DNA of 63,777 bases, counting the filler, from Stramenopiles sp. TOSAG23-6 (lineage: Eukaryota): NCBI GenBank assembly GCA_900128565.1. It is 5 parts of 5 records of this genome, joined end to end, with 100 filler letters (N's around TTAATTAATTAA, not from the genome) between each part and the next. Parts side by side here need not be neighbours in the genome. Positions count along the whole stretch, not along the records: positions 12,818 to 25,512 come from LT636193.1; positions 25,613 to 38,272 come from LT636194.1; positions 38,373 to 51,029 come from LT636195.1; positions 51,130 to 63,777 come from LT636196.1; 1 more part is not named here. The stretch is one strand, 5' to 3'. Every line of letters starts with the position of its first letter. Positions within the stretch are counted from its first letter, which is position 1. A program made the translations under genes and the position numbers. The notes beneath the pieces are model-generated. The model did not search any database. It was not told where the DNA came from and worked only from the letters and a program-made list of their open reading frames with translations. Positions 1 through 63,777 of this stretch are shown here, piece after piece.

Positions 1-3000
1 ATCCAGTTCTTCGAAATCAAGCGGGTCTTTCAGCATTCGTACAAGTAATTCAGGGACGAATGGTGTTAGCGGTGGATTATCATTCATTTCTGGTACTACA
101 TCGGAAGGTAGTAGTGGACATTTGATGTTGCGTACGGGTACTTCCACGTCGGGTGCAGGGGGCAGTGTTAGCATTGTCGTAGGTGAAGGTTCATTAATGT
201 CTGGAGGTCGAATTGTTATGCAGTCAGGTATATCGGAGTTAGCTACTGGGGGTTCATTTTCATTAGTTTCTGGATGGAGTTCGTCTGGATCGAGTGGTTC
301 TTTCAGTATTCGTACATCGGATGCTGGTTCGACTGGAGTAAGTGGTATTTTATCATTTGCAACTGGGTTGGCAACTGAAGGCTCAAGTGGAAATATTTCT
401 CTTCGTAGTGGAAATGCCACCAAAGGTGCTGGTGGTAGCATAAGTCTGGCTGTTGGTTCAGGTAGCAAAGGCGGTGGTGGTCGTATTGTTATAGCAGCGG
501 GGACTTCTACTGATTCTAATAGTGCTGGTGGATCTATATCTTTAGTTTCTGGTTATGGCACTTCAGGAAATAGTGGGGCATTTAGTATACGTACATCAAA
601 TAGTGGAAATATCATAACCTTGACTGTGTCAACTTCATATAGTTTTTCGCTTGGCGACAGTGTATCTCAGAATAATGCTAGCGGTGTTGTAAAAAGTTCT
701 GTATCCGGAACAAGTGTAGATGTTATTGTTTCATCTGGTGTGTTTCATCCAAATGTTCAAACTCAATTTGGGAGCGAAAGTTTGACTGTGTTATCGGTTA
801 ATGGTGGTGGTTCCTCTGGGGAAGTATTTGTTATTTCTGGAACTGCAAGCCAAGATGGGACTGGCAATGGGGGTGCTAGTGGCTCTATACTCGTTCGTAC
901 TGGCTCTGGAGGCAGCAATTCTGCGGGTAGTATTAGCTTATTAGTAGGCGCGAGTGACTCAGGAATTGGGGGCGATATTATGATTAGTGCTGGAGAGAGC
1001 AGTGTGACTGGTGGTGGTATCTCTTTGATATCTGGTGGTGGTATAGCCACATCCAGTGGTTCATTTTCGATACGTACGGCGGATTCAGGTTCTGATGGTA
1101 TAAGTGGTTCATTGACTTTACACTCTGGTACGTCTTCTGGTGGAAGCACTGGTGCTATCAATTTTCAAACAGGACAATCATCCGTGTTAGGAGTTGGTGG
1201 GAGTATGCGTATTACTGTTGGTTCTGGTTCACTTCTTTCGGGAGGCAGAGTAATTGCTTCCGCTGGTGCAAACTCAATCGGAAATGGTGGTTCTGTATCA
1301 ATTACATCAGGAAATGGTCTTGCCACATCAAGTGGTTCATTTTCTATTAATACCGCAAATGCTGGAACTGATGGTGTAAGTGGATCCTTGTCTGTCACAA
1401 CAGGATACTCAACATTCGGTAGCACGGGGAATATCAGTATTTCATCTGGAGACTCTATTTCTGGACATGGTGGTAGCGTAAGCATCGTAGTAGGTTCTAG
1501 TAGTATTAACTCTGGTGGTAGGATAAACTTCTCTGGTGGCTCAATTGATGGAAGGTGTGATTTACGGGTGACTTTATCAAGTATTTCACTTAGCGGTGGA
1601 CAACTAACAGTGACAGGTTTGCCNACAGCGACATACACCAAAGGATCTATTCTCACCCAGGATTTGGCCCGTGGAAGTGTTTTAAGCACTGTCACTGGTA
1701 CTTCCATTACTTTAGACGTACAAACTGGAACTTTCCAGCAAGATAGCATTGCGACTTTTGGGGATGTTACATTTTCTGAATCAATGAGGAGCAACCAAGT
1801 ATCTTGCGAATGTGATTGTAGTACAGGTTCAAACTGCAGCGATACTAGTAGTTGTACCTCAAATAATGGTACTATTCGATTACCTGGATATTGGATTACT
1901 CCTGCAGCAACTGGTGGTGCCATTTCAATGATTTCGGGTTTCAGTACAAGTAGTTCCAGCGGGTCATTCAGCATTTTAACGGCAAACGCTGGAAGCTCAT
2001 CAGGAACTACGGGGTTACTTTCATTTTCTACTGGTATGTCTACTGAAGGTAGTAGCGGTGCTATAATATTACGTAGTGGTATAGCCAATAAGGGTGCTGG
2101 AGGTAGTATAAGTATTATGGTGGGTAGTGGTAATGATGGATCTGGTGGAAGAATCACTCTAAGTGGTGGAGATTCTTTCACGACGGGGGGAGCTGTATCA
2201 ATGGTTTCAGGTTTTGGGTTTTCTACGTCAAGTGGCGCATTCAGCATTAAAACAGGTGATACTGATTCTTCTGGTGTTAGTGGATTCCTTTCACTTTCGA
2301 CAGGGATTTCTAGTGAAGGTAGTAGCGGGGCAGTGATGATCCGCTCAGGCAATGCAGTTAATGGCGCTGGAGGAAGTGTTAGTGTTGTTGTTGGCAGTGG
2401 TTCAAATTCTAATGGTGGTCGACTTGTGATGACTGCTGGTGAGTCTACTAGTACTACTGCAAATGGTGGTTCTATTTCTCTTGTGAGTGGATTTGGAAAC
2501 ACCTCAAATAGTGGATCCTTCAGTATTCGCACACAAANTGGTGGATCCGAAGGAACCAGTGGAATTATTCAAATTTCAACAGGAGATTCCGATTGCACCG
2601 GAAATTCTTGTGTGGATATTTCAACAGGAGCTATTGTATTGCGCACAGGGGTAGCAACTGGCGGACGTGGAGGAAATATCAGTATTGTTGTTGGCAAGGG
2701 TAGTGTCGCATCAGGTGGCGATATTAAACTCACAGCTGGTGCAGCTGAAAACGCTACTGGTGGCGNTATTTCAATGACAGCTGGATATGGTGTTGCAACG
2801 AGTAGTGGTTCTTTCAGTATTCGTACAGCAAATGCGGGAACTGATGGTGTGTCTGGTTCATTATCACTCACCTCAGGTACAACTAGTAATGGAAGCAGCG
2901 GTTCGATAACTCTGCGCACAGGCTCTGCTGTACTTGGTGATGGAGGTAGTATAAGTATTGTCGTAGGAAATGGGAATGGAGGAGGTCGTGTAATTATTTC

Positions 3001-3344
3001 TTCAGGTCAAAGCACGCAAGAAACTGGTGGCGCTATTTCCATTAGTTCTGGTTTCGGAAGCACAACTTCAAGCGGTTCATTTAGTATAAGAACTCCAAAT
3101 GCTCATGACGGAGTCAGTGGCTCACTTTCATTTAAAACAGGTACAGCTTCAGTAGGCAGCAGTGGGGCCATTATTTTACGAACTGGAGATGTTGGAAGTA
3201 GTGCAACTGGAGAAGGTGGTGGTGTTAGTATGATTGTTGGGAGTTCTGAGGGGGATTCCAATGGCGGTAACGTTTTTGTGCGTGCTGGTGATGCTAGCAA
3301 TAGCGGAAGTGGTAGTGGTGGAAATGTTAAAATTCAAACGGGTG
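1..3344. repeat. Inverted repeat arm A, identical to the reverse complement of 9374..12717
   Basis: Identical translation and shared N positions (1624, 2538, 2766). Identity ends after AAATTCAAACGGGTG. Confidence 0.95.
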
Positions 3345-6025
3345 CAGGTGGTACAGGCAATTCCGGACATTTTAAGGCCACGGTAGGTTCAGATGGCAAA
3401 AATGAGATATATTTAGATGAAAGCAACTCACACTTTAAATCAGAGAACTCTATTACATTGACTGGCTATACAACAGGTACTTCACCACCATCATGGGTAA
3501 TAGGTACACCATCAGGAGAGTCATCATACGCGTCACACACGGTAACTTCACAAGGAATTATAACTTTCAGTTCATCAAAGACAGCAAATGAATCAGTGAT
3601 ATTTGGAACTAGTTCAGATGGTACAATATTATTTCATACTGGGGGTGTATACTCTGATAAAAGATATGCCCTTGGTGGGGCATTTTTCATGCCCAATGGG
3701 TCTTCAAATACCGAAAATGACACTGTTAAAGGTTTGCCAGGAATTGGGTTTGGTGAATTCACATCAAACACCAACGTTCCATTTATTCATTATATGATTC
3801 AAGGATTTTTTGATTTGTATAATGATAACTTTGAGATGGATGGTATGGGGACCACTGAGGCGCATTTGTTCTGTACAGCCAATCCTAGTAGTACTGGGTG
3901 CTCTCTTTCTTTTTATAATCCTGGTGAATATTACCAGATACGATGGCCAGCAGCTCATCAGAATACATACAATGTTTTCCCTGGTATCCCAGAGAAATAT
4001 AATGTTGGACGAAGATGCGATGATGGTAGTTCTACAACTGAAGCAGGTTGTTCCGGTAGTTGGACGGGTAGCAACATTACAAATAATTATGTTCCCTTTT
4101 CCGCCCAAGGAATTTACAGTGCTTCATCTTGGAATTTACAGAAAGGTCGAGTAACATTGAAAGTACTCGTAACTCCGCCACCTCTTCTTACTACAACATC
4201 TGCGTCATATTGGGACGTGGATACTGCAAGTCGTGAATCATGTACCAGATATTTTGTCAACCAGGTGTCAGGCGAAAGGTGTCCTACAGGAACATCACAG
4301 GTCCCAGAAGCACTTTGTCACGACGAGGTTCATATGCCAGCTTTCACCCAAATAGTTATTACAAATGCAACACACAGCGGCTTCACTCAGGGGGATTCAG
4401 TAACCCAAACGGGAGCAGCTATGGGGGCATCAGGTACTGTTGCAAATAATCCAAATGCTAACGAAACAATTATAATAACTCCTGACCAAGAAAATCTTTT
4501 TGACTCTACCGGTACTTATGACGTGGAAATAGATAGCTCAAATGTTGGTGGTAATCTGTCAGAAACACCCCATGTAATGAGTCCTAAATTTACCTCTGAA
4601 ATTCTCAATCGTACATCTTTCAGTGATTCAGATTCAATAAGTGGTTGTCAACTCAGAGGAGATATAGATGGTGTTAAAACTGACTGGGGTACTGGTGGTA
4701 CTGACACTGGTACAACTGATGGTGGCACTGACGGTGGCACTGACACTGGTACAACTGATGGTGGCACTGATGGTGGCACTGACACTGGTACAACTGATGG
4801 TGGTACTGATGGTGGTNGTGATGATGGTGGTGGTGATAGTGGCGGTGATAGTGGCGGCGCTGTTGAAGAGTTTAAGATCGAATTCAATACATCTGGAACG
4901 TTGGGCGAAAATACTGGTAGCGTAACATCTAAATATGGCTATGCTGTCTGTGATCGCGGTTCAGACTTTCTCAACAACTGTGTTGGCAATGGTGGTAGAA
5001 ATTTTGTTGATGAATATGGTTCTGCCTCTATTCAAAATACTGGTGGAATAGACAATGAAAGAATGGGACATTGCAGTCTTCAATCAATTGGAGGAACCGG
5101 TAATGTTTCTGTCTCTATCACACAGGGAGGAATTGGATATACCAATGGATCTATTACCTTTTCAAGTGGTACATGCAGTCAGGACCCTGTTGGAACTTAT
5201 ACTGCCACAAATATGGTTTCTTCCGGTGCTAGTGGAGGTGGCGGCGGCGAAGTGACTTCAATTTCAATAACCACAGACGGATTATGTTCTGTGCTTCCTA
5301 CAGCTACTATTAGTGGTGGTCGCGATGCAGTTCTAAGGGTATTTAGTCCAGTAGAGGTAATTTACGGGGGGATAAATTATTCAACTTCAGATACGGTAAC
5401 ATTTAGCGCACCTGCAGGAGGATGTGCAACCACACCTGTTGCATCAATATCGTCGGTTGATGCGGGTACTGGTGCAATTCAAGTTGTGGAAATTACGACA
5501 ATTGGAACATGTACTGGAATGCCTACAATTAGTGTATCTGGTGGATCTGGTGCTATTTTACAAATTTTTGATTCAATGACAAATCAACACGCTTGCGAAA
5601 CAAATTCGGGTACTTGGGTGAGCACAGCGGGTAGAAGATTGCCTGATGCTAATAATGTCAACGAAAATCATACTGAATTTGTAGATAGTATGACTCAACA
5701 AGGAGGAATGCCTCTTTCATGGATGACTTGGGGTGATGGGATGGTTGATTATACAAGTACAAATCCAGGTTCATTTACCCAACATAAAGTCTTTGCGTAT
5801 CTACGTCTGATTTCACGTAACACCGCTTATGGGACCATGGGTCATGCAGCATTCGAAGCACAGATTGTAGGTGCAGACGGCCAATACTATGTGGATAACG
5901 ATCAATTTAAACCGTCTGCATATTCTATGAGATATTGGCCTTTGTTGATGTTTTCACATGGGTGCACAGGTATTCCGACAAGTGAAACACCAATTCACAA
6001 ATCTTGTTACACAAAATACTCTTAA
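2..6025 (+). CDS. Giant Gly/Ser/Thr-rich repeat protein (putative beta-solenoid surface protein), 5'-partial, intronless
   Basis: Frame is open from base 2 to the stop at 6025. Recurrent ~15-aa units (GSFSIRT, GSISLVSG, GAIILRSG) are arranged in ~90-aa super-repeats, followed by a unique Cys-containing C-terminal region. Confidence 0.8.
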   Translation, partial: SSSSKSSGSFSIRTSNSGTNGVSGGLSFISGTTSEGSSGHLMLRTGTSTSGAGGSVSIVVGEGSLMSGGRIVMQSGISELATGGSFSLVSGWSSSGSSGSFSIRTSDAGSTGVSGILSFATGLATEGSSGNISLRSGNATKGAGGSISLAVGSGSKGGGGRIVIAAGTSTDSNSAGGSISLVSGYGTSGNSGAFSIRTSNSGNIITLTVSTSYSFSLGDSVSQNNASGVVKSSVSGTSVDVIVSSGVFHPNVQTQFGSESLTVLSVNGGGSSGEVFVISGTASQDGTGNGGASGSILVRTGSGGSNSAGSISLLVGASDSGIGGDIMISAGESSVTGGGISLISGGGIATSSGSFSIRTADSGSDGISGSLTLHSGTSSGGSTGAINFQTGQSSVLGVGGSMRITVGSGSLLSGGRVIASAGANSIGNGGSVSITSGNGLATSSGSFSINTANAGTDGVSGSLSVTTGYSTFGSTGNISISSGDSISGHGGSVSIVVGSSSINSGGRINFSGGSIDGRCDLRVTLSSISLSGGQLTVTGLXTATYTKGSILTQDLARGSVLSTVTGTSITLDVQTGTFQQDSIATFGDVTFSESMRSNQVSCECDCSTGSNCSDTSSCTSNNGTIRLPGYWITPAATGGAISMISGFSTSSSSGSFSILTANAGSSSGTTGLLSFSTGMSTEGSSGAIILRSGIANKGAGGSISIMVGSGNDGSGGRITLSGGDSFTTGGAVSMVSGFGFSTSSGAFSIKTGDTDSSGVSGFLSLSTGISSEGSSGAVMIRSGNAVNGAGGSVSVVVGSGSNSNGGRLVMTAGESTSTTANGGSISLVSGFGNTSNSGSFSIRTQXGGSEGTSGIIQISTGDSDCTGNSCVDISTGAIVLRTGVATGGRGGNISIVVGKGSVASGGDIKLTAGAAENATGGXISMTAGYGVATSSGSFSIRTANAGTDGVSGSLSLTSGTTSNGSSGSITLRTGSAVLGDGGSISIVVGNGNGGGRVIISSGQSTQETGGAISISSGFGSTTSSGSFSIRTPNAHDGVSGSLSFKTGTASVGSSGAIILRTGDVGSSATGEGGGVSMIVGSSEGDSNGGNVFVRAGDASNSGSGSGGNVKIQTGAGGTGNSGHFKATVGSDGKNEIYLDESNSHFKSENSITLTGYTTGTSPPSWVIGTPSGESSYASHTVTSQGIITFSSSKTANESVIFGTSSDGTILFHTGGVYSDKRYALGGAFFMPNGSSNTENDTVKGLPGIGFGEFTSNTNVPFIHYMIQGFFDLYNDNFEMDGMGTTEAHLFCTANPSSTGCSLSFYNPGEYYQIRWPAAHQNTYNVFPGIPEKYNVGRRCDDGSSTTEAGCSGSWTGSNITNNYVPFSAQGIYSASSWNLQKGRVTLKVLVTPPPLLTTTSASYWDVDTASRESCTRYFVNQVSGERCPTGTSQVPEALCHDEVHMPAFTQIVITNATHSGFTQGDSVTQTGAAMGASGTVANNPNANETIIITPDQENLFDSTGTYDVEIDSSNVGGNLSETPHVMSPKFTSEILNRTSFSDSDSISGCQLRGDIDGVKTDWGTGGTDTGTTDGGTDGGTDTGTTDGGTDGGTDTGTTDGGTDGGXDDGGGDSGGDSGGAVEEFKIEFNTSGTLGENTGSVTSKYGYAVCDRGSDFLNNCVGNGGRNFVDEYGSASIQNTGGIDNERMGHCSLQSIGGTGNVSVSITQGGIGYTNGSITFSSGTCSQDPVGTYTATNMVSSGASGGGGGEVTSISITTDGLCSVLPTATISGGRDAVLRVFSPVEVIYGGINYSTSDTVTFSAPAGGCATTPVASISSVDAGTGAIQVVEITTIGTCTGMPTISVSGGSGAILQIFDSMTNQHACETNSGTWVSTAGRRLPDANNVNENHTEFVDSMTQQGGMPLSWMTWGDGMVDYTSTNPGSFTQHKVFAYLRLISRNTAYGTMGHAAFEAQIVGADGQYYVDNDQFKPSAYSMRYWPLLMFSHGCTGIPTSETPIHKSCYTKYS
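4693..4816 (+). repeat. 39-bp coding tandem repeat (GGTDTGTTDGGTD), about 3 copies
   Basis: Visible in both DNA and translation. Confidence 0.85.
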
Positions 6026-8393
6026 AATTGGTTTATTTATGTGAGACGTATACTATATACACATCGTTAATTTAATTAAAATAAATATTTTCGAAAAAAG
6101 TCTACATTAAAACTATAAGTTTTTTTCAAAATATAATTCATCGTATCATTTACTTGAAATACAACTTCATATCCATAAAACCAGCAATAAATAAATATCC
6201 CGCTTTGCTGTAAGGATTTTTGTGTGCAAGTAAAATTTAGTTTAAATCAGAAATCATTGATCCCCTTCAAGCATTCCAATATTTCAATAAATTGTTCACT
6301 CATAATTATGAAAAAAGTGAATTGCCAGGACAATCTATTGGTGTACCAAACAATGTAAAACTTTATCATTTATTTCTCATACAGCATCTTATATTACTTT
6401 CATTATTTATGTTTCTCTATGTGATTAACAATTGCCCAATGTACAAAGCATATGCGAATTATCATCAAAATCATATTATACACTTTTGTAAACAAATTAT
6501 CCAAATTGGAAGACTAGGCATAACTGTGACTTTCAGGTGGAGTTTTCCAAATTATTTTGGTGAAAGTAAACTTCAATCTTTGGTTTATATAATGTTCGGG
6601 TTTATGCATGCCATTACTTGATTGGGGTGGTCAACATTATACCGAATTGGTCATCTTCGTTGTGTAAAATAATAGTATGCAAGGGGATTTTAAAAATTGT
6701 GTTCTATGGTAACAAAAAAGCACTCGAAAATATTTTTCTCTTATGAGGGAAGTGTAGTTTTTAGTATTGCAACTGAAATTTATGGTGAAAATCTAAGGCT
6801 GTGCGATGACTCCACACTTACTTTAAAAACATAAATTAGAAATCCGCATGTACATATATATATATATATATTTATATAATTCATATTATCTTTACTCGTC
6901 AAATGTAGTATGGATATCTATCTGTAGAGTCAAAGTCTTTGTTGCTGTCCAGGTTCACTCTCATTCCAACTTAAATTCAAAATTACTGTTTTGTACTTTA
7001 TAGTACTAGTTGTATAATTTAATATTTGCTGTTGGACACAACGCAAGTAATTAGGCGCTTTCTCTTTTTGTCAACTGTCATATCAAGAGCCTATCAAACA
7101 CCATCAATATCATTTCTACGTCGTTGTTGAAGGTTACGATGGTACATACTAGCATCGATAATTTTATTGGTACCGCCAGCACCAGCTGCGGCTGAAGACT
7201 TTCGATTCATTGTTGAAGTCTCTTTCTCAAGTACATAGATACTAATTACTATAGGCGAACATTGTGTCGTGGTAATGATGGTATTAAACACGAAAATTCT
7301 GATACAAAACTTTCTGCGGGGGGAGGGGGGGAGGGTTGAGACACAAATTAGAAATTTTCATACATTTTTTTGTGCTAAAAGCGATAGGAAAAAACGTCCT
7401 AACAAAATCAACATAGGAGCCACAATGAATAAAGGTATGAGAAAAACAACCTATTTCATATCTCACGATAAGTGACCTCCTACAGTGCTTGTCTTACTTT
7501 GTGTACAATTGGGTAGCTGGGTTTTAAGAACTCATTGACTAGTTATCATATAACTTTCACACTTTACCTTCTTTCGCTTGTACAAATCTGAAACAGAATT
7601 GTGTAAATATTTTTTTCATACAATAAATTATTTAGTTGAAAACTTTAGAAATATTTGCCACAATTATCTTGGTATGTTGTGATTTAATTCATTGGTTTAT
7701 GATTCATTTAGTACTAAAATATATTATTTTTAATGCTGTTTTGTGTCTTCTATTTTTAATTATAACAGTCAAGGAGACACACACGTTATGATATATTTTC
7801 TTCCTCGCCACCACTTTAAGACCAAACAAATTAAGGAATATTATAACGATTTAAAATCATTTGCTGTGTAAAGGGGTCGAGAGGGCTAATGGAAACTGAT
7901 ATTTTGATAACTCATCCTGGCCATTGGGTCTACCAAGAGTGAAAACTTGGAGGAACTCGTTGGTTTCTCGAGGAGTAAACACAAACTCAAAAAACGAACT
8001 ACTGTACCAATTACCACGTCTGGCCATGATACTCAATCTTCCGGTGTTTTCCCAACTCTTGAATTGAAGTTGGTACTTNGGAGTTAGACATACTCGCTTT
8101 GTAACTTTGAAACTTAGAGCATTCATCTTTTTCCATTTTGGACAAACACCGACAATTTTCACCAACAATGACAAAACAAAGATATTTGCCAAGAGTGTTG
8201 AATCTCTAGTATTATGGACACTTCTACATTTTTTAGTAACAAATAATTGATCTTGTAGTTTTGCAATTTTTGGAAGTTAGAAATGGCGGGATTTGGAATG
8301 AAAAAAAAAAAAGATGCTAATGAATTTCATTTATTGTTTAATAATAAATATTTCTTCAAAAACAAAAAGTAACATAAACATATTTTTTACACA

Positions 8394-11300
8394 TTACGAG
8401 TAATTACTGTAACATGCCAATTCTGTATTACCTGACGCTGTGTGGCATTTATGTCCGAACACAAGATATTGCCAGGTCCACTCTCCCGCTGTCCACGTTT
8501 CGGAAGCTGCAACACACGAAGATTGCGTCGTTGAAGTGCCATCAGTACATGATCCTTCTCCTATCTTAAATGAAATTGAATTATCAGAAGCGTTCATCAG
8601 TCGTATATAAATATATACATTATCTCCTGAGCCTTCTACCCAAGACATCCAAATGATAGAACAGTTNCCACCCGAATAACTCGCATCCAGTGTTGGCGGA
8701 TTGTCTGCTAAACCATATGGGGCACAAGAATGTGTTGATGTATCACTCTGATTTAAATCCTCATATTTTGTAACGCCAAGTCGTTGAGGGGGCGTAACGA
8801 AAGATTTAAAATATGTGTTTTGACCCTGCCACGACCCCGAAGGTTGTTCAATAATATGTCTACCTTGGATATAGGCACCTGCAGAAGGCAAATCAATTGT
8901 ACAGTGAGTTGACGCAGATACTGCGGTTAAAAAATCACTGTCAGAAGATCCCGCCGTCGAGCTACAGTGTCCCTCAGAAAAATCAAGCTCACCCTGGTTC
9001 ATGTAGTATAGAATAGGAGATTTGGCAAAACTTGAAGAACCAGTATAGCGACCAAAACCAATACCATCTTTAAAGAAAGCTTTACCTGTGACTTTAATCG
9101 TTCCACCTACGCCAGATGTGCCCAATTCAAATGATTCTGCAGATGTACTTGTAGTTGAGAACTCCATTGTATCGCTTCCTGAAACTTGAATTTCTCCAGA
9201 TGACTGAAGTTGTATATTATTTTCATATTGTGAACCTTCACCTGAAGTCAGGGTTAATGAACCCACTGTTTTAAAATGTGAGCTTGTCGCATCCAAATAT
9301 ATTTCATTTGAGCTATTTGAACCTAAACTGGCTACAAAATGCCCGGGATTACCTGTACCACCTGAAATAGGCTCACCCGTTTGAATTTTAACATTTCCAC
9401 CACTACCACTTCCGCTATTGCTAGCATCACCAGCACGCACAAAAACGTTACCGCCATTGGAATCCCCCTCAGAACTCCCAACAATCATACTAACACCACC
9501 ACCTTCTCCAGTTGCACTACTTCCAACATCTCCAGTTCGTAAAATAATGGCCCCACTGCTGCCTACTGAAGCTGTACCTGTTTTAAATGAAAGTGAGCCA
9601 CTGACTCCGTCATGAGCATTTGGAGTTCTTATACTAAATGAACCGCTTGAAGTTGTGCTTCCGAAACCAGAACTAATGGAAATAGCGCCACCAGTTTCTT
9701 GCGTGCTTTGACCTGAAGAAATAATTACACGACCTCCTCCATTCCCATTTCCTACGACAATACTTATACTACCTCCATCACCAAGTACAGCAGAGCCTGT
9801 GCGCAGAGTTATCGAACCGCTGCTTCCATTACTAGTTGTACCTGAGGTGAGTGATAATGAACCAGACACACCATCAGTTCCCGCATTTGCTGTACGAATA
9901 CTGAAAGAACCACTACTCGTTGCAACACCATATCCAGCTGTCATTGAAATANCGCCACCAGTAGCGTTTTCAGCTGCACCAGCTGTGAGTTTAATATCGC
10001 CACCTGATGCGACACTACCCTTGCCAACAACAATACTGATATTTCCTCCACGTCCGCCAGTTGCTACCCCTGTGCGCAATACAATAGCTCCTGTTGAAAT
10101 ATCCACACAAGAATTTCCGGTGCAATCGGAATCTCCTGTTGAAATTTGAATAATTCCACTGGTTCCTTCGGATCCACCANTTTGTGTGCGAATACTGAAG
10201 GATCCACTATTTGAGGTGTTTCCAAATCCACTCACAAGAGAAATAGAACCACCATTTGCAGTAGTACTAGTAGACTCACCAGCAGTCATCACAAGTCGAC
10301 CACCATTAGAATTTGAACCACTGCCAACAACAACACTAACACTTCCTCCAGCGCCATTAACTGCATTGCCTGAGCGGATCATCACTGCCCCGCTACTACC
10401 TTCACTAGAAATCCCTGTCGAAAGTGAAAGGAATCCACTAACACCAGAAGAATCAGTATCACCTGTTTTAATGCTGAATGCGCCACTTGACGTAGAAAAC
10501 CCAAAACCTGAAACCATTGATACAGCTCCCCCCGTCGTGAAAGAATCTCCACCACTTAGAGTGATTCTTCCACCAGATCCATCATTACCACTACCCACCA
10601 TAATACTTATACTACCTCCAGCACCCTTATTGGCTATACCACTACGTAATATTATAGCACCGCTACTACCTTCAGTAGACATACCAGTAGAAAATGAAAG
10701 TAACCCCGTAGTTCCTGATGAGCTTCCAGCGTTTGCCGTTAAAATGCTGAATGACCCGCTGGAACTACTTGTACTGAAACCCGAAATCATTGAAATGGCA
10801 CCACCAGTTGCTGCAGGAGTAATCCAATATCCAGGTAATCGAATAGTACCATTATTTGAGGTACAACTACTAGTATCGCTGCAGTTTGAACCTGTACTAC
10901 AATCACATTCGCAAGATACTTGGTTGCTCCTCATTGATTCAGAAAATGTAACATCCCCAAAAGTCGCAATGCTATCTTGCTGGAAAGTTCCAGTTTGTAC
11001 GTCTAAAGTAATGGAAGTACCAGTGACAGTGCTTAAAACACTTCCACGGGCCAAATCCTGGGTGAGAATAGATCCTTTGGTGTATGTCGCTGTNGGCAAA
11101 CCTGTCACTGTTAGTTGTCCACCGCTAAGTGAAATACTTGATAAAGTCACCCGTAAATCACACCTTCCATCAATTGAGCCACCAGAGAAGTTTATCCTAC
11201 CACCAGAGTTAATACTACTAGAACCTACTACGATGCTTACGCTACCACCATGTCCAGAAATAGAGTCTCCAGATGAAATACTGATATTCCCCGTGCTACC

Positions 11301-12716
11301 GAATGTTGAGTATCCTGTTGTGACAGACAAGGATCCACTTACACCATCAGTTCCAGCATTTGCGGTATTAATAGAAAATGAACCACTTGATGTGGCAAGA
11401 CCATTTCCTGATGTAATTGATACAGAACCACCATTTCCGATTGAGTTTGCACCAGCGGAAGCAATTACTCTGCCTCCCGAAAGAAGTGAACCAGAACCAA
11501 CAGTAATACGCATACTCCCACCAACTCCTAACACGGATGATTGTCCTGTTTGAAAATTGATAGCACCAGTGCTTCCACCAGAAGACGTACCAGAGTGTAA
11601 AGTCAATGAACCACTTATACCATCAGAACCTGAATCCGCCGTACGTATCGAAAATGAACCACTGGATGTGGCTATACCACCACCAGATATCAAAGAGATA
11701 CCACCACCAGTCACACTGCTCTCTCCAGCACTAATCATAATATCGCCCCCAATTCCTGAGTCACTCGCGCCTACTAATAAGCTAATACTACCCGCAGAAT
11801 TGCTGCCTCCAGAGCCAGTACGAACGAGTATAGAGCCACTAGCACCCCCATTGCCAGTCCCATCTTGGCTTGCAGTTCCAGAAATAACAAATACTTCCCC
11901 AGAGGAACCACCACCATTAACCGATAACACAGTCAAACTTTCGCTCCCAAATTGAGTTTGAACATTTGGATGAAACACACCAGATGAAACAATAACATCT
12001 ACACTTGTTCCGGATACAGAACTTTTTACAACACCGCTAGCATTATTCTGAGATACACTGTCGCCAAGCGAAAAACTATATGAAGTTGACACAGTCAAGG
12101 TTATGATATTTCCACTATTTGATGTACGTATACTAAATGCCCCACTATTTCCTGAAGTGCCATAACCAGAAACTAAAGATATAGATCCACCAGCACTATT
12201 AGAATCAGTAGAAGTCCCCGCTGCTATAACAATACGACCACCACCGCCTTTGCTACCTGAACCAACAGCCAGACTTATGCTACCACCAGCACCTTTGGTG
12301 GCATTTCCACTACGAAGAGAAATATTTCCACTTGAGCCTTCAGTTGCCAACCCAGTTGCAAATGATAAAATACCACTTACTCCAGTCGAACCAGCATCCG
12401 ATGTACGAATACTGAAAGAACCACTCGATCCAGACGAACTCCATCCAGAAACTAATGAAAATGAACCCCCAGTAGCTAACTCCGATATACCTGACTGCAT
12501 AACAATTCGACCTCCAGACATTAATGAACCTTCACCTACGACAATGCTAACACTGCCCCCTGCACCCGACGTGGAAGTACCCGTACGCAACATCAAATGT
12601 CCACTACTACCTTCCGATGTAGTACCAGAAATGAATGATAATCCACCGCTAACACCATTCGTCCCTGAATTACTTGTACGAATGCTGAAAGACCCGCTTG
12701 ATTTCGAAGAACTGGA
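8394..12716 (-). CDS. Paralogous giant Gly/Ser/Thr-rich repeat protein with a shorter, different C-terminus, 5'-partial
   Basis: 1400-aa ORF, identical to the + strand gene up to NVKIQTG and divergent afterwards. Confidence 0.8.
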   Translation of the reverse strand, partial: SSSSKSSGSFSIRTSNSGTNGVSGGLSFISGTTSEGSSGHLMLRTGTSTSGAGGSVSIVVGEGSLMSGGRIVMQSGISELATGGSFSLVSGWSSSGSSGSFSIRTSDAGSTGVSGILSFATGLATEGSSGNISLRSGNATKGAGGSISLAVGSGSKGGGGRIVIAAGTSTDSNSAGGSISLVSGYGTSGNSGAFSIRTSNSGNIITLTVSTSYSFSLGDSVSQNNASGVVKSSVSGTSVDVIVSSGVFHPNVQTQFGSESLTVLSVNGGGSSGEVFVISGTASQDGTGNGGASGSILVRTGSGGSNSAGSISLLVGASDSGIGGDIMISAGESSVTGGGISLISGGGIATSSGSFSIRTADSGSDGISGSLTLHSGTSSGGSTGAINFQTGQSSVLGVGGSMRITVGSGSLLSGGRVIASAGANSIGNGGSVSITSGNGLATSSGSFSINTANAGTDGVSGSLSVTTGYSTFGSTGNISISSGDSISGHGGSVSIVVGSSSINSGGRINFSGGSIDGRCDLRVTLSSISLSGGQLTVTGLXTATYTKGSILTQDLARGSVLSTVTGTSITLDVQTGTFQQDSIATFGDVTFSESMRSNQVSCECDCSTGSNCSDTSSCTSNNGTIRLPGYWITPAATGGAISMISGFSTSSSSGSFSILTANAGSSSGTTGLLSFSTGMSTEGSSGAIILRSGIANKGAGGSISIMVGSGNDGSGGRITLSGGDSFTTGGAVSMVSGFGFSTSSGAFSIKTGDTDSSGVSGFLSLSTGISSEGSSGAVMIRSGNAVNGAGGSVSVVVGSGSNSNGGRLVMTAGESTSTTANGGSISLVSGFGNTSNSGSFSIRTQXGGSEGTSGIIQISTGDSDCTGNSCVDISTGAIVLRTGVATGGRGGNISIVVGKGSVASGGDIKLTAGAAENATGGXISMTAGYGVATSSGSFSIRTANAGTDGVSGSLSLTSGTTSNGSSGSITLRTGSAVLGDGGSISIVVGNGNGGGRVIISSGQSTQETGGAISISSGFGSTTSSGSFSIRTPNAHDGVSGSLSFKTGTASVGSSGAIILRTGDVGSSATGEGGGVSMIVGSSEGDSNGGNVFVRAGDASNSGSGSGGNVKIQTGEPISGGTGNPGHFVASLGSNSSNEIYLDATSSHFKTVGSLTLTSGEGSQYENNIQLQSSGEIQVSGSDTMEFSTTSTSAESFELGTSGVGGTIKVTGKAFFKDGIGFGRYTGSSSFAKSPILYYMNQGELDFSEGHCSSTAGSSDSDFLTAVSASTHCTIDLPSAGAYIQGRHIIEQPSGSWQGQNTYFKSFVTPPQRLGVTKYEDLNQSDTSTHSCAPYGLADNPPTLDASYSGXNCSIIWMSWVEGSGDNVYIYIRLMNASDNSISFKIGEGSCTDGTSTTQSSCVAASETWTAGEWTWQYLVFGHKCHTASGNTELACYSNYS

Positions 12717-12717
12717 T
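9374..12717. repeat. Inverted repeat arm B
   Basis: Reverse complement of 1..3344. Confidence 0.95.
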
Positions 12718-12817
12718 NNNNNNNNNNNNNNNNNNNNNNNNNNNNNNNNNNNNNNNNNNNNTTAATTAATTAANNNNNNNNNNNNNNNNNNNNNNNNNNN
12801 NNNNNNNNNNNNNNNNN
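12718..12817. other. Artificial contig linker N44-TTAATTAATTAA-N44
   Basis: The same 100-bp structure occurs four times; the core gives stops in all frames. Confidence 0.97.
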
Positions 12818-12872
12818 TATAAAAATTTTGTACCTAACGATTTTTTTTTTGAAATATTTTTCCAAAATACAT
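12818..12872 (+). mobile_element. Family intron, 3' part (ends AT)
   Basis: TTTTGTACCTAAC...TCCAAAATACAT; the contig starts inside it. Confidence 0.85.
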
Positions 12873-15800
12873 TTGGCCAGAAAGAAAATTTGTGTAATGA
12901 TAAAACAAATGCGGAAGCGTCAGGAAATTCTGGAACAATAGTGACTACTGTACGTCGTGGAAGTGGAACCTTTGGTGATGATAATAGTAGTGATGATTCA
13001 CAAAATAGCGATGACTATTCTTTGCAGTTGAAGCGTGGTACATCTGCTGGTTTTGGTAAAGGTGTCCGTTTTGAAGAAAATGAAGAATGTGATACAATGG
13101 CGAATACAGTTCAAGAGAATCATGTGAAACCAAGAAATAATAATTGGCATTTTAGAGGTTTTGGTAGAGATGACCAATCTAGTGTGTCCGATTTTAGAAA
13201 CGGGAGCAGTGGAGGAGGATCTCATAGCGATGTAGGCGGTGCACGCAGTCGCTTTGGTGCAAACAGTACTGAGAGTGGATACGAATGTGTCGATGTACGT
13301 TTTCATAGATGAATTTCAAATTTTGTTTTTTTGGTAGAAAATTTTATACCTAACAATTTTTTTTTTTTTTTTTGAAATATTTTTCCACAATATATGATCA
13401 GAGTGAATCAATGAGTGATGATTCAGGCAATGGTGAACCTCAAGTAGTGTCTGTTTTTGTACCTGAAGATTGGCTTGAAGGACAACATATCCTAGTGACC
13501 ATGACGGATGGTCATAGATATACTCTCGCTGTTCCTCCAGGAATGTACGTTTTACTTTTTTTTTAATTCCAATTTTTTTTTTTTAGTTTTCGTACGAAAT
13601 TTTGTACCTAACAATTTTTAGTTTTTTTTTTCAAATATTTTTCCAAAACACATTGGTCCAGGAGAATCATTTCAAACAGAACTTCATAGTCACATGCCTG
13701 AACCTGAGGTTGTTTCTGTTCCTGTACCTTTAGACTGGCAAAAAGGGCAACATATACTAATTAGCATGACTGATGGTCGGAGATATACCCTTGCCGTACC
13801 CCCTGGCATGTACGTTTTCATTATGAATTTCAAATTTATTTTTTTTTTAATACGAAATTTTGTACCTAACATTTTTTTTTTTTTTTTGAGTTTTTATTTC
13901 GATACGTTTTCATTATGAATTTCAAATGTATATTTTTTTTCCATAAAAAAATTTCACATCTAACCAATTTAAAAAAAAACAATTTTTTTCACAAAACATT
14001 GGTCCTGGTGAAGTATTTCAAGCTCATTTACGGCCAAATAAAAATGGTGAATATGAAGAAGATAATAGAAGTAGTCAGGAAAATAACGAGGAAGGTACAG
14101 ATAATCCTAACCCTAACCCTAAAGATACGAATGAAAATCGTGCAGATAAATCTATTCAAGATATTGATGATATTGAAATAGACGGTAAACGAGATGATAG
14201 CCATATTGATGATAAAGATAATCATTTGGGGGAGGTAAAACAACAAGGAAATTCGGAAGTGCTTTCAAAGACACCATCCTGTACATTTTCATTTTGATTT
14301 CCAAATTGTTTTTACTAAGAAAATGGAAAATTTTGTACCTAACAAATTTTTTAAATCAAAAAATATATATATATATATTCACAATATATGGTTTCATCCA
14401 ACGCCTGGTAAACGTCGAAACGATGTGAGTCATTTAGATGACATTATACAGCAACGTAATAAAGAAGAGCAGGAAGTATTTTATGTGCGTTTTCATCATG
14501 AATTTCAATTTTGTTTTCGTACAACATTTTGTACCTAACGATTTTTATAACAAAAAAAAAATATTTTTTCACAATATATGCTCAGCAACAGCACAGAAAT
14601 ATATCACGTTTTGATGGAAAGCAAAGTCAGCATTACCCTAACCTAACCGTTAATGCTGGACGGTTTGATGGAAAGCAAAGTCTTGGTTCAAATACATCAA
14701 ATATTGATCAGCCACAACATCACCAATATCAAGATCAGCAAAGATTGCATCAACAGCAACAACACGAAGACCATGTGAACCATCACCGCCAAATTAAATT
14801 ACAAAAGATGCAATTACAGATTGATGATCAACAGAGGCAAATTCGTCGTCAAATTCAAGAACGGAAAGTTTTTGATCAAATTCGACATGAACAGCAACAA
14901 CATGAGGAACAAATTCGATTACAAATTCACATTCGACCTCAAAACATGTATGTTTTATTTTTTTTTTTTACAGAAAAATCGAATTTATTTTTTTCAAAAA
15001 AATTTGTACCTAACAATTTTTTTTAGATTTTTTTTGAAATATTTTTCCAAAATACATGCAGATTTTTTTTGAAATATTTTTCCAAAATACATGCAGCAAC
15101 AAAATATGCATATGAGAATGCAAGTAGATCATCATACCCAGCAGCAGCAAGAGATTGATCGTCGACATCATCAGCAACAAAGTTGTTCTACAGATGATGT
15201 GACGTATGAGAATCGGAAAAACCCTAACCATAAAACGCATGAGAGTCGGAAAAACTCTCGGCGTCGACAAGAAGGAATTAGACGGAGAAGAAGAAGTAGT
15301 AGTGGTAGTAGTGTTAGTCACGTCAAAGTTGCTCCACCAAATTCATTCCCTGTTACCAGTGATGGCGTTGACAGCGATGGAGTAGGTCGTCGTCGTAGTA
15401 GCAGTAATAGTAGTACTTTCGCTACATATCTTCAACAATTACCGTCTGATGATGGAAAACCAACATTCTTCCCTAACCCTAACCCTAATGGAGTTGATGA
15501 CCACAGCCGTCGAACATCAGGAACTCATGAATTAACCTCAATTAGTGGTATTAATAGTAGTGGTGGTATGCTCAGTAGTGTAGATTGTTTTTTCATCATT
15601 CATTTTTTACCTTTTTTTTTTTTTTTTAATATGAAAATTTTGTAACGAACGAGTTTTTGTAAAAAAAAAAATATTTTTAACAATACATGGAGCTAGTAGT
15701 TTTGGCGGTACTCAAACGACCCAGCCGAGACTAAGTCTAGGTGGGCGCTTAAGTATGGGAAACCGTCTTAGTATTGCAGGTCATCTTGGATTACCACCCC

Positions 15801-17202
15801 TTCCATGTACGTTTTAAATATTGAAAATGCATTTTTTTTTTGGTACGAAATTTTGTACCTAATCAAAAACAATAAAAAAAAAATATTCTTTACAATACAT
15901 GTACTCAACCTCGTCATCGACTTCCAGTTCCTGGTGCTACATCAAATTCATCTCAGAGATGCTGGACATATACCCCAAATGGGACTACGTATGTTTTATT
16001 TTTTTTCAATTTCGATTTTTTTTTCGTACGAAATTTTGTACCTAACGAATTTTTTTTGAAATATTTTTCCAAAATACACAAACCATACAGATGAGGCTGC
16101 CGTATTAGCAGCAGAAATGAATACCGCAGAAAGACACTTACAAAAGGCAAATGATGCAAATGCCATTGCGGAAGCTCATCGCCTCGAAGCTCATCGTTTG
16201 ACACAGTTGTGTGCTCATAATTGTGGATATCGTCAACGTGGTCAGTCACCGGAAGCTCAGCATCAAGCTGCATCACTGGCAGTAGATCAAGCTGCTGAAC
16301 ACATGTATATTTTATTTTTTTTTTCAAATTCGATTTTTTTTTCGTACGAAATTTTGTACCTAACGATTTTGTTTTGTGAAATATTTTTCCAAAAGACATG
16401 GAAATTGCACAAACTGCAGCTTTACTCGCTAAATCGCATATGGCTGCAACCGAAGCAGCCATTGGCCGATCCCCCTTACAACCATTATCTTTTCGGAATG
16501 GCAATTCTCATTTACCTACTGCTTTAGGAGTATGTACGTTTTCATATCAATTTTGAATGTAATTTTTTTTTCGTATGAAATTTTGTACCTAACGAAATTT
16601 TTTTCGAAATATTTTTTCATAATCCATGTGTTGATTCGATGAGTCCATCCGGATGCTTCGAGACGCATTCACATCAGAAGAACCCAGTTTCAATATATGG
16701 TTCTGGTGTTACGTATGAAAGTTTATCAAATCAAGCAAGCATTCCAACAACGACGGCAACATTTGGAACATTACCATCACCTCAATATTTTGATACTCAA
16801 GGTAATGCCATCGGTACTTCAAGTCAGCAACATGAGCAACGTAATGCAAGACATCAACTTTTAGAATTTCAGCACCAACAAAAACAAAAACAGAATTATG
16901 AAGAACAAACGCTGTTGCTAAAAATTCAGCAAGAACGAAATCGGCAACAGCAACAGCAACAGCAACAACAGCAACAACCACAACAACAACAACAATATGA
17001 TGGTGGGAAGACTCATCAAAAAGTATATCAGTCTGGTCAAGTTCCTCTTAATGTGAATATACCCCCGGTAGATCTGAGCTTTGATTTCAACCAATTTCCC
17101 CATCAGTTACCTATAGATGGTAGTAACTGGTCGAGGAATGCTAGAACTGGAGTAGGCACTAAATCTCTCTTTTCTACTAATCCCTCAAATGTCAGAAGGT
17201 AA
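12873..17202 (+). CDS. Low-complexity Q/S/D-rich protein of unknown function, 12 exons, 5'-partial
   Basis: Removing 11 family introns at GT..AT/AC boundaries gives one continuous frame to the stop at 17202. Contains two copies of a VSVxVP...VPPGIGPGExF domain. Confidence 0.75.
13295..13395 (+). mobile_element. Family intron GT-AT (101 nt)
   Basis: GAT|GTACG...CAATATAT|GAT; frame restored. Confidence 0.85.
13545..13653 (+). mobile_element. Family intron GT-AT (109 nt)
   Basis: Removal gives VPPGIGPGESF. Confidence 0.9.
13810..13999 (+). mobile_element. Family intron GT-AT, double unit (190 nt)
   Basis: Removal gives VPPGIGPGEVF; two tandem internal units. Confidence 0.85.
14281..14389 (+). 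mobile_element. Family intron GT-AT (109 nt)
   Basis: TCCT|GTACA...CAATATAT|GG; frame restored. Confidence 0.85.
14485..14579 (+). mobile_element. Family intron GT-AT (95 nt), GTGCG start
   Basis: TAT|GTGCG...CAATATAT|GCT. Confidence 0.85.
14948..15092 (+). mobile_element. Family intron GT-AT with duplicated 3' end (145 nt)
   Basis: Only the distal AT restores the Q-rich frame. Confidence 0.75.
15580..15688 (+). mobile_element. Degenerate family intron GT-AT (about 109 nt)
   Basis: Divergent core TTTTGTAACGAAC; ends CAATACAT; 5' boundary less certain. Confidence 0.65.
15807..15900 (+). mobile_element. Family intron GT-AT (94 nt)
   Basis: Consensus motifs; frame restored. Confidence 0.85.
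15989..16079 (+). mobile_element. Family intron GT-AC (91 nt)
   Basis: AC|GTATG...AAAATACAC|AAAC; AC duplicated. Confidence 0.85.
16305..16399 (+). mobile_element. Family intron GT-AT (95 nt)
   Basis: Removal gives AAEHMEIAQ. Confidence 0.85.
16534..16627 (+). mobile_element. Family intron GT-AT (94 nt)
   Basis: Consensus motifs; frame joins ORF 16639..17202. Confidence 0.8.
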
Positions 17203-17358
17203 TTTACACTGTTATTAAGTAAAATGACTTTATACCATAATTTCAATTTTATATTATTTTTTTTTTTTAAAAATACGTTAGGTACAAAAAACTGCTTGAA
17301 AAAGTTATACGAATTGTAATTCTAATTTTGGGTTTATTATTATGATGAATAATTTTTA

Positions 17359-18460
17359 CTAGAGTTGTTTCTGCAAATGTGCATGACTTGAACCAAAATG
17401 ATCTGGTACTTCATGGATATATTTATACAAAAAGGTATGTCCGATATATGCAACGAAACTTCCTATAAAGTACGCGACAAAAGCAACTCCACCGCCTAGA
17501 AATAAAAATTCAAACCCGGTTCGGCACGAAGATTTGGACTGAGTACTTATTGAGTCTATAATGCAAGGCGAGAGATAACTTTTCCAAGATTTGAATTCAT
17601 TTGTTTTCGGATTTTTGAGACAACTTGTAGTGACCCCAAGAAGAAAAAGAACAATTCCCGTAGAAATACAGGCGATTTTGAACATCCCATTTTCACCACA
17701 ATCAGGATCTAAGAGAGGAGCTACAGAATACATAAACAAGGGGATGAATCCAAATACAACAAAGGAGAGAAATGTGATGAATCCATCCTTCCAGGGAGAT
17801 TCATCATCTTCAGGTAGTTGCAGTTGAAGTTTTTCCAACATTAAAGTATTGTGAAAAAATATTTCGAAAAAAAAATCATTAGGTACAAAATTTCGTACGA
17901 GTACGAAAAAAAAATTAAAATTTTGAAATTGCAAACGTACAAAGTTCAAGTAGGATGTCATCGTATTTGGCAATTGTGTGAACGACAACCATAGCTTTGT
18001 CACGAGGCAACCCTTTTTCAACATATGTGTCAACCAATGACTTAATTACAACAGGGCGAGCAACTTGTAAATTTTTTTCTTCTCGACTGAACTCTGATAG
18101 TACGTGTTCCTGATGAGCAATAGAACTCAAAGCATCTCCTACACCCATACCAACGGCGTCAGCTATTATATTAGAAATTCCCAAAATAAGTACAACCTTG
18201 GGACTCAACTGACCACCAGATGCACCAGAAATAATCGCAAATGTGGTGAGAATTCCATCCACACCTCCATAGACCACACTTTTTATCAAGTCACCGTTTT
18301 CACTATGAGCTTCTTCAGAAAACATTGCATCATCATCAGCTGCTGAAGGAATTGTGTGCGAAGAAATTAATTCATCACGATCCAAAGCTTGGTAAGCTGA
18401 ACGAGCACCACTTAAATTACGCACTTTGTCCGCGGCACTAACTGGATTATGAGGAGGCAT
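17359..18460 (-). CDS. VIT1/CCC1 family vacuolar iron transporter, 2 exons
   Basis: IKSVVYGGVDGILTTFAII, NIIADAVGMGVGDALS and ESPWKDGFITFLSFVVFGFIPL motifs. Confidence 0.9.
17844..17940 (-). mobile_element. Family intron GT-TT (97 nt)
   Basis: CTTT|GTACG...CAATACTT|TAATG gives LLELLMLEKL; TT duplicated. Confidence 0.88.
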
Positions 18461-18837
18461 TTTGAGCAAAACCTAGAGGGAAGATGAGATACTATTAAGG
18501 TAACAAAAAAAATATGTCATTGACAATTTCTCGAAAAAATCCATTTTGATATTTGATTGAAGAGTCGACTTAGCAGTCAAAAAAAATGAGAAATTGAGAA
18601 ATTGAGAAATAATTGAGAAAGTAGAGTCAGCGACACGTCGTCTCGCGAGAAGAAGTCAATAGGTCCTATATCGATATAATACAGTATACTATTAACTTCT
18701 TGAAATTTAACTTCATTGCATCTACGCAGCTATATCTGCGTAAGACATTTAACATTGCTTTATTTTCTTTTCGCATATACTCACGGATAGGTCAAAACCT
18801 TCGATATTTATCTCAATTTCGAAACACTGGCATACAA

Positions 18838-20363
18838 ATGGAACGAAACATTGTTCAATCTACACAAAACTCTGAATTTGTTCTTGACCGCAGTATATTT
18901 TCCAAATCTATTCCAGTGTCTGCCTTACGCATACGTCCAGAGCAATGCAATGTTTTTACAAAGAAATTGAGGCGTATTATATTTAAACGGCGAAAAGTTC
19001 GACCGATAGTTTCGGATCCTTCTGACTCGACACACAAGCTACTTCTTTTAAGTGACACCATTGGAAACCACAATGGAAACCACAATGATGGTGATACAAA
19101 TGATGGTGATACGTCTACACTCTCGGAAGATATTTCACCTGAAATAATGGATTTTATTACAAGTCAAGGTGCTTCATTTGTTCCATATTCTATTACTATG
19201 GGCTATGAACATCTTACTGCAAGCCAAGTGTTAGCTGAAGTTCTACCAGTAGGAGTCCAGGTGCCATCATCTTTTGAGACTATAGGTCATATTGCCCACG
19301 TGAACCTTCTTGAAGAACAATTGCCATTTAAGAAAATTATTGGTGAAGTATTTTTAGAAAAGAATTCTCCTCGTATTCGAACAGTTGTAAATAAAGTTGG
19401 AACAATTCAAACGAAATTTCGGACTTTTCCAATGGAGATTTTGGCTGGTGAAGATGACACAATAGTTGAGTGCATCGAAGGTGGAGCTCGATTCAAACTT
19501 GACTATCGATCTGTATACTGGAATTCTCGGTTACAAATGGAGCATATGCGTAGAGTGGAGCTCATTGCTGGTCCTCTGATTAAGAAGAAACGCGGTAAAA
19601 ATAAAAATAAAAATTTTGAAAATAGTTCAAAAATTGAAATAAAAAAGGATGAAACGGTGAATAGAATTCTATCATCGAAACCTTTAGTCATTGCGGATAT
19701 GATGTGTGGAATTGGACCATTTGCTATACCTCTAGCAATGCGTGATTGTGTGGTACACGCGAATGACTTAAACCCAGAGTCGTATAAATGTACATTTTCA
19801 TTTCAATTTCGAATTTAGTTTTTTTTTGGTTTTCGTACGAAATTCTGTACCTAACAAATTTTACAAAAAAAAAATATTTTTTCACAATACATATCTCAAA
19901 GAGAATTGTGCCTTGAATAAAGTATCTTCGTTGATAACAACGTATAATTTAGATGCACGTGTTTTCATAAAAACATTGTTGAAACAGTCCATTACATTTG
20001 ATCATGTCATTATGAATTTACCTGCTTTATCACTGGAATTTATAGATGTCTTTTCTGGACAGGTTTGTGCTGATTGGGAGAAAATGCCAAAGTTACATTG
20101 TTATTGTTTTTCTAGTGCATCCACAGTAACCGAAAGACGCAATGATGTTATTAAGAGAGCTGAGATATCCTTAGGTCGTCCTTTAGATTCAGCAAATGTT
20201 CAAACAAAAGAGGTAAGAGATGTCGCACCTAATAAGATAATGTATGTTTTATTTTTTTTCAATTTCTAATTTATTTTTCGTACGAAATTTTGTATTGTGT
20301 GTATCATTCACACTTCCTTCTGTATCACTAGAATCTTCTAAAAAACGGATTCGTAGTATATAA
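18838..20363 (+). CDS. TRM5: tRNA (guanine-37-N1) methyltransferase, 3 exons
   Basis: PSSFETIGHIAHVNL, VYWNSRLQMEH, DMMCGIGPFAIP, ANDLNPES, HVIMNLP and VRDVAPNK..CVSF motifs. Confidence 0.93.
19790..19892 (+). mobile_element. Family intron GT-AT (103 nt)
   Basis: Removal gives NPESYKYLKENCALNKV. Confidence 0.92.
20242..20293 (+). mobile_element. 3'-truncated family intron
   Basis: GTATGTTTT...CGTACGAAATTTTGT is followed directly by exon LCVSFTLP; CCTAAC and the 3' module are missing. Confidence 0.6.
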
Positions 20364-20614
20364 TAAAACGGATTTGTAATATATACAATGGAATAAAACG
20401 GATTTGTAATATATACAATGGATTTGTTTTGTAGTGTATAAAATAAATTTCATGGATTATTTAAAAGATTTTTTTTAGATGTATAAAATAAATTTCATGG
20501 ATTATTAAAAGATTTTTTTTAGATGTTTTTATGTATTTCAACGAATTAATTTCAAGAATTTCGAAACCTCAGCGTATATATGTCTATAGATATACGTGAA
20601 GGAAAATAATCAAT

Positions 20615-20737
20615 ACTAGTCGTCAAAGTATAACCCTAACCTTACGTAGTACGTAGTATACAACTAGTCGTCAAAGTATAACCCTAACCCTAGTATACAA
20701 CTAGTCGTCAAAGTATAACCCTAACCCTAGTATACAA
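20615..20737. repeat. ~37-bp tandem repeat containing AACCCTAACCC, about 3 copies
   Basis: CTAGTCGTCAAAGTATAACCCTAACC repeated three times. Confidence 0.8.
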
Positions 20738-20769
20738 AAGGTATTCATTTCCTAATAGAATGAAATTGA

Positions 20770-21679
20770 TTATACATCTTCCCCACGCATTTTAGCTTCT
20801 TCCTGAGACTTCAATTTTTGTTCTTCAATTTTTGCTTCTTGTGCTTCTTGTGCTTTCGCTTTATTACCCATGTATTGTGTAAATGAAAGAAAAAATAATT
20901 AGGAACGAAATTTTTTTTACGAAAGAAAAAAAAAATCGAAATTCGTGAAATATTCACTTTTTGACAACATACAAAACTACCAATACACCAACACCAGCAA
21001 AACCGACCCACTGCATTCCTAAACTGAAATACATCCAACCATCACCAAACGCCTCATAAAGAGCAAGAGTAGCAACAAAAAAACCAATATAAAAAGCATA
21101 GAGACACACGAAAATTGTTATATATTGTGAAAAAATATTGTTTTTCTTTAAAGTTTTTTTGTTAGGTATGAAATTTCGTACGAAAAAACAAATTGAAAAT
21201 TTTGAAATTGAAAACGTACAATATAATTGCCCAGTCTCTTGGATCATTACCGAATAGACATGGCTTGTAACCAACTTTTTCAACAATCCAACCTGTTTTT
21301 CGCGGTACAATACCTTTTAAATCTGGTGGAAGCTGACTTACTTTATTGCCAAGTTCGTCTCTAAGTAGTTCACGCCCTAAGTCCCTCAGTATTTGGGACA
21401 TTTGACTACCTGGAAGAGCCATGTCTTGTGCAGCAGCTTCACGGAATGCTTTCCTATACAACTGTAAATTTAGGATTACAACATAAAATATGAAGATAAT
21501 TAGTCAAATTATAGATGGTACAGATATTTTCAAATGAGAACTTGTGTCTGGAAAGGTGAACTTACTCGTTGCTGGCGATATTCCTCTGTGTCCAAGAAAT
21601 TACTTTTTGCCACAGAAGGCTTCCTTGGCTTCTTTTCCTCCAATTTCACACCAGCGGTGGTATTATTAATAGCATTCAT
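20770..21679 (-). CDS. Small membrane protein with two predicted TM segments, 4 exons
   Basis: One canonical intron (21462..21565) and two family introns give a continuous frame with two hydrophobic segments. Confidence 0.7.
20870..20972 (-). mobile_element. Family intron GT-AT (103 nt)
   Basis: GTATGTTG...TTCGTTCCTAAT...CACAATACAT; 5' site somewhat ambiguous. Confidence 0.65.
21120..21219 (-). mobile_element. Family intron GT-AT (100 nt)
   Basis: Removal gives DWAIILTIFVCLY. Confidence 0.85.
21462..21565 (-). other. Canonical GT-AG intron (104 nt)
   Basis: CGA|GTAAGT...CCTAAATTTACAG|TTG; no family motifs. Confidence 0.85.
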
Positions 21680-22080
21680 TTCCGAGCTTGGCAACGTAGA
21701 AAGGTGTCTTTAAATAGGGGGGAAAACCTACGATAAAATCAAATACTATCTCGAAAAATCTGGTGAGATGAGATTATGGATGGTCGGATGGTCGAAGAAA
21801 AAACACACCATTCGAATATGACACCAAAAAAAAACCAAACAGACAAAAAATTATGCGCAAACCTGTCGCTTCAGATCCTTGCTCAGATTTCGAGCGGCGC
21901 GCGTTATAAAATAATAATGTTTGGATACGTTCGACGTAAAAAAGTATATGCGCGATAGTGCTTTTCTCGACACGTCTCTGCGGGATACACAATTTTTGTA
22001 TTCCCGATTAGATAGATATAGCATCAGGTTCAGCCACCTTGCTTAGCTGTGTCATAAATAATTATCAGAAGAACCGGTGC

Positions 22081-25000
22081 ATGAATCAAGAAAATCTACG
22101 TCGAGTAGATAGTATGGTTGAAAGTATTTCAGTAGTTGATGCTTCTTCTTGCTCTATACCAGGCCAGCCTCCAAAACATTGCATTGAACCTGTGGATCAA
22201 TCTGCTTTAAAGTTGGCTAATGCGGAATGGAAGAAAAGCTGTAATAGTATTTTGAAGAAGAAGTCTTTAGACTTAAAAGACATGCGTATAAAATTGGCAA
22301 AAAAAATTCGGTTTCGTCGAGAATCGCGTTTATTGAAGAGACTAAAACGTGACGAAAATCTTGCTGCCACTCATGGTCGATTTCTGCGAGCAATGAGTTT
22401 GTCTTCTACTGCATCCAATTATTCATATAAAAATTCTCGTAATAGTATTTCTGGTTCTCGCAAAGGCAGACCCCGTGGGAATGTTGCTTCCGTACCAACA
22501 TCCTTACCTAATGGTCGATCATTAGAAGGAAAAGGGGTTAGTAGTATAGTCAATACATCTAGTTCATTTGAAGGTACTACACGTATGGATATCGATGGTA
22601 GTACTGCTGTAAAAGAAAAAGAAGTTTCATCTCCATCCTTCCCCACAATGAGTGATGAATATAGACCACTAGAAAGAGTTGTGAGTGATCCTAATCCGTA
22701 TAACTCATTACTCACTTCTTTACTTTTAAATAGTTTACGACAAAAACCTGTCAGCAGGCGACGTTTAAAAGCATTAGCCATCCAAGCATTACATAAGATT
22801 ATCGGAGAAAGAAAGAATTCAGGGAATAAGACTCCGAGGCCTTCCATTAAAGTTGCTCGTTTTGAATCAGCAAATTCGATGAAGGAACCTATTAAATTAG
22901 TACCAGCAACATCAATCACTCGAAGAGGACCCGTATTGACATCAATAAGTTCTCATGTAAATTGTACAAATAATGATATTAATAATAGTTCTGAAAAATC
23001 ATCTGAAAAGCAATCTTTGAACGGCTCTGATACTCTTCATGCTTCTATTTCTGAAAAATCATCTGAAAAGCAATCTTTGAACAGTTCTGTTCCTCTTCAT
23101 GCTTCTGTTTCGGAAAAATCATCTGAAAAGCAACCTTTGAATAGTTCTGAAATAGATGATTGTAATAAGCGTTACTCTAATAGCTCTAATATCTCCCGGT
23201 TACCTGGGAGACCATTAACTCCAACTCCTGAGAAGTCTCCACAAAGAATGATTGAGAAAGAACCCGATGAACTAGATTTAAATGAGATGAGTAATACTAC
23301 AGAAAAAGAATTAGCTACATCTATTGTACAACAATCAAATGATACAAACAAACACGAAACAGCAGAGACAACAGAAAAAGAATTAGCTACATCTATTGTA
23401 CAACAATCAAATGATACAAACAAAACAGAAAATATTTTAAAGCCATTTGCAGCACCGGCAAATTCCTTCAAAGTTTTGACTGCAGATCTTCCTGCTGAAG
23501 GCATTGACCTTGTGAGAAAGATTGACGTTTGGTGTGATACATTTTGTGCTATTAGTCTTATAAATACTGGTGCTGGTTTAGCAGGGTATGGTGCAGGAGG
23601 TTCACGAAATAAACGGAAATGGTCAAGATTAGACCAAATGGTTTACGAATTGACACGTGTTGGTGAAATGGAAAAATTAGAAAAGTTAGCGGGTAAAACC
23701 CAGGCGAATTCAGCATATGAATGGCTTTGGCAATATGCGGAAGAATGGAATACCCCATGGGAAGCTTTACTTATGGCAGAACGTGGTCATCTTCATCAGA
23801 TCCAACGGAAATTCGGTACACAAATTTTTAAAGCAGCTCACAAATGGGTTTGGGCAAGAGATGATTTTTGGCATCCAACTCCATATGTTCAATTAAAGGC
23901 ACAACAAGGAAATTTCAAAAGTATTTGTGGAAGGTATCACCCTGATTTAAAAGTAGATAAATCAGCGTACGCGTGGGTTTGGCAAAGAAGCTTGAGTTGG
24001 CATGCACATCTAATTCATTATCGTAGATTAGCAGGTCATCCTGATGTGCATGAATTAATTGACGATGAAATTTGTTCTTTGGATAGAAAACAAGATTGTC
24101 TTTTGGCTAATATTGATAAACATGTCGAGTCTCTTTTGCATTTGCGACGAACTCGTCAAATGTTTATGGCACGTGAAGAAGCTTTAGTTCGTGATTTATG
24201 CAAAGAATCAAAAATTGATCTCGGAATTCCAAATGAACCAATCAATGCAGGAGAACCAATTCGACTTCGTAATCTTCGATCTAAGCCACGCGGACACGTG
24301 GACCCTTTGATACACAATCCAAAGAAAAGGAAAAGATTGAGTGATGATGCAAGATCTGCTCGAGATATATCTGATTCCAATGGTCGTACTGGTCCGTTCG
24401 GTTTTCTTCCTAATCGAGGAAATTACCGTAAAACGGTTTCGATTTGTGATTATAAAATTCCAGACATTATGACAGTTACCCCTTCTGGGACAACTACAAA
24501 GACTCGAACAAGAAGTAATAGTGAAAACACATTAAATAGTTTAGATATAGATGGAGACAATACTGTTGAATCAGATTTGTGGTTAGAAATTAAATCAAAA
24601 CCTGTTCTATGGCAGGATATTAGTGCAAAATTTGAAGTTGTAAAAACGAAACGAGATGTACGTTTTCATGATTTTTTTTTTCAATTTTTTTTTTTTTTTG
24701 GTAAAAAAATTTTGTACCTAACTAAAAAAATAAAAAAATATATATTTCTTCAAACTACATAAACCTCTCGGACATCATGAAGAAGCCATTGAAGGAGATT
24801 TCGCTTTGATCGGTGCTAAAAAACCTAAACGAAAATCAGGTTCAAAGTCTAGTGATACGGATGTATGTTTTAATTTTTTTAAATTCGTAGTTTTTTTTTC
24901 ATACGAAATTTTGTACCTAACAAATTTTTTAGAAGTTTTTTTGAAATATTTTTCCAAAATACATAATGATAGAAAATTTCGTGGTCGGCGATCTTGGAAA

Positions 25001-25367
25001 AAACAAAAACATAGTGAAAGTCCGATAGATTCAATAGACGAAATTTCTGATGAAGATTCAGATTCTGGTTTGTCATATAAAGAGAAAAAAGCAAAACAGG
25101 CTGCGATTCGCAAAGTGTACGTCCCTAAATGTAGAATAATCGATATGTATGTTTTACTTTTTTTTTTTTTTTTATGAATTTTCTTTTTTTTTTTTTTTTT
25201 TATTTTTTTCGTACGGAATTTCGTACCTAACGATATTTTACATTTTTTTTTTGTTCACAATATATATTTTACTCGGCTCGCCTTGGTTAGTAAAGCATGG
25301 TGCAACTTGTTATGAAGCAGCTGTACGAAATGTAAAATCTTGGATACATGATTTACAAGACATTTAG
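22081..25367 (+). CDS. Large protein of unknown function, 4 exons
   Basis: Long ORF extended across three family introns; internal repeats (SEKSSEKQSLN x3, TTEKELATSIVQQSNDTNK x2). Confidence 0.7.
24658..24760 (+). mobile_element. Family intron GT-AT (103 nt)
   Basis: GAT|GTACG...CTACAT|AAA. Confidence 0.85.
24863..24964 (+). mobile_element. Family intron GT-AT (102 nt)
   Basis: GAT|GTATG...AAAATACAT|AAT. Confidence 0.85.
25147..25267 (+). mobile_element. Family intron GT-AT (3' end at 25265 or 25267)
   Basis: Consensus motifs; an AT run makes the end ambiguous. Confidence 0.7.
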
Positions 25368-25512
25368 GGTTAGGGTTAGGTATAGATGATGTACAAGACA
25401 TTTAGTGTTAGGGTTAGTGTTAGGTATAGATGATGTACAAGACATTTAGGGTTAGGATACTATTATATTTTATAAATGTAATTGTTTTTTTTGTTTGGTA
25501 TACAATGTACTA

Positions 25513-25612
25513 NNNNNNNNNNNNNNNNNNNNNNNNNNNNNNNNNNNNNNNNNNNNTTAATTAATTAANNNNNNNNNNNNNNNNNNNNNNNNNNNNNNNN
25601 NNNNNNNNNNNN
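25513..25612. other. Artificial contig linker
   Basis: Same 100-bp structure. Confidence 0.97.
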
Positions 25613-25667
25613 GTACGAAATTTTGTACCTAACGATTTTTTTTTTTAAATATTTTTCCAAAATACAT
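25613..25667 (+). mobile_element. Family intron, 3' part (ends AT)
   Basis: The contig starts inside the core GTACGAAATTTTGTACCTAAC. Confidence 0.85.
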
Positions 25668-27329
25668 ATAACTACGGAAGATTCAGAGAATGCCAAGAAG
25701 GATGAAGCACGCCGTAGTGGTTATAAAGCGAAGAAAGAAGCAAAACGCAGGGAAGAAGCCAATAATGATTTGTCATGGAATTCTCTTTTTTTACGTAGTG
25801 ACACTGTCATGAATAAACTTGCGTCTCAATTAGGTGTAAAGAAATCTGACATTCTTGTATGTTTTCATCATTCATTGTCTACCTACATTTTTTTTTTTCT
25901 TAGAAAATTTTGTACCTAACGATGTTTTTTGTTTTTTTTTGTTTTTTTTTTGTTTTTTTTTGTTCTTGAATTGTATAAAAAAAATGTACCTAACGATGTT
26001 TTTTTGTTTTTGAATTGTTGTACAATATATGATCGAGAAGGTAAAAGTAGTGGTAGTATGGCAGTACATGCAGCATTAGCTGAAACGCATGTGTTAGAAC
26101 AAACAAAGGCTGCTTTAATTGAATCTGGTGTTAATCTTGATGTATTGACCCAGGCTGCTCGTGGTAATAAGTCATCACAGAAAGATGATAAAACAAATAG
26201 TGATCAAGTCAATGCGGGTGCTTCTGGGGCACAAACTCAAATGAAGCGAAGTAAAGTTGTGCTTCTAGCAAAGAATCTTCCTGATAATACAACATCTACG
26301 GAATTAAGTCGATTATTCTCAAAGTTTGGAGATATTGCCCGCTTAGTTTTTCCTCCTCCTCACGTCATTGCTTTGGTTGAGTTTGATTCATCTGCAGCAG
26401 CTAAACGAGCTTTCTCTAGTTTAGCATATAAACGATTTAAACATGCACCATTATATTTAGAATGGGCTCCACGTGGTATTTTCACAACCGCTACGAATGA
26501 GGAAACTAGAGCATTGGCTTTTGATTCAAGTGTAAAAAGATTAGATAATGAAAATGAAAAAAATACAGAAAAAAGTAAAGCAATTCACCAAGATAATGAT
26601 AATGATGAATGTGTTACACTCTTTGCAAAAAATCTAAACTTTGAAACGAATAGTGTTGGTCTTTTAGCAGCAGCCAAAAATTTAGGTGTACGTGGTATCA
26701 GGACAGCTACCGTTGCAACGAAACCAGATCCTAAGAATAAAAACGATCCAAAGAAACGAAATCTGCGCTTAAGTATGGGCTTTGGTTTTATTGAATTTAA
26801 AACTAGAGAAAAAGCAATGAATGCATTAAAGAAACATCAAGGAATGATTGTTGATGGGCATGCATTAGTCTTAAAATTATCAGATCGTAAAGGTACATTT
26901 TTACGTAATAAAAACTCACAAAATTCACAGAAACGAAAACGTGATTCAACTCAAAAGAAAACAACATCTACAAAAATATCTGTTAAAAATGTTGCATTTG
27001 AAGCTTCAAGACAAGAAATTCGTGAATTATTTGGAAGTTTTGGAACACTAAAGAATGTTCGCTTGCCACGAAAGTTTGATGGTGGTCATCGAGGTTTTGC
27101 TTTTGTTGAGTATTTAGCTCGTCAAGATGCTCGTCGAGCTTTTGAGCAATTGAGTTCAACACATTTTTATGGACGACGTCTTGTAGTTGATTGGGCTGAT
27201 GCAGCTGAAAGTATTGAAGAATTAAGAGCAAAGGCAAATCGTGATGTTAGTGCTATTACTCATTCTAGGGATAAAGTTATGAACAAAGCAATGGACTTTG
27301 GGGAAGATGACAATAAGAGTGAATTTTAG
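25668..27329 (+). CDS. RBM19: Multiple-RRM ribosome biogenesis protein (RBM19/Mrd1), 5'-partial
   Basis: SWNSLFL, AVHAALAETHV, AYKRFKHAPLYLEWAP, LSMGFGFIEF, RLPRKFDGGHRGFAFVEY and STHFYGRRLVVDWA motifs. Confidence 0.92.
25857..26030 (+). mobile_element. Family intron GT-AT with two branch cores (174 nt)
   Basis: Removal gives KSDILDREG; TGTACCTAACGATGTT occurs twice. Confidence 0.85.
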
Positions 27330-27447
27330 AAATATCTTTACAATGTAATGAAACGCGTAGAATCCTTACTTACTTACTAGATACTAACTATAATTTCTAT
27401 TTTATTCATATTAAATTATTCATACTATTTTATTCATATTAAATTAT

Positions 27448-29138
27448 TCATAAAGTGAAGTTTTCATATTTTAAAAATTTTCTTTTTGGCCAATGTTTGA
27501 ATATTTTCTCGTGAAATTGAAATTTCACTTTTTGATATTCATTTGTATCTTTTATCTTACCATCAGTCTCATCGTACAATCGACCATGCTTTACATCATG
27601 ATATGAATTATACATCGTCTTTGATTTTTCTATTAATAATATTTTACTCTCTTTATCTTGGAAATTCTTATTTACTAATTTAATAAATTCTGTTGTACAC
27701 GAAATAGGACACTTTTTACATAATTCTATAAATCGAGCAAACATTTTTGATTTACATAAGATAGATTGGCATTGACGGGGAGGATTCTTAGTATTTTTTT
27801 TAGTTGTACCTGACTTTAGACCTGTTTTAGATAGCAAAACTTCGGTATTATTGTGACCTCGGCTCCATGATATTGAGAATCCACAAGGTACAATTTTAGG
27901 TACACTTTTAGATACAATTTTAGGTACAATTTTATCTGTTGATTCTGCTGATGTTGTTTTAGATATTGTTTTACTATTTTGTTCAATTTGATATTGAGAA
28001 AATTTAAAAGATTTTGTCGCGTGAAATAACCTTGGTACGCAATAATCATTATTGCTGTTTGTGACAATCCTACCAATGATGGCTCGAAACATAGCAGCTT
28101 CGTTCCATAGTTCAGAGACACAAATTGAAGAAAGAAAAATATTTTGACTTTGTAGCAAGTTACTTAGTAAAGCACCCTGGAGGCCAAGAACAGTCCACCG
28201 AGCTAATTTATCACATGTATTGAAAAACATATGTCAAGTTCGAAATCCGTTAGCTACGAAATTTCGTACGAAAAAAAAAATACATGTGAAATTCATTATA
28301 AAAACGTACTACACGTTAAAGAAGAACTTTGAGAACCTCTACCAGGTTTTGTTCTTAGAACACCTAATGTATGATATTGTGAACCAGGTAACATTGGATC
28401 GGGTATTTCTCCTGCTACAGGTTTTCCTCCTGTTCTGTGAAAGTCTTTTTTGTTTAATGTATTATTATTATTATTATTATTAATACCATCAGAAGTAGAC
28501 ATGTTTATGGATACAATCTTATTCAATTCAGTGAGTCGTTTTTTAGTGTTTTTTGTATGACTACTACTTGTTGGCCTTTTTTTGGTGTTTTTAGTGTCAT
28601 CCAATGGAAAGATACACGCATCGCCGCAGGGTGCTTGACTAATATACATATGGAATTTAATACCATCGCGTAGCTTAATATCATTGGAAATTGAATGCTT
28701 CTTTTTTGTATCAAATTTTGTACCTAACGAATTTCGAATTTGCCTTCTATTAGAAATATCGAAATTATTACTTTTACAACTCACAGAAGGCCTCAAAACA
28801 AATATATCAGATTCATTTTTTTGACTAAATAGCTTTTCAAGTTCATCTTCTAGAAATACAATAAAACGACGACGACAAATTACCTCTGCGTGAGAATCAT
28901 GCACCGCAACTCCGTTTGCATGCATCCCAGAAGATCCAACACACTTTGTTCCTGTTGCGAGAACAATCACTTCTAGCAAAGGATTTTGAGTACCAACATT
29001 CTTTTCTAATAAAATTGAAGCTAGCACTGACCATTCGCGTGGTCCACACTTGCCAGTTTTAGGTAAAGTATCATACTTCTGATGAGAAAGTGTTGCACAA
29101 AGGTTAGCAAATGTGGACACAGTACTTGATTCTGACAT
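27448..29138 (-). CDS. ADAT1: tRNA adenosine deaminase (ADAT1/Tad1-like; ADAR-type deaminase domain, no dsRBD seen), 2 exons
   Basis: LATGTKC, HDSHAEV, YISQAPCGDA, LRTKPGRG and TCSDKLARWTVLGLQGALL motifs. Confidence 0.88.
28215..28309 (-). mobile_element. Family intron GT-AT (95 nt)
   Basis: TGTA|GTACG...CAATACAT|GTGAT restores CSDK. Confidence 0.92.
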
Positions 29139-29549
29139 TATCCTCGACTACGTACGTCTATAAGTGTATATGGAATAACCAAAATACTAAAACTTGATGA
29201 TGATTCGTTAAGTATTGCTAATGTGATGATTGGTTCGCAATTGATAAAAACCTCATGCAAATTGACATTTTCTTATCTATATTCGGATTATTCAGGGTCC
29301 TGTGTTGTGCAGCAGCAGCAAGTAGCTGATGATGATCAGATCAACTGAGATCAACTTGACATCTCGAACTGACTCCCGTTTTTTTGATGTCAAAAATCAA
29401 TTTTTTTTTTTTTTTTGAAAAAAAGAAGGAACAAAACAAAGTTTGCAGCGTTTTTACGTCCATCTAATATTATCACGGGAAAGACAAAAGAATATTGAGT
29501 TCGTAAAATATCTATTGGAATAGGCCAATCGAAACGTAGTGGTTTCATT

Positions 29550-29955
29550 ATGTCGTGCATAGGTTTGCCCAATCTTACGGCAAGTTGTATAGATGATGCA
29601 TGGTTTCCAACGGTTGATCCTTATCAGTACGATACATTAGCAGAAGAAGAGGCCAAAGAAAATTCAAAGGTACGTATATCCTCACATGAAACACTATCAA
29701 ATGCATTCTTGATATAGTTATTCGTATTTACAATATTATTCTTTTATATCTTTACATATATAGCTTGTTGGTGCGCTTAAAGTTTCTGTCCCACCAGCAA
29801 TTGGTATAGGTCAAAGTAATTACGCTACAGCAAGTGACGAAGAAGAACAATTTGAAGAAGACGATGAAGAAGACGATGAAGAAGACGATGATGATGAAGA
29901 AGAAGAAGAAGAAGAAGAAACGGATGAAGACACAGATGAAGATATGATGCAATAG
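29550..29955 (+). CDS. APC15-like small acidic protein (anaphase-promoting complex subunit 15), 2 exons, canonical intron 29670..29763
   Basis: MSCIGLPNLTASCIDDAWF...AIGIGQ plus a D/E tail resembles ANAPC15 (FPSL...LWF...VPIGK plus acidic tail). Intron AAG|GTACGT...ATAG|CTT is in frame. Confidence 0.65.
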
Positions 29956-30315
29956 TTACGATATGATTTGAGATTTAAAAAAAATTATGAACTTTCTCTT
30001 TTTTTTTTACTTATTATTATTGTAGTACTTTACAAGTCAATCTTACACAAAGTCAGTCTATAGGCAACTGAAGAAAGTCTTCAAAGAAGTATTTGAAAGA
30101 AGTGAACCAAGAGTGAGACTTATTTTGTTATTTTGCAATTGCCTCAAAAAATCTATGAAATTTGTGTGGTTTCCCAGATTTCGTGCGAGCATGAGAAAGC
30201 AAAGAAAGCCGGAAGAACATCGGAGATTTAAAAAAATTTGAAAATTGAATTTTTGAAATTCAAATCTGATCTCAAAAAAGACTCACGCACATATCGAACA
30301 GAACAGAGTTTTATC

Positions 30316-31584
30316 ATGAATATAAATGCGATGCAATCGTTATTCATTTGTATCATTGTTACGTTATCCTCTGCAGAAGGTTTTCAACGAATTCAACTCT
30401 CAAAGCAATCTCTATTATCTAACCTCAGATTCAAAAAGAAGGTGGATCAAGTCTCAGATAATAGTGGTGATGGTCCAATACACTATGATGAAAATGGCAA
30501 TGAAATACCACATGATCTTGTTCAAAATCCTGATTTGAATGATCCATATGGTCCACCCACAGGACAATATAATGAAAATGGCAATGAAATATCACATGAT
30601 TCTGACGATTCTGATCAAATTCCTGGTTTGAATGGTAATCCATCTGATCCATATGGTGGTGAACCAAATCCTCCTGGTTTGAATGGTGATCCATCTGATC
30701 CATATGGTGGTGAACCCGGTGAACCAAATCCTCCTGGTGGTAATAATGGAATTTCTGATGATCCATCTCCTAGTGATGCTGGTAATAATGGAATTCCTAA
30801 CGAACAAAAACCTGAATCGAAAAAACAAAAATTATTAAACTTTATTGATTATGAAATATCACTGTTGGACTCGAAGGCGGTAAAGATTGAAAGTGCAACT
30901 GTACAAATAAACAATGCCATCAGAGTATACGCAGGTATTGCACCAATGCTACCAAATGCGACGCCCGAACCAGGAAATTCACCACCACCAAATCCACCAC
31001 CACCAAATCCACCACCAGCACAACCCGAACCAAATCCTGATAAACCAGCAGTCGCGTCAAATCAAAATGATAAACAGCCAAAAGAAGAATCACCACCCGC
31101 CCATAAAACCCCTGCAAATGCTGGAACTACTCCCTCGGATAAAGATCTAGATAAACCTAAAAATGGAAACGATACACAGATTAATGGATCATCGGTACCA
31201 CTACCACCAGAGCCCGAGAAGTATAATGGAGGACCGAATTCACCACCACCACCACCACCAGGAAATTCACCACCACCAGGAAATTCACCACCAGCACAAC
31301 CCGAACCAAATCCTGATGCTGCAAATGCTGGAACTACTCCCTCGGATAAAAATCCAGATAAACCTAAAAATGGAAACGATACACAGAATGGTGGATCATC
31401 GGATGAACCCGAACCAAATCCTGATGCTGCAATTGCTGATAAAAACCCAGATAAACCTAAAAAGGGAGACGATACACAGGATGATGGAACATCGGATGAA
31501 GATGAAGATGGAACATCGGGTGAAAATAAAGATGGAGGAGATGAAGATGGAGATATCTTTGATGATTTGGGTCTAAGTTTATAA
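30316..31584 (+). CDS. Secreted Pro/Asn/Asp-rich repetitive protein
   Basis: Signal-like LFICIIVTLSSAEG; DPYGGEP, PPPN and PEPNPD repeats. Confidence 0.75.
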   Translation: MNINAMQSLFICIIVTLSSAEGFQRIQLSKQSLLSNLRFKKKVDQVSDNSGDGPIHYDENGNEIPHDLVQNPDLNDPYGPPTGQYNENGNEISHDSDDSDQIPGLNGNPSDPYGGEPNPPGLNGDPSDPYGGEPGEPNPPGGNNGISDDPSPSDAGNNGIPNEQKPESKKQKLLNFIDYEISLLDSKAVKIESATVQINNAIRVYAGIAPMLPNATPEPGNSPPPNPPPPNPPPAQPEPNPDKPAVASNQNDKQPKEESPPAHKTPANAGTTPSDKDLDKPKNGNDTQINGSSVPLPPEPEKYNGGPNSPPPPPPGNSPPPGNSPPAQPEPNPDAANAGTTPSDKNPDKPKNGNDTQNGGSSDEPEPNPDAAIADKNPDKPKKGDDTQDDGTSDEDEDGTSGENKDGGDEDGDIFDDLGLSL

Positions 31585-31764
31585 GAAAAGTCCGGCGCGT
31601 GGTGGTATTTTGCAATCTCGTTTTGTAAAATATTTTTCAAGAGATTTATAAAATCATTCAAACAAATATTGTGTGAATTTGCTTTATTTTTTAAAATGCA
31701 CATAGTTTTGTTTCTTCTTTAATACCATCCTCCATTTATACGTACCCAATAATAACGATATTTT

Positions 31765-33909
31765 TCATGTATATTTTGGTGCAGTACTTCCACCACTATT
31801 CTTCCCTGAAAAATTTGCATCAAAATGCCCACAATCTCCTAAATAACCAATACCATTATTACCATCCGAACTAACATGATTTTTAAAACAGTTACATATT
31901 CCTCTGGACGTGTCACAGGTACCGCCATTTGCACATTCTACTTTCTGTGTAGCGCCAGCAGTTGTAGTGTCATGCGATGTAGTAACTGTGGAATCTGAAG
32001 TTGTACTAGTAAGCTCAGCGACATCGCCTAATTCTGAAAAGAAAGTAATCTCAATAGTTTGTCCTGTAGAGTTACAAGCTGTTGCAGCTCCTGATCCAGT
32101 AAACTTGACAATAACATCACCAATGGACGTTATTGCTTCTAATATTTCCTCAACAGATGTTCCATCTGGAGTGGCTGCTGTATTAGCAACTGCATCTATA
32201 CTAATTAATGCAGTTGTGACACCTCCAAATGTTAGATAAAACCCAGAAGTGTTAGGACTAGATGATCCTACATCATCTGTACATGTAACAGTTTGTATCT
32301 CAGGTGATGCACCTTTATTTGTTGTAGGATTTCCGTATGGACATGTTCGTTGTGAACAATCATACCCTGTCCAATCACTAACATTACCAGGATATGGGGA
32401 TGTAAAAGTGTATTCCCCAGAATCACATTCACAACCTCTTAATTTATCAGCATCCCAAGTAAGTGAATTAGCAGCATCCGCGCCATATGTGTAACCAGCA
32501 GCAACCGCAAGTTGAGATAGTGATCGACATCTACCTCGGCCATTACATTTACATTTTAGACGTTCACATGCTCTGCCTTCAAAATTATCTTCGCAAGAAC
32601 AAACGCCAATAGCTCGGTCGCATTCGCCTCTGTTAGAGCATTCAGCAAGATTATGCGCAGTATTTGTACCCGTAGGTTCATCCCACCAAGCTACACCTAA
32701 TGGGCATAATCTATCAAAACAAGAATAACCAGAGTATCCATCATTACATTGACACGTATAATTTGGTGACCCTGAACAAGTTCCATGACCAGAACATTCA
32801 GCATAAGTACTAGGAGTTGGTTTACCCATTGCACAAGAAGTAAGAGTCACAGATCCATCCTGATATGCACAATTTCCAACATCTCCAGCACTTCCTTTCA
32901 TATCCGAATTACTAAATCCAGGATCACATGTACATATACCAGTAGATTCACAAAGACCTCGACCAGAACATTCAACATTTTCTTTCGTGCCTGTCACTGA
33001 AGATATATTATCCTCTCCAGGATTCACTTTTGTACCCTTAGTTCCAATAGAAAACGTTATTGCTGTTGTGGAGGTCGTCGTTAAACTATTGCGCATCATA
33101 CGCAGTGCTGGAAGATCTCCATGTTCAGTGAGGAATGTAATTGCAGTAGATGAACCTAAATTTGTACACACTTTAGGTGATGAAAATTCTAACGTAACAG
33201 TGACGTCATTTATAGTTTCTAATTTTTCAAGTTCTGCTTCAATTGTTGCTGCGTTTGCATCATACGATATGTCATCAGTAGTCACTCCACGAAAAGATAG
33301 ACGGAATGTTCCAGAGCATGTATCAGGACATGCGCAATATAACTCTTGTACTTCATCCACTTGACCTGTTGTCAAAGGGTCATCCCCAGATGGACAATTT
33401 CGTTTTTCACAGTGGACGCCACTAAAACCTCGGTCACAAACACATCCATAGGCTTTATCTGCATCCCAAACATTATAAATTTGTGTTTGCATAAGAGAGT
33501 AATCATTTTGCTCGGATGCAGCCTGTCGAAGACTCAAGCATCTTCCATTTCTGCTACACCCTCCAGCACTTCCTCCACCACCTCCACTTGCTCCCTCACA
33601 GTACATTTTTTCACATGCCATGCCTGCAAAGCCTTCACGGCATTTACATATTCCTGTTTTACGATCACATAAGCCCATACCAGAACATTCTGTGTTAGCT
33701 GCATGTGCTGTATCCGTAGCAGTAGCACTATCCACCCACGCGTTATCTCGGGGGCATTCACGTTCAGAGCAATCACCCGATCTATAGCCGTTGTAACAAG
33801 TACAACCTGAAGCTGAACAGACACCATGACCAGAGCATTGATTAGGGCAAGCATACGCATCAATAAAAGATATTTGATAGATTAAAATTGTTAGGAACAC
33901 TAAAATCAT
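31765..33909 (-). CDS. Tubular mastigoneme-type EGF/tenascin-repeat protein (SIG/Ocm/mas family)
   Basis: Signal peptide; CP..AW.D..AH..ECS..G.CDR, WDADK..GC.CD and CPSGDDPLT motifs typical of stramenopile mastigoneme proteins. Confidence 0.8.
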   Translation of the reverse strand: MILVFLTILIYQISFIDAYACPNQCSGHGVCSASGCTCYNGYRSGDCSERECPRDNAWVDSATATDTAHAANTECSGMGLCDRKTGICKCREGFAGMACEKMYCEGASGGGGGSAGGCSRNGRCLSLRQAASEQNDYSLMQTQIYNVWDADKAYGCVCDRGFSGVHCEKRNCPSGDDPLTTGQVDEVQELYCACPDTCSGTFRLSFRGVTTDDISYDANAATIEAELEKLETINDVTVTLEFSSPKVCTNLGSSTAITFLTEHGDLPALRMMRNSLTTTSTTAITFSIGTKGTKVNPGEDNISSVTGTKENVECSGRGLCESTGICTCDPGFSNSDMKGSAGDVGNCAYQDGSVTLTSCAMGKPTPSTYAECSGHGTCSGSPNYTCQCNDGYSGYSCFDRLCPLGVAWWDEPTGTNTAHNLAECSNRGECDRAIGVCSCEDNFEGRACERLKCKCNGRGRCRSLSQLAVAAGYTYGADAANSLTWDADKLRGCECDSGEYTFTSPYPGNVSDWTGYDCSQRTCPYGNPTTNKGASPEIQTVTCTDDVGSSSPNTSGFYLTFGGVTTALISIDAVANTAATPDGTSVEEILEAITSIGDVIVKFTGSGAATACNSTGQTIEITFFSELGDVAELTSTTSDSTVTTSHDTTTAGATQKVECANGGTCDTSRGICNCFKNHVSSDGNNGIGYLGDCGHFDANFSGKNSGGSTAPKYT

Positions 33910-34210
33910 TTTTCTCTACTATTATGTCACCCTCTTCAAATGTTTCAATCAATCAAATAGACGCGGTAGCTTGTGAGGTACTACGCATTGTTTCTCAAAA
34001 ATCCGTTGGGGAAGCAAAAGTAACTGTCAAAAATGGCACAAACCTGTATTTACTTCACAATGTTGTGTTGTGTTGTTTTTTTCTACTTTCTACCTTTTTA
34101 GTTTTTACTTACATACAATAAAATGTGGATAGCAAAAAAAAATAAAGAAAGTTAATCAATGAAAGAAATATCAATTATTATTATATTATAAATACAAATC
34201 ATTATTTTTT

Positions 34211-35689
34211 TTAATCCGACTCACTCTCATCCGTCTCCGAATCACTACTACTACTACCTAACAAAGAACTATAAAAATTTGTAGAATTATCTTCACTACC
34301 GTTATACACAAATCCGGAATCTAAAGTTAAATCATAGAAATTATTGGCACATCTCTCTGCACATCGACGGCAGCCAGACAAATTGCCGTTATCAGGTCCA
34401 ATTTGTAAAAGTGCTAAAGCTCCAACTACAGAAAAAAACTCATCACCCCAATCGAGATCCTCATCAATGTCAGGAAGACCATCAATTATTGGAAGTTGAA
34501 ATTGATTAACAACTTGTTTTAAAAGAGGAATTTGTTCTAAATCAAGCTTCGAACCAGTGGCTAGAATAACTCTATCTGCAAGTATAGAATCTGAACCATA
34601 ACGAAACTTCAAATGGACATGTCCAACATCTGAAGGAAGAGTCTCACAATTGTCACAACATTCAGCATAACTTAAATCATCAACCCAATGTTCCATACGC
34701 CCAGCATTGACTTCTTTGTCAAGCATATCAATGTATCGTTGAGGAATTGATGCTCCTCCACGTGCTTTTTTTACCCATCGAGCTCTCTCTTCTTTGGGGG
34801 TTTCAAAAAATTCGTACATTCGGAATTTATTACATCTTCCTTTGCAAGAAGCACGCCATCCAGCCCTCGGATCGAGCCAAACAAGAGGTAAATCATAGTG
34901 ACGTGATTCTAGAGGACGACGGCTAACATGTATTACCCTGCTGGCACCTCGTTCTACTGCGAGAAGAGCTGCTTGTGCTGAACTAAGTCCTCCACCAACA
35001 ACAACAACACTTTCATTCGCACACTGAAGTCCTTGTAACTGAGACCATTGGAATGTATGAATGATACGTGGACAATGTGTTTTACCCAAACACATTTTGT
35101 GGTGAATATGGGCAAGTGGTTGAGGTATTTGAGGATTACTTGCCGCACCAAGAGCAAAGACAATGCGACGAGCCTGTATACTCGAAGATAGCTCCGAAAA
35201 GACTTCATACACACCACTGTCCTGTTTTTCTATACGTTGTGCCTTGCCACAAATAAATGTGTGAGGTAATGAAGCAGCAAGGTCATCACAGAAGTCTTCA
35301 AATAGCTGTTTTCCAGGGAGTTGGAAAAGGCCAGCGTCTTCTAATTGTCTCAAGTCTTTTAAATTCTCCTTTGGTAATTGGTCGCTATGTAATTCATTCA
35401 TTCTATCATTCTTTAAGGCATATTCTAGAAGGGCCGCAGTACTAAAAAAGTCTGGTGATGCCCATGCGGGTGAACGCAACATGTCAATATTAAGCGATTT
35501 AAATCGTCCCTTCCATTCACTGAGCCAAGTGCCACCGGGGTCAATGACACACACGGATAGCCTGCGTGCATTGCCAATTTTGTCTCTACGCCACGACGAC
35601 TCTGATACAACTCCCTCAGGGTTGTGTATGGCACTCAAGACTGAGAGTCCGGCCGGACCTGCACCGATTATGCACACGTCATATACCAT
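34211..35689 (-). CDS. FAD/NAD(P)-binding oxidoreductase (monooxygenase-like)
   Basis: IIGAGPAG, MLRSP, VVGGGLSSAQ and ILATG motifs. Confidence 0.85.
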   Translation of the reverse strand: MVYDVCIIGAGPAGLSVLSAIHNPEGVVSESSWRRDKIGNARRLSVCVIDPGGTWLSEWKGRFKSLNIDMLRSPAWASPDFFSTAALLEYALKNDRMNELHSDQLPKENLKDLRQLEDAGLFQLPGKQLFEDFCDDLAASLPHTFICGKAQRIEKQDSGVYEVFSELSSSIQARRIVFALGAASNPQIPQPLAHIHHKMCLGKTHCPRIIHTFQWSQLQGLQCANESVVVVGGGLSSAQAALLAVERGASRVIHVSRRPLESRHYDLPLVWLDPRAGWRASCKGRCNKFRMYEFFETPKEERARWVKKARGGASIPQRYIDMLDKEVNAGRMEHWVDDLSYAECCDNCETLPSDVGHVHLKFRYGSDSILADRVILATGSKLDLEQIPLLKQVVNQFQLPIIDGLPDIDEDLDWGDEFFSVVGALALLQIGPDNGNLSGCRRCAERCANNFYDLTLDSGFVYNGSEDNSTNFYSSLLGSSSSDSETDESESD

Positions 35690-35845
35690 AATTATCGTTG
35701 CTCTTCCTGAATAGCTTCCCTGAGTATCCTTCTGTGAAAGTGAACTCTGACGAAGAGCTCGCTATTTTGCTACTTAAGGTAATATAAGAAAGCATGGTAC
35801 CTTCGACGTCGTTCTTCTTTTTTGCGCTGGCGTCTAGATATTGTA

Positions 35846-35869
35846 ACCCTAACCCTAACCCTAACCCTA
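35846..35869. repeat. Interstitial telomere-like (AACCCT)4
   Basis: AACCCTAACCCTAACCCTAACCCT in a divergent promoter. Confidence 0.85.
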
Positions 35870-35977
35870 CTAGACGTCGTTCGTATTTCGTCGAAAAAAA
35901 AAAACTGATGTTCACATGACCTCTCTCTCGAGAAAACACAAGAAGGACTGCAAGTTTCGTTTCCAGGTTGAAACAAA

Positions 35978-38219
35978 ATGCCTAGGCATGGACGTGGAAA
36001 AGGTTCATCTAGTCGAGGGAATCAAAAGGATAGGTCACAGAAAAGTCAAGGGACTGATGTTCATGCAAAGCAAACGAATAATGAAAAAAATGGCAAAAGA
36101 TCACTCCGCAAAAATAAAAATAATAAGGGTCATCGTAACAACAACAAGTATTCGAAACAACACCACAGTGGTAGCGGTAGGGAAAAGTTCACAGGTTACC
36201 GAAAGCATATGGAGAAATCGGATGTTGATATAGGTTTGGAAAATGGAAAATTCTATGAAGGTACAATTCGTATTAACAAAAAGAAAAGAACTGAAGCTTA
36301 TGTTTCAGTTCAAGGGATACCGTTTGATGTGTTCATTGATGGTGACACTGCTCGCAACCGTGCTTTAGAAGGTGATATTGTATGCATTGAACTCCTACCT
36401 AGATCAATATGGCAATCTCGTAATGCTAATTTTTGTAGAAATAAAAATGAAACTAAAGCGAATGAAAAATTTATAGATCCTGTGAACTGCCCTACAGTAG
36501 AACCAAAGTTTAAGATTGAAACTGATTTGGATGCCGTCAATACAAAAGACAATAATAATTTATGGCCCATGCAATACACTCAACCAACACCAGCTGAAAA
36601 TATAGAATCAACTGGAAACAATCCATTTGATCATTTAGCCTCAACAAAACTTACTGAGGATGGTGTATTTTGTAAAGAAAATAATTTTCAACCTTCAGGA
36701 CAAGTCATTGCAATTCGTGAAAAACGTCACCGCAACGATCTTCTCGGTCACTTACGCTTCTCTAATAATGATATGAATGGAGCATTACCTACACGCGTAT
36801 CGTATATTTTGTTTTCCCCTCGTGATCCTCGATACCCATTTGTAAAAATCCCACGACAGTTTCTTCCTGAAAAAGCTATTTCGGATCCACGTTCTGCTTC
36901 ACTTGATCTTTGGAGTGTTTGTCTTGATCGTGTATGGTTTCATCATGAATTTTAGATTTCAATTTTTTTTTCGTACGAAATTTCGTACCTAACGAATTTG
37001 AAATTTTTGAAATATTTTTTCACTATACATGATTGGAACGCCAAGGAAAAATCTCCAACGGGTAAAGTTAGAATTTCGATTGGCCAGGCTGGTGAAATAG
37101 CAACAGAAACAGCTGCTCTATTACGTGAGAATGGATGTGATCATGGCTCATTTCCTTCTGCTGTGTTGAATGAAATTGCTATAGAAGTTGGAGATTCATG
37201 GTCAATGTACGTTTTTCATTTGGATTTTTTACGTAATTTTTTTTTCATAGAAAATTCTGTACCTAACGATTTTTTTTTTTTACTAAAAAAAAAAAACAAA
37301 CAACAATATTTTTTCACTATACATCCCTCCTGATGAATTTCTTAATCGTCGAGATTATCGCAAGACACGGATTTTTTCAATCGATCCAGCAACAGCAAAA
37401 GATTTAGATGATGCTTTACATATCACACCTTGTAAGTTATCCGATGGATCAGATGGTTTCGAAATTGGTGTCCACATTGCTGATGTTTCACATTTTGTAA
37501 GACCCGGTACCGCACTTGATGCAGAAGCGCAGCGAAGATCTACAACTGTATATTTGAATCAGTTTTGTATACCTATGCTCCCACCTCGTTTATGTGAGCA
37601 GTTATGTTCCTTAAATCCTGGTGAAGATCGTTTAGCGTATTCTGCAGTATGGAAAATGAAAGCTGATGGTGCTTTAGATAAATCGCCGTGTTGGTTTGGT
37701 CGCACTGTCATTCATACTGCATGTAAGTTAGACTATGGCACTGCTCAATTAATAATTACTGGAGAGATTTCAGCAGATGATGTGGATACACTAGCAAAGC
37801 ATGGTGAAGGTAATACTGGTTTATATTCTACCATAGAATCATTGAATGAAGTTTGGTCTCCTGAGAGACGACCAATAGATTTGAATGTTGCTGCCGCTGC
37901 TGCAAAGGATGTAATTAATCTACATAAAGTGGCATGTATGTTTTATTTTTTTTCAAATTCGAATTCTTTTTTATACGAAATTTTGTACCTAACAAATTTT
38001 AGTTTTTTTTCTTGAAATATTTTTCCAAAATACATCTTCTCGTCGTATTCGAAGGTTTACTGCAGGTGCTTTAGCTTTGCATCAACCAAAGTTATGTTTT
38101 AAATTAGATGGAGATGGAAACCCAGTATCAGTATTTACATATCCTTTAAAGGACTCCAATAGATTAGTAGAAGAATATATGCTCTTAGCTAATTATCTTG
38201 TAGCTCAACATTTATTAAT
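35978..38219 (+). CDS. DIS3L2: DIS3-like exonuclease 2 (RNase II/RNB family), 3'-partial, at least 4 exons
   Basis: RNRALEGD, IGQAGEI, SIDPATAKDLDDAL, GVHIADVSHFV and LVEEYMLLAN motifs; no PIN domain. Confidence 0.9.
36932..37030 (+). mobile_element. Family intron GT-AT (99 nt)
   Basis: Removal gives CLDRDWNAK. Confidence 0.88.
37207..37324 (+). mobile_element. Family intron GT-AT (118 nt)
   Basis: Removal gives WSIPPDEFLNRRDYR. Confidence 0.92.
37936..38035 (+). mobile_element. Family intron GT-AT (100 nt)
   Basis: Removal gives LHKVASSRRIRRFTAGAL. Confidence 0.92.
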
Positions 38220-38272
38220 GTACATTTTCATTTCAATTTTTTGTCTAATTTTTTTTCATACGAAATTTTGTA
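38220..38272 (+). mobile_element. Family intron, 5' part
   Basis: AT|GTACATTTT...; the contig ends in the core. Confidence 0.85.
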
Positions 38273-38372
38273 NNNNNNNNNNNNNNNNNNNNNNNNNNNN
38301 NNNNNNNNNNNNNNNNTTAATTAATTAANNNNNNNNNNNNNNNNNNNNNNNNNNNNNNNNNNNNNNNNNNNN
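38273..38372. other. Artificial contig linker
   Basis: Same 100-bp structure. Confidence 0.97.
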
Positions 38373-38457
38373 AAAATTGTTAGGTACAAAATTTCGTACG
38401 AAAAAAAAAATTTCGATTTTTTTTTTTTACCGAAAAAAAAAAATAAATAAAACATTC
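38373..38457 (-). mobile_element. Family intron, 5' part, GA start
   Basis: CAT|GAATGTTTT...CGTACGAAATTTTGTACCTAAC. Confidence 0.75.
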
Positions 38458-38821
38458 ATGAGCTTTTTGACGGTGCAGAGGAAATGAACCTGTTTTAATT
38501 GATAAATGTCCTCCACCTGTGAAGCATAGCATATCATCTGACTGATCATTCCATGCAACACTATTTACATTCTTTTCTCTGTGTAACATTTCATGAGTAA
38601 CTAAATCATATATATAACAAATAGACTGATCATCGACAAGGGCTAATTGTTTTTGGTTTGAAGAAATAGATAAACAACGAATGCCATTTTGAGACAATTT
38701 TTTCAGAGAACTCTTTGTCGTTGTATTTTCATGTAAAAGCTTTTTGTTTTGGAATCGAATATCAGCTGAACTTAACCCACCAGGAGTCGACAAACCTGTC
38801 ATCATTCCTGTCATTGCAGAC
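38458..38821 (-). CDS. IFT122: Internal exon of intraflagellar transport protein 122
   Basis: IRCLSIS..LALVDD..NSVAWN..DMLCFTGGGHLSIKTGSFPLHRQK matches my recollection of IFT122. Confidence 0.8.
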
Positions 38822-38924
38822 ATTTATTTTGGAAAAATATTTCAAAAAAAAAAAAAATTGTTAGGTACAAAATTTCGTACGAAAACAAATTCGATTTTTT
38901 TGTTAAAAAAAAAATAAACCGTAC
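38822..38924 (-). mobile_element. Family intron GT-AT at the CPS/IFT122 junction (probably chimeric)
   Basis: Flanking exons belong to different genes and phases. Confidence 0.75.
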
Positions 38925-40319
38925 ACTATCCATAATTGATATTTTCTGAGGGACCTTCATTACGTGTCTCAAAAATGTTTGGAATAGAAATGCAGTATCA
39001 GGTATTTTGGAAAAATATTTCAAAAAAAAAATTTGTTAGGTACAAAATTTTCAAAAAAAAAAAAATGGAATTTGAAAAAAAATAAAGCATACAGTTGGAC
39101 CACCACAAGCTTCTGGATGAAATTGGACTGAAAAAAATGGTTTACTTTCGTGAATGATTCCTTCATTTGTCATATCATTTGCATTGATGAAAAGTGGACG
39201 CCAGTATGAAGAAAGAGTTTCTGGATCAACAGCAAAGCCGTGATTTTGCGGAGTTATATAGCAACGCCCAGTACGCATATCAATACAAGGTTGATTCATT
39301 CCACGATTTCCGTACTTCATCTTAAATGTCTTTGCGCCTGTTGCAAGAGCAAGAATTTGATTACCAAGACAAATACCAAAAATTGGAACTGGAGGTTCAA
39401 GATTGAGTGCCCATTTAATACTTGTCACTGTTGCCATTGCCATCTGTGGGTCTCCAGGTCCATTGGAAATAAAAATTCCATCGTACTTGATTCCTGCAGG
39501 ATTTTTCTCAAGGTCATAATCAAATGGTACAACAATGACCTTTACGTTACATTCATTCACAAAATAGCGCACAATATTAAACTTCATTCCACAGTCAAAG
39601 GCGATGATACTACACTTACCCTTTTCATTGTAGGTTGAAATAGTTGTGGTAGAGACACTTTTCACGAGATTTTCTGCATTTGGATCAACCAATGTAACGA
39701 TAGGATGATGAGGAAATTGAATTGAACCAAGCATTACACCGTGTTCACGGATTTTCTTCGTCAATAAGCGCGTATCAACTCCGAAAATGGCTGGTACATC
39801 ATGTCTTCGCAACCACGCACTAAGTGAAGACTTAGAATTCCAATGAGAGTGCTCGAAAGAGTAATCCATAACAACGAGACCCCTGATCTGGATTTTTTTA
39901 CTCTCAAAATGGGTAGGCATACCCAACTCATCAATATCTTCCTCGTCAGGCACACCATAGTTACCAACGAGGGGATATGTGAGAATTAGAACTTGACCCG
40001 CGTAAGAAGGATCAGTCAAAGCCTCAGGATAACCAACCATTCCTGTGTTGAATACAACTTCGCCACAAATAGATTTTTCTGCACCAAATGAAAAACCTTC
40101 AAATGATGATCCATCACTAAGAGTCAAAGAAACTGCATTACTGCCAGAGCTCCATTCGAAGGCATTCTGACCATGTGAAAGACTGCGTGTCTTTGACCTT
40201 TTACCCGATGAAATAGAAGGATCTGTATTTTCATCATTGACCTTTGACAGTTTTGTGATCTTGCGATTCAAGCTATCATCCACGCTTGTGGAAGCTTGAC
40301 GTTTCCCCAAAGTCGTCAT
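38925..40319 (-). CDS. Glutamine-dependent carbamoyl-phosphate synthetase, glutaminase (small-chain) region of a CPS II/CAD-like gene, 3'-partial
   Basis: GEVVFNTGMVGYPEALTDPSY, ISNGPGDP, GICLGNQ, QNHGFAV and SVQFHPEACGGPTDTAFLF motifs. Confidence 0.92.
39000..39092 (-). mobile_element. Family intron GT-CT (93 nt)
   Basis: ACT|GTATG...AAAATACCT|GAT restores GGPTDTAFLF; CT duplicated. Confidence 0.92.
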
Positions 40320-40598
40320 TGTATTATTGATGTTCAAGAGATGCACGTTCTCAGATGAAGCTCTCTTTCTCCGAGTCGAATAATACTCCTGGAAGAGGAA
40401 TCAAAATAATCGCGATTGCATTTTGATTGCGCGATTGATTGCGTTTTTGCTGCGGATGACCGCGCGCTAATTTTTCCCCACGAAATCTGGGTCATTTTTT
40501 TTTTCCGATTTTAGATTTCGATTCGGACACCGGCCGATCCATATAGTACCGACATATATGTACTATTTTTGTGCGGAGTAAAGCGCACGCATTTTAAA

Positions 40599-42191
40599 AT
40601 GGGGGAGGAAGCTCCTCGTAGAATGGAGGATATCTTTGGTTCAGATTCATCTGACGATGAGTCCCCTCCACCAGTAGCAGCTACGCCTGAATCAGCATCA
40701 AAAGAGAAAGCAATTACAGGCGGTGGTGAGTCGGACTCTGATGACGACGATGTTATTGTGCGTAAAAGTGCGCTAAAAAATGATATTGCTGATAGTAATC
40801 CAGAAGATAGTGACGATGATGATATTCCTGTAAAACGTAGCCGTTTAAAAAAGGCAAAATCGAGCACGGATGAATCTGACTCACAGGACAGAAGCCTTTC
40901 CCCTAAAAAGAAGTCCAGACTGCGCCGCAGTAAAAGTACCGATTCAGATTCAGACGATGATGATGAAAACCTTTCCCCTAGTGATAAGTCCAAGTTAAGG
41001 CAAAAAATCGAAAGAAGTGATTCAGAAAGTAGTAGTGATAGTTCAGATGACGACAGTGACGAAAAAGTGATGAAGCGCAAACGAGATCGTAACAAGGAAG
41101 ACAGCAGAAAAAATAAAAAACGTAGGAAAGACGACTCCACCGCATATGGAGCAGAAGCTGTTGTTGCGCGAACTGTAGATGATGATAATTTCATTGATAA
41201 TGACGACGATGATGCAGATATTGTCGCTGAATATAATCAACAAAGACAGAACTTTATCGATGAACACGATGCAGAATTTGAAGATAGTGGGAGAAAGAAA
41301 AATGGTGGCTATGACTCTGATGAGGACGATTCCCACTTGAATGCAGTTGACCGTGCACAGCGTGCAATAAAGAAACGCAGACAAAAAAAGAAAGTTGTAC
41401 ACACCGAAGAAGAAATGGAAGAAATTGCAAAGCGTATACTTTATCGCTTGGAAGAGACTGCAGATAATGATTTGACTGAGGTGAAAGCGTCTAGACCTGG
41501 TACCCATAAGATTAAAGCACTAAAGTGGGCTCTGGCTGCAATTGGTCGGAAAGAAAATCAAGAGACTCTTTTATCGTTTAATCTCTGTGGTGTTTTAGAA
41601 AAGTGGCTTTCTCCACTTCCTGATGGATCACTTCCCAGTCTTGATGTTCGAACTAGGCTATATAAACTAATTCGTAAGTTACCGATTAGTAAGGAACACT
41701 TGACAAATTCTGGTCTAGGAAAAGTGACAATGGCCTTATTTCATCATAAAAAGGAGACAAAAGCAAACAAAGTAATACTTAAAGCTTTGATTGAGCAGTG
41801 GATGCGTCCAGTGTTTCAAAAATCGGATACTTATAAGGATATAATGCGTAATGTAGCAGTTGTAGACTCAGAGAATTTAAGTTATATAAAAGAACGTCGT
41901 GCAAAGAAGCATAAAAAATCTGATCTACGGCTAACTTTGACTAAAAATAAAGTACTTACCCCAAAAGATAAAGGGTTTAGGTGGCATCCAGAAAGGCAGC
42001 CGCAGATGATACTTGATTTTAAAAGACGTCCGGCTGCAAAAAAAATCCTTGAGCGCGGAAGACATTATGGTAAAAGTGATAAGCAGATGGGTATTGAACG
42101 AAGGTTGAATAAAATGAGACGAGCGCAAAAGAAAGACCCAACAAAGGTACGAATGACTGGAATGAGTATTGAGGGACGCAAATGTAAGTAA
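40599..42191 (+). CDS. IWS1: Transcription elongation factor IWS1/Spn1
   Basis: Acidic N-terminus; WLSPLPDGSLP, SGLGK, HKKET and LIEQWMRPVF motifs. Confidence 0.9.
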   Translation: MGEEAPRRMEDIFGSDSSDDESPPPVAATPESASKEKAITGGGESDSDDDDVIVRKSALKNDIADSNPEDSDDDDIPVKRSRLKKAKSSTDESDSQDRSLSPKKKSRLRRSKSTDSDSDDDDENLSPSDKSKLRQKIERSDSESSSDSSDDDSDEKVMKRKRDRNKEDSRKNKKRRKDDSTAYGAEAVVARTVDDDNFIDNDDDDADIVAEYNQQRQNFIDEHDAEFEDSGRKKNGGYDSDEDDSHLNAVDRAQRAIKKRRQKKKVVHTEEEMEEIAKRILYRLEETADNDLTEVKASRPGTHKIKALKWALAAIGRKENQETLLSFNLCGVLEKWLSPLPDGSLPSLDVRTRLYKLIRKLPISKEHLTNSGLGKVTMALFHHKKETKANKVILKALIEQWMRPVFQKSDTYKDIMRNVAVVDSENLSYIKERRAKKHKKSDLRLTLTKNKVLTPKDKGFRWHPERQPQMILDFKRRPAAKKILERGRHYGKSDKQMGIERRLNKMRRAQKKDPTKVRMTGMSIEGRKCK

Positions 42192-42377
42192 TTGCGATAT
42201 AACATATGTATATAGAGTAACGCTTGACTTATGAAGCTCTCCTACATTTGTTTATATTGTGAATACTTTAAGTTTTGTTTGACTCTTTGATATCTAAATA
42301 AAGAAAATTTCCTACTATTTTTTATATAATGATTAAATATATTCTCTATTCATTACCTACGAGTAAACACATATATT

Positions 42378-42740
42378 CTATATTTGGTCCTTCACTGCGA
42401 CACGGTCGAGTATAGACTCCAAATTACTATCGAGCGTTCTGTACATGGCTTTGCGTTCTCGTTCCTCCTGCACACGAAGACGCTTTCGCCAAGGTTTCTC
42501 GTAATATTTTCTTCGTTGCACTGCATTTGTCGTTTTATCCTCTTTTGCTACATTTGCCAAAGTATAGTGAGCTTTTAATATTTCACTCCGGTCAGAACCG
42601 TTTGGGTTTAAAGTGATGCGGATTCCAGCCTTACTACTCATCCAACCTCCATCTCCTGGTGAGGTAGGACCCGTGCACATGCAACGAACTACAGAACGAC
42701 TTACAATTGGGCGTAATACGAAACAACCCCTAGTCAACAT
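42378..42740 (-). CDS. MRPS21: Mitochondrial ribosomal protein S21 (bS21m)
   Basis: Arg-rich presequence and RRKYYEKPWRKR motif. Confidence 0.75.
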   Translation of the reverse strand: MLTRGCFVLRPIVSRSVVRCMCTGPTSPGDGGWMSSKAGIRITLNPNGSDRSEILKAHYTLANVAKEDKTTNAVQRRKYYEKPWRKRLRVQEERERKAMYRTLDSNLESILDRVAVKDQI

Positions 42741-43006
42741 TCTCAAATCTAATAATTAGAGAGTCTTCAAAAATTAGTAGCTACAAGATTACAACAAAGT
42801 AGTACACACGTACCACTGTTGTAAAAAAAAAAAAAAAGCAATGTAGTAGTCAAACACGTGTCGCGAATCGCGATAATAATTCTAAATTTCTGTGGCTAGG
42901 GTTAGGGTTAGTTATATATTCATTGGATCTTGGCCGCATCTTGGCCCTTGGCCACCACAACAAGTACCACTCTCTCTCGAATAACACTAATAGGTATTTT
43001 TTTGCA

Positions 43007-44551
43007 ATGACAATGGACAAGGATGAAGCGACTGTTGTATCTCAAATGAGCAATATGACAGTAGATCATGATGTAAACCCACCAGCTGTTCCCGAGGTTG
43101 CCACACAAAACGAAGGTGGAGTAAAGAAAAAGAAGAAGCGCAAGCGAAAGAAAAAAAAGAAAACTCAGACAATAGTTGATGAACAAACTCTAGCGGACTC
43201 AGCTACTTCAAACTCTACATCCTCCACGACAAGTACTGTACCCAAAGGAAGTCTGTTAGATAGTACAGCTGCTTCCACAAATAGCCCAAAAGGTACCAAT
43301 TCTTTCGTTAATAACAGTATGAAAAACCTCAAGCGCGAAGACTTATTGAAACTTTTTGGTGTGCGTAGTCGTAAGGCAAAAGACACTTTAGGTGACAACA
43401 AACCACATAAATTTTGGGATACACAGCCTGTACCAAAGCATAGTGCGATAATTGAAAGTGATGGTGCTATTGACCCAGAAAAAAAGCCTGAAGATGTCCG
43501 TGCAGATCCATACCCTCTCCCTAAAGGCTTCGAGTGGTCTGTTATCGATCCAACCTCAGATGCTGAAATTAAAGAAATGTATACTCTTCTCAGTGAAAAT
43601 TATGTTGAAGATGATGACAATATGTTCCGCTTCGACTATTCCATTCCATTTTTAAGATGGGCCCTTCAACCTCCTGGGTATGAGAAAAATTGGCATATTG
43701 CTGTACGCCAGACAAATAATAGGAAGCTACGTGGAGTAATCACAGGCGTTCCCGTCTCAATTCGCGTCAGAGATAAAAATTTGAGAGTGGCTGAGATTAA
43801 CTTTTTGTGTGTACATAAAAAATTAAGATCCAAACGAGTAGCACCAACCCTCATCAAGGAAGTGACACGCAGAATTAACCGCAAAAATATATGGCAAGCA
43901 GTGTATACAGCTGGTGTAGTACTTCCAAAACCCATTGGTCGTTGTCGGTATTACCATCGGTCAGTAAATCCAAAGAAACTGATTGATGTTGGCTTTTCTC
44001 GCCTTGCTCCTCGTATGAATATGGCACGTACTATTCGTCTCTACAGATTACCTTCAGCACCAAAATGTGAGATTCGACCAATGGAACCAAAAGATGTTCC
44101 AAGTGCGTGTGCTTTGTTAAATAATTACTTGAATAAGTTTGATTTGGCTATCGATTTCGATGAAGCTGACTTTAGTCATTGGCTTTTACCTCGGGAGGGT
44201 GTGATTGATTCGTATGTGGTTACTGATAAGGATGGTAAAGTGACAGATATGTGTAGCTTTTATCATCTCCCATCTTCAATCATAGGTCATCCTGCGTACA
44301 AAACATTATATGCTTGTTATTCATATTATAATGTTGCAACAACAATGGATTTACGGGCTTTGATGGAAGATTGTCTTATACTCGCAAAGCAAAAGAAATG
44401 TGATGTTTTCAATGCTCTTGATGTCATGGAAAATTCTACGATCTTTGAACAACTGAAGTTTGGTCCAGGTGATGGAAATCTTCAATATTATTTATATAAT
44501 TGGAGATGTCAAAATATATCCCACGAAAAAGTTGGAATAGTGCTTTTATAA
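43007..44551 (+). CDS. NMT: Glycylpeptide N-myristoyltransferase
   Basis: HKFWDTQPVP, ENYVEDDDNMFRFDYS, EINFLCVHKKLRSKR and KFGPGDGNL motifs. Confidence 0.97.
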   Translation: MTMDKDEATVVSQMSNMTVDHDVNPPAVPEVATQNEGGVKKKKKRKRKKKKKTQTIVDEQTLADSATSNSTSSTTSTVPKGSLLDSTAASTNSPKGTNSFVNNSMKNLKREDLLKLFGVRSRKAKDTLGDNKPHKFWDTQPVPKHSAIIESDGAIDPEKKPEDVRADPYPLPKGFEWSVIDPTSDAEIKEMYTLLSENYVEDDDNMFRFDYSIPFLRWALQPPGYEKNWHIAVRQTNNRKLRGVITGVPVSIRVRDKNLRVAEINFLCVHKKLRSKRVAPTLIKEVTRRINRKNIWQAVYTAGVVLPKPIGRCRYYHRSVNPKKLIDVGFSRLAPRMNMARTIRLYRLPSAPKCEIRPMEPKDVPSACALLNNYLNKFDLAIDFDEADFSHWLLPREGVIDSYVVTDKDGKVTDMCSFYHLPSSIIGHPAYKTLYACYSYYNVATTMDLRALMEDCLILAKQKKCDVFNALDVMENSTIFEQLKFGPGDGNLQYYLYNWRCQNISHEKVGIVLL

Positions 44552-44833
44552 GTAGATTTGCTTTTTTTTTTCGTGTGTGAAACACAATTTTGTGTCATCA
44601 CAAATTTTGATTTTTCCAAGGAAAATACAAAAATAAAAAACCAATTATGGAAACTCAATATATTATATATGAAATCTTAAAAATCTCAATAAATCACACT
44701 AGAAGAACATTTTTAATATACCCATCCATTAGCAGTATGTGCAAAATTGTCCAGTTGACAATAGTATTTGAAGGCGTTAATTTTTTTTCTTGCCTATTTT
44801 CAACCACTTTTTGTTTTCATTTCCCATAAAAAT

Positions 44834-47800
44834 CTATTTATTTTCTAAAGTTGAATTGGTTGATTTCATCGATAACTTTGGAAAATCATTTGCAAGATCA
44901 GGTAAATCTAATAAAGAACAAATATCGGATTTTACAGCATTCTGTTGTTTTAGTGCATATCGAGATTGTTTTGATTTTTTTTTCTTTTTTGTTTTTCGGC
45001 GTCCTAAATTTTCAATCATCGAACGTAGGGCGAGACATCTTTGTTTATTATATTCTAATTTTTCTTTTATATCTTCAAGGGAGATACAAAGTATGTATTG
45101 TGAAAAATTATTTTTTGTAGAAAAAAATTGTTAGATATGAAATTTTCATACTACAATTTTCATAATCAAAAAAATGAATTTCATGATGAAAACGTACGTT
45201 CCCACGTCACCTAACATACAAAATGGTTCAAGAATTGATGAAAATACTTCAGATGTAATATTCATTTTGATTTGCTTTGCAAGTGTAGCATAATATTTCA
45301 CAAATTGCCAAGTTCCTCGACCTTCATTTGCGTCTTCAAATCTCTGCGAATCATTAAACAATTGTAGTATAAAATCACATGCACCAAATCGTATTTGTAT
45401 AAGAGATAAGAATGACAAAACATTTTTTTTCAAATTTTGTTTCTCTGTTTTTCTTATAGCAGAAGTTTTTGTACTCCAAGTACTTGCAGATTCATTGACT
45501 CTCCATTCTAATTGTGAAACAGAATTCTGTGTACAGATTTCATCATAAGCCTGAGATGTTCTATGTAAAGTAGTGAGAGCATGGTGAGTTACAGCAGATA
45601 GATCATTTAAATTATGTTTCAAACTACCAGTATTAGGGAGCATTATTTGAGGTTCGGGTGATACTATTTGAATTTCATCATCTGTTTTTGAATCTGTACT
45701 GGAACTATCATAACTTCTATCAACATCAATACACTCTTGGTATTCAATAGTATTAGAAGTATTGCTTGATAAAACATCATTTGTATTTTTGGCATCTTTT
45801 GCTCCTTCTGTATTACTATTTAATGATGCTCTTAGATGAAACCGTAAGATACTGCTCACAAAATCAGCAAGTCGATTCGCAAAAGGCAAAACTCCCTTTG
45901 TATTTGTCGAGTTGGAAAAGAAATCCGAGAGACCATTTAAAATATTTTTAATGTGTTCCGCAGCGACAACCTGCGTCCTTTCACGCAGCTTTGTCTGTCT
46001 CTGTATTTTTCGTTGTTCTTCTGTCCTTCGTTTCGAGAGACCAGAAACTCGCGCCCATTGGCATATAGTTCTACGAGCAGCCCGTCCATTTGATGTACCT
46101 TTGACATTGCCATCTACACAATGTAATCTATCTAAAACTTTTGTCAGGTGTTCAAGAACAACTCTTATAGTAAACAATGAAACTCCCCTTGACGAATAAT
46201 TCATAATCATGTTTGATTCTTTGGGTAATTGTTGTTCAATATCATGAGCTATACTATGTATACTATTTATTTTTGAGATCATCTTTTCCATTCTATCTTC
46301 AGATCCTGGAATTCTAGTTGTTGGCATATCAATTTCGCTGAGATCAAAAGAACAAAATCTTAACCTATCTCTATTTGTACCTCCAACAGGACTAATTCCA
46401 GAAGCTGCTTCGGCTTCAATCGCATTAAGTAGTGTCAAGCCTTCAGCATCAACTAAACCATCAAGTATTGTGAAAAAATATTTCAAGAATTTTAGATTTG
46501 TAAGGTACGAAATTTTCAATGAAAAAAAAATAAATTGAAATTTCTGATGAAAATGTACAAGAATCGGAATTATTCTTTCCCATGCAGAAATCGTTATTAA
46601 AGACCACCCATATCTTGTACTACAATCTGAACTATCACTTGAGAAACCATCCCTCGACGAGATTATGCTTTCCTTGATTCCCTTGCGCCATTCGCCACCA
46701 GCTGTCACGAAATCTAACACTTCTGCTGATATGGGCATAGGACAACTATCTGCAGCAAACATTTCATCATCTGACCTTGCCTCAGTTTTGACACGTTTTC
46801 TCCATCGACGACAGAATGAAGGTGGTGGTGGAGGATCCATCATTGTATTACTACTTTGGTTTTTCATACTATCATTTTCATTACAGTCAACTCCTTCATA
46901 TGAATAAACACCAATATTTTCTATGGAATCATTTGTTGTGTTTAAGCTATCATCTGCATCTATATTTGTAGATAATTCGTTTGACTGATTATTTTCTTTA
47001 CAATCCGTCGTCGAAATATCAATACAGTCAAATAAAGGATCAGACATTTCAAAGTGTGGTGTTACGCTTTTTCGTCTATCCACGGGGGACATTATTTCTT
47101 TAATTTGTACAAACTTTTCATCTATTTCTTTAGTTTGTACAAACTTTTCATAAGTACTATCAATATCTGAATGAGTACCATCGTCTGTAAAATCATGTTC
47201 TTTTTCATTGGTACTATTAATATCTAAATGTGTATCATCATCCGTAAAATCATGTTTTATTACTTCAACGGACCCAGACATTCTACATATCGACGATGAT
47301 TTTACAAATGTAGGACTTGATTCAATTTGTGATTGTATGCTTGTCTCTTGATCAAGTTGTAAAGAAACAGAGTTATTGCATTCTGCATCTGTATCTGAAG
47401 ATTTCGAACCTTTTATTTGTATAATCATATCATTCGTTTTTGTTTGTTTAATCATATCATTCGTTTTTGTTTTGCACCTTTCTTTGTTATCAATTCGATT
47501 CGAAGTCAATTCCTCATTTGTTTTTAATTTTTTTCGAAGGTTCTTTAATTTAGATATTATTTTCTTTTGAGCTGAATCACTCAAACCACACGCTTCATTG
47601 CCACCAAGTAATATACTAGCAAGTGCCGTCTCATAATGATACACTGCATCCTCTATATTTCCTCCCTTTTCGCTTTTTTTACCACATAAAATATGTTTTC
47701 GTGCACTACTTGCATGTCGAACTGGTGTTGGCATATTTGTTAGTAAAGACCTAGGTTGTGAACAATGTTTTGGACAATTTATCGCCAGATTTGATAGGCT

Positions 47801-48622
47801 TGGTGTTTGTGTAGTATGTTCACATTTAGTAGAAGACGCGGAAACCGGAGATACTTTTGGTTTCGAGTGATCATAACTTTGATCTTTATCAATAATAGAA
47901 GAATTTGTTTTTAGAGGTGTTGAAGTCTTACTACTCTGTAGTGGCGTGCTTTTAGCTTTATTACGAGCGTTGTTATTCGTTTTACTATTGGATTTATTAC
48001 TATTTTTACCAGTAACATTTCTTACACTACGCTGTTTTTTGAATGATACTTTAGTATCTGCCGAATATCCAATTGACACTGGTGTAGAAAACTGTAATAT
48101 ATTTCTTGGTTTTGATTTAGCTATGATTGGTTTGGGTTTATTCTTTACCGCTTTGATTGGCAAGCTTCCTAATGATTGTTTTTGAATGCATTTTATAGCT
48201 TTGATATTTTTTGGAATATCTTTTGGTTGTACATTGCACTCATTAGATTTTTCGGAAAGAATTTTGCTTGGTTTCTTTTGAACATCTGTTTTGAGACGTA
48301 GAGGTTTAGATCTCATTTGCTGTAGTAAGGCGAAACCAGCACCAGTACTTAAACTTGCCCGCCGACGTTTCTTTCTAGTCTTTGCTGATTTTACTTTCTT
48401 CTTGGTCTTTTGTTTTGTATTCGTAGTCGCATTTTTTGCGTTAAGCCATGATTTTTGAGTGAGTAAACTTGTCAGGTTTTCACTACTGAATGAGCTGTGA
48501 GAAGTCTTGCACTTCTTTGTTTCCTCCTCCTGAGAAGATTTTAAGTTACTGTGAGCCATCTCTGACATTAAGCGTTTTCCAGACAATTGCTTCCGACCGC
48601 TAGCCACAGAATGCAATTTCAT
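44834..48622 (-). CDS. Large protein of unknown function, 3 exons
   Basis: Long ORF containing one in-frame family intron, joined to ORF 44834..45019 by another. Confidence 0.7.
45093..45197 (-). mobile_element. Family intron GT-AT (105 nt)
   Basis: AC|GTACG...TCTAAC...CACAATACAT|A; frame restored. Confidence 0.85.
46463..46558 (-). mobile_element. Family intron GT-TT (96 nt, in frame, no stop)
   Basis: CTT|GTACA...CAATACTT|GAT; TT duplicated. Confidence 0.8.
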
Positions 48623-48865
48623 ACTACGAGATGTAAAGTATACTACGTTGAACACCAATAAATGATAAATATGGAATATGAGAAGAAAAAAAGAGAGAGA
48701 GAGGATATAATATATATATTGATGTTTCCCGAAAAATCGAAAAATCCAATTTGAAAAAATTCTACGGCGATGTCGGAGGTTTTTCATTCTCTTTTCTATC
48801 CAGTTTAGGTTTCTGTATTTCAAGAAAAAAAATCCTTCAAAGCCTTCAAAGTGGTTGCCAAAAAA

Positions 48866-49546
48866 ATGTTATTCCATCAATATGTTTTATACTTTGTCGA
48901 TAGAACGGCAAATGCTTTCAGAATGACGTATTCCTTGTACTTTATCGTTCTTTGTGTACGACTTTCATTCCAAATTTTAGCCCTCAGTAAAGCCCCTTTG
49001 ACGAAATGTGAGCAATTGTACCACTTTGAGCTATTTGATGCTATTTTTCTATGTATCCATATAATTTCTAGTACGAGTGGAATATTACTGTGCATGTCTT
49101 CAAAGATTCGTAATGATGCGTCTCAAATTGACATATCACTAAAATCTCTCCTAGGCTGGAGTCTTTGCTTTATTTACATTGGTGTTTTTATGCTCATTCT
49201 TTTAACATTTTGGAATTTTTATGGTACCCTCGTATATTTTTTACACAAATACAAATTCAACGAAAAAGGAAAGAAACACCAAGTATGTACCAATCTTCGA
49301 TATATGGCAAGTATTTTTAATTTATCATGGACTATTACATTTCTTATTATTGGAATGTTAATTATTTCATTTTTCTGTGTAATCAAAATCCATTCAAAGT
49401 CAAAACCAATAAAAAAAAAAGAAACGGGTTCATATGTAGGACTTCGATTTCAAGAGAACAATGTAGCAGAAGAAATAGAATATAGTGAACGCGAGCCACT
49501 TATTCTAAAGCACGAAACAATGATGAATTTTGACGATAAAGTTTAA
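48866..49546 (+). CDS. Multi-pass membrane protein of unknown function
   Basis: About four hydrophobic segments and a C-terminal EREPLI dileucine-like motif. Confidence 0.65.
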   Translation: MLFHQYVLYFVDRTANAFRMTYSLYFIVLCVRLSFQILALSKAPLTKCEQLYHFELFDAIFLCIHIISSTSGILLCMSSKIRNDASQIDISLKSLLGWSLCFIYIGVFMLILLTFWNFYGTLVYFLHKYKFNEKGKKHQVCTNLRYMASIFNLSWTITFLIIGMLIISFFCVIKIHSKSKPIKKKETGSYVGLRFQENNVAEEIEYSEREPLILKHETMMNFDDKV

Positions 49547-49854
49547 TTGAGTGATGTTGTAACAGTAAAAGAGTGTAAGTGCTTGACAAATTTGAAATTG
49601 AATCTGTACCAAATTTCGTACCTAACGAATTTGTTGAGAGCTTATTCCCTATAATAATATACTATTGAAGTAATACAAAATTTCTTTCTTTATAAAATTA
49701 ATATAATATTTATTACTCTTACTAACTCTAAGAGTGTATAGGAGGATTCAAGATTCTGTATAAATGACGAATAAACTAAAGTCAAGTCGATACAAAAAAA
49801 CAAAAAAATCCTACAATTAGCCCTAACCCTAGTTGTAATCGGATTGTACAATCA

Positions 49855-50769
49855 TTACAGAGGAATTGTTCGGGACACTTTAAAAAGTTGTTCAAAAAGT
49901 CCGTCTATAATACCAACTACAGTAAACGTGCCACCAATGATTGCACACATGATAGTTAGAAAATGTCCAAAAGAATGATTTTTTTCAATGACACGTAGCA
50001 TTACAGAAGATACATCCAATACAAAGAACAAACCTGCTACTTGGTTACCAGATGTTTCCCCTTCAGGAAATGTTTTAAAGTGCTCTGTCACAGAATATTG
50101 ATTGAGATGTATCACGTCAGCTGAAGTATTTTCATATTCTGTAGAAACAATTTTAATGAAATATTGGTGTTTTCCAGCTAATTTCTCTTTCTGCATTCGA
50201 GTTACTCCGTGCAGTGGTGGTGTAGACATTTTAATTTGTGATTTTTCAGGAACTCTACCAAAATGAAAAACATTAATTTTGTGGGAAAGGTTAAAATCTC
50301 TCAAGAGTAACACTTCCATGTGTTCAAAATCTTTTGGAGGGCCAAAGTATAGCTGTCCAGCAACTTTATCAACTTCGACAAAACCACTAATATTACAACC
50401 TATTTGAGCAAAATCACTGTTACGCTTTGATAAAGTATTACCACGTGGTAAGTCTTTCTTTATAATATTATCATCTTGTAATTCAATATAGTGTTTGTTA
50501 GAAGCATCCATTGCACTCAATGATAATAGGGAACATGGCAAATACTGGAAATCAATATCTAGGTGTATTGAAAGAATTTTGTTCAAAGATGAATCAACGT
50601 CGAGATGATTTGTTTTTTGTGGCTGAAGAAAATTTGACAATTCAGTAAATAAGAACACTGATATAAGCACAAATGTCAAAATAGATAAACATGCTCCTAG
50701 ATGCGTTCGCTGAACGAAGTCTTTGTGAAACTTTGGAAATGCATCGAATTTATTGAGAGTTTTCATCAT
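49855..50769 (-). CDS. ER-Golgi intermediate compartment protein (ERGIC3/Erv46 family)
   Basis: FDAFPK, GCNISGFVEVDKVAG, QYFIKIV, NQYSVTEH and CAIIGGTFTV motifs. Confidence 0.9.
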   Translation of the reverse strand: MMKTLNKFDAFPKFHKDFVQRTHLGACLSILTFVLISVFLFTELSNFLQPQKTNHLDVDSSLNKILSIHLDIDFQYLPCSLLSLSAMDASNKHYIELQDDNIIKKDLPRGNTLSKRNSDFAQIGCNISGFVEVDKVAGQLYFGPPKDFEHMEVLLLRDFNLSHKINVFHFGRVPEKSQIKMSTPPLHGVTRMQKEKLAGKHQYFIKIVSTEYENTSADVIHLNQYSVTEHFKTFPEGETSGNQVAGLFFVLDVSSVMLRVIEKNHSFGHFLTIMCAIIGGTFTVVGIIDGLFEQLFKVSRTIPL

Positions 50770-51029
50770 TGTGAAGTGAATTCAATTTTGGAATCCATTG
50801 GGCGAGTCAACTTCAAGACATCAACGATGTTCACATGACCTAGCCGTGACACGTGTCAAGAATGACAGATTTATATAGGATTTATAGTTTACTACATATT
50901 TTGATCAAAAAAAGAGTTCGTGTAATAGCGCCTTTGGGACTGTGTGAATTATACTCGAACTGTCACCAAGAGGTTGTTCTGAACTGGGAGATTCGCAATC
51001 ATTCGAACAATTCTTTCGCCTTTTACTAA

Positions 51030-51129
51030 NNNNNNNNNNNNNNNNNNNNNNNNNNNNNNNNNNNNNNNNNNNNTTAATTAATTAANNNNNNNNNNNNNNN
51101 NNNNNNNNNNNNNNNNNNNNNNNNNNNNN
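51030..51129. other. Artificial contig linker
   Basis: Same 100-bp structure. Confidence 0.97.
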
Positions 51130-51130
51130 A

Positions 51131-51373
51131 TTATTTCTTCACCCTCTTCATGCCCCACAAAAACTTGCCAAGACTCTTAAACATATGTTTCTTTTTTTTT
51201 CTTTTTGGCTGTTCTGTTTTCGTTTCTAAGGCAGATCTTGTCTGAATTGCTACTTTTGTGCTCGTACTTGGCTTTGTATTTGTCGTGCTCAAATGTTCAA
51301 ATACTTCGTCACCAGAGCCACTCAACTCATCATCTTCTGGCATCGACCATTCATAAAGATATTCTGAAGCCAT
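51131..51373 (-). CDS. Small hypothetical protein
   Basis: 80-aa ATG ORF divergent from the next gene. Confidence 0.45.
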   Translation of the reverse strand: MASEYLYEWSMPEDDELSGSGDEVFEHLSTTNTKPSTSTKVAIQTRSALETKTEQPKRKKKKHMFKSLGKFLWGMKRVKK

Positions 51374-51571
51374 AATTTCGGATTATTAAGTTATCTAATA
51401 CCACAAGAACTCTTCCTTGTTTATTACGGGAAAGAATGAAATAACATGATCGAAGAAAACCGAAAAACCTCCGAAAGGCACAAAAAATGAAACCGTTCTG
51501 TTCTTCAGTCAGTCTTACAGTTAGGTAGTACTAGTCATTGTTATTCTGTCAAAAGATCTTGAGACCAGGAG

Positions 51572-54500
51572 ATGGTTTGGGAAGAGTGTAAGGCCGATGA
51601 TGGAGGCGTATTTTACTTCAACACAGAAACGAATGAATCGTCATGGGATTGGCCGAAAGGTGTTCTCCGGGGTGATATTATATCAAACCATGAAGGTGCG
51701 GTTCGCGAAGCTCCAGCAAAAAGGATGTTACGAAATGCTCTCCATTTAGTTAAAGCTCGAACAGCACTAGATTTTTCTCTGGAAGCCGATGGAAAGAGGA
51801 GAGCCTTAGTTGATTCACTTAAGTTGCAGTATGGCATATCTAATAAAGATGAATATGAAAACTTAACGCAAGAGGAAGCAGAAGCAAAATCCAAGTATAC
51901 GTCTCTGGCATTATTAGAAAAGGCTAATGCAGATATAGAAATAGCTAAAACAAACCACGCTGTCATTGAATCGCGTTTGTCCGAGGCGACAGTGATGATA
52001 CAAACACTAGAACAACAAAAAACACAACTTGAAGTTGAAGAAAATCAGAAAAAAGTAAAAAAAGAGTTGAAGATGAAAATCAAAGAAATATCAAAGCTGC
52101 AGCGAAAAATTGATACGATACAAAAAGAGTTGTTAACATCTTCAAAGAATATACAAGTATTGAATGAATCTCTTTGTAAATTGAATATGTCGCATCGTAA
52201 ATTTGACAAAGCTGCTGCAGAAGCTGAAGCTATTCATACTATCTATCTAGAACTGTCAGGTTACGCGGCACGACAGCAAGCCTCTCAACTTCTAATACAA
52301 AGTATTGCAAAAGAAGAAAAAGAGAATGCTAAATTAGGAATATACGCGTCCAGAATGAATAATGCCCAACTCAAGTGTGTCGAAATTGAGAATACTATTC
52401 AAAATGTTTCGAAAAAGGAACAAGCTGCCAAAAGTAAAGTGGCAAGTATTGAGGCTCTACTAGACACAGCCAATGAAGCTGCCAATGTCATTCTTCAAAA
52501 AAAAAAAAGTATAGAAAGTAAAATTTTGGCTACACAAAAAAGTATTGAAACGGCAAGTTCTTTAATTCAACGAGGACAGACGTTTAAATCAAACTATAAA
52601 GCTCAAACAGATGGAGCAAAGCTATTAAAAACTCTCAACAAAGAATTAGAAAAGAAGGTTTTGCCAGCATTGAAAAAGGCAAATATCAAAATCGATAAAA
52701 TATCAGTTAGAGTTGCATCTTCAAAACGAATACAACAGGAGTACATTAATGAACTCGAGTCTCTTGAGCGGAATCTCAAAGAAGCTAATATTAATAAAAG
52801 GAGAGCCATAGCTTGGTTTGAATCTGAGGAAAGAGATGTTGCTAAGAAAGCTATTGCAGAAGCAGCGATAATTGCGGCGGCTGCTGAAAAAGCCGCCGGC
52901 ACTCATGATTTTTCGTATTTACCACCAGAATGGGAACGATGTAGTGATGGTAATGGAGGGTTCTTTTATTATAATACAAGAACATCTCTGTCCCAATGGA
53001 ATATGCCTGAGGATGTTGTGATTGTAGATGAAGGGAAAACAGATGCAATACAACGACAGTATAGATTAGAAATACTTTTTCGATCGTATGATAAAGACAA
53101 TAGTGGTATTATATCCCCCGATGAGTTTGAGTTAGCTGTAAAAGATATGAAAATAGTTATAGACAACAAATTGGTTGAATTGAATGAAACACAGACTGTA
53201 GAATTATTATTGTCTGCCGATAAAAATGCAGATGGTAAAGTTGATATACTGGAAGCCACACAATTAACACACAAAGCAGTGGAAGATTGGATCAAAACAA
53301 ATGCCGACATAAAAACTGCAAGTAGAAAAAAAAGGTTGAAAACCATGATGCTCAAAATTTCAACGATGGGTAACATAAAGCGAAATGAAAATCCAATCTG
53401 GGAAAGGTGTATAGTTGAAGATGGATCATGTTTTTATTATAATACAAGAACAATGGAATCTCAGTGGGGAAAACCTGAAGGTGTGGAAGAATGTATGATT
53501 CTAGAGGAAGGAAAAGTTGATGCACTAAAAAAACAGAAAAAGCTTGAGTCTTTATTCTGTTCTTATGATGAAGACGGTAGTGGCACAATATCGCCAAAGG
53601 AATTTAAACAAGCACTAAAAGATATGCAAAACTTAGCCATCGGCTCTATACCAATTAAATTATCATATCACCAGGTTGTTTCACTCTTGGAGTCTGCAGA
53701 TAAAAATAAAGACGGTAAAGTTGATATATTAGAAGCCACGCAACTGACATACAGAGCAGTAGAAGATTGGATTAAAGATAATCAAACTGTTTATGATACT
53801 GTGGTACAAAGATTGCCACCAAAACGATTTCGTCAAGCGATGCTAAAAATGCAATTTGCTAGGGTAAAAGATGCCTCTATGTCAGTTGAAAATTTATTTA
53901 TTGATGGAGATAAAATAGCAAATACAAATGATGGGAATATAAGCTCTGAAGAAATATTAAATGGTACTACCTACGAATGGGAAGAACACGTTGACAATGA
54001 TGGCTATACATATTTTTGGTGTATTGCTACTGGCGAATGNCAATGGGAAAAACCCGATGTTGCCCCAGAGTTACTTAAAAAAATTGACCACAAAGCAATT
54101 TCANCAGAAAGACAAATGCACTTAGAAGCCCTATTTCGTACATACGATGTTGATGGTAGTGGTTTCATATCATCGGATGAATTCAGATGTGTGACAAATG
54201 ACATGAAAAAACAAAATTCGTTTAAATTAAATGGAGATACACTTACACTTAGTGATACACAGCTTGCTTCACTGCTGGCATCGGCTGATTTAAATGAAGA
54301 TGGAAAAGTAAGTATTGTAGAAGCTACACAAATAACACATAGATTTGTCGAAGAGTGGTTCAATAAACAAAGACATCCACCTAAAGCAATGCGGTCAGCA
54401 TTAAAGAAACTAAAAATGTTTGGACTTTCAAGTACAATAAGTAAAACAAACAATGCACCCGAATGGGAAGAACAAATTAGAGAGCATACATTTACACATG

Positions 54501-57500
54501 GGGTTAATTTAGAGCAACAAATTAAAGATGATACATTTAAACAAGAAGCTAATTTAGAGGAACAAGTTCAAGAACATACATTTACACAAGAAGCTAATTC
54601 AGAGGAACAAATTAAAGAGCATGCATTTACACAAGGAGCTAATTTAGAGGAACAAATTAAAGAGCATACATTTACACAAGAAGCTAATGTAGAGGAACAA
54701 AATCAAGAGCATACATTTACACAAGAAGCTAATTTAGAGGAACAAATTAAAGATGATACGTTTACACAAGAAGCTAATTTAGAGGAACAAATTAAAGAGC
54801 ATATATTCACACAAGAAGCTAATTTAGAGGAGCAAAATCAAGAGCACACATTTACACAAGAAGCTAATTTAGAGGAACAAATTAAAGATGATACATTTAC
54901 ACAAGAAGCTAATTTAGAGGAACAAAATCAAGAGCATACATTTACACAAGAAGCTAATTTAGAGGAACAAATTAAAGATGATACGTTTACACAAGAAGCT
55001 AATTTAGAGGAGCAAAATCAAGAGCATACATTTACACAAGAAGCTAATGCAGAGGAACAAATTAAAGATGATACATTTACACAAGAAATTACACCGGATC
55101 AAGTTGAAGATCATACGTTTCCACACGGAACAATTGAGATGCCACAAAATTCCTTAGAAAATACCGATGTCGAAAAGGTGGATATTATAGCTGATATAAA
55201 CACCCATTTTAATACTCTGCTTTGTACGTTTGATGTTCAAAGCATCGGAAGTGTCACAATAGAAGAATATAATGCTGCATTGTCAGATATACAAATCACT
55301 TTCGATTTTTATTTAACGGACGATGAAGTAAAAACAATTATTAGCGCTACAAATATTGATAATAGCGGAAAAATAAAAATCCACAATGCATTTGAACAAG
55401 CATGGAGTATTATTCAACCTATAATTGAAAAAGATCTTTATCCAATGAACAAAATGGAACATCATCAAACGAATGTGAAACAAAAAATGGAGTTACCCGA
55501 GATAGCAACAATAAATAGAAAATGGCGAGGTTGTTATTCCTCAGTCAATGAAGGATTTTTCCTTATTCATTCATTACAGGCTGGATCTGCAGTTGCAGTA
55601 CATGTACGTTTTCATCTTAAATTTCAATTTTGTTTTTGTATCAAATTTTATACCTAATGCATTTCAAATGTAACATACCTTTTCATAATACATGCAGTAT
55701 GTGTAAACGAATCTATCAGCATGTCTATAACAAAAGCAGTTGATACGAATGATCCCTCATCTATAGAACTTGAAAAATTAAGCATTATGTTGCTTGAAAC
55801 TCTCTTTTCCAACAAAAGACAAATCCAAGAAGCTGCAGCAGCAGAAAAATCTGAAGAACTGAATGCGATACAAAATATGAAAGATGCCGAAGAGGCTGAA
55901 CGCGATGCGTTGAAACAATTAGAAGTGATATTAGCTGCTGTTGAATCTGAAAATGAAATTACATTTGAGAATGATAATGCTGATATAGTTGCAAGTTTGA
56001 CAACCATGGTAAATGATGCAACCGAAAACATGCGAAAAGTTAACAATAAAACGAAAGACGAAATAGACAAAGCATTCAAAGACAAGGATCGGCAAATAGC
56101 TGAACACAAAAGTATGCTATTGGAAGTTCAGCAAGCTGACGCAAAGGTGAAAGAAGCTTTGCGTGAAGCAACCTTATTAGAAAAAGAGTTTAATATTGCA
56201 AAAGAGAAGTCCCAAATAGATTTGGAAAAAAATGAATCAGACCTATACATAGAAGACATTGATGAAACACAAGCCGAAGAAGTATTAGACGGAGCATTAA
56301 ATGAAGAAGTAAACATAAAATATATTTATGAAACAGAAGCCGAAGAAGTCTTTGACGAAGTACCAAACGAAGAAATAGACACAACGCGTATTGGTGAAAT
56401 AGAATCAGTACAGTTATTAGATAGAACATCAAATGAAGTCTGCAAGAAATTAAAGTTCAATGCACAATGGCGTGGATCTTACCGATGTCGTGGGAACAGA
56501 TCTTACTTAGTCTGTATCGCACAAATGGCCAAAATGATTCAAATACGCGCGATATGTGTTAATAATTCTATAGAAGTAAGTATATGCAAAACAATTGAAA
56601 GTACAGAACCATTATCAAGTATATCTTTGAAAGATATTGCAACGAAATATGTTGACACATTAACAAATACCTCAAAAGATACTCAACTTGTACCTACAAT
56701 AAAACATTTAAGTGGATCTGCAGATGTAGACATAGCTGTCTCAAATTTGTCTGCAACTTGGCGAGGTTGTCACTTGTTTGGAAGTGAACTATACCTTATT
56801 GTTGCCACACAAAATGATGATACTGTTTCACTGCGTATTGTTAATGTTAGTAACTCGGCTGCGATTAGCATACTTAAAAATCTTGAAAACAATAATACAT
56901 TATCGATTGAATCATTAAAAGATATTGCTTGTGCAGCTACATACAACTACTCGTCTGAAGTTACACCACGCTCATTAAAAATTAGAGATATATCTTCTTC
57001 ATCATCATCATGGCGTGGCATTTGCTTATCACGTCAAAATGAAATCTATGCATGTACCGTCACTAAAAACGAATGTAAAATTCGAGTTACTTGTATTTGT
57101 ATACGTAATTCTACAACGCTAATTACATCAAAAATACATAAGAGTAAACAATATCTGTCGGCTACATCACTTATGAAAATGGCAATGAAAGTAATTCGAT
57201 CTCCACCAAAAGCACCACGGCTCTTACAAAATGTTCCAAAATACCGAAACAAGACATCACAGGAAGCGAAGAAGAAGGCGATATTATATCAATCAAAATT
57301 GAAAGCACTCGCAGGATTGCAAAAACTAAAAGAGAAAGATAAAGCGGTTGAAGCAGCGCGTAAAGCCGAATCAGATTTGAAAGAAAAAATGGAACAATTG
57401 AAAAAGAAAGAACTTGCTATGGAAAAGGCACGCGAGGAAACGGAACGTCGAAAGCAACATCAGATCGAACAACAGCGACTTGCCTTGTATGAGGCACAGA

Positions 57501-60500
57501 AGTATGCTATTGCTTGTGCGTCTGTGATAGCAAGACAAGCTGCAACATCTACTGATAAATTTGCGAGAGAATCGATGCGTTCGTTGTACGATGCAGCTAT
57601 CGAGGATGCTCGGGTCAAGAAAGTTAAAGCAGAAAAAACTAGAAAATACCGCGAACTTGTCAGGCGGGCGGCAGCAAAGAGAGCGTCAGAAAATGCGATA
57701 CTTGAAGCAGCCGAAGAAGCGAAATGGAATGCATTCATCGAAAATGCCGTTGTTGCAGATGAATCATGGGATATTCTTGAGCAAAAGTTATTGGAAGATC
57801 AAGGGAAGTTACGTCGGATCGATGATAGTGATGGTAATGCTTATACAAAAGAGGAAATGGTCACTTTTTATGGAGGCACATATGAATGGGATCATGCCAG
57901 AGGGGAAAATGAGAATGAGGTAGAATGGCAAGCTCGACTTGATAGAATAGATGCCGCTGCAAAGAGACGCCAGTTTAGAAGATTACAAAAGGAACAGGAG
58001 GAAAGTCGGCGCCAAGAAGAAGAAAGAAAAAAAAATGAGCTTCGCGAAGCGCGAATAAGAGAAGCAAAAAAAGCCAAAGAATTACTCCGAAGAAAAGAGG
58101 AAGAAGCCAAGTTTTGGAAAGCAAAAGAAGAAGCAGATCGCATAGTTCGTGAGAGGCAAGCAAAGGAGGCAGAAGCAAGACGTTTGATGAAGGAAGCAAA
58201 AGATGCCGAAATCGCCGAGCGCGAGCGGATACTAGAGCTAGAGCGCATTGCAAATGAAAAGAGACGGTTGCAAAAGGAAGAAGAAGAACGGGAAGATTTA
58301 GAATTGAAAAATCGCGAAGAGGAGAAAATGAGAGTTTTTCAAGAACAACAGAAATCTCGTTTGGCCAAGGCAGATGCAGCTCTCAAGGCCAAGGAAAAAG
58401 AAAATAATGCTAAAATTGAAGCAGCTGCTAGAGCTAAAAAACGAAAAGAAATAAGAGAAAAGCTACGCCGGGAAGATGAAGAAAAGCAGAAAAGAAAGGA
58501 AGAGCTAGAAAAAATCCGTCTCTTGGAAGCTGAGGCTGAAGCTACACGGCGAGCAATGCTTACTACCGGAGAACGACGTAAAGAAGATCTGAAAAAGGCG
58601 CTCAAAGAGGGTGCAAGTTTTGCAAAAATAAAACAGGGTTTACAAACTATGAAGGAATCCATTCGTAAAGCTGAAGAAGACGCAGCAGCAGCAAAAGTTA
58701 AGGCAGCCGAAGAAGCTATGTTGGAAGAAGCGCGTCAAGCCCAAGCTTACTTCGAAGCGAGGCGCTTAGATAATGAAAAAAAACGCCTCTGGGAGAAAGA
58801 GGCATTGGCACTCAAAAATGAACTTGATGCGATGCACAAAGAGAAAATTTCACGTTATGAGAAAGATACAGAGATGCACCTAGCTTTCAAGTTGGAACAA
58901 CAACATAAATTTACCAGCTATCGAGAAAAAAAAAATAAGTTTGAGAAGAATATTAAGCAATTGTACGAGGAAACTCTAAACCAGGTTATGGTGGATATTT
59001 ACAGAAAACTTGAAAAGAAGGAAACAAATCGTCGAAGTAGTGTAACTTTGGATCAAGAATCATTATGTATTAATCAAAAAAAGGCTTTCATTCATTCGTT
59101 AAATTCAAATAAAAATAAAATACCCAAAAGACGAGGATCAAAGAATTATCGCTGGCTTGATATTTTGAGCTCTACTGGGGTTCCAGAAGATGGAAACAGA
59201 GTTCATGTGGAAGTATTACAATACCGAAAACCAGGACAAAAACACAATGATCCGAAGAGTGTTTTAGTAACTGAAGATTTGATTGATGGAGGTGCCGCAC
59301 AAGTTAATGTACTAGATACAAATAGTTCACAAATGTGTGATATTGTTGGACTGACAGAGTGGGTATCTCTTCGAAATCTTTGGCATATGAAAGCTGGAGG
59401 TTTACGAGGCCCGCCTGCGAAAGATACTCTTATCTGGATGGATGTTCTTGATGATTCCGAACATGGTGGTAAAGTAGGTCGCATTCCGGTAAAAGTATTA
59501 CAAAGTGGAACTATCGAAAGGAAAAATGCTAGAATAGAAATTATTCCTGGGGAAAGGGCACATCGTTACGGATTTCAAGGTGGAGAGGATGCATGGGTGA
59601 GTTATGATCATCTATGGCTACAACAAGCTGGGATAACTCGGATGCTCAGTGATATTCTACAAAGTCCGAGAAAAATTAAGACTGTTTCCGAAAGCACTTC
59701 AACTCGTTTACCACCAATCGAGGCATCTAAACCTTTACCACTGCAAAAAGTTCCAGATATAAATACTGGTACCAACACAAAGCTGGGGAGACATTCAAAA
59801 AAAGAAAAGATAGAAAAAGTAACAAAAGCTATTACACATTCTAAACCATTGAAACTTCAATCCCCAAAATTATTTTTATCTGGAGTTCACAAACTCTTCG
59901 GTGCAGCTACAGTTGGAAATGACAAAGCAATAAGAAGGTTAATTGCAATCGGAGTATCTATAAACTCGCGAGACCCTAATGGTAGTAATTGTACTGCTTT
60001 ACACATCTGTGCAAACCGTGGTCACGTGATCGCTTCAAATGTATTGCTGCATTTGGGCATTGCAGTTAATGCAATAAATACTAGGGGAGATACAGCATTG
60101 CATACAGCAGTTACATCGAGAATAATAGAAACATTCTCCGAAGAGGCGAAGCTCTCTAATTGTGGACCAACATTTAGTAAAAGAGAAAAAATTTATGATC
60201 ATAATAGTGTCAAAATATGCCGACTATTATTGCTGCGTGGAGCAAATGTAAATGCAAAGAGCAAAGATGGTTGTACACCATTACATCGCGCTGCTTTTTA
60301 TGGGCTTGGCTCCGAGGGTATTATTTTATTACAAAATGGAGCTCGAGTTCGAGTACGCGATCAGTGGAACCGAACTGCTTTAGAAACTGCAAAAGCTTTT
60401 GCAGTAAATAACAATACCACCGGAAAAATATATAATCAATGGATTGTATTTATGGATCTACTGAATAAACAGAATCGACGAGAAAAAGGTGAACTTGTAG

Positions 60501-60931
60501 GAAATGATACATTGAAGGTTGGTGAGAAAGTACTCGCAAGATTCCGAGGTCTTATTCCTTGGGTTAGAGGTGAAGTCGTGCAGGTTATTCAAAATAAAGA
60601 TGACGTATCTCCGTCAAAGAACTGTTTTGATATTCTTTATCAAAATGGCAAAACCGAAAATTCAGTCCATCGTAGACTCATTTTAAGAGATTTAAATATT
60701 AACAAGAAAGACAATAAGGACCCAATCCAATCCTATATGCGCGACTCCAAAAATGATTCCAAAAGGCATAGAAAGAGATTATCTCGCATCAATCAAGAAA
60801 TGGACAAGCTTCGTTCTGAACTTCAGCATTTGGTGAAAGATAATATCATAGCTGAATCAAAACTAAAAAAAAAAGAAAAAAATGTGGACACACAAAGATT
60901 GTTACAGAAGGCTAAAAGGCGAGAAAAATAA
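51572..60931 (+). CDS. ~3089-aa protein with WW domains, EF-hands, coiled coils, ankyrin repeats and a C-terminal Tudor-like domain, 2 exons
   Basis: The two long ORFs join in frame across intron 55604..55693. W..YYNT..SQW, DKDNSG/DEDGSG and TALH/TPLH motifs. Confidence 0.85.
54462..55087 (+). repeat. 45-bp coding tandem repeat (EEQxxxxTFTQEANL), about 14 copies
   Basis: Visible in both DNA and translation. Confidence 0.9.
55604..55693 (+). mobile_element. Family intron GT-AT (90 nt)
   Basis: CAT|GTACG...ATAATACAT|GCA; joins the 1361-aa and 1736-aa ORFs. Confidence 0.88.
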
Positions 60932-61058
60932 TAAATACATGTAAGTCAATTTAAAATTTAATACTCAATCGTGTTGTGTGTGAATTAAATTTTCTTTTTA
61001 GATTCACAAAACTCAAAAATATCTTCATCCTAAAAGTACTTTTAAAAGTACTTTTCCT

Positions 61059-61853
61059 TCATTGTTTTTTCTTCTCTGGTTTCATAAAAGGAACGCAACT
61101 TTTAATTACCTTATACTCCTGATTGTTGTGCGAAAACGAAATTTTCCTCCAAGGTTTAACTCGTGTTCTTAAGTCGGTATCAGACGACAATTTTTTTTTT
61201 GGAAGTAGATGTTTAGGTGCATGTTTTATCGCAAATGCAATTGAACATGCCAAGGTTTTTGTCTTTCCTTCGATCAAAAGTTGTTTATTCACATCTTTTA
61301 TTACGCCCTCGAGGTTTTCAGAAGGTTTGTAGACTTTACCATCAAAGCCTCTACCTCTACTTTTAGCTTGCAACTTTATTTGCCAAACATACTTGGGATC
61401 ATGGCACAAATCATACGGTTCCGAATCATCATTTTCCTTTCCAGCAAGAGATTCACTCTCTTTGACAGGGTCCGCCTCATCTTCAGTTTCCTCCCCTTCA
61501 CTGCTATCGTTCGACATTGCTTTTTTAGCATTGTTGTTATCGTTCGACACAGCTTTTTTAGCGAGGTTTTTTTTCTGAATCTTTTTTAGAGGCATTTCCA
61601 CATCATTTGTACTTAAGATTCGTTTCAACGAAGTACTTGGTTGACCTTTTTTCACATCTTTAGAAGCGGTTTGGGTAAGTAAGCACTTGTATAAAAACTT
61701 CATTTCCTTCTCAGCAGCTCTTACGTCTTGTCTCAAAGATTCAGTGATCGCTTTGTACTCATCAATTTCTTCATTACCTCTGGCAACAACATCAGTCAAA
61801 CGCACAATATTTTCACGGCATAAACTAACTATATCGAAGTTAGAGGTCGGCAT
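61059..61853 (-). CDS. Hypothetical protein with an N-terminal coiled coil
   Basis: 264-aa ATG ORF. Confidence 0.65.
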   Translation of the reverse strand: MPTSNFDIVSLCRENIVRLTDVVARGNEEIDEYKAITESLRQDVRAAEKEMKFLYKCLLTQTASKDVKKGQPSTSLKRILSTNDVEMPLKKIQKKNLAKKAVSNDNNNAKKAMSNDSSEGEETEDEADPVKESESLAGKENDDSEPYDLCHDPKYVWQIKLQAKSRGRGFDGKVYKPSENLEGVIKDVNKQLLIEGKTKTLACSIAFAIKHAPKHLLPKKKLSSDTDLRTRVKPWRKISFSHNNQEYKVIKSCVPFMKPEKKKQ

Positions 61854-62068
61854 TCTAATTGATCTAATCGTAATATTATTATTATGGACAGCCGAAGGTA
61901 GCGCAATTATAATTTTGCGCGCGATTTTGGATTACCTCGAAATTTCGAATTTCGAATTCGAATTCGCGCGCGGAAATTTTTAGTAGTCAGATTATAAATT
62001 CAGCGCCTAATTTTTATTTAGTGTTAGTATTTGTATAATTGGATTTGAATAATTGCGTGCTAAGAATA

Positions 62069-62785
62069 ATGATTTGCCTTTCAGTTGAATCCTACTTTGT
62101 TGTGTTTTGTTCCCTTGTTGTTTCAATATGTATATTTCAAAAGGAGTTTAGCTGTAAAGAGTATAGTGAATCAAATGGTAATAACCCTAACCCTTTGAGT
62201 CAATCAAGCTGTAGATCAAGTGTATTAGATGACAGTCACTGGTTGTCTTTACTTGTCGATCTTCGAACTTGGTGTAGTTCAAAGAACGCGGTTCGTGGTA
62301 ATATATCAGCTCTTATAGTACGTGGTAATACTCTTCTTAGTTGGGGCCATGTACGAAGCTTGATCGTTGACATTCCAAAAGGAAAAAAGGGAAGGGCAAA
62401 CGCTGATCTTCATGCAGAGGCAGATGCAGTAACTTGTGCAGCTAGAAATGGTATCAGTTTAGATGGTTCAACTCTTTACTGTAGTTCAATTTGTTGCATC
62501 CGGTGTTTTAGATTAGTTGTAGCTTCGGGAGTGGTAAGGGTGGTACACCCACCTCCACCTACCCCTGAATTTTATGGAAAAGATCGTAAATTTGTCAATT
62601 CTATTGCCAAAATTCATGGAGTTGATATAGACGACCGTGCAATCTTGCCTGGATTTCGCAAGTTAGAAAATGGAAAACCATCACATTTATTAGATTTAAA
62701 GAGATGTTGGGGACAAAATAGAAAATTTATTAGCAAACTAGAAACAAATATTTTGCCACAGATACAAAAAACAAACTTAGTTTAA
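62069..62785 (+). CDS. dCMP/cytidine deaminase family protein
   Basis: LHAEADAV..AARNG.SLDGSTLY..CIRC..LVVASGV zinc-binding motifs; start uncertain. Confidence 0.8.
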   Translation: MICLSVESYFVVFCSLVVSICIFQKEFSCKEYSESNGNNPNPLSQSSCRSSVLDDSHWLSLLVDLRTWCSSKNAVRGNISALIVRGNTLLSWGHVRSLIVDIPKGKKGRANADLHAEADAVTCAARNGISLDGSTLYCSSICCIRCFRLVVASGVVRVVHPPPPTPEFYGKDRKFVNSIAKIHGVDIDDRAILPGFRKLENGKPSHLLDLKRCWGQNRKFISKLETNILPQIQKTNLV

Positions 62786-62865
62786 ACTTAGTTTATGCGT
62801 TTATGCTAACCCTAACCCTAAAAAAATGTACCACACAAAAAATACAACCTTAGTGTACACTTAGT

Positions 62866-63717
62866 TTATGCATTTCCTAAACCTTTACCCGTAGCATGAA
62901 AGTGAAGTACACGCATAATGTCATACATTCTTGGTAATTCATCTGGTGAAAGTTCCAGTTTGAGTAAAACTAGTCTCCGTCCTGAACCTCCAGTTGAATC
63001 TTGAAATTGTACAACAAATTGATTTAATTTAACTTTGTTTTGGAAAAATATTTCAAAAAAAAAATTAATTTTTTTTTTGTTAGGTACAAAATTTCGTACG
63101 AAAANCNAAAAAAAAAAAAACTNAAAAAANAANTTGAAAAAAAAATAAAACATACCTTTGTTTTGGAAATGCACAATATCCGAAAATGGGATTTCTTTTA
63201 TGATCGATCGAGTGTGCATATCAACACATTTTGCACCAGTTGGACAAACAGCCATAAAAATCGTCTCTGGTAGTCCAAGCCGACGACACGAAATATGTGG
63301 TTTTGCAATGAATACTGTCATACCATATAATCCAAATTTAGAACAACACATAATATAGTCTCGACGATGTTCCATCCAATCATTATGTGTATTTCCATGT
63401 TTATCTGTAAGACCTTTGGTTTTTGTAATGTACTGCATACACACGCCATCTAAAGAATCTTCATCACAAAAACGAGAAGGGAGGTATTTTTGTAAATTTT
63501 TTAATGTTAATACCGAAGTAGGATCCACATAAGGGCTTCCATTACGTGATTCAGTTAACATTTGAAGCACTGCAATTTCGTACAATTCTGAACGACGGAT
63601 GGGCTGCCTGTTTGTATATCTACCTGAGATTATATCTGTCACGGCTTGGTGAAACATTAAATGTTCTGATGCGGGATCATCAACAGAGACTGGAATAAAA
63701 TATTTTACACGGTAGAC
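62866..63717 (-). CDS. FERM-domain C-terminus (possibly a MyTH4-FERM protein), 5'-partial
   Basis: LMFHQAVTDIISGRY, KYLP, LYGMTVF and EIPFSDI motifs. Confidence 0.75.
   Translation of the reverse strand, partial: VYRVKYFIPVSVDDPASEHLMFHQAVTDIISGRYTNRQPIRRSELYEIAVLQMLTESRNGSPYVDPTSVLTLKNLQKYLPSRFCDEDSLDGVCMQYITKTKGLTDKHGNTHNDWMEHRRDYIMCCSKFGLYGMTVFIAKPHISCRRLGLPETIFMAVCPTGAKCVDMHTRSIIKEIPFSDIVHFQNKGMFYFFFXXFFXFFFFXXFVRNFVPNKKKINFFFEIFFQNKVKLNQFVVQFQDSTGGSGRRLVLLKLELSPDELPRMYDIMRVLHFHATGKGLGNA
63033..63155 (-). mobile_element. Family intron ending AG (123 nt) with a 14-bp direct repeat
   Basis: TTTCCAAAACAAAG|GTATG...TTTCCAAAACAAAG|TT. Confidence 0.8.
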
Positions 63718-63777
63718 ATGTTTTGTGAAAAAATATTTCAAAAAAAAAACTTAAATTTGTTAGGTACAAAATTTCGT
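63718..63777 (-). mobile_element. Family intron, 3' part (ends AT)
   Basis: ACGAAATTTTGTACCTAAC...CACAAAACAT; the window ends inside it. Confidence 0.85.

Follow-up and report, generated by a model that had tools for sequence, protein, structure and literature searches.

Probable introner-type insertions, ending mostly in AT, in genes of Stramenopiles sp. TOSAG23-6

Repeated inserts and their host genes

The window, herein the whole analyzed stretch of 63,777 nucleotides from Stramenopiles sp. TOSAG23-6, consists of five contigs connected by N-linkers (1-12717, 12818-25512, 25613-38272, 38373-51029, and 51130-63777). Inserts of one repeated family were found in contigs 2-5, in at least 12 unrelated genes (Table 1). 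The 25-nt core of the family had 20 matches with up to 3 mismatches in the window and none in 100 shuffles, and an nhmmer profile built from 10 copies had 37 matches with E<0.05 in the window, all in these four contigs. The curated set includes 29 full-length and six truncated copies of a single element of about 90-120 nt. Five of the truncated copies are located at contig ends and one at position 20242. The full-length copies are 90-190 nt long, most of them 90-123 nt, and their alignment is conserved in three blocks, one at each end and one in the core. In the young subfamily A, pairwise identity has a median of 0.84 and reaches 0.92 at most.

Across one full-length copy, at 38822-38924, a CPS/GATase gene is connected out of frame with an IFT122 fragment. 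The interpretation of this copy as one intron of one gene was rejected, because the frame is lost and two different genes are joined; assembly through the repeat has produced a chimera here. Assembly across the repeat is thus demonstrably unreliable at one copy. The remaining 28 full-length copies, herein referred to as usable, all share the strand of the ORF that flanks them (binomial P=7e-9), as do the five partial copies at contig ends. The original prediction of about 35 related inserts, mostly of 90-120 nt, on four contigs, with three modules and in the sense orientation only, was reproduced in all these respects.

All introns that could be inferred in the four contigs belong to this family, no systematic survey for others having been made. 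The organism was predicted to be stramenopile-like, and in the NMT tree, which represents a single gene and has no support values, it adjoins MAST-4 and Incisomonas.

Table 1. Copies of the repeated element in the window. "Before" gives the two bases directly upstream of the insert; A, young subfamily A.
Positions	Strand	Feature	Ends	Before	Remarks
12818..12872	+	3' part of copy	..AT		cut by contig start; nhmmer E=1e-9; + strand ORF follows
13295..13395	+	insert	GTACG..AT	AT	phase 0
13545..13653	+	insert (A)	GTACG..AT	AT	internal AG unused
13810..13999	+	composite insert	GTACG..AT	AT	internal partial duplication
14281..14389	+	insert	GTACA..AT	CT	mismatch
14485..14579	+	insert	GTGCG..AT	AT	
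14948..15092	+	insert (A)			3' module and 4 exon bases tandemly duplicated (15058-15092); frame kept by distal AT only
15587..15688	+	old copy, degenerate 5' end	..AT		frame needs start 15586 (TG) or 15580 (GTAGAT); present in DNA contig X3 record 9
15807..15900	+	insert	GTACG..AT	AT	
15989..16079	+	insert (A)	GTATG..AC	AC	
16305..16399	+	insert (A)	GTATA..AT	AT	AG 4 nt from end unused
16534..16627	+	insert	GTACG..AT	AT	
17844..17940	-	VIT1 insert	GTACG..TT	TT	Pfam VIT1; missing from related DNA haplotype (X3 record 10)
19790..19892	+	TRM5/TYW2 insert	GTACA..AT	AT	Pfam position 74 on both sides
20242..20294	+	truncated copy, 5' half			at 3' end of TRM5 ORF
20870..20972	-	old insert	GTATG..AT	TT	mismatch
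21120..21219	-	insert	GTACG..AT	TT	removal in RNA (X10 record 6)
24658..24760	+	insert	GTACG..AT	AT	
24863..24964	+	insert (A)	GTATG..AT	AT	two internal AGs unused
25147..25265	+	insert	GTATG..AT	AT	last exon of 7 codons follows; phases chained by hand
25613..25667	+	3' part of copy	..AT		cut by contig start
25857..26030	+	composite insert, RRM-protein gene	GTATG..AT	TT	mismatch
28215..28309	-	ADAT1-like deaminase insert	GTACG..AT	TA	mismatch; splits TCSDKLARW codons
36932..37030	+	DIS3L2-like gene insert	GTATG..AT	GT	mismatch; gap-free homologue alignment at junction
37207..37324	+	DIS3L2-like gene insert	GTACG..AT	AT	homologue alignment
37936..38035	+	DIS3L2-like gene insert (A)	GTATG..AT	AT	homologue alignment
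38220..38272	+	fourth DIS3L2 insert, 5' part	GTACA..	AT	cut by contig end
38373..38457	-	copy after IFT122 exon, 5' part	GAATG..	AT	GA, not GT; cut by contig end
38822..38924	-	chimera copy			between CPS/GATase (upstream) and IFT122 (downstream); frame lost; left out of counts
39000..39092	-	CPS small-chain/GATase insert (A)	GTATG..CT	CT	restores GGPT/DTAFLF
45093..45197	-	insert	GTACG..AT	AC	mismatch
46463..46558	-	insert	GTACA..TT	TT	96 nt, in-frame open
55604..55693	+	sole insert in gene of >3000 codons (WW/EF-hand/ankyrin)	GTACG..AT	AT	
63033..63155	-	FERM-domain gene insert (A)	GTATG..AG	AG	
63718..63777	-	3' part of copy	..AT		cut by contig end

Terminal sequences and removal of the inserts

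Nearly all known introns require AG at the 3' end. Among the 32 visible 3' ends of the family (29 full-length copies and those at 12872, 25667, and 63718), 27 are AT, 2 TT, 1 AC, 1 CT, and only 1 is the AG of U2-type introns; this recount is identical to the tally given originally. The visible 5' ends, also 32, agree with the U2 type: GT was found in 31 of them (GTACG in 13, GTATG in 11, GTACA in 4, and GTATA, GTGCG, and a degenerate GTTTT in one each), so that 24 are GTAYG. The only non-GT start, GA, belongs to the copy at 38457. A predicted branch motif, CTAAC or CTAAT, was found in 25 of the 28 usable copies, the other three having CGAAC (28309, 15587) or CTTAC (46558). The distance from this motif to the 3' end is 24-79 nt, with a median of about 38. 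Both the GTAYGT 5' end and the CTAAC motif remain conserved even in old copies.

Removal of the inserts as GT..NN keeps the reading frame directly at 25 of the 28 usable loci under the longest-ORF rule. Loci 15989 and 25147 are compatible with the frame after chaining of phases by hand, and locus 15587 only with a shifted 5' site. Reading through the insert meets a stop codon at 23 of the 28 loci. The spliced DIS3L2 product was aligned with six homologues without gaps at three junctions, the Pfam profile for TRM5 reaches position 74 on both sides of the insert, and that for VIT1 covers 1-115 on one side and 113-214 on the other. The motifs whose restoration had been claimed (NPESYKYLKEN, LELLMLEKL, WSIPPDEF, LHKVASSRR, GGPT/DTAFLF, and TCSDKLARW) are all readable. 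A rule using the first AG, applied to the same 28 loci, results in 18 frameshifts, 9 in-frame indels, and one identical site. An unused AG at least 7 nt past the branch A was found in 6 of the 28 copies; a seventh AG-bearing tail belongs to the copy ending at 63155, where the AG itself forms the terminal acceptor.

At least one clean spliced RNA junction was found among the matches listed, which the repeat itself dominated. The poly(A) metatranscriptome contig X10 record 6 joins 21119 to 21220, exactly without GT..AT, with 148 nt on one side of the junction, 113 nt on the other, and no mismatches in the upstream piece. The AG skipped in this insert lies 16 nt past the branch A and 26 nt before the end. 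Another RNA contig, X10 record 4, stops at 19789, the base before the TRM5/TYW2 insert, and unspliced RNA contigs are also present (X7 record 18 and X9 record 23). The frame, the homology, the failure of the AG rule, and the RNA junction agree with the predicted class of introns, in which a GT donor and a CTAAC-type branch site are combined with the lack of an AG acceptor.

The register of the borders is limited by loci with a mismatch before the GT. The flanks at 21219 permit only GT..AT or TG..TA, and those at 28309 only GT..AT, TA..TG, or AC..GT; comparison of the two leaves GT..AT as the sole common register. A placement of the borders two bases upstream, giving AT..AC introns of the U12 or the U2 type, would produce an identical mRNA at the 15 AT/AT loci, where the registers are indistinguishable, and TACCTAAC is presumably a loose likeness of the U12 branch consensus. 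We nevertheless find this placement highly improbable: only 15 of 29 loci would then have an intron starting with AT, and the RNA contig at 21219 excludes a 2-nt shift. U12-type introns have the 5' end [AG]TATCCTT and the branch site TCCTTAAC located 10-20 nt from the 3' end. With GTAYGTTTT at the 5' end and the branch motif 24-79 nt from the 3' end, assignment to this minor type was rejected.

The splicing signals also bear on removal by a route free of the spliceosome, as in the nonconventional introns of euglenids and hemistasiids, where RNA pairing would bring the ends together for endonuclease cutting and ligation. Non-canonical 3' ends and short direct repeats at the borders are shared with those systems, as far as the available portions of the sources describe them (PMC12621601, PMC11282704), and at AT/AT loci of subfamily A the exon AU with GUAU could pair with AUACAU. 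Against this, GTAYGT and CTAAC are classic spliceosomal signals conserved in old copies, and loci with non-palindromic repeats are unable to form the extra pairs. RNAalifold gave 0 consensus pairs for 20 copies. The termini, GTA..TAC plus A/T, are paired in 77.5% of cells, with covariation not above that in shuffles. Such a removal is very unlikely, and the euglenid type of intron was rejected, since no consensus pairs and no covariation for an end-joining helix were found. An Rfam search of the window gave 0 matches.

The two-base repeat and an empty allele

In 27 of 29 loci, the last base of the insert is the same as that of the upstream exon (mean of permutations 23.4, P=0.003), and in 21 of 29 the penultimate bases agree (mean of permutations 16.7, P=0.004). 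Positions -3 to -6 and +1 to +4 of these 29 loci gave no such signal. All five non-AT ends equal the dinucleotide just upstream of the GT at the same locus. Perfect repeats were found in 8 of 8 copies of subfamily A vs. 12 of 20 older copies (Fisher P=0.06); the age trends fall short of significance (P=0.06 and P=0.12). The repeat is broken at 9 of the 29 loci, and the intron ends in AT each time. One of these loci is the chimera, and 21219, 28309, and 36932 were verified as real; the others (14281, 15587, 20972, 25857, and 45197) could be chimeric too. Under a model of pure duplication, the mismatched loci need a later change as an explanation. AT looks like the preferred ending and not only the preferred target, for which selection may be responsible.

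An independent metagenomic DNA contig, X3 record 10, lacks exactly the positions 17844-17940, i.e., the VIT1 copy. This contig of 2054 nt spans three genes and has 15 differences per 835 bases (approximately 1.8%) in one piece; because of this divergence, the empty allele is attributed to another strain. Among the matches listed, the empty allele was found at a single locus, and other inserts are retained in the same DNA run (X3 records 8, 9, and 12). DNA without an insert had been named as an observation that would speak against the intron interpretation. Such DNA does exist, but on a haplotype so diverged it reads better as an insertion polymorphism than as excision.

Excision from DNA in the manner of the internal eliminated sequences of ciliates would explain why RNA and some DNA lack inserts, and short AT-rich inserts bordered by 2-bp direct repeats, one repeat copy being left after removal, resemble such sequences. 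It is nonetheless scarcely credible here. It does not predict the orientation bias seen in the 28 sense copies with their splice-type signals, inserts persist elsewhere in the DNA run, unspliced RNA forms were found (possibly by DNA carry-over), and the single-gene NMT tree without support values groups the organism with stramenopiles and not with ciliates.

Properties by which introners are recognized were found together in this family: many copies as introns of unrelated genes, restoration of the frame, a locus-specific duplication, and insertion polymorphism. Because of the locus-specific 2-bp repeat and the empty VIT1 allele, the inserts are probably copies of an introner-type non-autonomous mobile element that duplicates 2 bp of its target site, has its own 5' and branch sites, and takes its 3' end from the duplication. 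The mobility of the inserts, and the origin of their variable last two bases in a target-site duplication, had been overlooked in the original prediction. Neither a transposase nor an autonomous copy was found in the window, and the scanned ORFs contain no transposase domain; the movement of the element would presumably depend on a transposition enzyme.

In the proposed mechanism, each copy would supply its own 5' splice site GTAYGTTTT, a 22-nt core ending in the CTAAC branch motif, a U-rich stretch, and the 3' module AATATTTTTYCAMAATAY. Insertion would copy two target bases, most often AT, and the downstream duplicate would become the final two bases of the intron. Since the duplicated bases close the intron, removal of GT..NN would restore the original mRNA exactly. 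This removal would take place at the RNA level, most likely by a U2-type spliceosome with an AG-independent second step. The 3' cut may be made about 35-45 nt past the branch A, directly after the conserved 3' module, with nearer AGs passed over.

The same introns may alternatively have spread via RNA, by reverse splicing into transcripts, reverse transcription, and recombination, a route with neither a transposase nor a true duplication; AT before the GT would then reflect a site preference of reverse splicing. A reverse-splicing model was proposed for introners of ascomycete fungi, according to the accessible part of the source (PMC9860276). The strict sense orientation, the near absence of intact intergenic copies from the window, the weak terminal inverted repeat, the absence of a visible transposase in the window, and the AT ends at the nine loci where the exon ends differently all favor this route. 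However, few intergenic copies are expected anyway, because the genome is gene-dense. Moreover, a reverse-spliced intron has fixed last bases, yet all five non-AT ends follow the dinucleotide of their locus, the match is locus-specific at both -1 and -2, and subfamily A has perfect repeats in 8 of 8 copies. We therefore regard spread via RNA as unlikely.

Comparison with known introners and significance

Bursts of intron gain are attributed above all to introners. To our knowledge, in described introners either the element or its target-site duplication must supply GT and AG. The duplication found here gives AT and sometimes AC, CT, TT, or AG, with removal still apparently exact and the 5' site and branch motif of textbook form. 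Since 27 of the 32 ends are AT and a single one is AG, splicing has to work here without AG.

In the original prediction, such introns were taken as apparently undescribed. Closely analogous systems are in print. In Micromonas pusilla IE1 and the introners of Chrysochromulina sp., the 5' site is carried by the element and the 3' site comes from the target-site duplication, as stated in the available parts of two sources (PMC11282704, PMC9860276). Going by these parts, the present inserts are likewise short non-autonomous elements located in many genes in the sense orientation, leave the mRNA length unchanged, bring the 5' GT, receive the last intron bases from the duplicate, and vary in presence by strain. 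The duplication in Micromonas and Chrysochromulina is of 3-4 bp and supplies a canonical AG, whereas here it is of 2 bp.

The introns of Fritillaria borealis are described, in the sections available, as transposon-derived, with 3' AC or AT in a YAY triplet that repeats the exonic triplet before the 5' site, and a modified U2-type spliceosome is thought likely to remove them (PMC13326754, PMC11282704). In the present family, 23 of the 28 non-chimeric full-length copies end in the triplet CAT, TAT, or CAC. According to the same sections, the main classes in this tunicate begin with AG (AG/AC, 18%; AG/AT, 16%) and form many families; here, a single family with canonical GTAYGT and a clear CTAAC branch motif was found in a protist.

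The introner elements of Amoebophrya, also a marine protist, similarly are repeated introns bordered by direct repeats, which make the borders ambiguous, and their ends differ from GT-AG (PMC7789003). The accessible text reports 8-20 nt inverted repeats forming hairpins, 3-5 nt direct repeats, inconsistent terminal dinucleotides, and no U1 snRNA found (PMC7789003); the inserts analyzed here have no predicted consensus fold, a 2-nt repeat, and a U1-type 5' end. The nonconventional introns of euglenids and hemistasiids share with them short repeats at non-canonical borders and a suspected origin from MITEs (PMC12621601, PMC11282704). In the portions of these sources at hand, strong pairing of the ends is required and U1 complementarity is lacking, whereas here the pairing is absent and GTAYGT is present.

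Tentatively, and with somewhat less than an even chance in our estimation, the major spliceosome of this lineage may have ceased to read the 3' terminal dinucleotide. The second cut would be set by the distance from the branch site and by the 3' module, with a mild preference for AT, and one introner family could then colonize coding sequence at nearly any 2-bp target and form almost the whole intron complement. A spliceosome blind to the dinucleotide would represent a naturally occurring combination of canonical 5' splice and branch sites with AG-independent exon ligation. If the exact removal of the present inserts is confirmed, a free-living protist, and not Fritillaria alone, can dispense with AG in the second step of splicing, and the resulting release of introners from a target-site constraint would help to explain how one family fills genes. 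Such introns would then be overlooked by gene prediction and by introner surveys built on an AG or AC acceptor, a curation rule found in the available part of one survey (PMC12130899), and genomes of abundant uncultured marine protists would be mis-annotated. The system is also a clean test of 3'-site choice by the spliceosome with nearer AGs on offer.

Two further details concern individual copies. The inserts at 13810 and 13545 occupy equivalent positions in a repeated protein module. In the insert 63033..63155, a 14-nt direct repeat, TTTCCAAAACAAAG, extends across the exon end and the intron end.

Gene content and the repeat family

The window is made up of five contigs, each about 12.7 kb, joined by N-linkers. 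The GC content of contig 1 (1-12717) is about 44% versus about 35% in contigs 2-5. No copies of the element were found in contig 1, and the intron finding is limited to contigs 2-5. At the two ends of contig 1 lie perfect inverted repeats of about 3.3 kb, and its long, repetitive Ser/Gly-rich ORFs have no Pfam matches; an amplification artefact is one possible explanation, a different replicon or organism another. Contigs 2-5 contain ordinary eukaryotic genes according to Pfam: TRM5/TYW2, VIT1, an RRM protein, an ADAT1-like deaminase, a DIS3L2-like RNB exonuclease, the CPS small chain with GATase, N-myristoyltransferase (NMT), an ERGIC/ERV protein, a WW/EF-hand/ankyrin protein, and a FERM protein. 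Additionally, a fragment of IFT122 was detected by a search of solved structures. Interstitial telomere-like AACCCTAACCCTA motifs had 17 matches in the window versus 0 in shuffles; some lie in-frame within coding sequence (PNPNP), and others occupy tandem repeats in intergenic DNA or the space separating divergent genes.

The repeat family is real. Its 25-nt core had 20 matches in the window at no more than 3 mismatches versus 0 in 100 shuffles, and a profile built from ten copies had 37 matches in the window at E<0.05. The curated set includes 29 full-length and 6 truncated copies. Conserved even in the diverged copies are the 5' end GTAYGTTTT, the core TTTTCGTACGAAATTTTGTACCTAAC, the first part of which is a 12-nt palindrome, and the 3' module AATATTTTTYCAMAATAY, after which come two further bases. 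Two subfamilies were distinguished: a younger one (9 copies; median pairwise identity 0.84, maximum 0.92) and an older one (13 copies; median 0.73). In X3, an independent metagenome DNA run, depth reached about 11,000 in element bins versus 5-8 in unique bins, which hints at very many copies, depth not being equal to copy number. Among public metagenome contigs, the exact 25-mer was found at 0 loci. A gapped pattern of core and 3' module gave 2 loci, both by chance (L001, an ordinary GT-AG intron, and L002, coding sequence), and 0 loci in viral contigs.

Evidence for removal of the inserts from transcripts

The strand of the copy was that of the flanking ORFs in all 28 usable copies (P=7e-9). 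With GT..NN excised, the longest ORFs on either side share one frame at 25/28 loci. The inserts at 15989 and 25147 come into frame when phases are carried through a short exon and a 7-codon last exon, respectively, a chaining done by hand from computed phases. At 15587, the 5' end has decayed, and the frame requires a start at 15586 or 15580. Read-through would meet a stop codon at 23 of the 28 loci. Pfam alignments are contiguous across both the TRM5 and VIT1 inserts, and the alignment of the in silico spliced DIS3L2 product with six homologues is gap-free at three junctions. Conservation of TCSDKLARW around the ADAT1 insert is compatible only with GT..AT, TA..TG, or AC..GT.

An AG acceptor was modeled by taking as the 3' site the nearest AG lying 7 nt or more past the branch A. 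This rule produced 18 frameshifts, 9 gains or losses of residues, and 1 unchanged product at the 28 loci, which is the chance level; nearer AGs are passed over in 6/28 usable copies. A rule of the first YAT after the branch was dropped by eye, since in many copies a TAT already occurs earlier, within the conserved GAAATATTT module.

Six metatranscriptome runs contain small stretches of contig 2. Comparison of three of these and the independent DNA run with the window gave mostly repeat noise and several clear records. Among the joints listed, jumps from one repeat copy to another predominate, and parts of the window without RNA cover are uninformative. In record 6 of X10, a poly(A) metatranscriptome, position 21119 is joined to 21220, the flanks being 148 and 113 nt long, and exactly one 100-nt insert is removed. 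The sequence at this junction (..attatatT/GTACG...CAATATAT/aacaa..) allows only GT..AT or, with a one-base shift, TG..TA; the AT..AC register is impossible. GT..AT is the only register shared by this junction and the ADAT1 insert. An AAG located 16 nt past the branch A of the same insert is skipped. Among the records listed, other RNA contigs end exactly at the exon ends 19789 and 17941, plus a few letters. Unspliced intron parts are present in record 18 of X7 and record 23 of X9, two further RNA runs, so the inserts are transcribed, with DNA carry-over as a possible source. The RNA support is thin: one clean junction among the records listed. The original prediction, an intron class with a GT donor, a CTAAC-type branch site and no AG acceptor, is supported by frame, homology, the failed AG rule, and this junction.

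Protein databases contained no spliced product close enough to show the junctions: the best identity for the DIS3L2 exon was 55-66% among the matches listed (one partial match, 70% over 48% of the query), and the DIS3L2 and NMT matches (best 77% for the latter) are too distant. No protein-database match emerged for the small gene at 21165-21503.

The last two bases and the probable origin of the introns

The counts of 3' ends given in the original prediction were reproduced (AT 27, TT 2, AC 1, CT 1, and AG 1 among 32). A feature overlooked there is that these ends copy the upstream exon. The last base of the exon equals the last base of the intron at 27/29 loci (permuted mean 23.4, P=0.003), and the penultimate bases are equal at 21/29 loci (permuted mean 16.7, P=0.004); more distant upstream positions and the bases downstream of the insert gave no signal at the 29 loci. 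All five non-AT ends (AC, TT, CT, TT, and AG) copy their own upstream dinucleotide. Such a match is the hallmark of a 2-bp target-site duplication. A Helitron-like mode, in which the element enters between A and T and duplicates nothing, was rejected, since the non-AT loci repeat their own dinucleotide. At nine loci the intron ends in AT and the exon differs (TT at four, GT at two, and CT, TA, and AC at one each); of these, 21219 (by RNA), 28309 (by motif), and 36932 (by alignment) were verified as real. The reverse pattern, AT in the exon and another intron end, was absent at all loci examined. Perfect 2-bp repeats were found in 8/8 young and 12/20 older copies (Fisher P=0.06), and non-AT ends in 3 of the 8 young and only 2 of the 20 older copies (Fisher P=0.12). 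These small numbers suggest insertion at varied 2-bp targets, followed by selection keeping or creating AT at the intron end. Tc1/mariner (TA) and some CMC elements typically leave 2-bp duplications, and the termini of the present element presumably match neither.

The DNA run X3 has depth in 30/30 bins, intergenic bins included, and thus behaves as DNA. Its record 10 spans three genes, with both strands represented, shows 15 differences from the window among the 835 bases of one piece, and is missing precisely the VIT1 insert. Other inserts are present in the same run (records 8, 9, and 12). The missing insert is better read as an insertion polymorphism between strains than as somatic excision. 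No intact intergenic copies were found in the window; the intergenic remnants are short core fragments only.

With GTAYGT at the 5' end and a CTAAC motif 24-79 nt from the intron end (median about 38), the inserts are probably removed by a U2-type spliceosome. The 3' cut is always two bases past the conserved ..YCAMAATAY module. A U12-type intron was rejected: the 5' end does not fit the U12 consensus, and the branch motif lies too far from the 3' end. RNA structure joining the intron ends was also rejected: RNAalifold found no conserved fold among the copies, and the terminal GTA..TAC complementarity is short and without covariation, making a structure-guided, euglenid-like removal unlikely. 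No Rfam match was found in the window at gathering thresholds. The evidence supports the inserts being introners in which the 2-bp target-site duplication becomes the intron end, which extends the original prediction. Introners with a duplication-derived non-AG end are of interest for both splicing and intron gain.

Chrysochromulina introners bring the 5' site themselves, and a 4-bp duplication provides their 3' site (PMC9860276); Micromonas IE1 introners bring the 5' site, a 3-nt duplication giving the AG 3' site (PMC11282704). In Fritillaria, AG/AC and AG/AT introns derive from transposons, their last three bases being a YAY triplet repeated from the exon, and the U2AF subunits are duplicated and diverged (PMC13326754). 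Repeated non-canonical introns are also described for Amoebophrya, where they carry direct repeats of 3-5 nt and hairpin-forming inverted repeats (PMC7789003). In the present family, a fully canonical 5' half is paired with a duplication-derived non-AG end. A 2025 introner survey accepted only AG or AC 3' sites unless RNA indicated otherwise (PMC12130899), and so could miss this family. In the literature searched, introners and GT-AT were never found in one paper; the per-species family lists in the supplementary tables of PMC9860276 and PMC12130899 might include the organism. No mention of introners was found in the MAST and uncultured-stramenopile literature searched, and in PMC5778133 introns appear in the methods only.

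Lineage and atypical copies

The best protein-database matches of NMT were at 77% and then 71%, with stramenopiles and dinoflagellates at 60-63%. A FastTree of 24 NMT sequences (single gene, midpoint rooting, no support values) placed the window's NMT beside MAST-4 and Incisomonas. A stramenopile-like host is a reasonable, provisional reading of the NMT matches and tree.

The CPS junction at 38924 was rejected, because placement via solved structures identified the downstream exon as IFT122 and hence the locus as an assembly chimera at the repeat; its frame is broken, and it is one of the nine mismatched loci. Contig ends too fall within element copies.

Coordinates of inserts, atypical copies, and motif sites in the window
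Position	Strand	Feature	Observation
13396-14010		Two tandem protein repeats (..GQHIL..MTDG.RYTLAVPPG/GPGE..)	Inserts at same codon position (13545, 13810); module probably duplicated after insertion
15058-15092		35-nt tandem duplication of 3' module and 4 exon bases	Two candidate 3' ends; frame kept by distal only
15219		One AACCCT unit	Polymorphic in run X3
17272-17303	-	Intergenic core fragment	
17844-17940		VIT1 insert	Missing from X3 record 10
20242-20294		5' half-copy ending after core	TRM5 ORF enters and stops inside; gene may end elsewhere
21120-21219	-	100-nt insert	Removed in X10 record 6
28687-28758	+	Core-like fragment, antisense inside - strand ADAT1-like ORF	Loop region just before PCGD deaminase motif; may be exonised antisense copy or part of unrecognised GTGAGT..AG intron
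38373-38457	-	Partial copy after IFT122 exon	Starts GAATG; sole non-GT 5' end of 32
38822-38924	-	Copy joining CPS small-chain/GATase (upstream) to mid-IFT122 (human residues 514-592)	Assembly chimera
49602-49639	+	Intergenic core fragment	
63033-63155	-	Sole AG-ending copy	14-nt direct repeat TTTCCAAAACAAAG common to exon end and intron end, far longer than usual 2 bp; several Ns in region
14103-14121; 15220-15232; 15475-15487; 20632-20729; 25365-25421; 35845-35869; 42897-42909; 49819-49831; 62183-62195; 62808-62820		AACCCTAACCCTA motif sites

What the first reader, a model, noticed from the sequence alone, without database searches (positions are those of the whole stretch)
15987..46560. Last two intron bases copy the upstream exon end: a target-site-duplication signature of an introner
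Seen: in 20 of 29 complete copies the 2 nt before GT equal the last 2 nt of the intron. All five non-AT ends match their upstream exon: AC/AC (15989), TT/TT (17940 and 46558), CT/CT (39092), AG/AG (63155). The termini also form an imperfect inverted repeat (ATGTAYGTTTT versus AAAATACAT). Established: introners in Micromonas and Aureococcus are non-autonomous DNA transposons whose TSD can supply one splice site. Inference: a MITE-like element GTAY...ATAC with a 2-bp duplication and an AT target preference, spliced out together with one duplicate so the protein is unchanged. No transposase is visible in the window.
Basis: partly seen in the sequence, partly recalled or inferred. Interest (0 to 1): 0.82.

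Follow-up and report, generated by a model that had tools for sequence, protein, structure and literature searches.

The report
Mobile introns that end without AG
A marine stramenopile's genes are peppered with about 100-base copies of one mobile intron whose last two bases repeat the two exon bases in front of it, so these introns do not end in the usual AG and public gene models mis-splice them.

Summary
I found 29 complete copies of one ~90-190 nt intron family (39 nhmmer hits). In 20 of 29 the two bases before GT equal the last two intron bases. All five non-AT ends match. Random pairing expects 12.9 of 28; permutation P is about 5e-6 and rests wholly on those five.

Removing GT through two bases past the ATAC motif restores the reading frame in nearly all copies. 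Homology confirms exact junctions in TRM5, VIT1, CPSase and ADAT1. So the 3' ends are AT, AC, TT or CT, and AG only once. Public gene models that force GT-AG lose conserved residues.

Best reading: an introner inserted with a 2-bp target-site duplication, preferring (C)AT(G), and spliced together with the downstream duplicate.

Weak points:
- The terminal inverted repeat is only 4-9 bp.
- No transposase, intact intergenic copy or intact antisense copy was seen.
- All nine mismatches have AT at the 3' end.
- There is no RNA evidence.

The host is a stramenopile, MAST-3-like by the source label of an identical gene model. This is a new variant of transposon-derived non-canonical introns (Fritillaria, Amoebophrya).

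The parts
13295..13395 (+). family intron, flank/end AT/AT
   Evidence: frame restored
13545..13653 (+). family intron AT/AT; same position in a tandem protein repeat as 13810
13810..13999 (+). family intron AT/AT, composite of two units (190 nt)
14281..14389 (+). family intron, mismatch CT/AT
14485..14579 (+). family intron AT/AT (5' GTGCG)
14948..15092 (+). family intron AT/AT with a 35-nt tandem duplication of its 3' end; only the distal end keeps the frame
15580..15688 (+). degenerate family intron (5' GTAGAT), mismatch GT/AT; 5' boundary set by reading frame
15807..15900 (+). family intron AT/AT
15989..16079 (+). family intron AC/AC, best-scoring copy (105 bits)
   Evidence: frame consistent when read in a chain with 15807
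16305..16399 (+). family intron AT/AT; 92% identical to 15989
16534..16627 (+). family intron AT/AT
17844..17940 (-). family intron TT/TT in a VIT1-family gene
   Evidence: Pfam profile runs on across the junction (114+2 | 117 | 118)
19790..19892 (+). family intron AT/AT in TRM5/TYW2
   Evidence: Pfam profile 74 | 75 | 76
20870..20972 (-). family intron, mismatch TT/AT
21120..21219 (-). family intron, mismatch TT/AT
24658..24760 (+). family intron AT/AT
24863..24964 (+). family intron AT/AT
25147..25267 (+). family intron AT/AT; 3' boundary ambiguous in ATATATAT
25857..26030 (+). family intron, mismatch TT/AT, expanded T-rich repeats (174 nt), in an RRM protein gene
28215..28309 (-). family intron, mismatch TA/AT, in an ADAT1-like deaminase gene; boundaries fixed by a conserved motif
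36932..37030 (+). family intron, mismatch GT/AT, in a DIS3-like exonuclease gene
37207..37324 (+). family intron AT/AT, DIS3-like gene
37936..38035 (+). family intron AT/AT, DIS3-like gene; holds an internal in-frame AG that the public model uses
38822..38924 (-). family copy at a chimeric join (CPSase upstream, IFT122 downstream), GT/AT, out of frame
39000..39092 (-). family intron CT/CT at the end of the CPSase glutaminase domain
   Evidence: gap-free junction against 8 homologues
45093..45197 (-). family intron, mismatch AC/AT
46463..46558 (-). family intron TT/TT (96 nt, itself stop-free and in frame)
55604..55693 (+). family intron AT/AT between a 1364-codon and a 1757-codon open frame
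63033..63155 (-). family intron AG/AG (the only GT-AG copy; contains Ns) in a FERM-domain gene
12818..12872 (+). 3' part of a copy cut by a contig start; ends AT
20242..20294 (+). 5' half of a copy, truncated in the central palindrome; AT before GT
25613..25667 (+). 3' part of a copy cut by a contig start; ends AT
38220..38272 (+). 5' part of a copy cut by a contig end; AT before GT
38373..38457 (-). 5' part of a copy cut by a contig start; begins GAATGT, AT before it
63718..63777 (-). 3' part of a copy cut by the window end; ends AT
28674..28784 (-). remnant of a copy lying antisense to the ADAT1-like gene; an in-frame insertion absent from all homologues; the public model removes 99 nt here as a GT-AG intron
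17268..17289 (-). core fragment between two convergent genes
49606..49635 (+). core fragment in an intergenic stretch

Best explanation
The window holds a family of short, AT-rich, non-coding mobile introns (an introner) in the compact genome of a stramenopile.

What each copy carries:
- a canonical 5' splice site (GTAYGTTTT);
- a central imperfect palindrome (GTACGAAATTTYGTAC) that runs into a branch-site-like CCTAAC;
- a T-rich tract;
- a conserved 3' block (TTTTYCAMAATAC).

Shown: the segment that must be removed to restore the gene runs from GT to exactly two bases past ATAC. Those two bases are AT in most copies. Where they are not AT, they equal the two exon bases before GT.

Inferred:
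- The element proper is GTAY...ATAC.
- It inserts into DNA with a 2-bp staggered cut at a preferred (C)AT(G) site, which duplicates the dinucleotide.
- The spliceosome cuts 5' at GT and 3' after the downstream duplicate, so the mRNA returns to its pre-insertion sequence.
- The 3' site is therefore set by the element's own 3' block at a fixed 2-nt distance, not by an AG.
- After insertion, the terminal dinucleotide drifts or is selected toward AT, mainly toward A at -2. This would explain why every mismatch has AT at the 3' end.
For: 1. Mobile family. There are 39 nhmmer hits. The 24 copies aligned average 70% pairwise identity, up to 92%, at unrelated positions in unrelated genes. The 5' and 3' end variants co-vary as two subfamilies.

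2. Exact excision.
- Frames agree in 24 of 27 copies in the blind test.
- Copy 15989 is resolved by reading it in a chain with 15807.
- Copy 63155 is in frame.
- Pfam profile positions run on without loss in TRM5 (74|75|76) and VIT1.
- The CPSase junction is gap-free against 8 homologues.
- The ADAT1 junction recreates a motif invariant in 9 homologues. A shift of -2 gives a stop, and a shift of -1 replaces the invariant Ser.

3. Not AG-dependent.
- 15 of 27 copies have no in-frame, stop-free AG from the branch motif to +45.
- The first AG is compatible in only 8 of 27, about the chance rate.
- Public GT-AG gene models delete or add residues at 28309, 36932, 37207 and 37936.

4. Duplication.
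- 5 of 5 non-AT ends match, P about 5e-6.
- The youngest subfamily matches in 8 of 8, including AC, CT and AG.
- Matched copies score 83.7 bits (median) against 45.6 for mismatched ones, P = 0.034.

5. Target preference. AT precedes GT in 15 of 27 against a 0.092 background. The reconstructed empty site is c-A-T-g, a palindrome.

6. RNA-level removal. All 29 copies are in the sense orientation. The conserved blocks are the splice-signal positions.

7. Precedent. Transposon duplicates form non-AG 3' ends in Fritillaria (review PMC11282704, passages).
Against: - No RNA data: splicing is inferred only from reading frames and homology.
- 9 of 29 copies lack the repeat, and all nine have AT at the 3' end and a non-AT exon end. 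That is 8:0 without the chimera, two-sided P = 0.008. Neutral decay of a duplicate should hit both sides.
- In ADAT1 the exon end TA lies in conserved Cys-Ser codons, so that copy needs two changes at its 3' end, a conversion from another copy, or an insertion without duplication.
- The inverted termini are short. RNAalifold finds no shared structure, and only 1 of 8 single folds has z < -2.
- No transposase domain was found.
- There is no intact intergenic or antisense copy, although about 11% of contigs 2-5 is intergenic (my rough hand estimate). About 8 would be expected and 2 fragments were seen, Poisson P = 0.01.
- Only five informative (non-AT) loci support the duplication.
- The sequence comes from a fragmented assembly with at least one chimeric join inside a copy.
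Confidence: 0.6

Rival explanations
1. RNA-mediated spread. The excised intron (GT...ATACAT) reverse-splices into transcripts at sites resembling the ligated junction (CAT|G) and is copied back into the genome. AT at the 3' end is then part of the intron, and AT before GT is a target preference, not a duplicate.
For: - All 29 complete copies are genic and sense-oriented, with no intact intergenic or antisense copy (Poisson estimate).
- The inverted termini are weak and no transposase was found.
- This model predicts the mismatch class seen: 9 of 29 with a non-AT exon end and an AT intron end, including ADAT1, where the exon end cannot derive from AT.
- Fungal introner-like elements were interpreted in this way (Gozashti 2022 preprint, passages).
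Against: - It does not predict that every non-AT 3' end equals its own upstream exon end (5 of 5, P about 5e-6).
- It does not predict that the youngest subfamily matches in 8 of 8, including AC, CT and AG.
- Core fragments do occur between genes (17268-17289, 49606-49635), and an antisense remnant occurs in ADAT1.
Confidence: 0.2
2. Both routes act. Insertion with duplication operates for some copies or subfamilies, together with duplicate-free spread or gene conversion of 3' ends among copies. This gives a mixed population of matched and AT-ended copies.
For: - The two classes coexist. The older subfamily matches in 12 of 19 and the young one in 8 of 8.
- Conversion from the AT-ended majority would produce exactly the one-sided mismatches seen.
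- Segmental duplication demonstrably copied one intron (13545/13810).
Against: It is less parsimonious. No conversion tract was demonstrated. The subfamily difference is not significant (Fisher P = 0.068).
Confidence: 0.12
3. The elements are removed from DNA, not RNA. They would be internal eliminated sequences of the ciliate kind, bounded by a 2-bp repeat of which one copy stays.
For: A 2-nt direct repeat with one copy retained; ends that ignore the AG rule.
Against: - Strict sense orientation in 29 of 29 copies.
- An invariant GT, with conserved GTAYGT and CCTAAC blocks, as for spliceosomal signals.
- The boundary repeat is AT-biased, not TA.
- Nuclear dimorphism is not known in stramenopiles (my own knowledge, not tested here).
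Confidence: 0.03
4. These are old, ordinary introns whose likeness reflects shared splicing signals and AT-rich composition. The flank match is then a protosplice-site effect, as AG|GT...AG is in canonical introns.
For: AT/AT pairs by themselves are explained by consensus on both sides: 12.9 of 28 matches are expected from random pairing.
Against: - Similarity runs along the whole length, up to 92%, with subfamily structure.
- nhmmer E-values reach 6e-32.
- Intron phases are near uniform: 9/7/10 across the 26 copies with an open frame (my hand count).
- The non-AT matches are locus-specific.
Confidence: 0.02

Closest known systems
Introner elements of Micromonas pusilla and Aureococcus anophagefferens, and the wider introner census (review PMC11282704, passages; Gozashti et al. 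2022 preprint 10.1101/2022.06.06.494994, passages)
   Same: Short non-autonomous repeats that make up many introns at unrelated gene positions. Target-site duplicates sit at the exon-intron junctions. The element brings one splice site and the duplicate completes the other. The mRNA is restored after splicing. Copies are enriched in genes of aquatic protists.
   Different: Those families are described with GY-AG boundaries, and the duplicate supplies an AG or a GT. Their duplicates are 3, 4 or 8 bp long. Here the duplicate is 2 bp, may be AT, AC, TT, CT or AG, and forms the very end of the intron, so 28 of 29 copies lack AG. Census pipelines start from annotated introns, so they would inherit the wrong boundaries.
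MITE-derived non-canonical introns of the tunicate Fritillaria borealis (Henriet et al. 2019, as summarised in PMC11282704, passages; follow-up PMC13326754, passages)
   Same: Transposon-derived introns in which the duplicated target forms a non-AG 3' end (AG-AC and AG-AT introns preceded by exonic TAC). They sit at species-specific positions and imply a spliceosome that tolerates non-AG ends.
   Different: Fritillaria introns also lack GT at the 5' end and have clear inverted terminal repeats. Here the 5' site is an invariant, canonical GTAYGT, and the inverted termini are minimal. The host is a stramenopile, not an animal.
Introner elements among the non-canonical introns of Amoebophrya (PMC7789003, passages)
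   Same: Direct repeats of a few nucleotides overlap the exon-intron boundaries, which makes the exact boundaries ambiguous. The families are strain-specific and lack a transposase.
   Different: Amoebophrya elements are defined by 8-20 nt inverted repeats that pair the intron ends, by 3-5 nt direct repeats, and by variable 5' ends. Here no shared end-pairing was found and GT is invariant.
Non-conventional and 'intermediate' introns of euglenids (PMC11282704, passages; PMC4770533, search-listing abstract only)
   Same: Non-canonical borders with duplicate-like repeats at the junctions. Intermediate introns combine a conventional feature with unconventional ends.
   Different: Euglenid introns depend on a stem that brings the ends together, lack a polypyrimidine tract, and leave as circles. 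Here there is a T-rich tract, a branch-like motif and no conserved stem.
U12-type (minor) introns
   Same: Their 3' terminal dinucleotide is flexible and AT-AC termini are typical (PMC13326754 introduction, passage). That the minor 3' site is set by distance is my recollection, not checked here.
   Different: The 5' consensus RTATCCTT (recalled) is absent. The CCTAAC motif lies roughly 30 to over 60 nt from the 3' end (my reading), not the roughly 10-20 nt I recall for minor introns.

Membership tests
Introner / introner-like element | Many introns at unrelated positions share sequence along their length | tested here: met
   39 nhmmer hits, best E = 6e-32. The 24 aligned copies average 70% identity, maximum 92%.
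Introner / introner-like element | Removal restores an intact coding sequence | tested here: met
   Frames agree in 24 of 27 copies blind, with later resolution of 15989 and 63155. Junctions are exact in TRM5, VIT1, CPSase and ADAT1. No transcript data were available.
Introner / introner-like element | Canonical GY-AG boundaries, as in described families | tested here: not met
   GT is invariant at the 5' end, but the 3' end is AG in only 1 of 29 copies. AG acceptors are incompatible with the frame in 15 of 27.
Introner / introner-like element | Locus-specific target-site duplication | tested here: met
   5 of 5 non-AT ends match; permutation P about 5e-6. 9 of 29 copies lack the repeat.
Introner / introner-like element | Lineage-specific or polymorphic positions (empty sites) | not testable with these tools
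   No related eukaryotic genomes or reads could be reached. The core motif has 0 hits in genome contigs, which holds prokaryotes only.
MITE (non-autonomous TIR DNA transposon) | Small and non-coding | tested here: met
   Copies are 90-190 nt and T-rich, with no ORF.
MITE (non-autonomous TIR DNA transposon) | Terminal inverted repeats of about 10 bp or more | tested here: inconclusive
   GTA...TAC is always present. It reaches 8 of 9 with one indel in the GTATG/CCAAAATAC subfamily (my reading). The ends pair in 3 of 8 single folds. There is no consensus structure.
MITE (non-autonomous TIR DNA transposon) | Insertions in both orientations and outside genes | tested here: not met
   All 29 complete copies are genic and sense-oriented. 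Only two intergenic core fragments and one antisense remnant were seen.
MITE (non-autonomous TIR DNA transposon) | An autonomous partner with the same ends that encodes a transposase | not testable with these tools
   None lies in the window (Pfam scans). The rest of the genome is not available.
Fritillaria-type transposon-derived non-canonical introns | The target duplicate forms a non-AG 3' end | tested here: met
Fritillaria-type transposon-derived non-canonical introns | A non-GT 5' end (AG-AC, AG-AT) | tested here: not met
   GT is invariant in the 24 aligned copies.
Amoebophrya introners / euglenid non-conventional introns | Extended pairing of the intron ends (8-20 nt inverted repeat or a conserved stem) | tested here: not met
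   RNAalifold predicts 0 pairs. Only 1 of 8 folds has z < -2.
U12-type introns | The 5' RTATCCTT consensus and a branch site close to the 3' end | tested here: not met
   The 5' consensus here is GTAYGTTTT, and CCTAAC lies roughly 30 to over 60 nt from the end. The defining motifs are recalled, not taken from a tool.
Ciliate-type internal eliminated sequences | TA boundaries and independence of orientation | tested here: not met
   The boundary repeat is AT-biased, and 29 of 29 copies are sense-oriented.

The most novel reading that the evidence does not exclude
This stramenopile lineage splices a whole class of introns without any 3' AG. The 3' cut is placed a fixed two bases beyond an element-borne signal (TTTTYCAMAATAC), whatever those two bases are. 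A mobile element that carries every signal it needs can then land on almost any dinucleotide and be removed scarlessly across its own target duplicate. That would make it an introner freed from the need for a protosplice site. It would also imply a modified 3' splice-site recognition system (U2AF-like factors or the second-step active site), evolved independently of the tunicate case.
Probability: 0.4. Interest if true: 0.85.

Novelty: new variant of a known kind. Interest (0 to 1): 0.72.

Why it matters
- Introners are the leading explanation for bursts of intron gain. Described families mostly obey GY-AG, and the surveys I read start from annotated introns. Here a family has a canonical 5' site and an arbitrary, target-derived 3' dinucleotide. 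This would show that a protist spliceosome can tolerate non-AG ends, as in Fritillaria, and that such families are invisible to, or distorted by, GT-AG-bound gene prediction.
- There is a practical cost. At the four junctions compared, two public gene models with identical exon sequence lose or gain residues. One loss removes part of the conserved motif around a catalytic-site cysteine of an adenosine deaminase.
- If the density seen here (about 35 copies in 51 kb) holds genome-wide, a large share of this lineage's proteome predictions would be affected.
- The case would also give a compact system for asking how a 3' splice site is chosen without AG.

Tried and rejected
- Boundary shifts. Moving both boundaries 2 nt upstream (an intron of the form NN-GT...ATAC) gives an in-frame stop in ADAT1. 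A 1-nt shift replaces an invariant Ser.
- GT-AG splicing to the nearest AG is incompatible with the frame in most copies and with homologues.
- Chimeric assembly as the cause of the mismatches. Only 38924 is chimeric. The other eight mismatched copies keep the frame, which random joins would do only one time in three each.
- End-pairing structure. RNAalifold finds none, and single folds are mostly no better than shuffles.
- Known RNA families. Rfam gives 0 matches in the window.
- Transposase. No such Pfam domain occurs in any ORF scanned.
- PDB comparison of the TRM5 exons was too weak to place the junction. Pfam profile coordinates served instead.
- Core motif in genome contigs: 0 hits. That collection holds only bacteria and archaea.
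- A longer or shifted duplicate. There is no locus-specific matching at neighbouring positions. The G after the intron (14 of 27) fits the target consensus rather than a third duplicated base.
- Literature. Searches, and term look-ups in the main text of five MAST or single-cell papers and two introner surveys, found no description of this family or of non-AG introns in MAST lineages. Supplementary tables of those papers were closed and may list such genomes.

Full report
WHAT THE WINDOW IS. The 63,777 bases are five stretches of 12.6-12.7 kb joined by four 100-base linkers of N with a stop-codon spacer. Five of the ten stretch ends (12818, 25613, 38272, 38373, 63777) fall inside copies of the repeat studied here, as expected where an assembly breaks in repeats. 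GC is about 35% outside the first stretch. An N-myristoyltransferase gene finds stramenopile proteins as its best matches. The top named sources are labelled MAST-3 and MAST-4, at 55-74% identity. Two public gene models have exon sequences identical to the window: P0122 and P0392, whose source label is a eukprot MAST-3-type handle. I take the host to be a stramenopile. The MAST-3 affinity rests on the source label of P0392 and on the partial NMT match P0003. I did not look further into its origin.

THE FAMILY. A profile built from window copies finds 39 places at E<1e-4, best 6e-32. All lie in 12.8-63.8 kb. I delimited 28 complete copies and a degenerate 29th. There are also six copies cut by stretch ends or truncated, two intergenic core fragments, and one remnant antisense to its host gene.

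The consensus reads as follows:
- GTAYGTTTT at the 5' end;
- about 30 T-rich bases;
- the imperfect palindrome CGTACGAAATTTYGTAC, which runs into CCTAAC;
- a T- or A-run;
- (GAA)ATATTTTTYCAMAATAC, followed by two more bases.

The invariant or nearly invariant columns are the GT, the palindrome with CCTAAC, and the 3' block. These are the positions where splice signals would lie. For the 24 copies aligned, mean pairwise identity is 70% and the maximum is 92%. Two subfamilies are visible, and their 5' and 3' end variants go together (GTAYGTTTTA with TCCAAAATAC; GTAYGTTTTC with TTCACAATAC). The copies therefore descend as whole units.

THE OBSERVATION.
- The two bases before GT equal the last two bases of the excised segment in 20 of 29 copies, and all five non-AT ends match.
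- On the 28 copies, random pairing expects 12.9 matches. In 200,000 permutations, P is 5e-6 both for at least 20 matches and for 5 of 5 non-AT matches. Without the chimeric copy the result is 20 of 27, P = 1e-5.
- The AT/AT pairs carry no weight alone. AT dominates both sides and is self-complementary, so it could as well be the tip of an inverted repeat.
- Neighbouring positions show no locus-specific matching.
- One copy is a chimeric join, and two copies are paralogues by tandem duplication of a protein repeat.

THE EXCISED UNIT.
- Blind frame test. Removing GT through ATAC plus two bases brings the longest flanking frames into register in 24 of 27 copies, where chance is one in three.
- The three failures. 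Copy 15989 failed only because its short upstream exon is open in all frames; read in a chain with 15807, it is in frame. Copy 25147 needs its boundary moved 2 nt within ATATATAT and stays ambiguous. Copy 38924 joins carbamoyl-phosphate synthase exons to an IFT122 exon, so it is a chimera.
- Pfam continuity. Profile coordinates run on across junctions: TRM5/TYW2 74 | junction codon | 76; VIT1 116 | 117 | 118; the DIS3 cold-shock domain 40..43.
- CPSase. The CT/CT junction aligns without a gap to 8 homologues.
- ADAT1. In the ADAT1-like gene (exon end TA, intron end AT), only the boundaries GT|...AT| recreate a motif that is invariant in 9 homologues. Shifting both boundaries by -2 gives a stop, and by -1 replaces the invariant serine.
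- Conclusion. The 5' cut is at the canonical GT. The 3' cut follows AT, AC, TT or CT, and AG only once.

AG IS NOT USED.
- Scanning from the branch-like motif to 45 nt into the exon, 15 of 27 copies have no in-frame, stop-free AG.
- The first AG is compatible in only 8 of 27, the chance rate.
- The public models force GT-AG. P0122 extends the ADAT1 intron 12 nt and loses five conserved residues.
- P0392 extends 36932 by 15 nt, uses a different GT and AG at 37207 and so loses the start of the RNB domain, and uses an internal AG at 37936, which adds 11 residues.

HOW IT LIKELY WORKS. Shown: a mobile intron family, excision across the second copy of a 2-nt repeat, and non-AG 3' ends. The rest is inferred.
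- Insertion into DNA with a 2-bp staggered cut. Duplicates are intact in 8 of 8 copies of the youngest subfamily, including AC, CT and AG. Matched copies lie nearer the consensus (median 83.7 against 45.6 bits, one-sided P = 0.034).
- A target preference. AT precedes GT in 15 of 27 copies against a 0.092 background (P = 1.7e-9). The reconstructed empty site reads c-A-T-g.
- Placement of the 3' cut by the element's own conserved 3' block.

THE UNRESOLVED ASYMMETRY. All nine mismatches have AT at the 3' end and a non-AT exon end. Seven of the nine differ from AT at one base only, six of them at -2. In ADAT1 the exon end cannot derive from AT. I therefore favour change at the intron end toward AT, by selection for A at -2 or by conversion from other copies. 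This is not shown.

RIVALS.
- Reverse splicing fits the strict genic, sense-only distribution and the mismatch class, but not the 5 of 5 non-AT matches.
- A mixture of routes is possible.
- DNA-level elimination and ancient introns are unlikely, for the reasons given under Rival explanations.
- My hand count of intron phases is 9/7/10 across the 26 copies with an open frame there, with no phase-0 excess.

COMPARISON WITH WHAT IS KNOWN. Introners with target duplicates that complete a splice site are well described. Duplicates that form non-AG 3' ends are described for Fritillaria, and boundary direct repeats for Amoebophrya and euglenids. This family differs from all of these in three ways:
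- it combines an invariant canonical 5' site and a branch-like motif with an arbitrary target-derived 3' dinucleotide;
- its duplicate is 2 bp long;
- its inverted termini are minimal.

I found no report of it for MAST lineages in the searches, or in the main texts looked up. Supplements were closed.

LIMITS. There is no transcript evidence. Related eukaryotic genomes could not be reached, because the two collections that might hold them were closed. Only five loci are informative for the duplication. The assembly is fragmented and chimera-prone.

VERDICT. The non-AG splicing is the more notable result. This is a new variant of a known kind.

Noticed in passing
window 1-12717: The first stretch is a giant hairpin: arms 1-3344 and 9374-12717 are 100% complementary, with 6029 nt between them. 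It has higher GC (about 43%), strong GC skew, long ORFs of 2007 and 1400 codons without any Pfam match, and no copy of the intron family. This looks like an amplification or assembly chimera, and it might not belong to the same genome.
   Followed up: partly
window 38822-38924: A contig joins CPSase small-chain exons to an IFT122 beta-propeller exon inside one intron copy, out of frame. Homologues continue with the CPSase large-chain start instead. This is a repeat-mediated chimera.
   Followed up: yes
window 12818, 25613, 38272, 38373, 63777: Five of the ten stretch ends fall inside family copies, several at the central palindrome. The repeat fragments the assembly. Copy 20242-20294 is truncated at the same palindrome.
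   Followed up: partly
window 28674-28784 (- strand gene): A remnant of the element lies antisense to the ADAT1-like gene. It is an in-frame 33-37 residue insertion absent from all 9 homologues. It is bounded by GT...AG candidates (99 nt in the public model; 111 nt GTGAGT...AAG by my reading). So a reversed copy may have become a canonical intron.
   Followed up: partly
window 13400-13999: The host gene encodes tandem protein repeats, with family introns at the same position in two successive repeats. Exon and intron were duplicated together.
   Followed up: partly
window 14948-15092 and 13810-13999: There are internal rearrangements of copies. One is a 35-nt tandem duplication of the 3' end that includes a few exon bases. 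The other is a 190-nt composite of two units.
   Followed up: no
window 36421-36498 and about 37800-37835 (approximate, estimated from the alignment): Public model P0392 also removes a 78-nt GTAATG...ACAG segment and a 33-nt segment from otherwise open exon sequence of the DIS3-like gene. These are possible canonical non-family introns or prediction artefacts.
   Followed up: no
window 12818-17199: Copy density is very uneven. About 11 copies lie in one 4.4-kb gene of unknown function rich in Gln codons, against one copy in the 9.4-kb EF-hand/WW/ankyrin gene (51563-60928) and none in NMT, the EGF-repeat gene or the FAD-oxidoreductase gene.
   Followed up: no
window 38457: One copy begins GAATGT instead of GTATGT. 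This is either a GA donor or a sequencing error.
   Followed up: no
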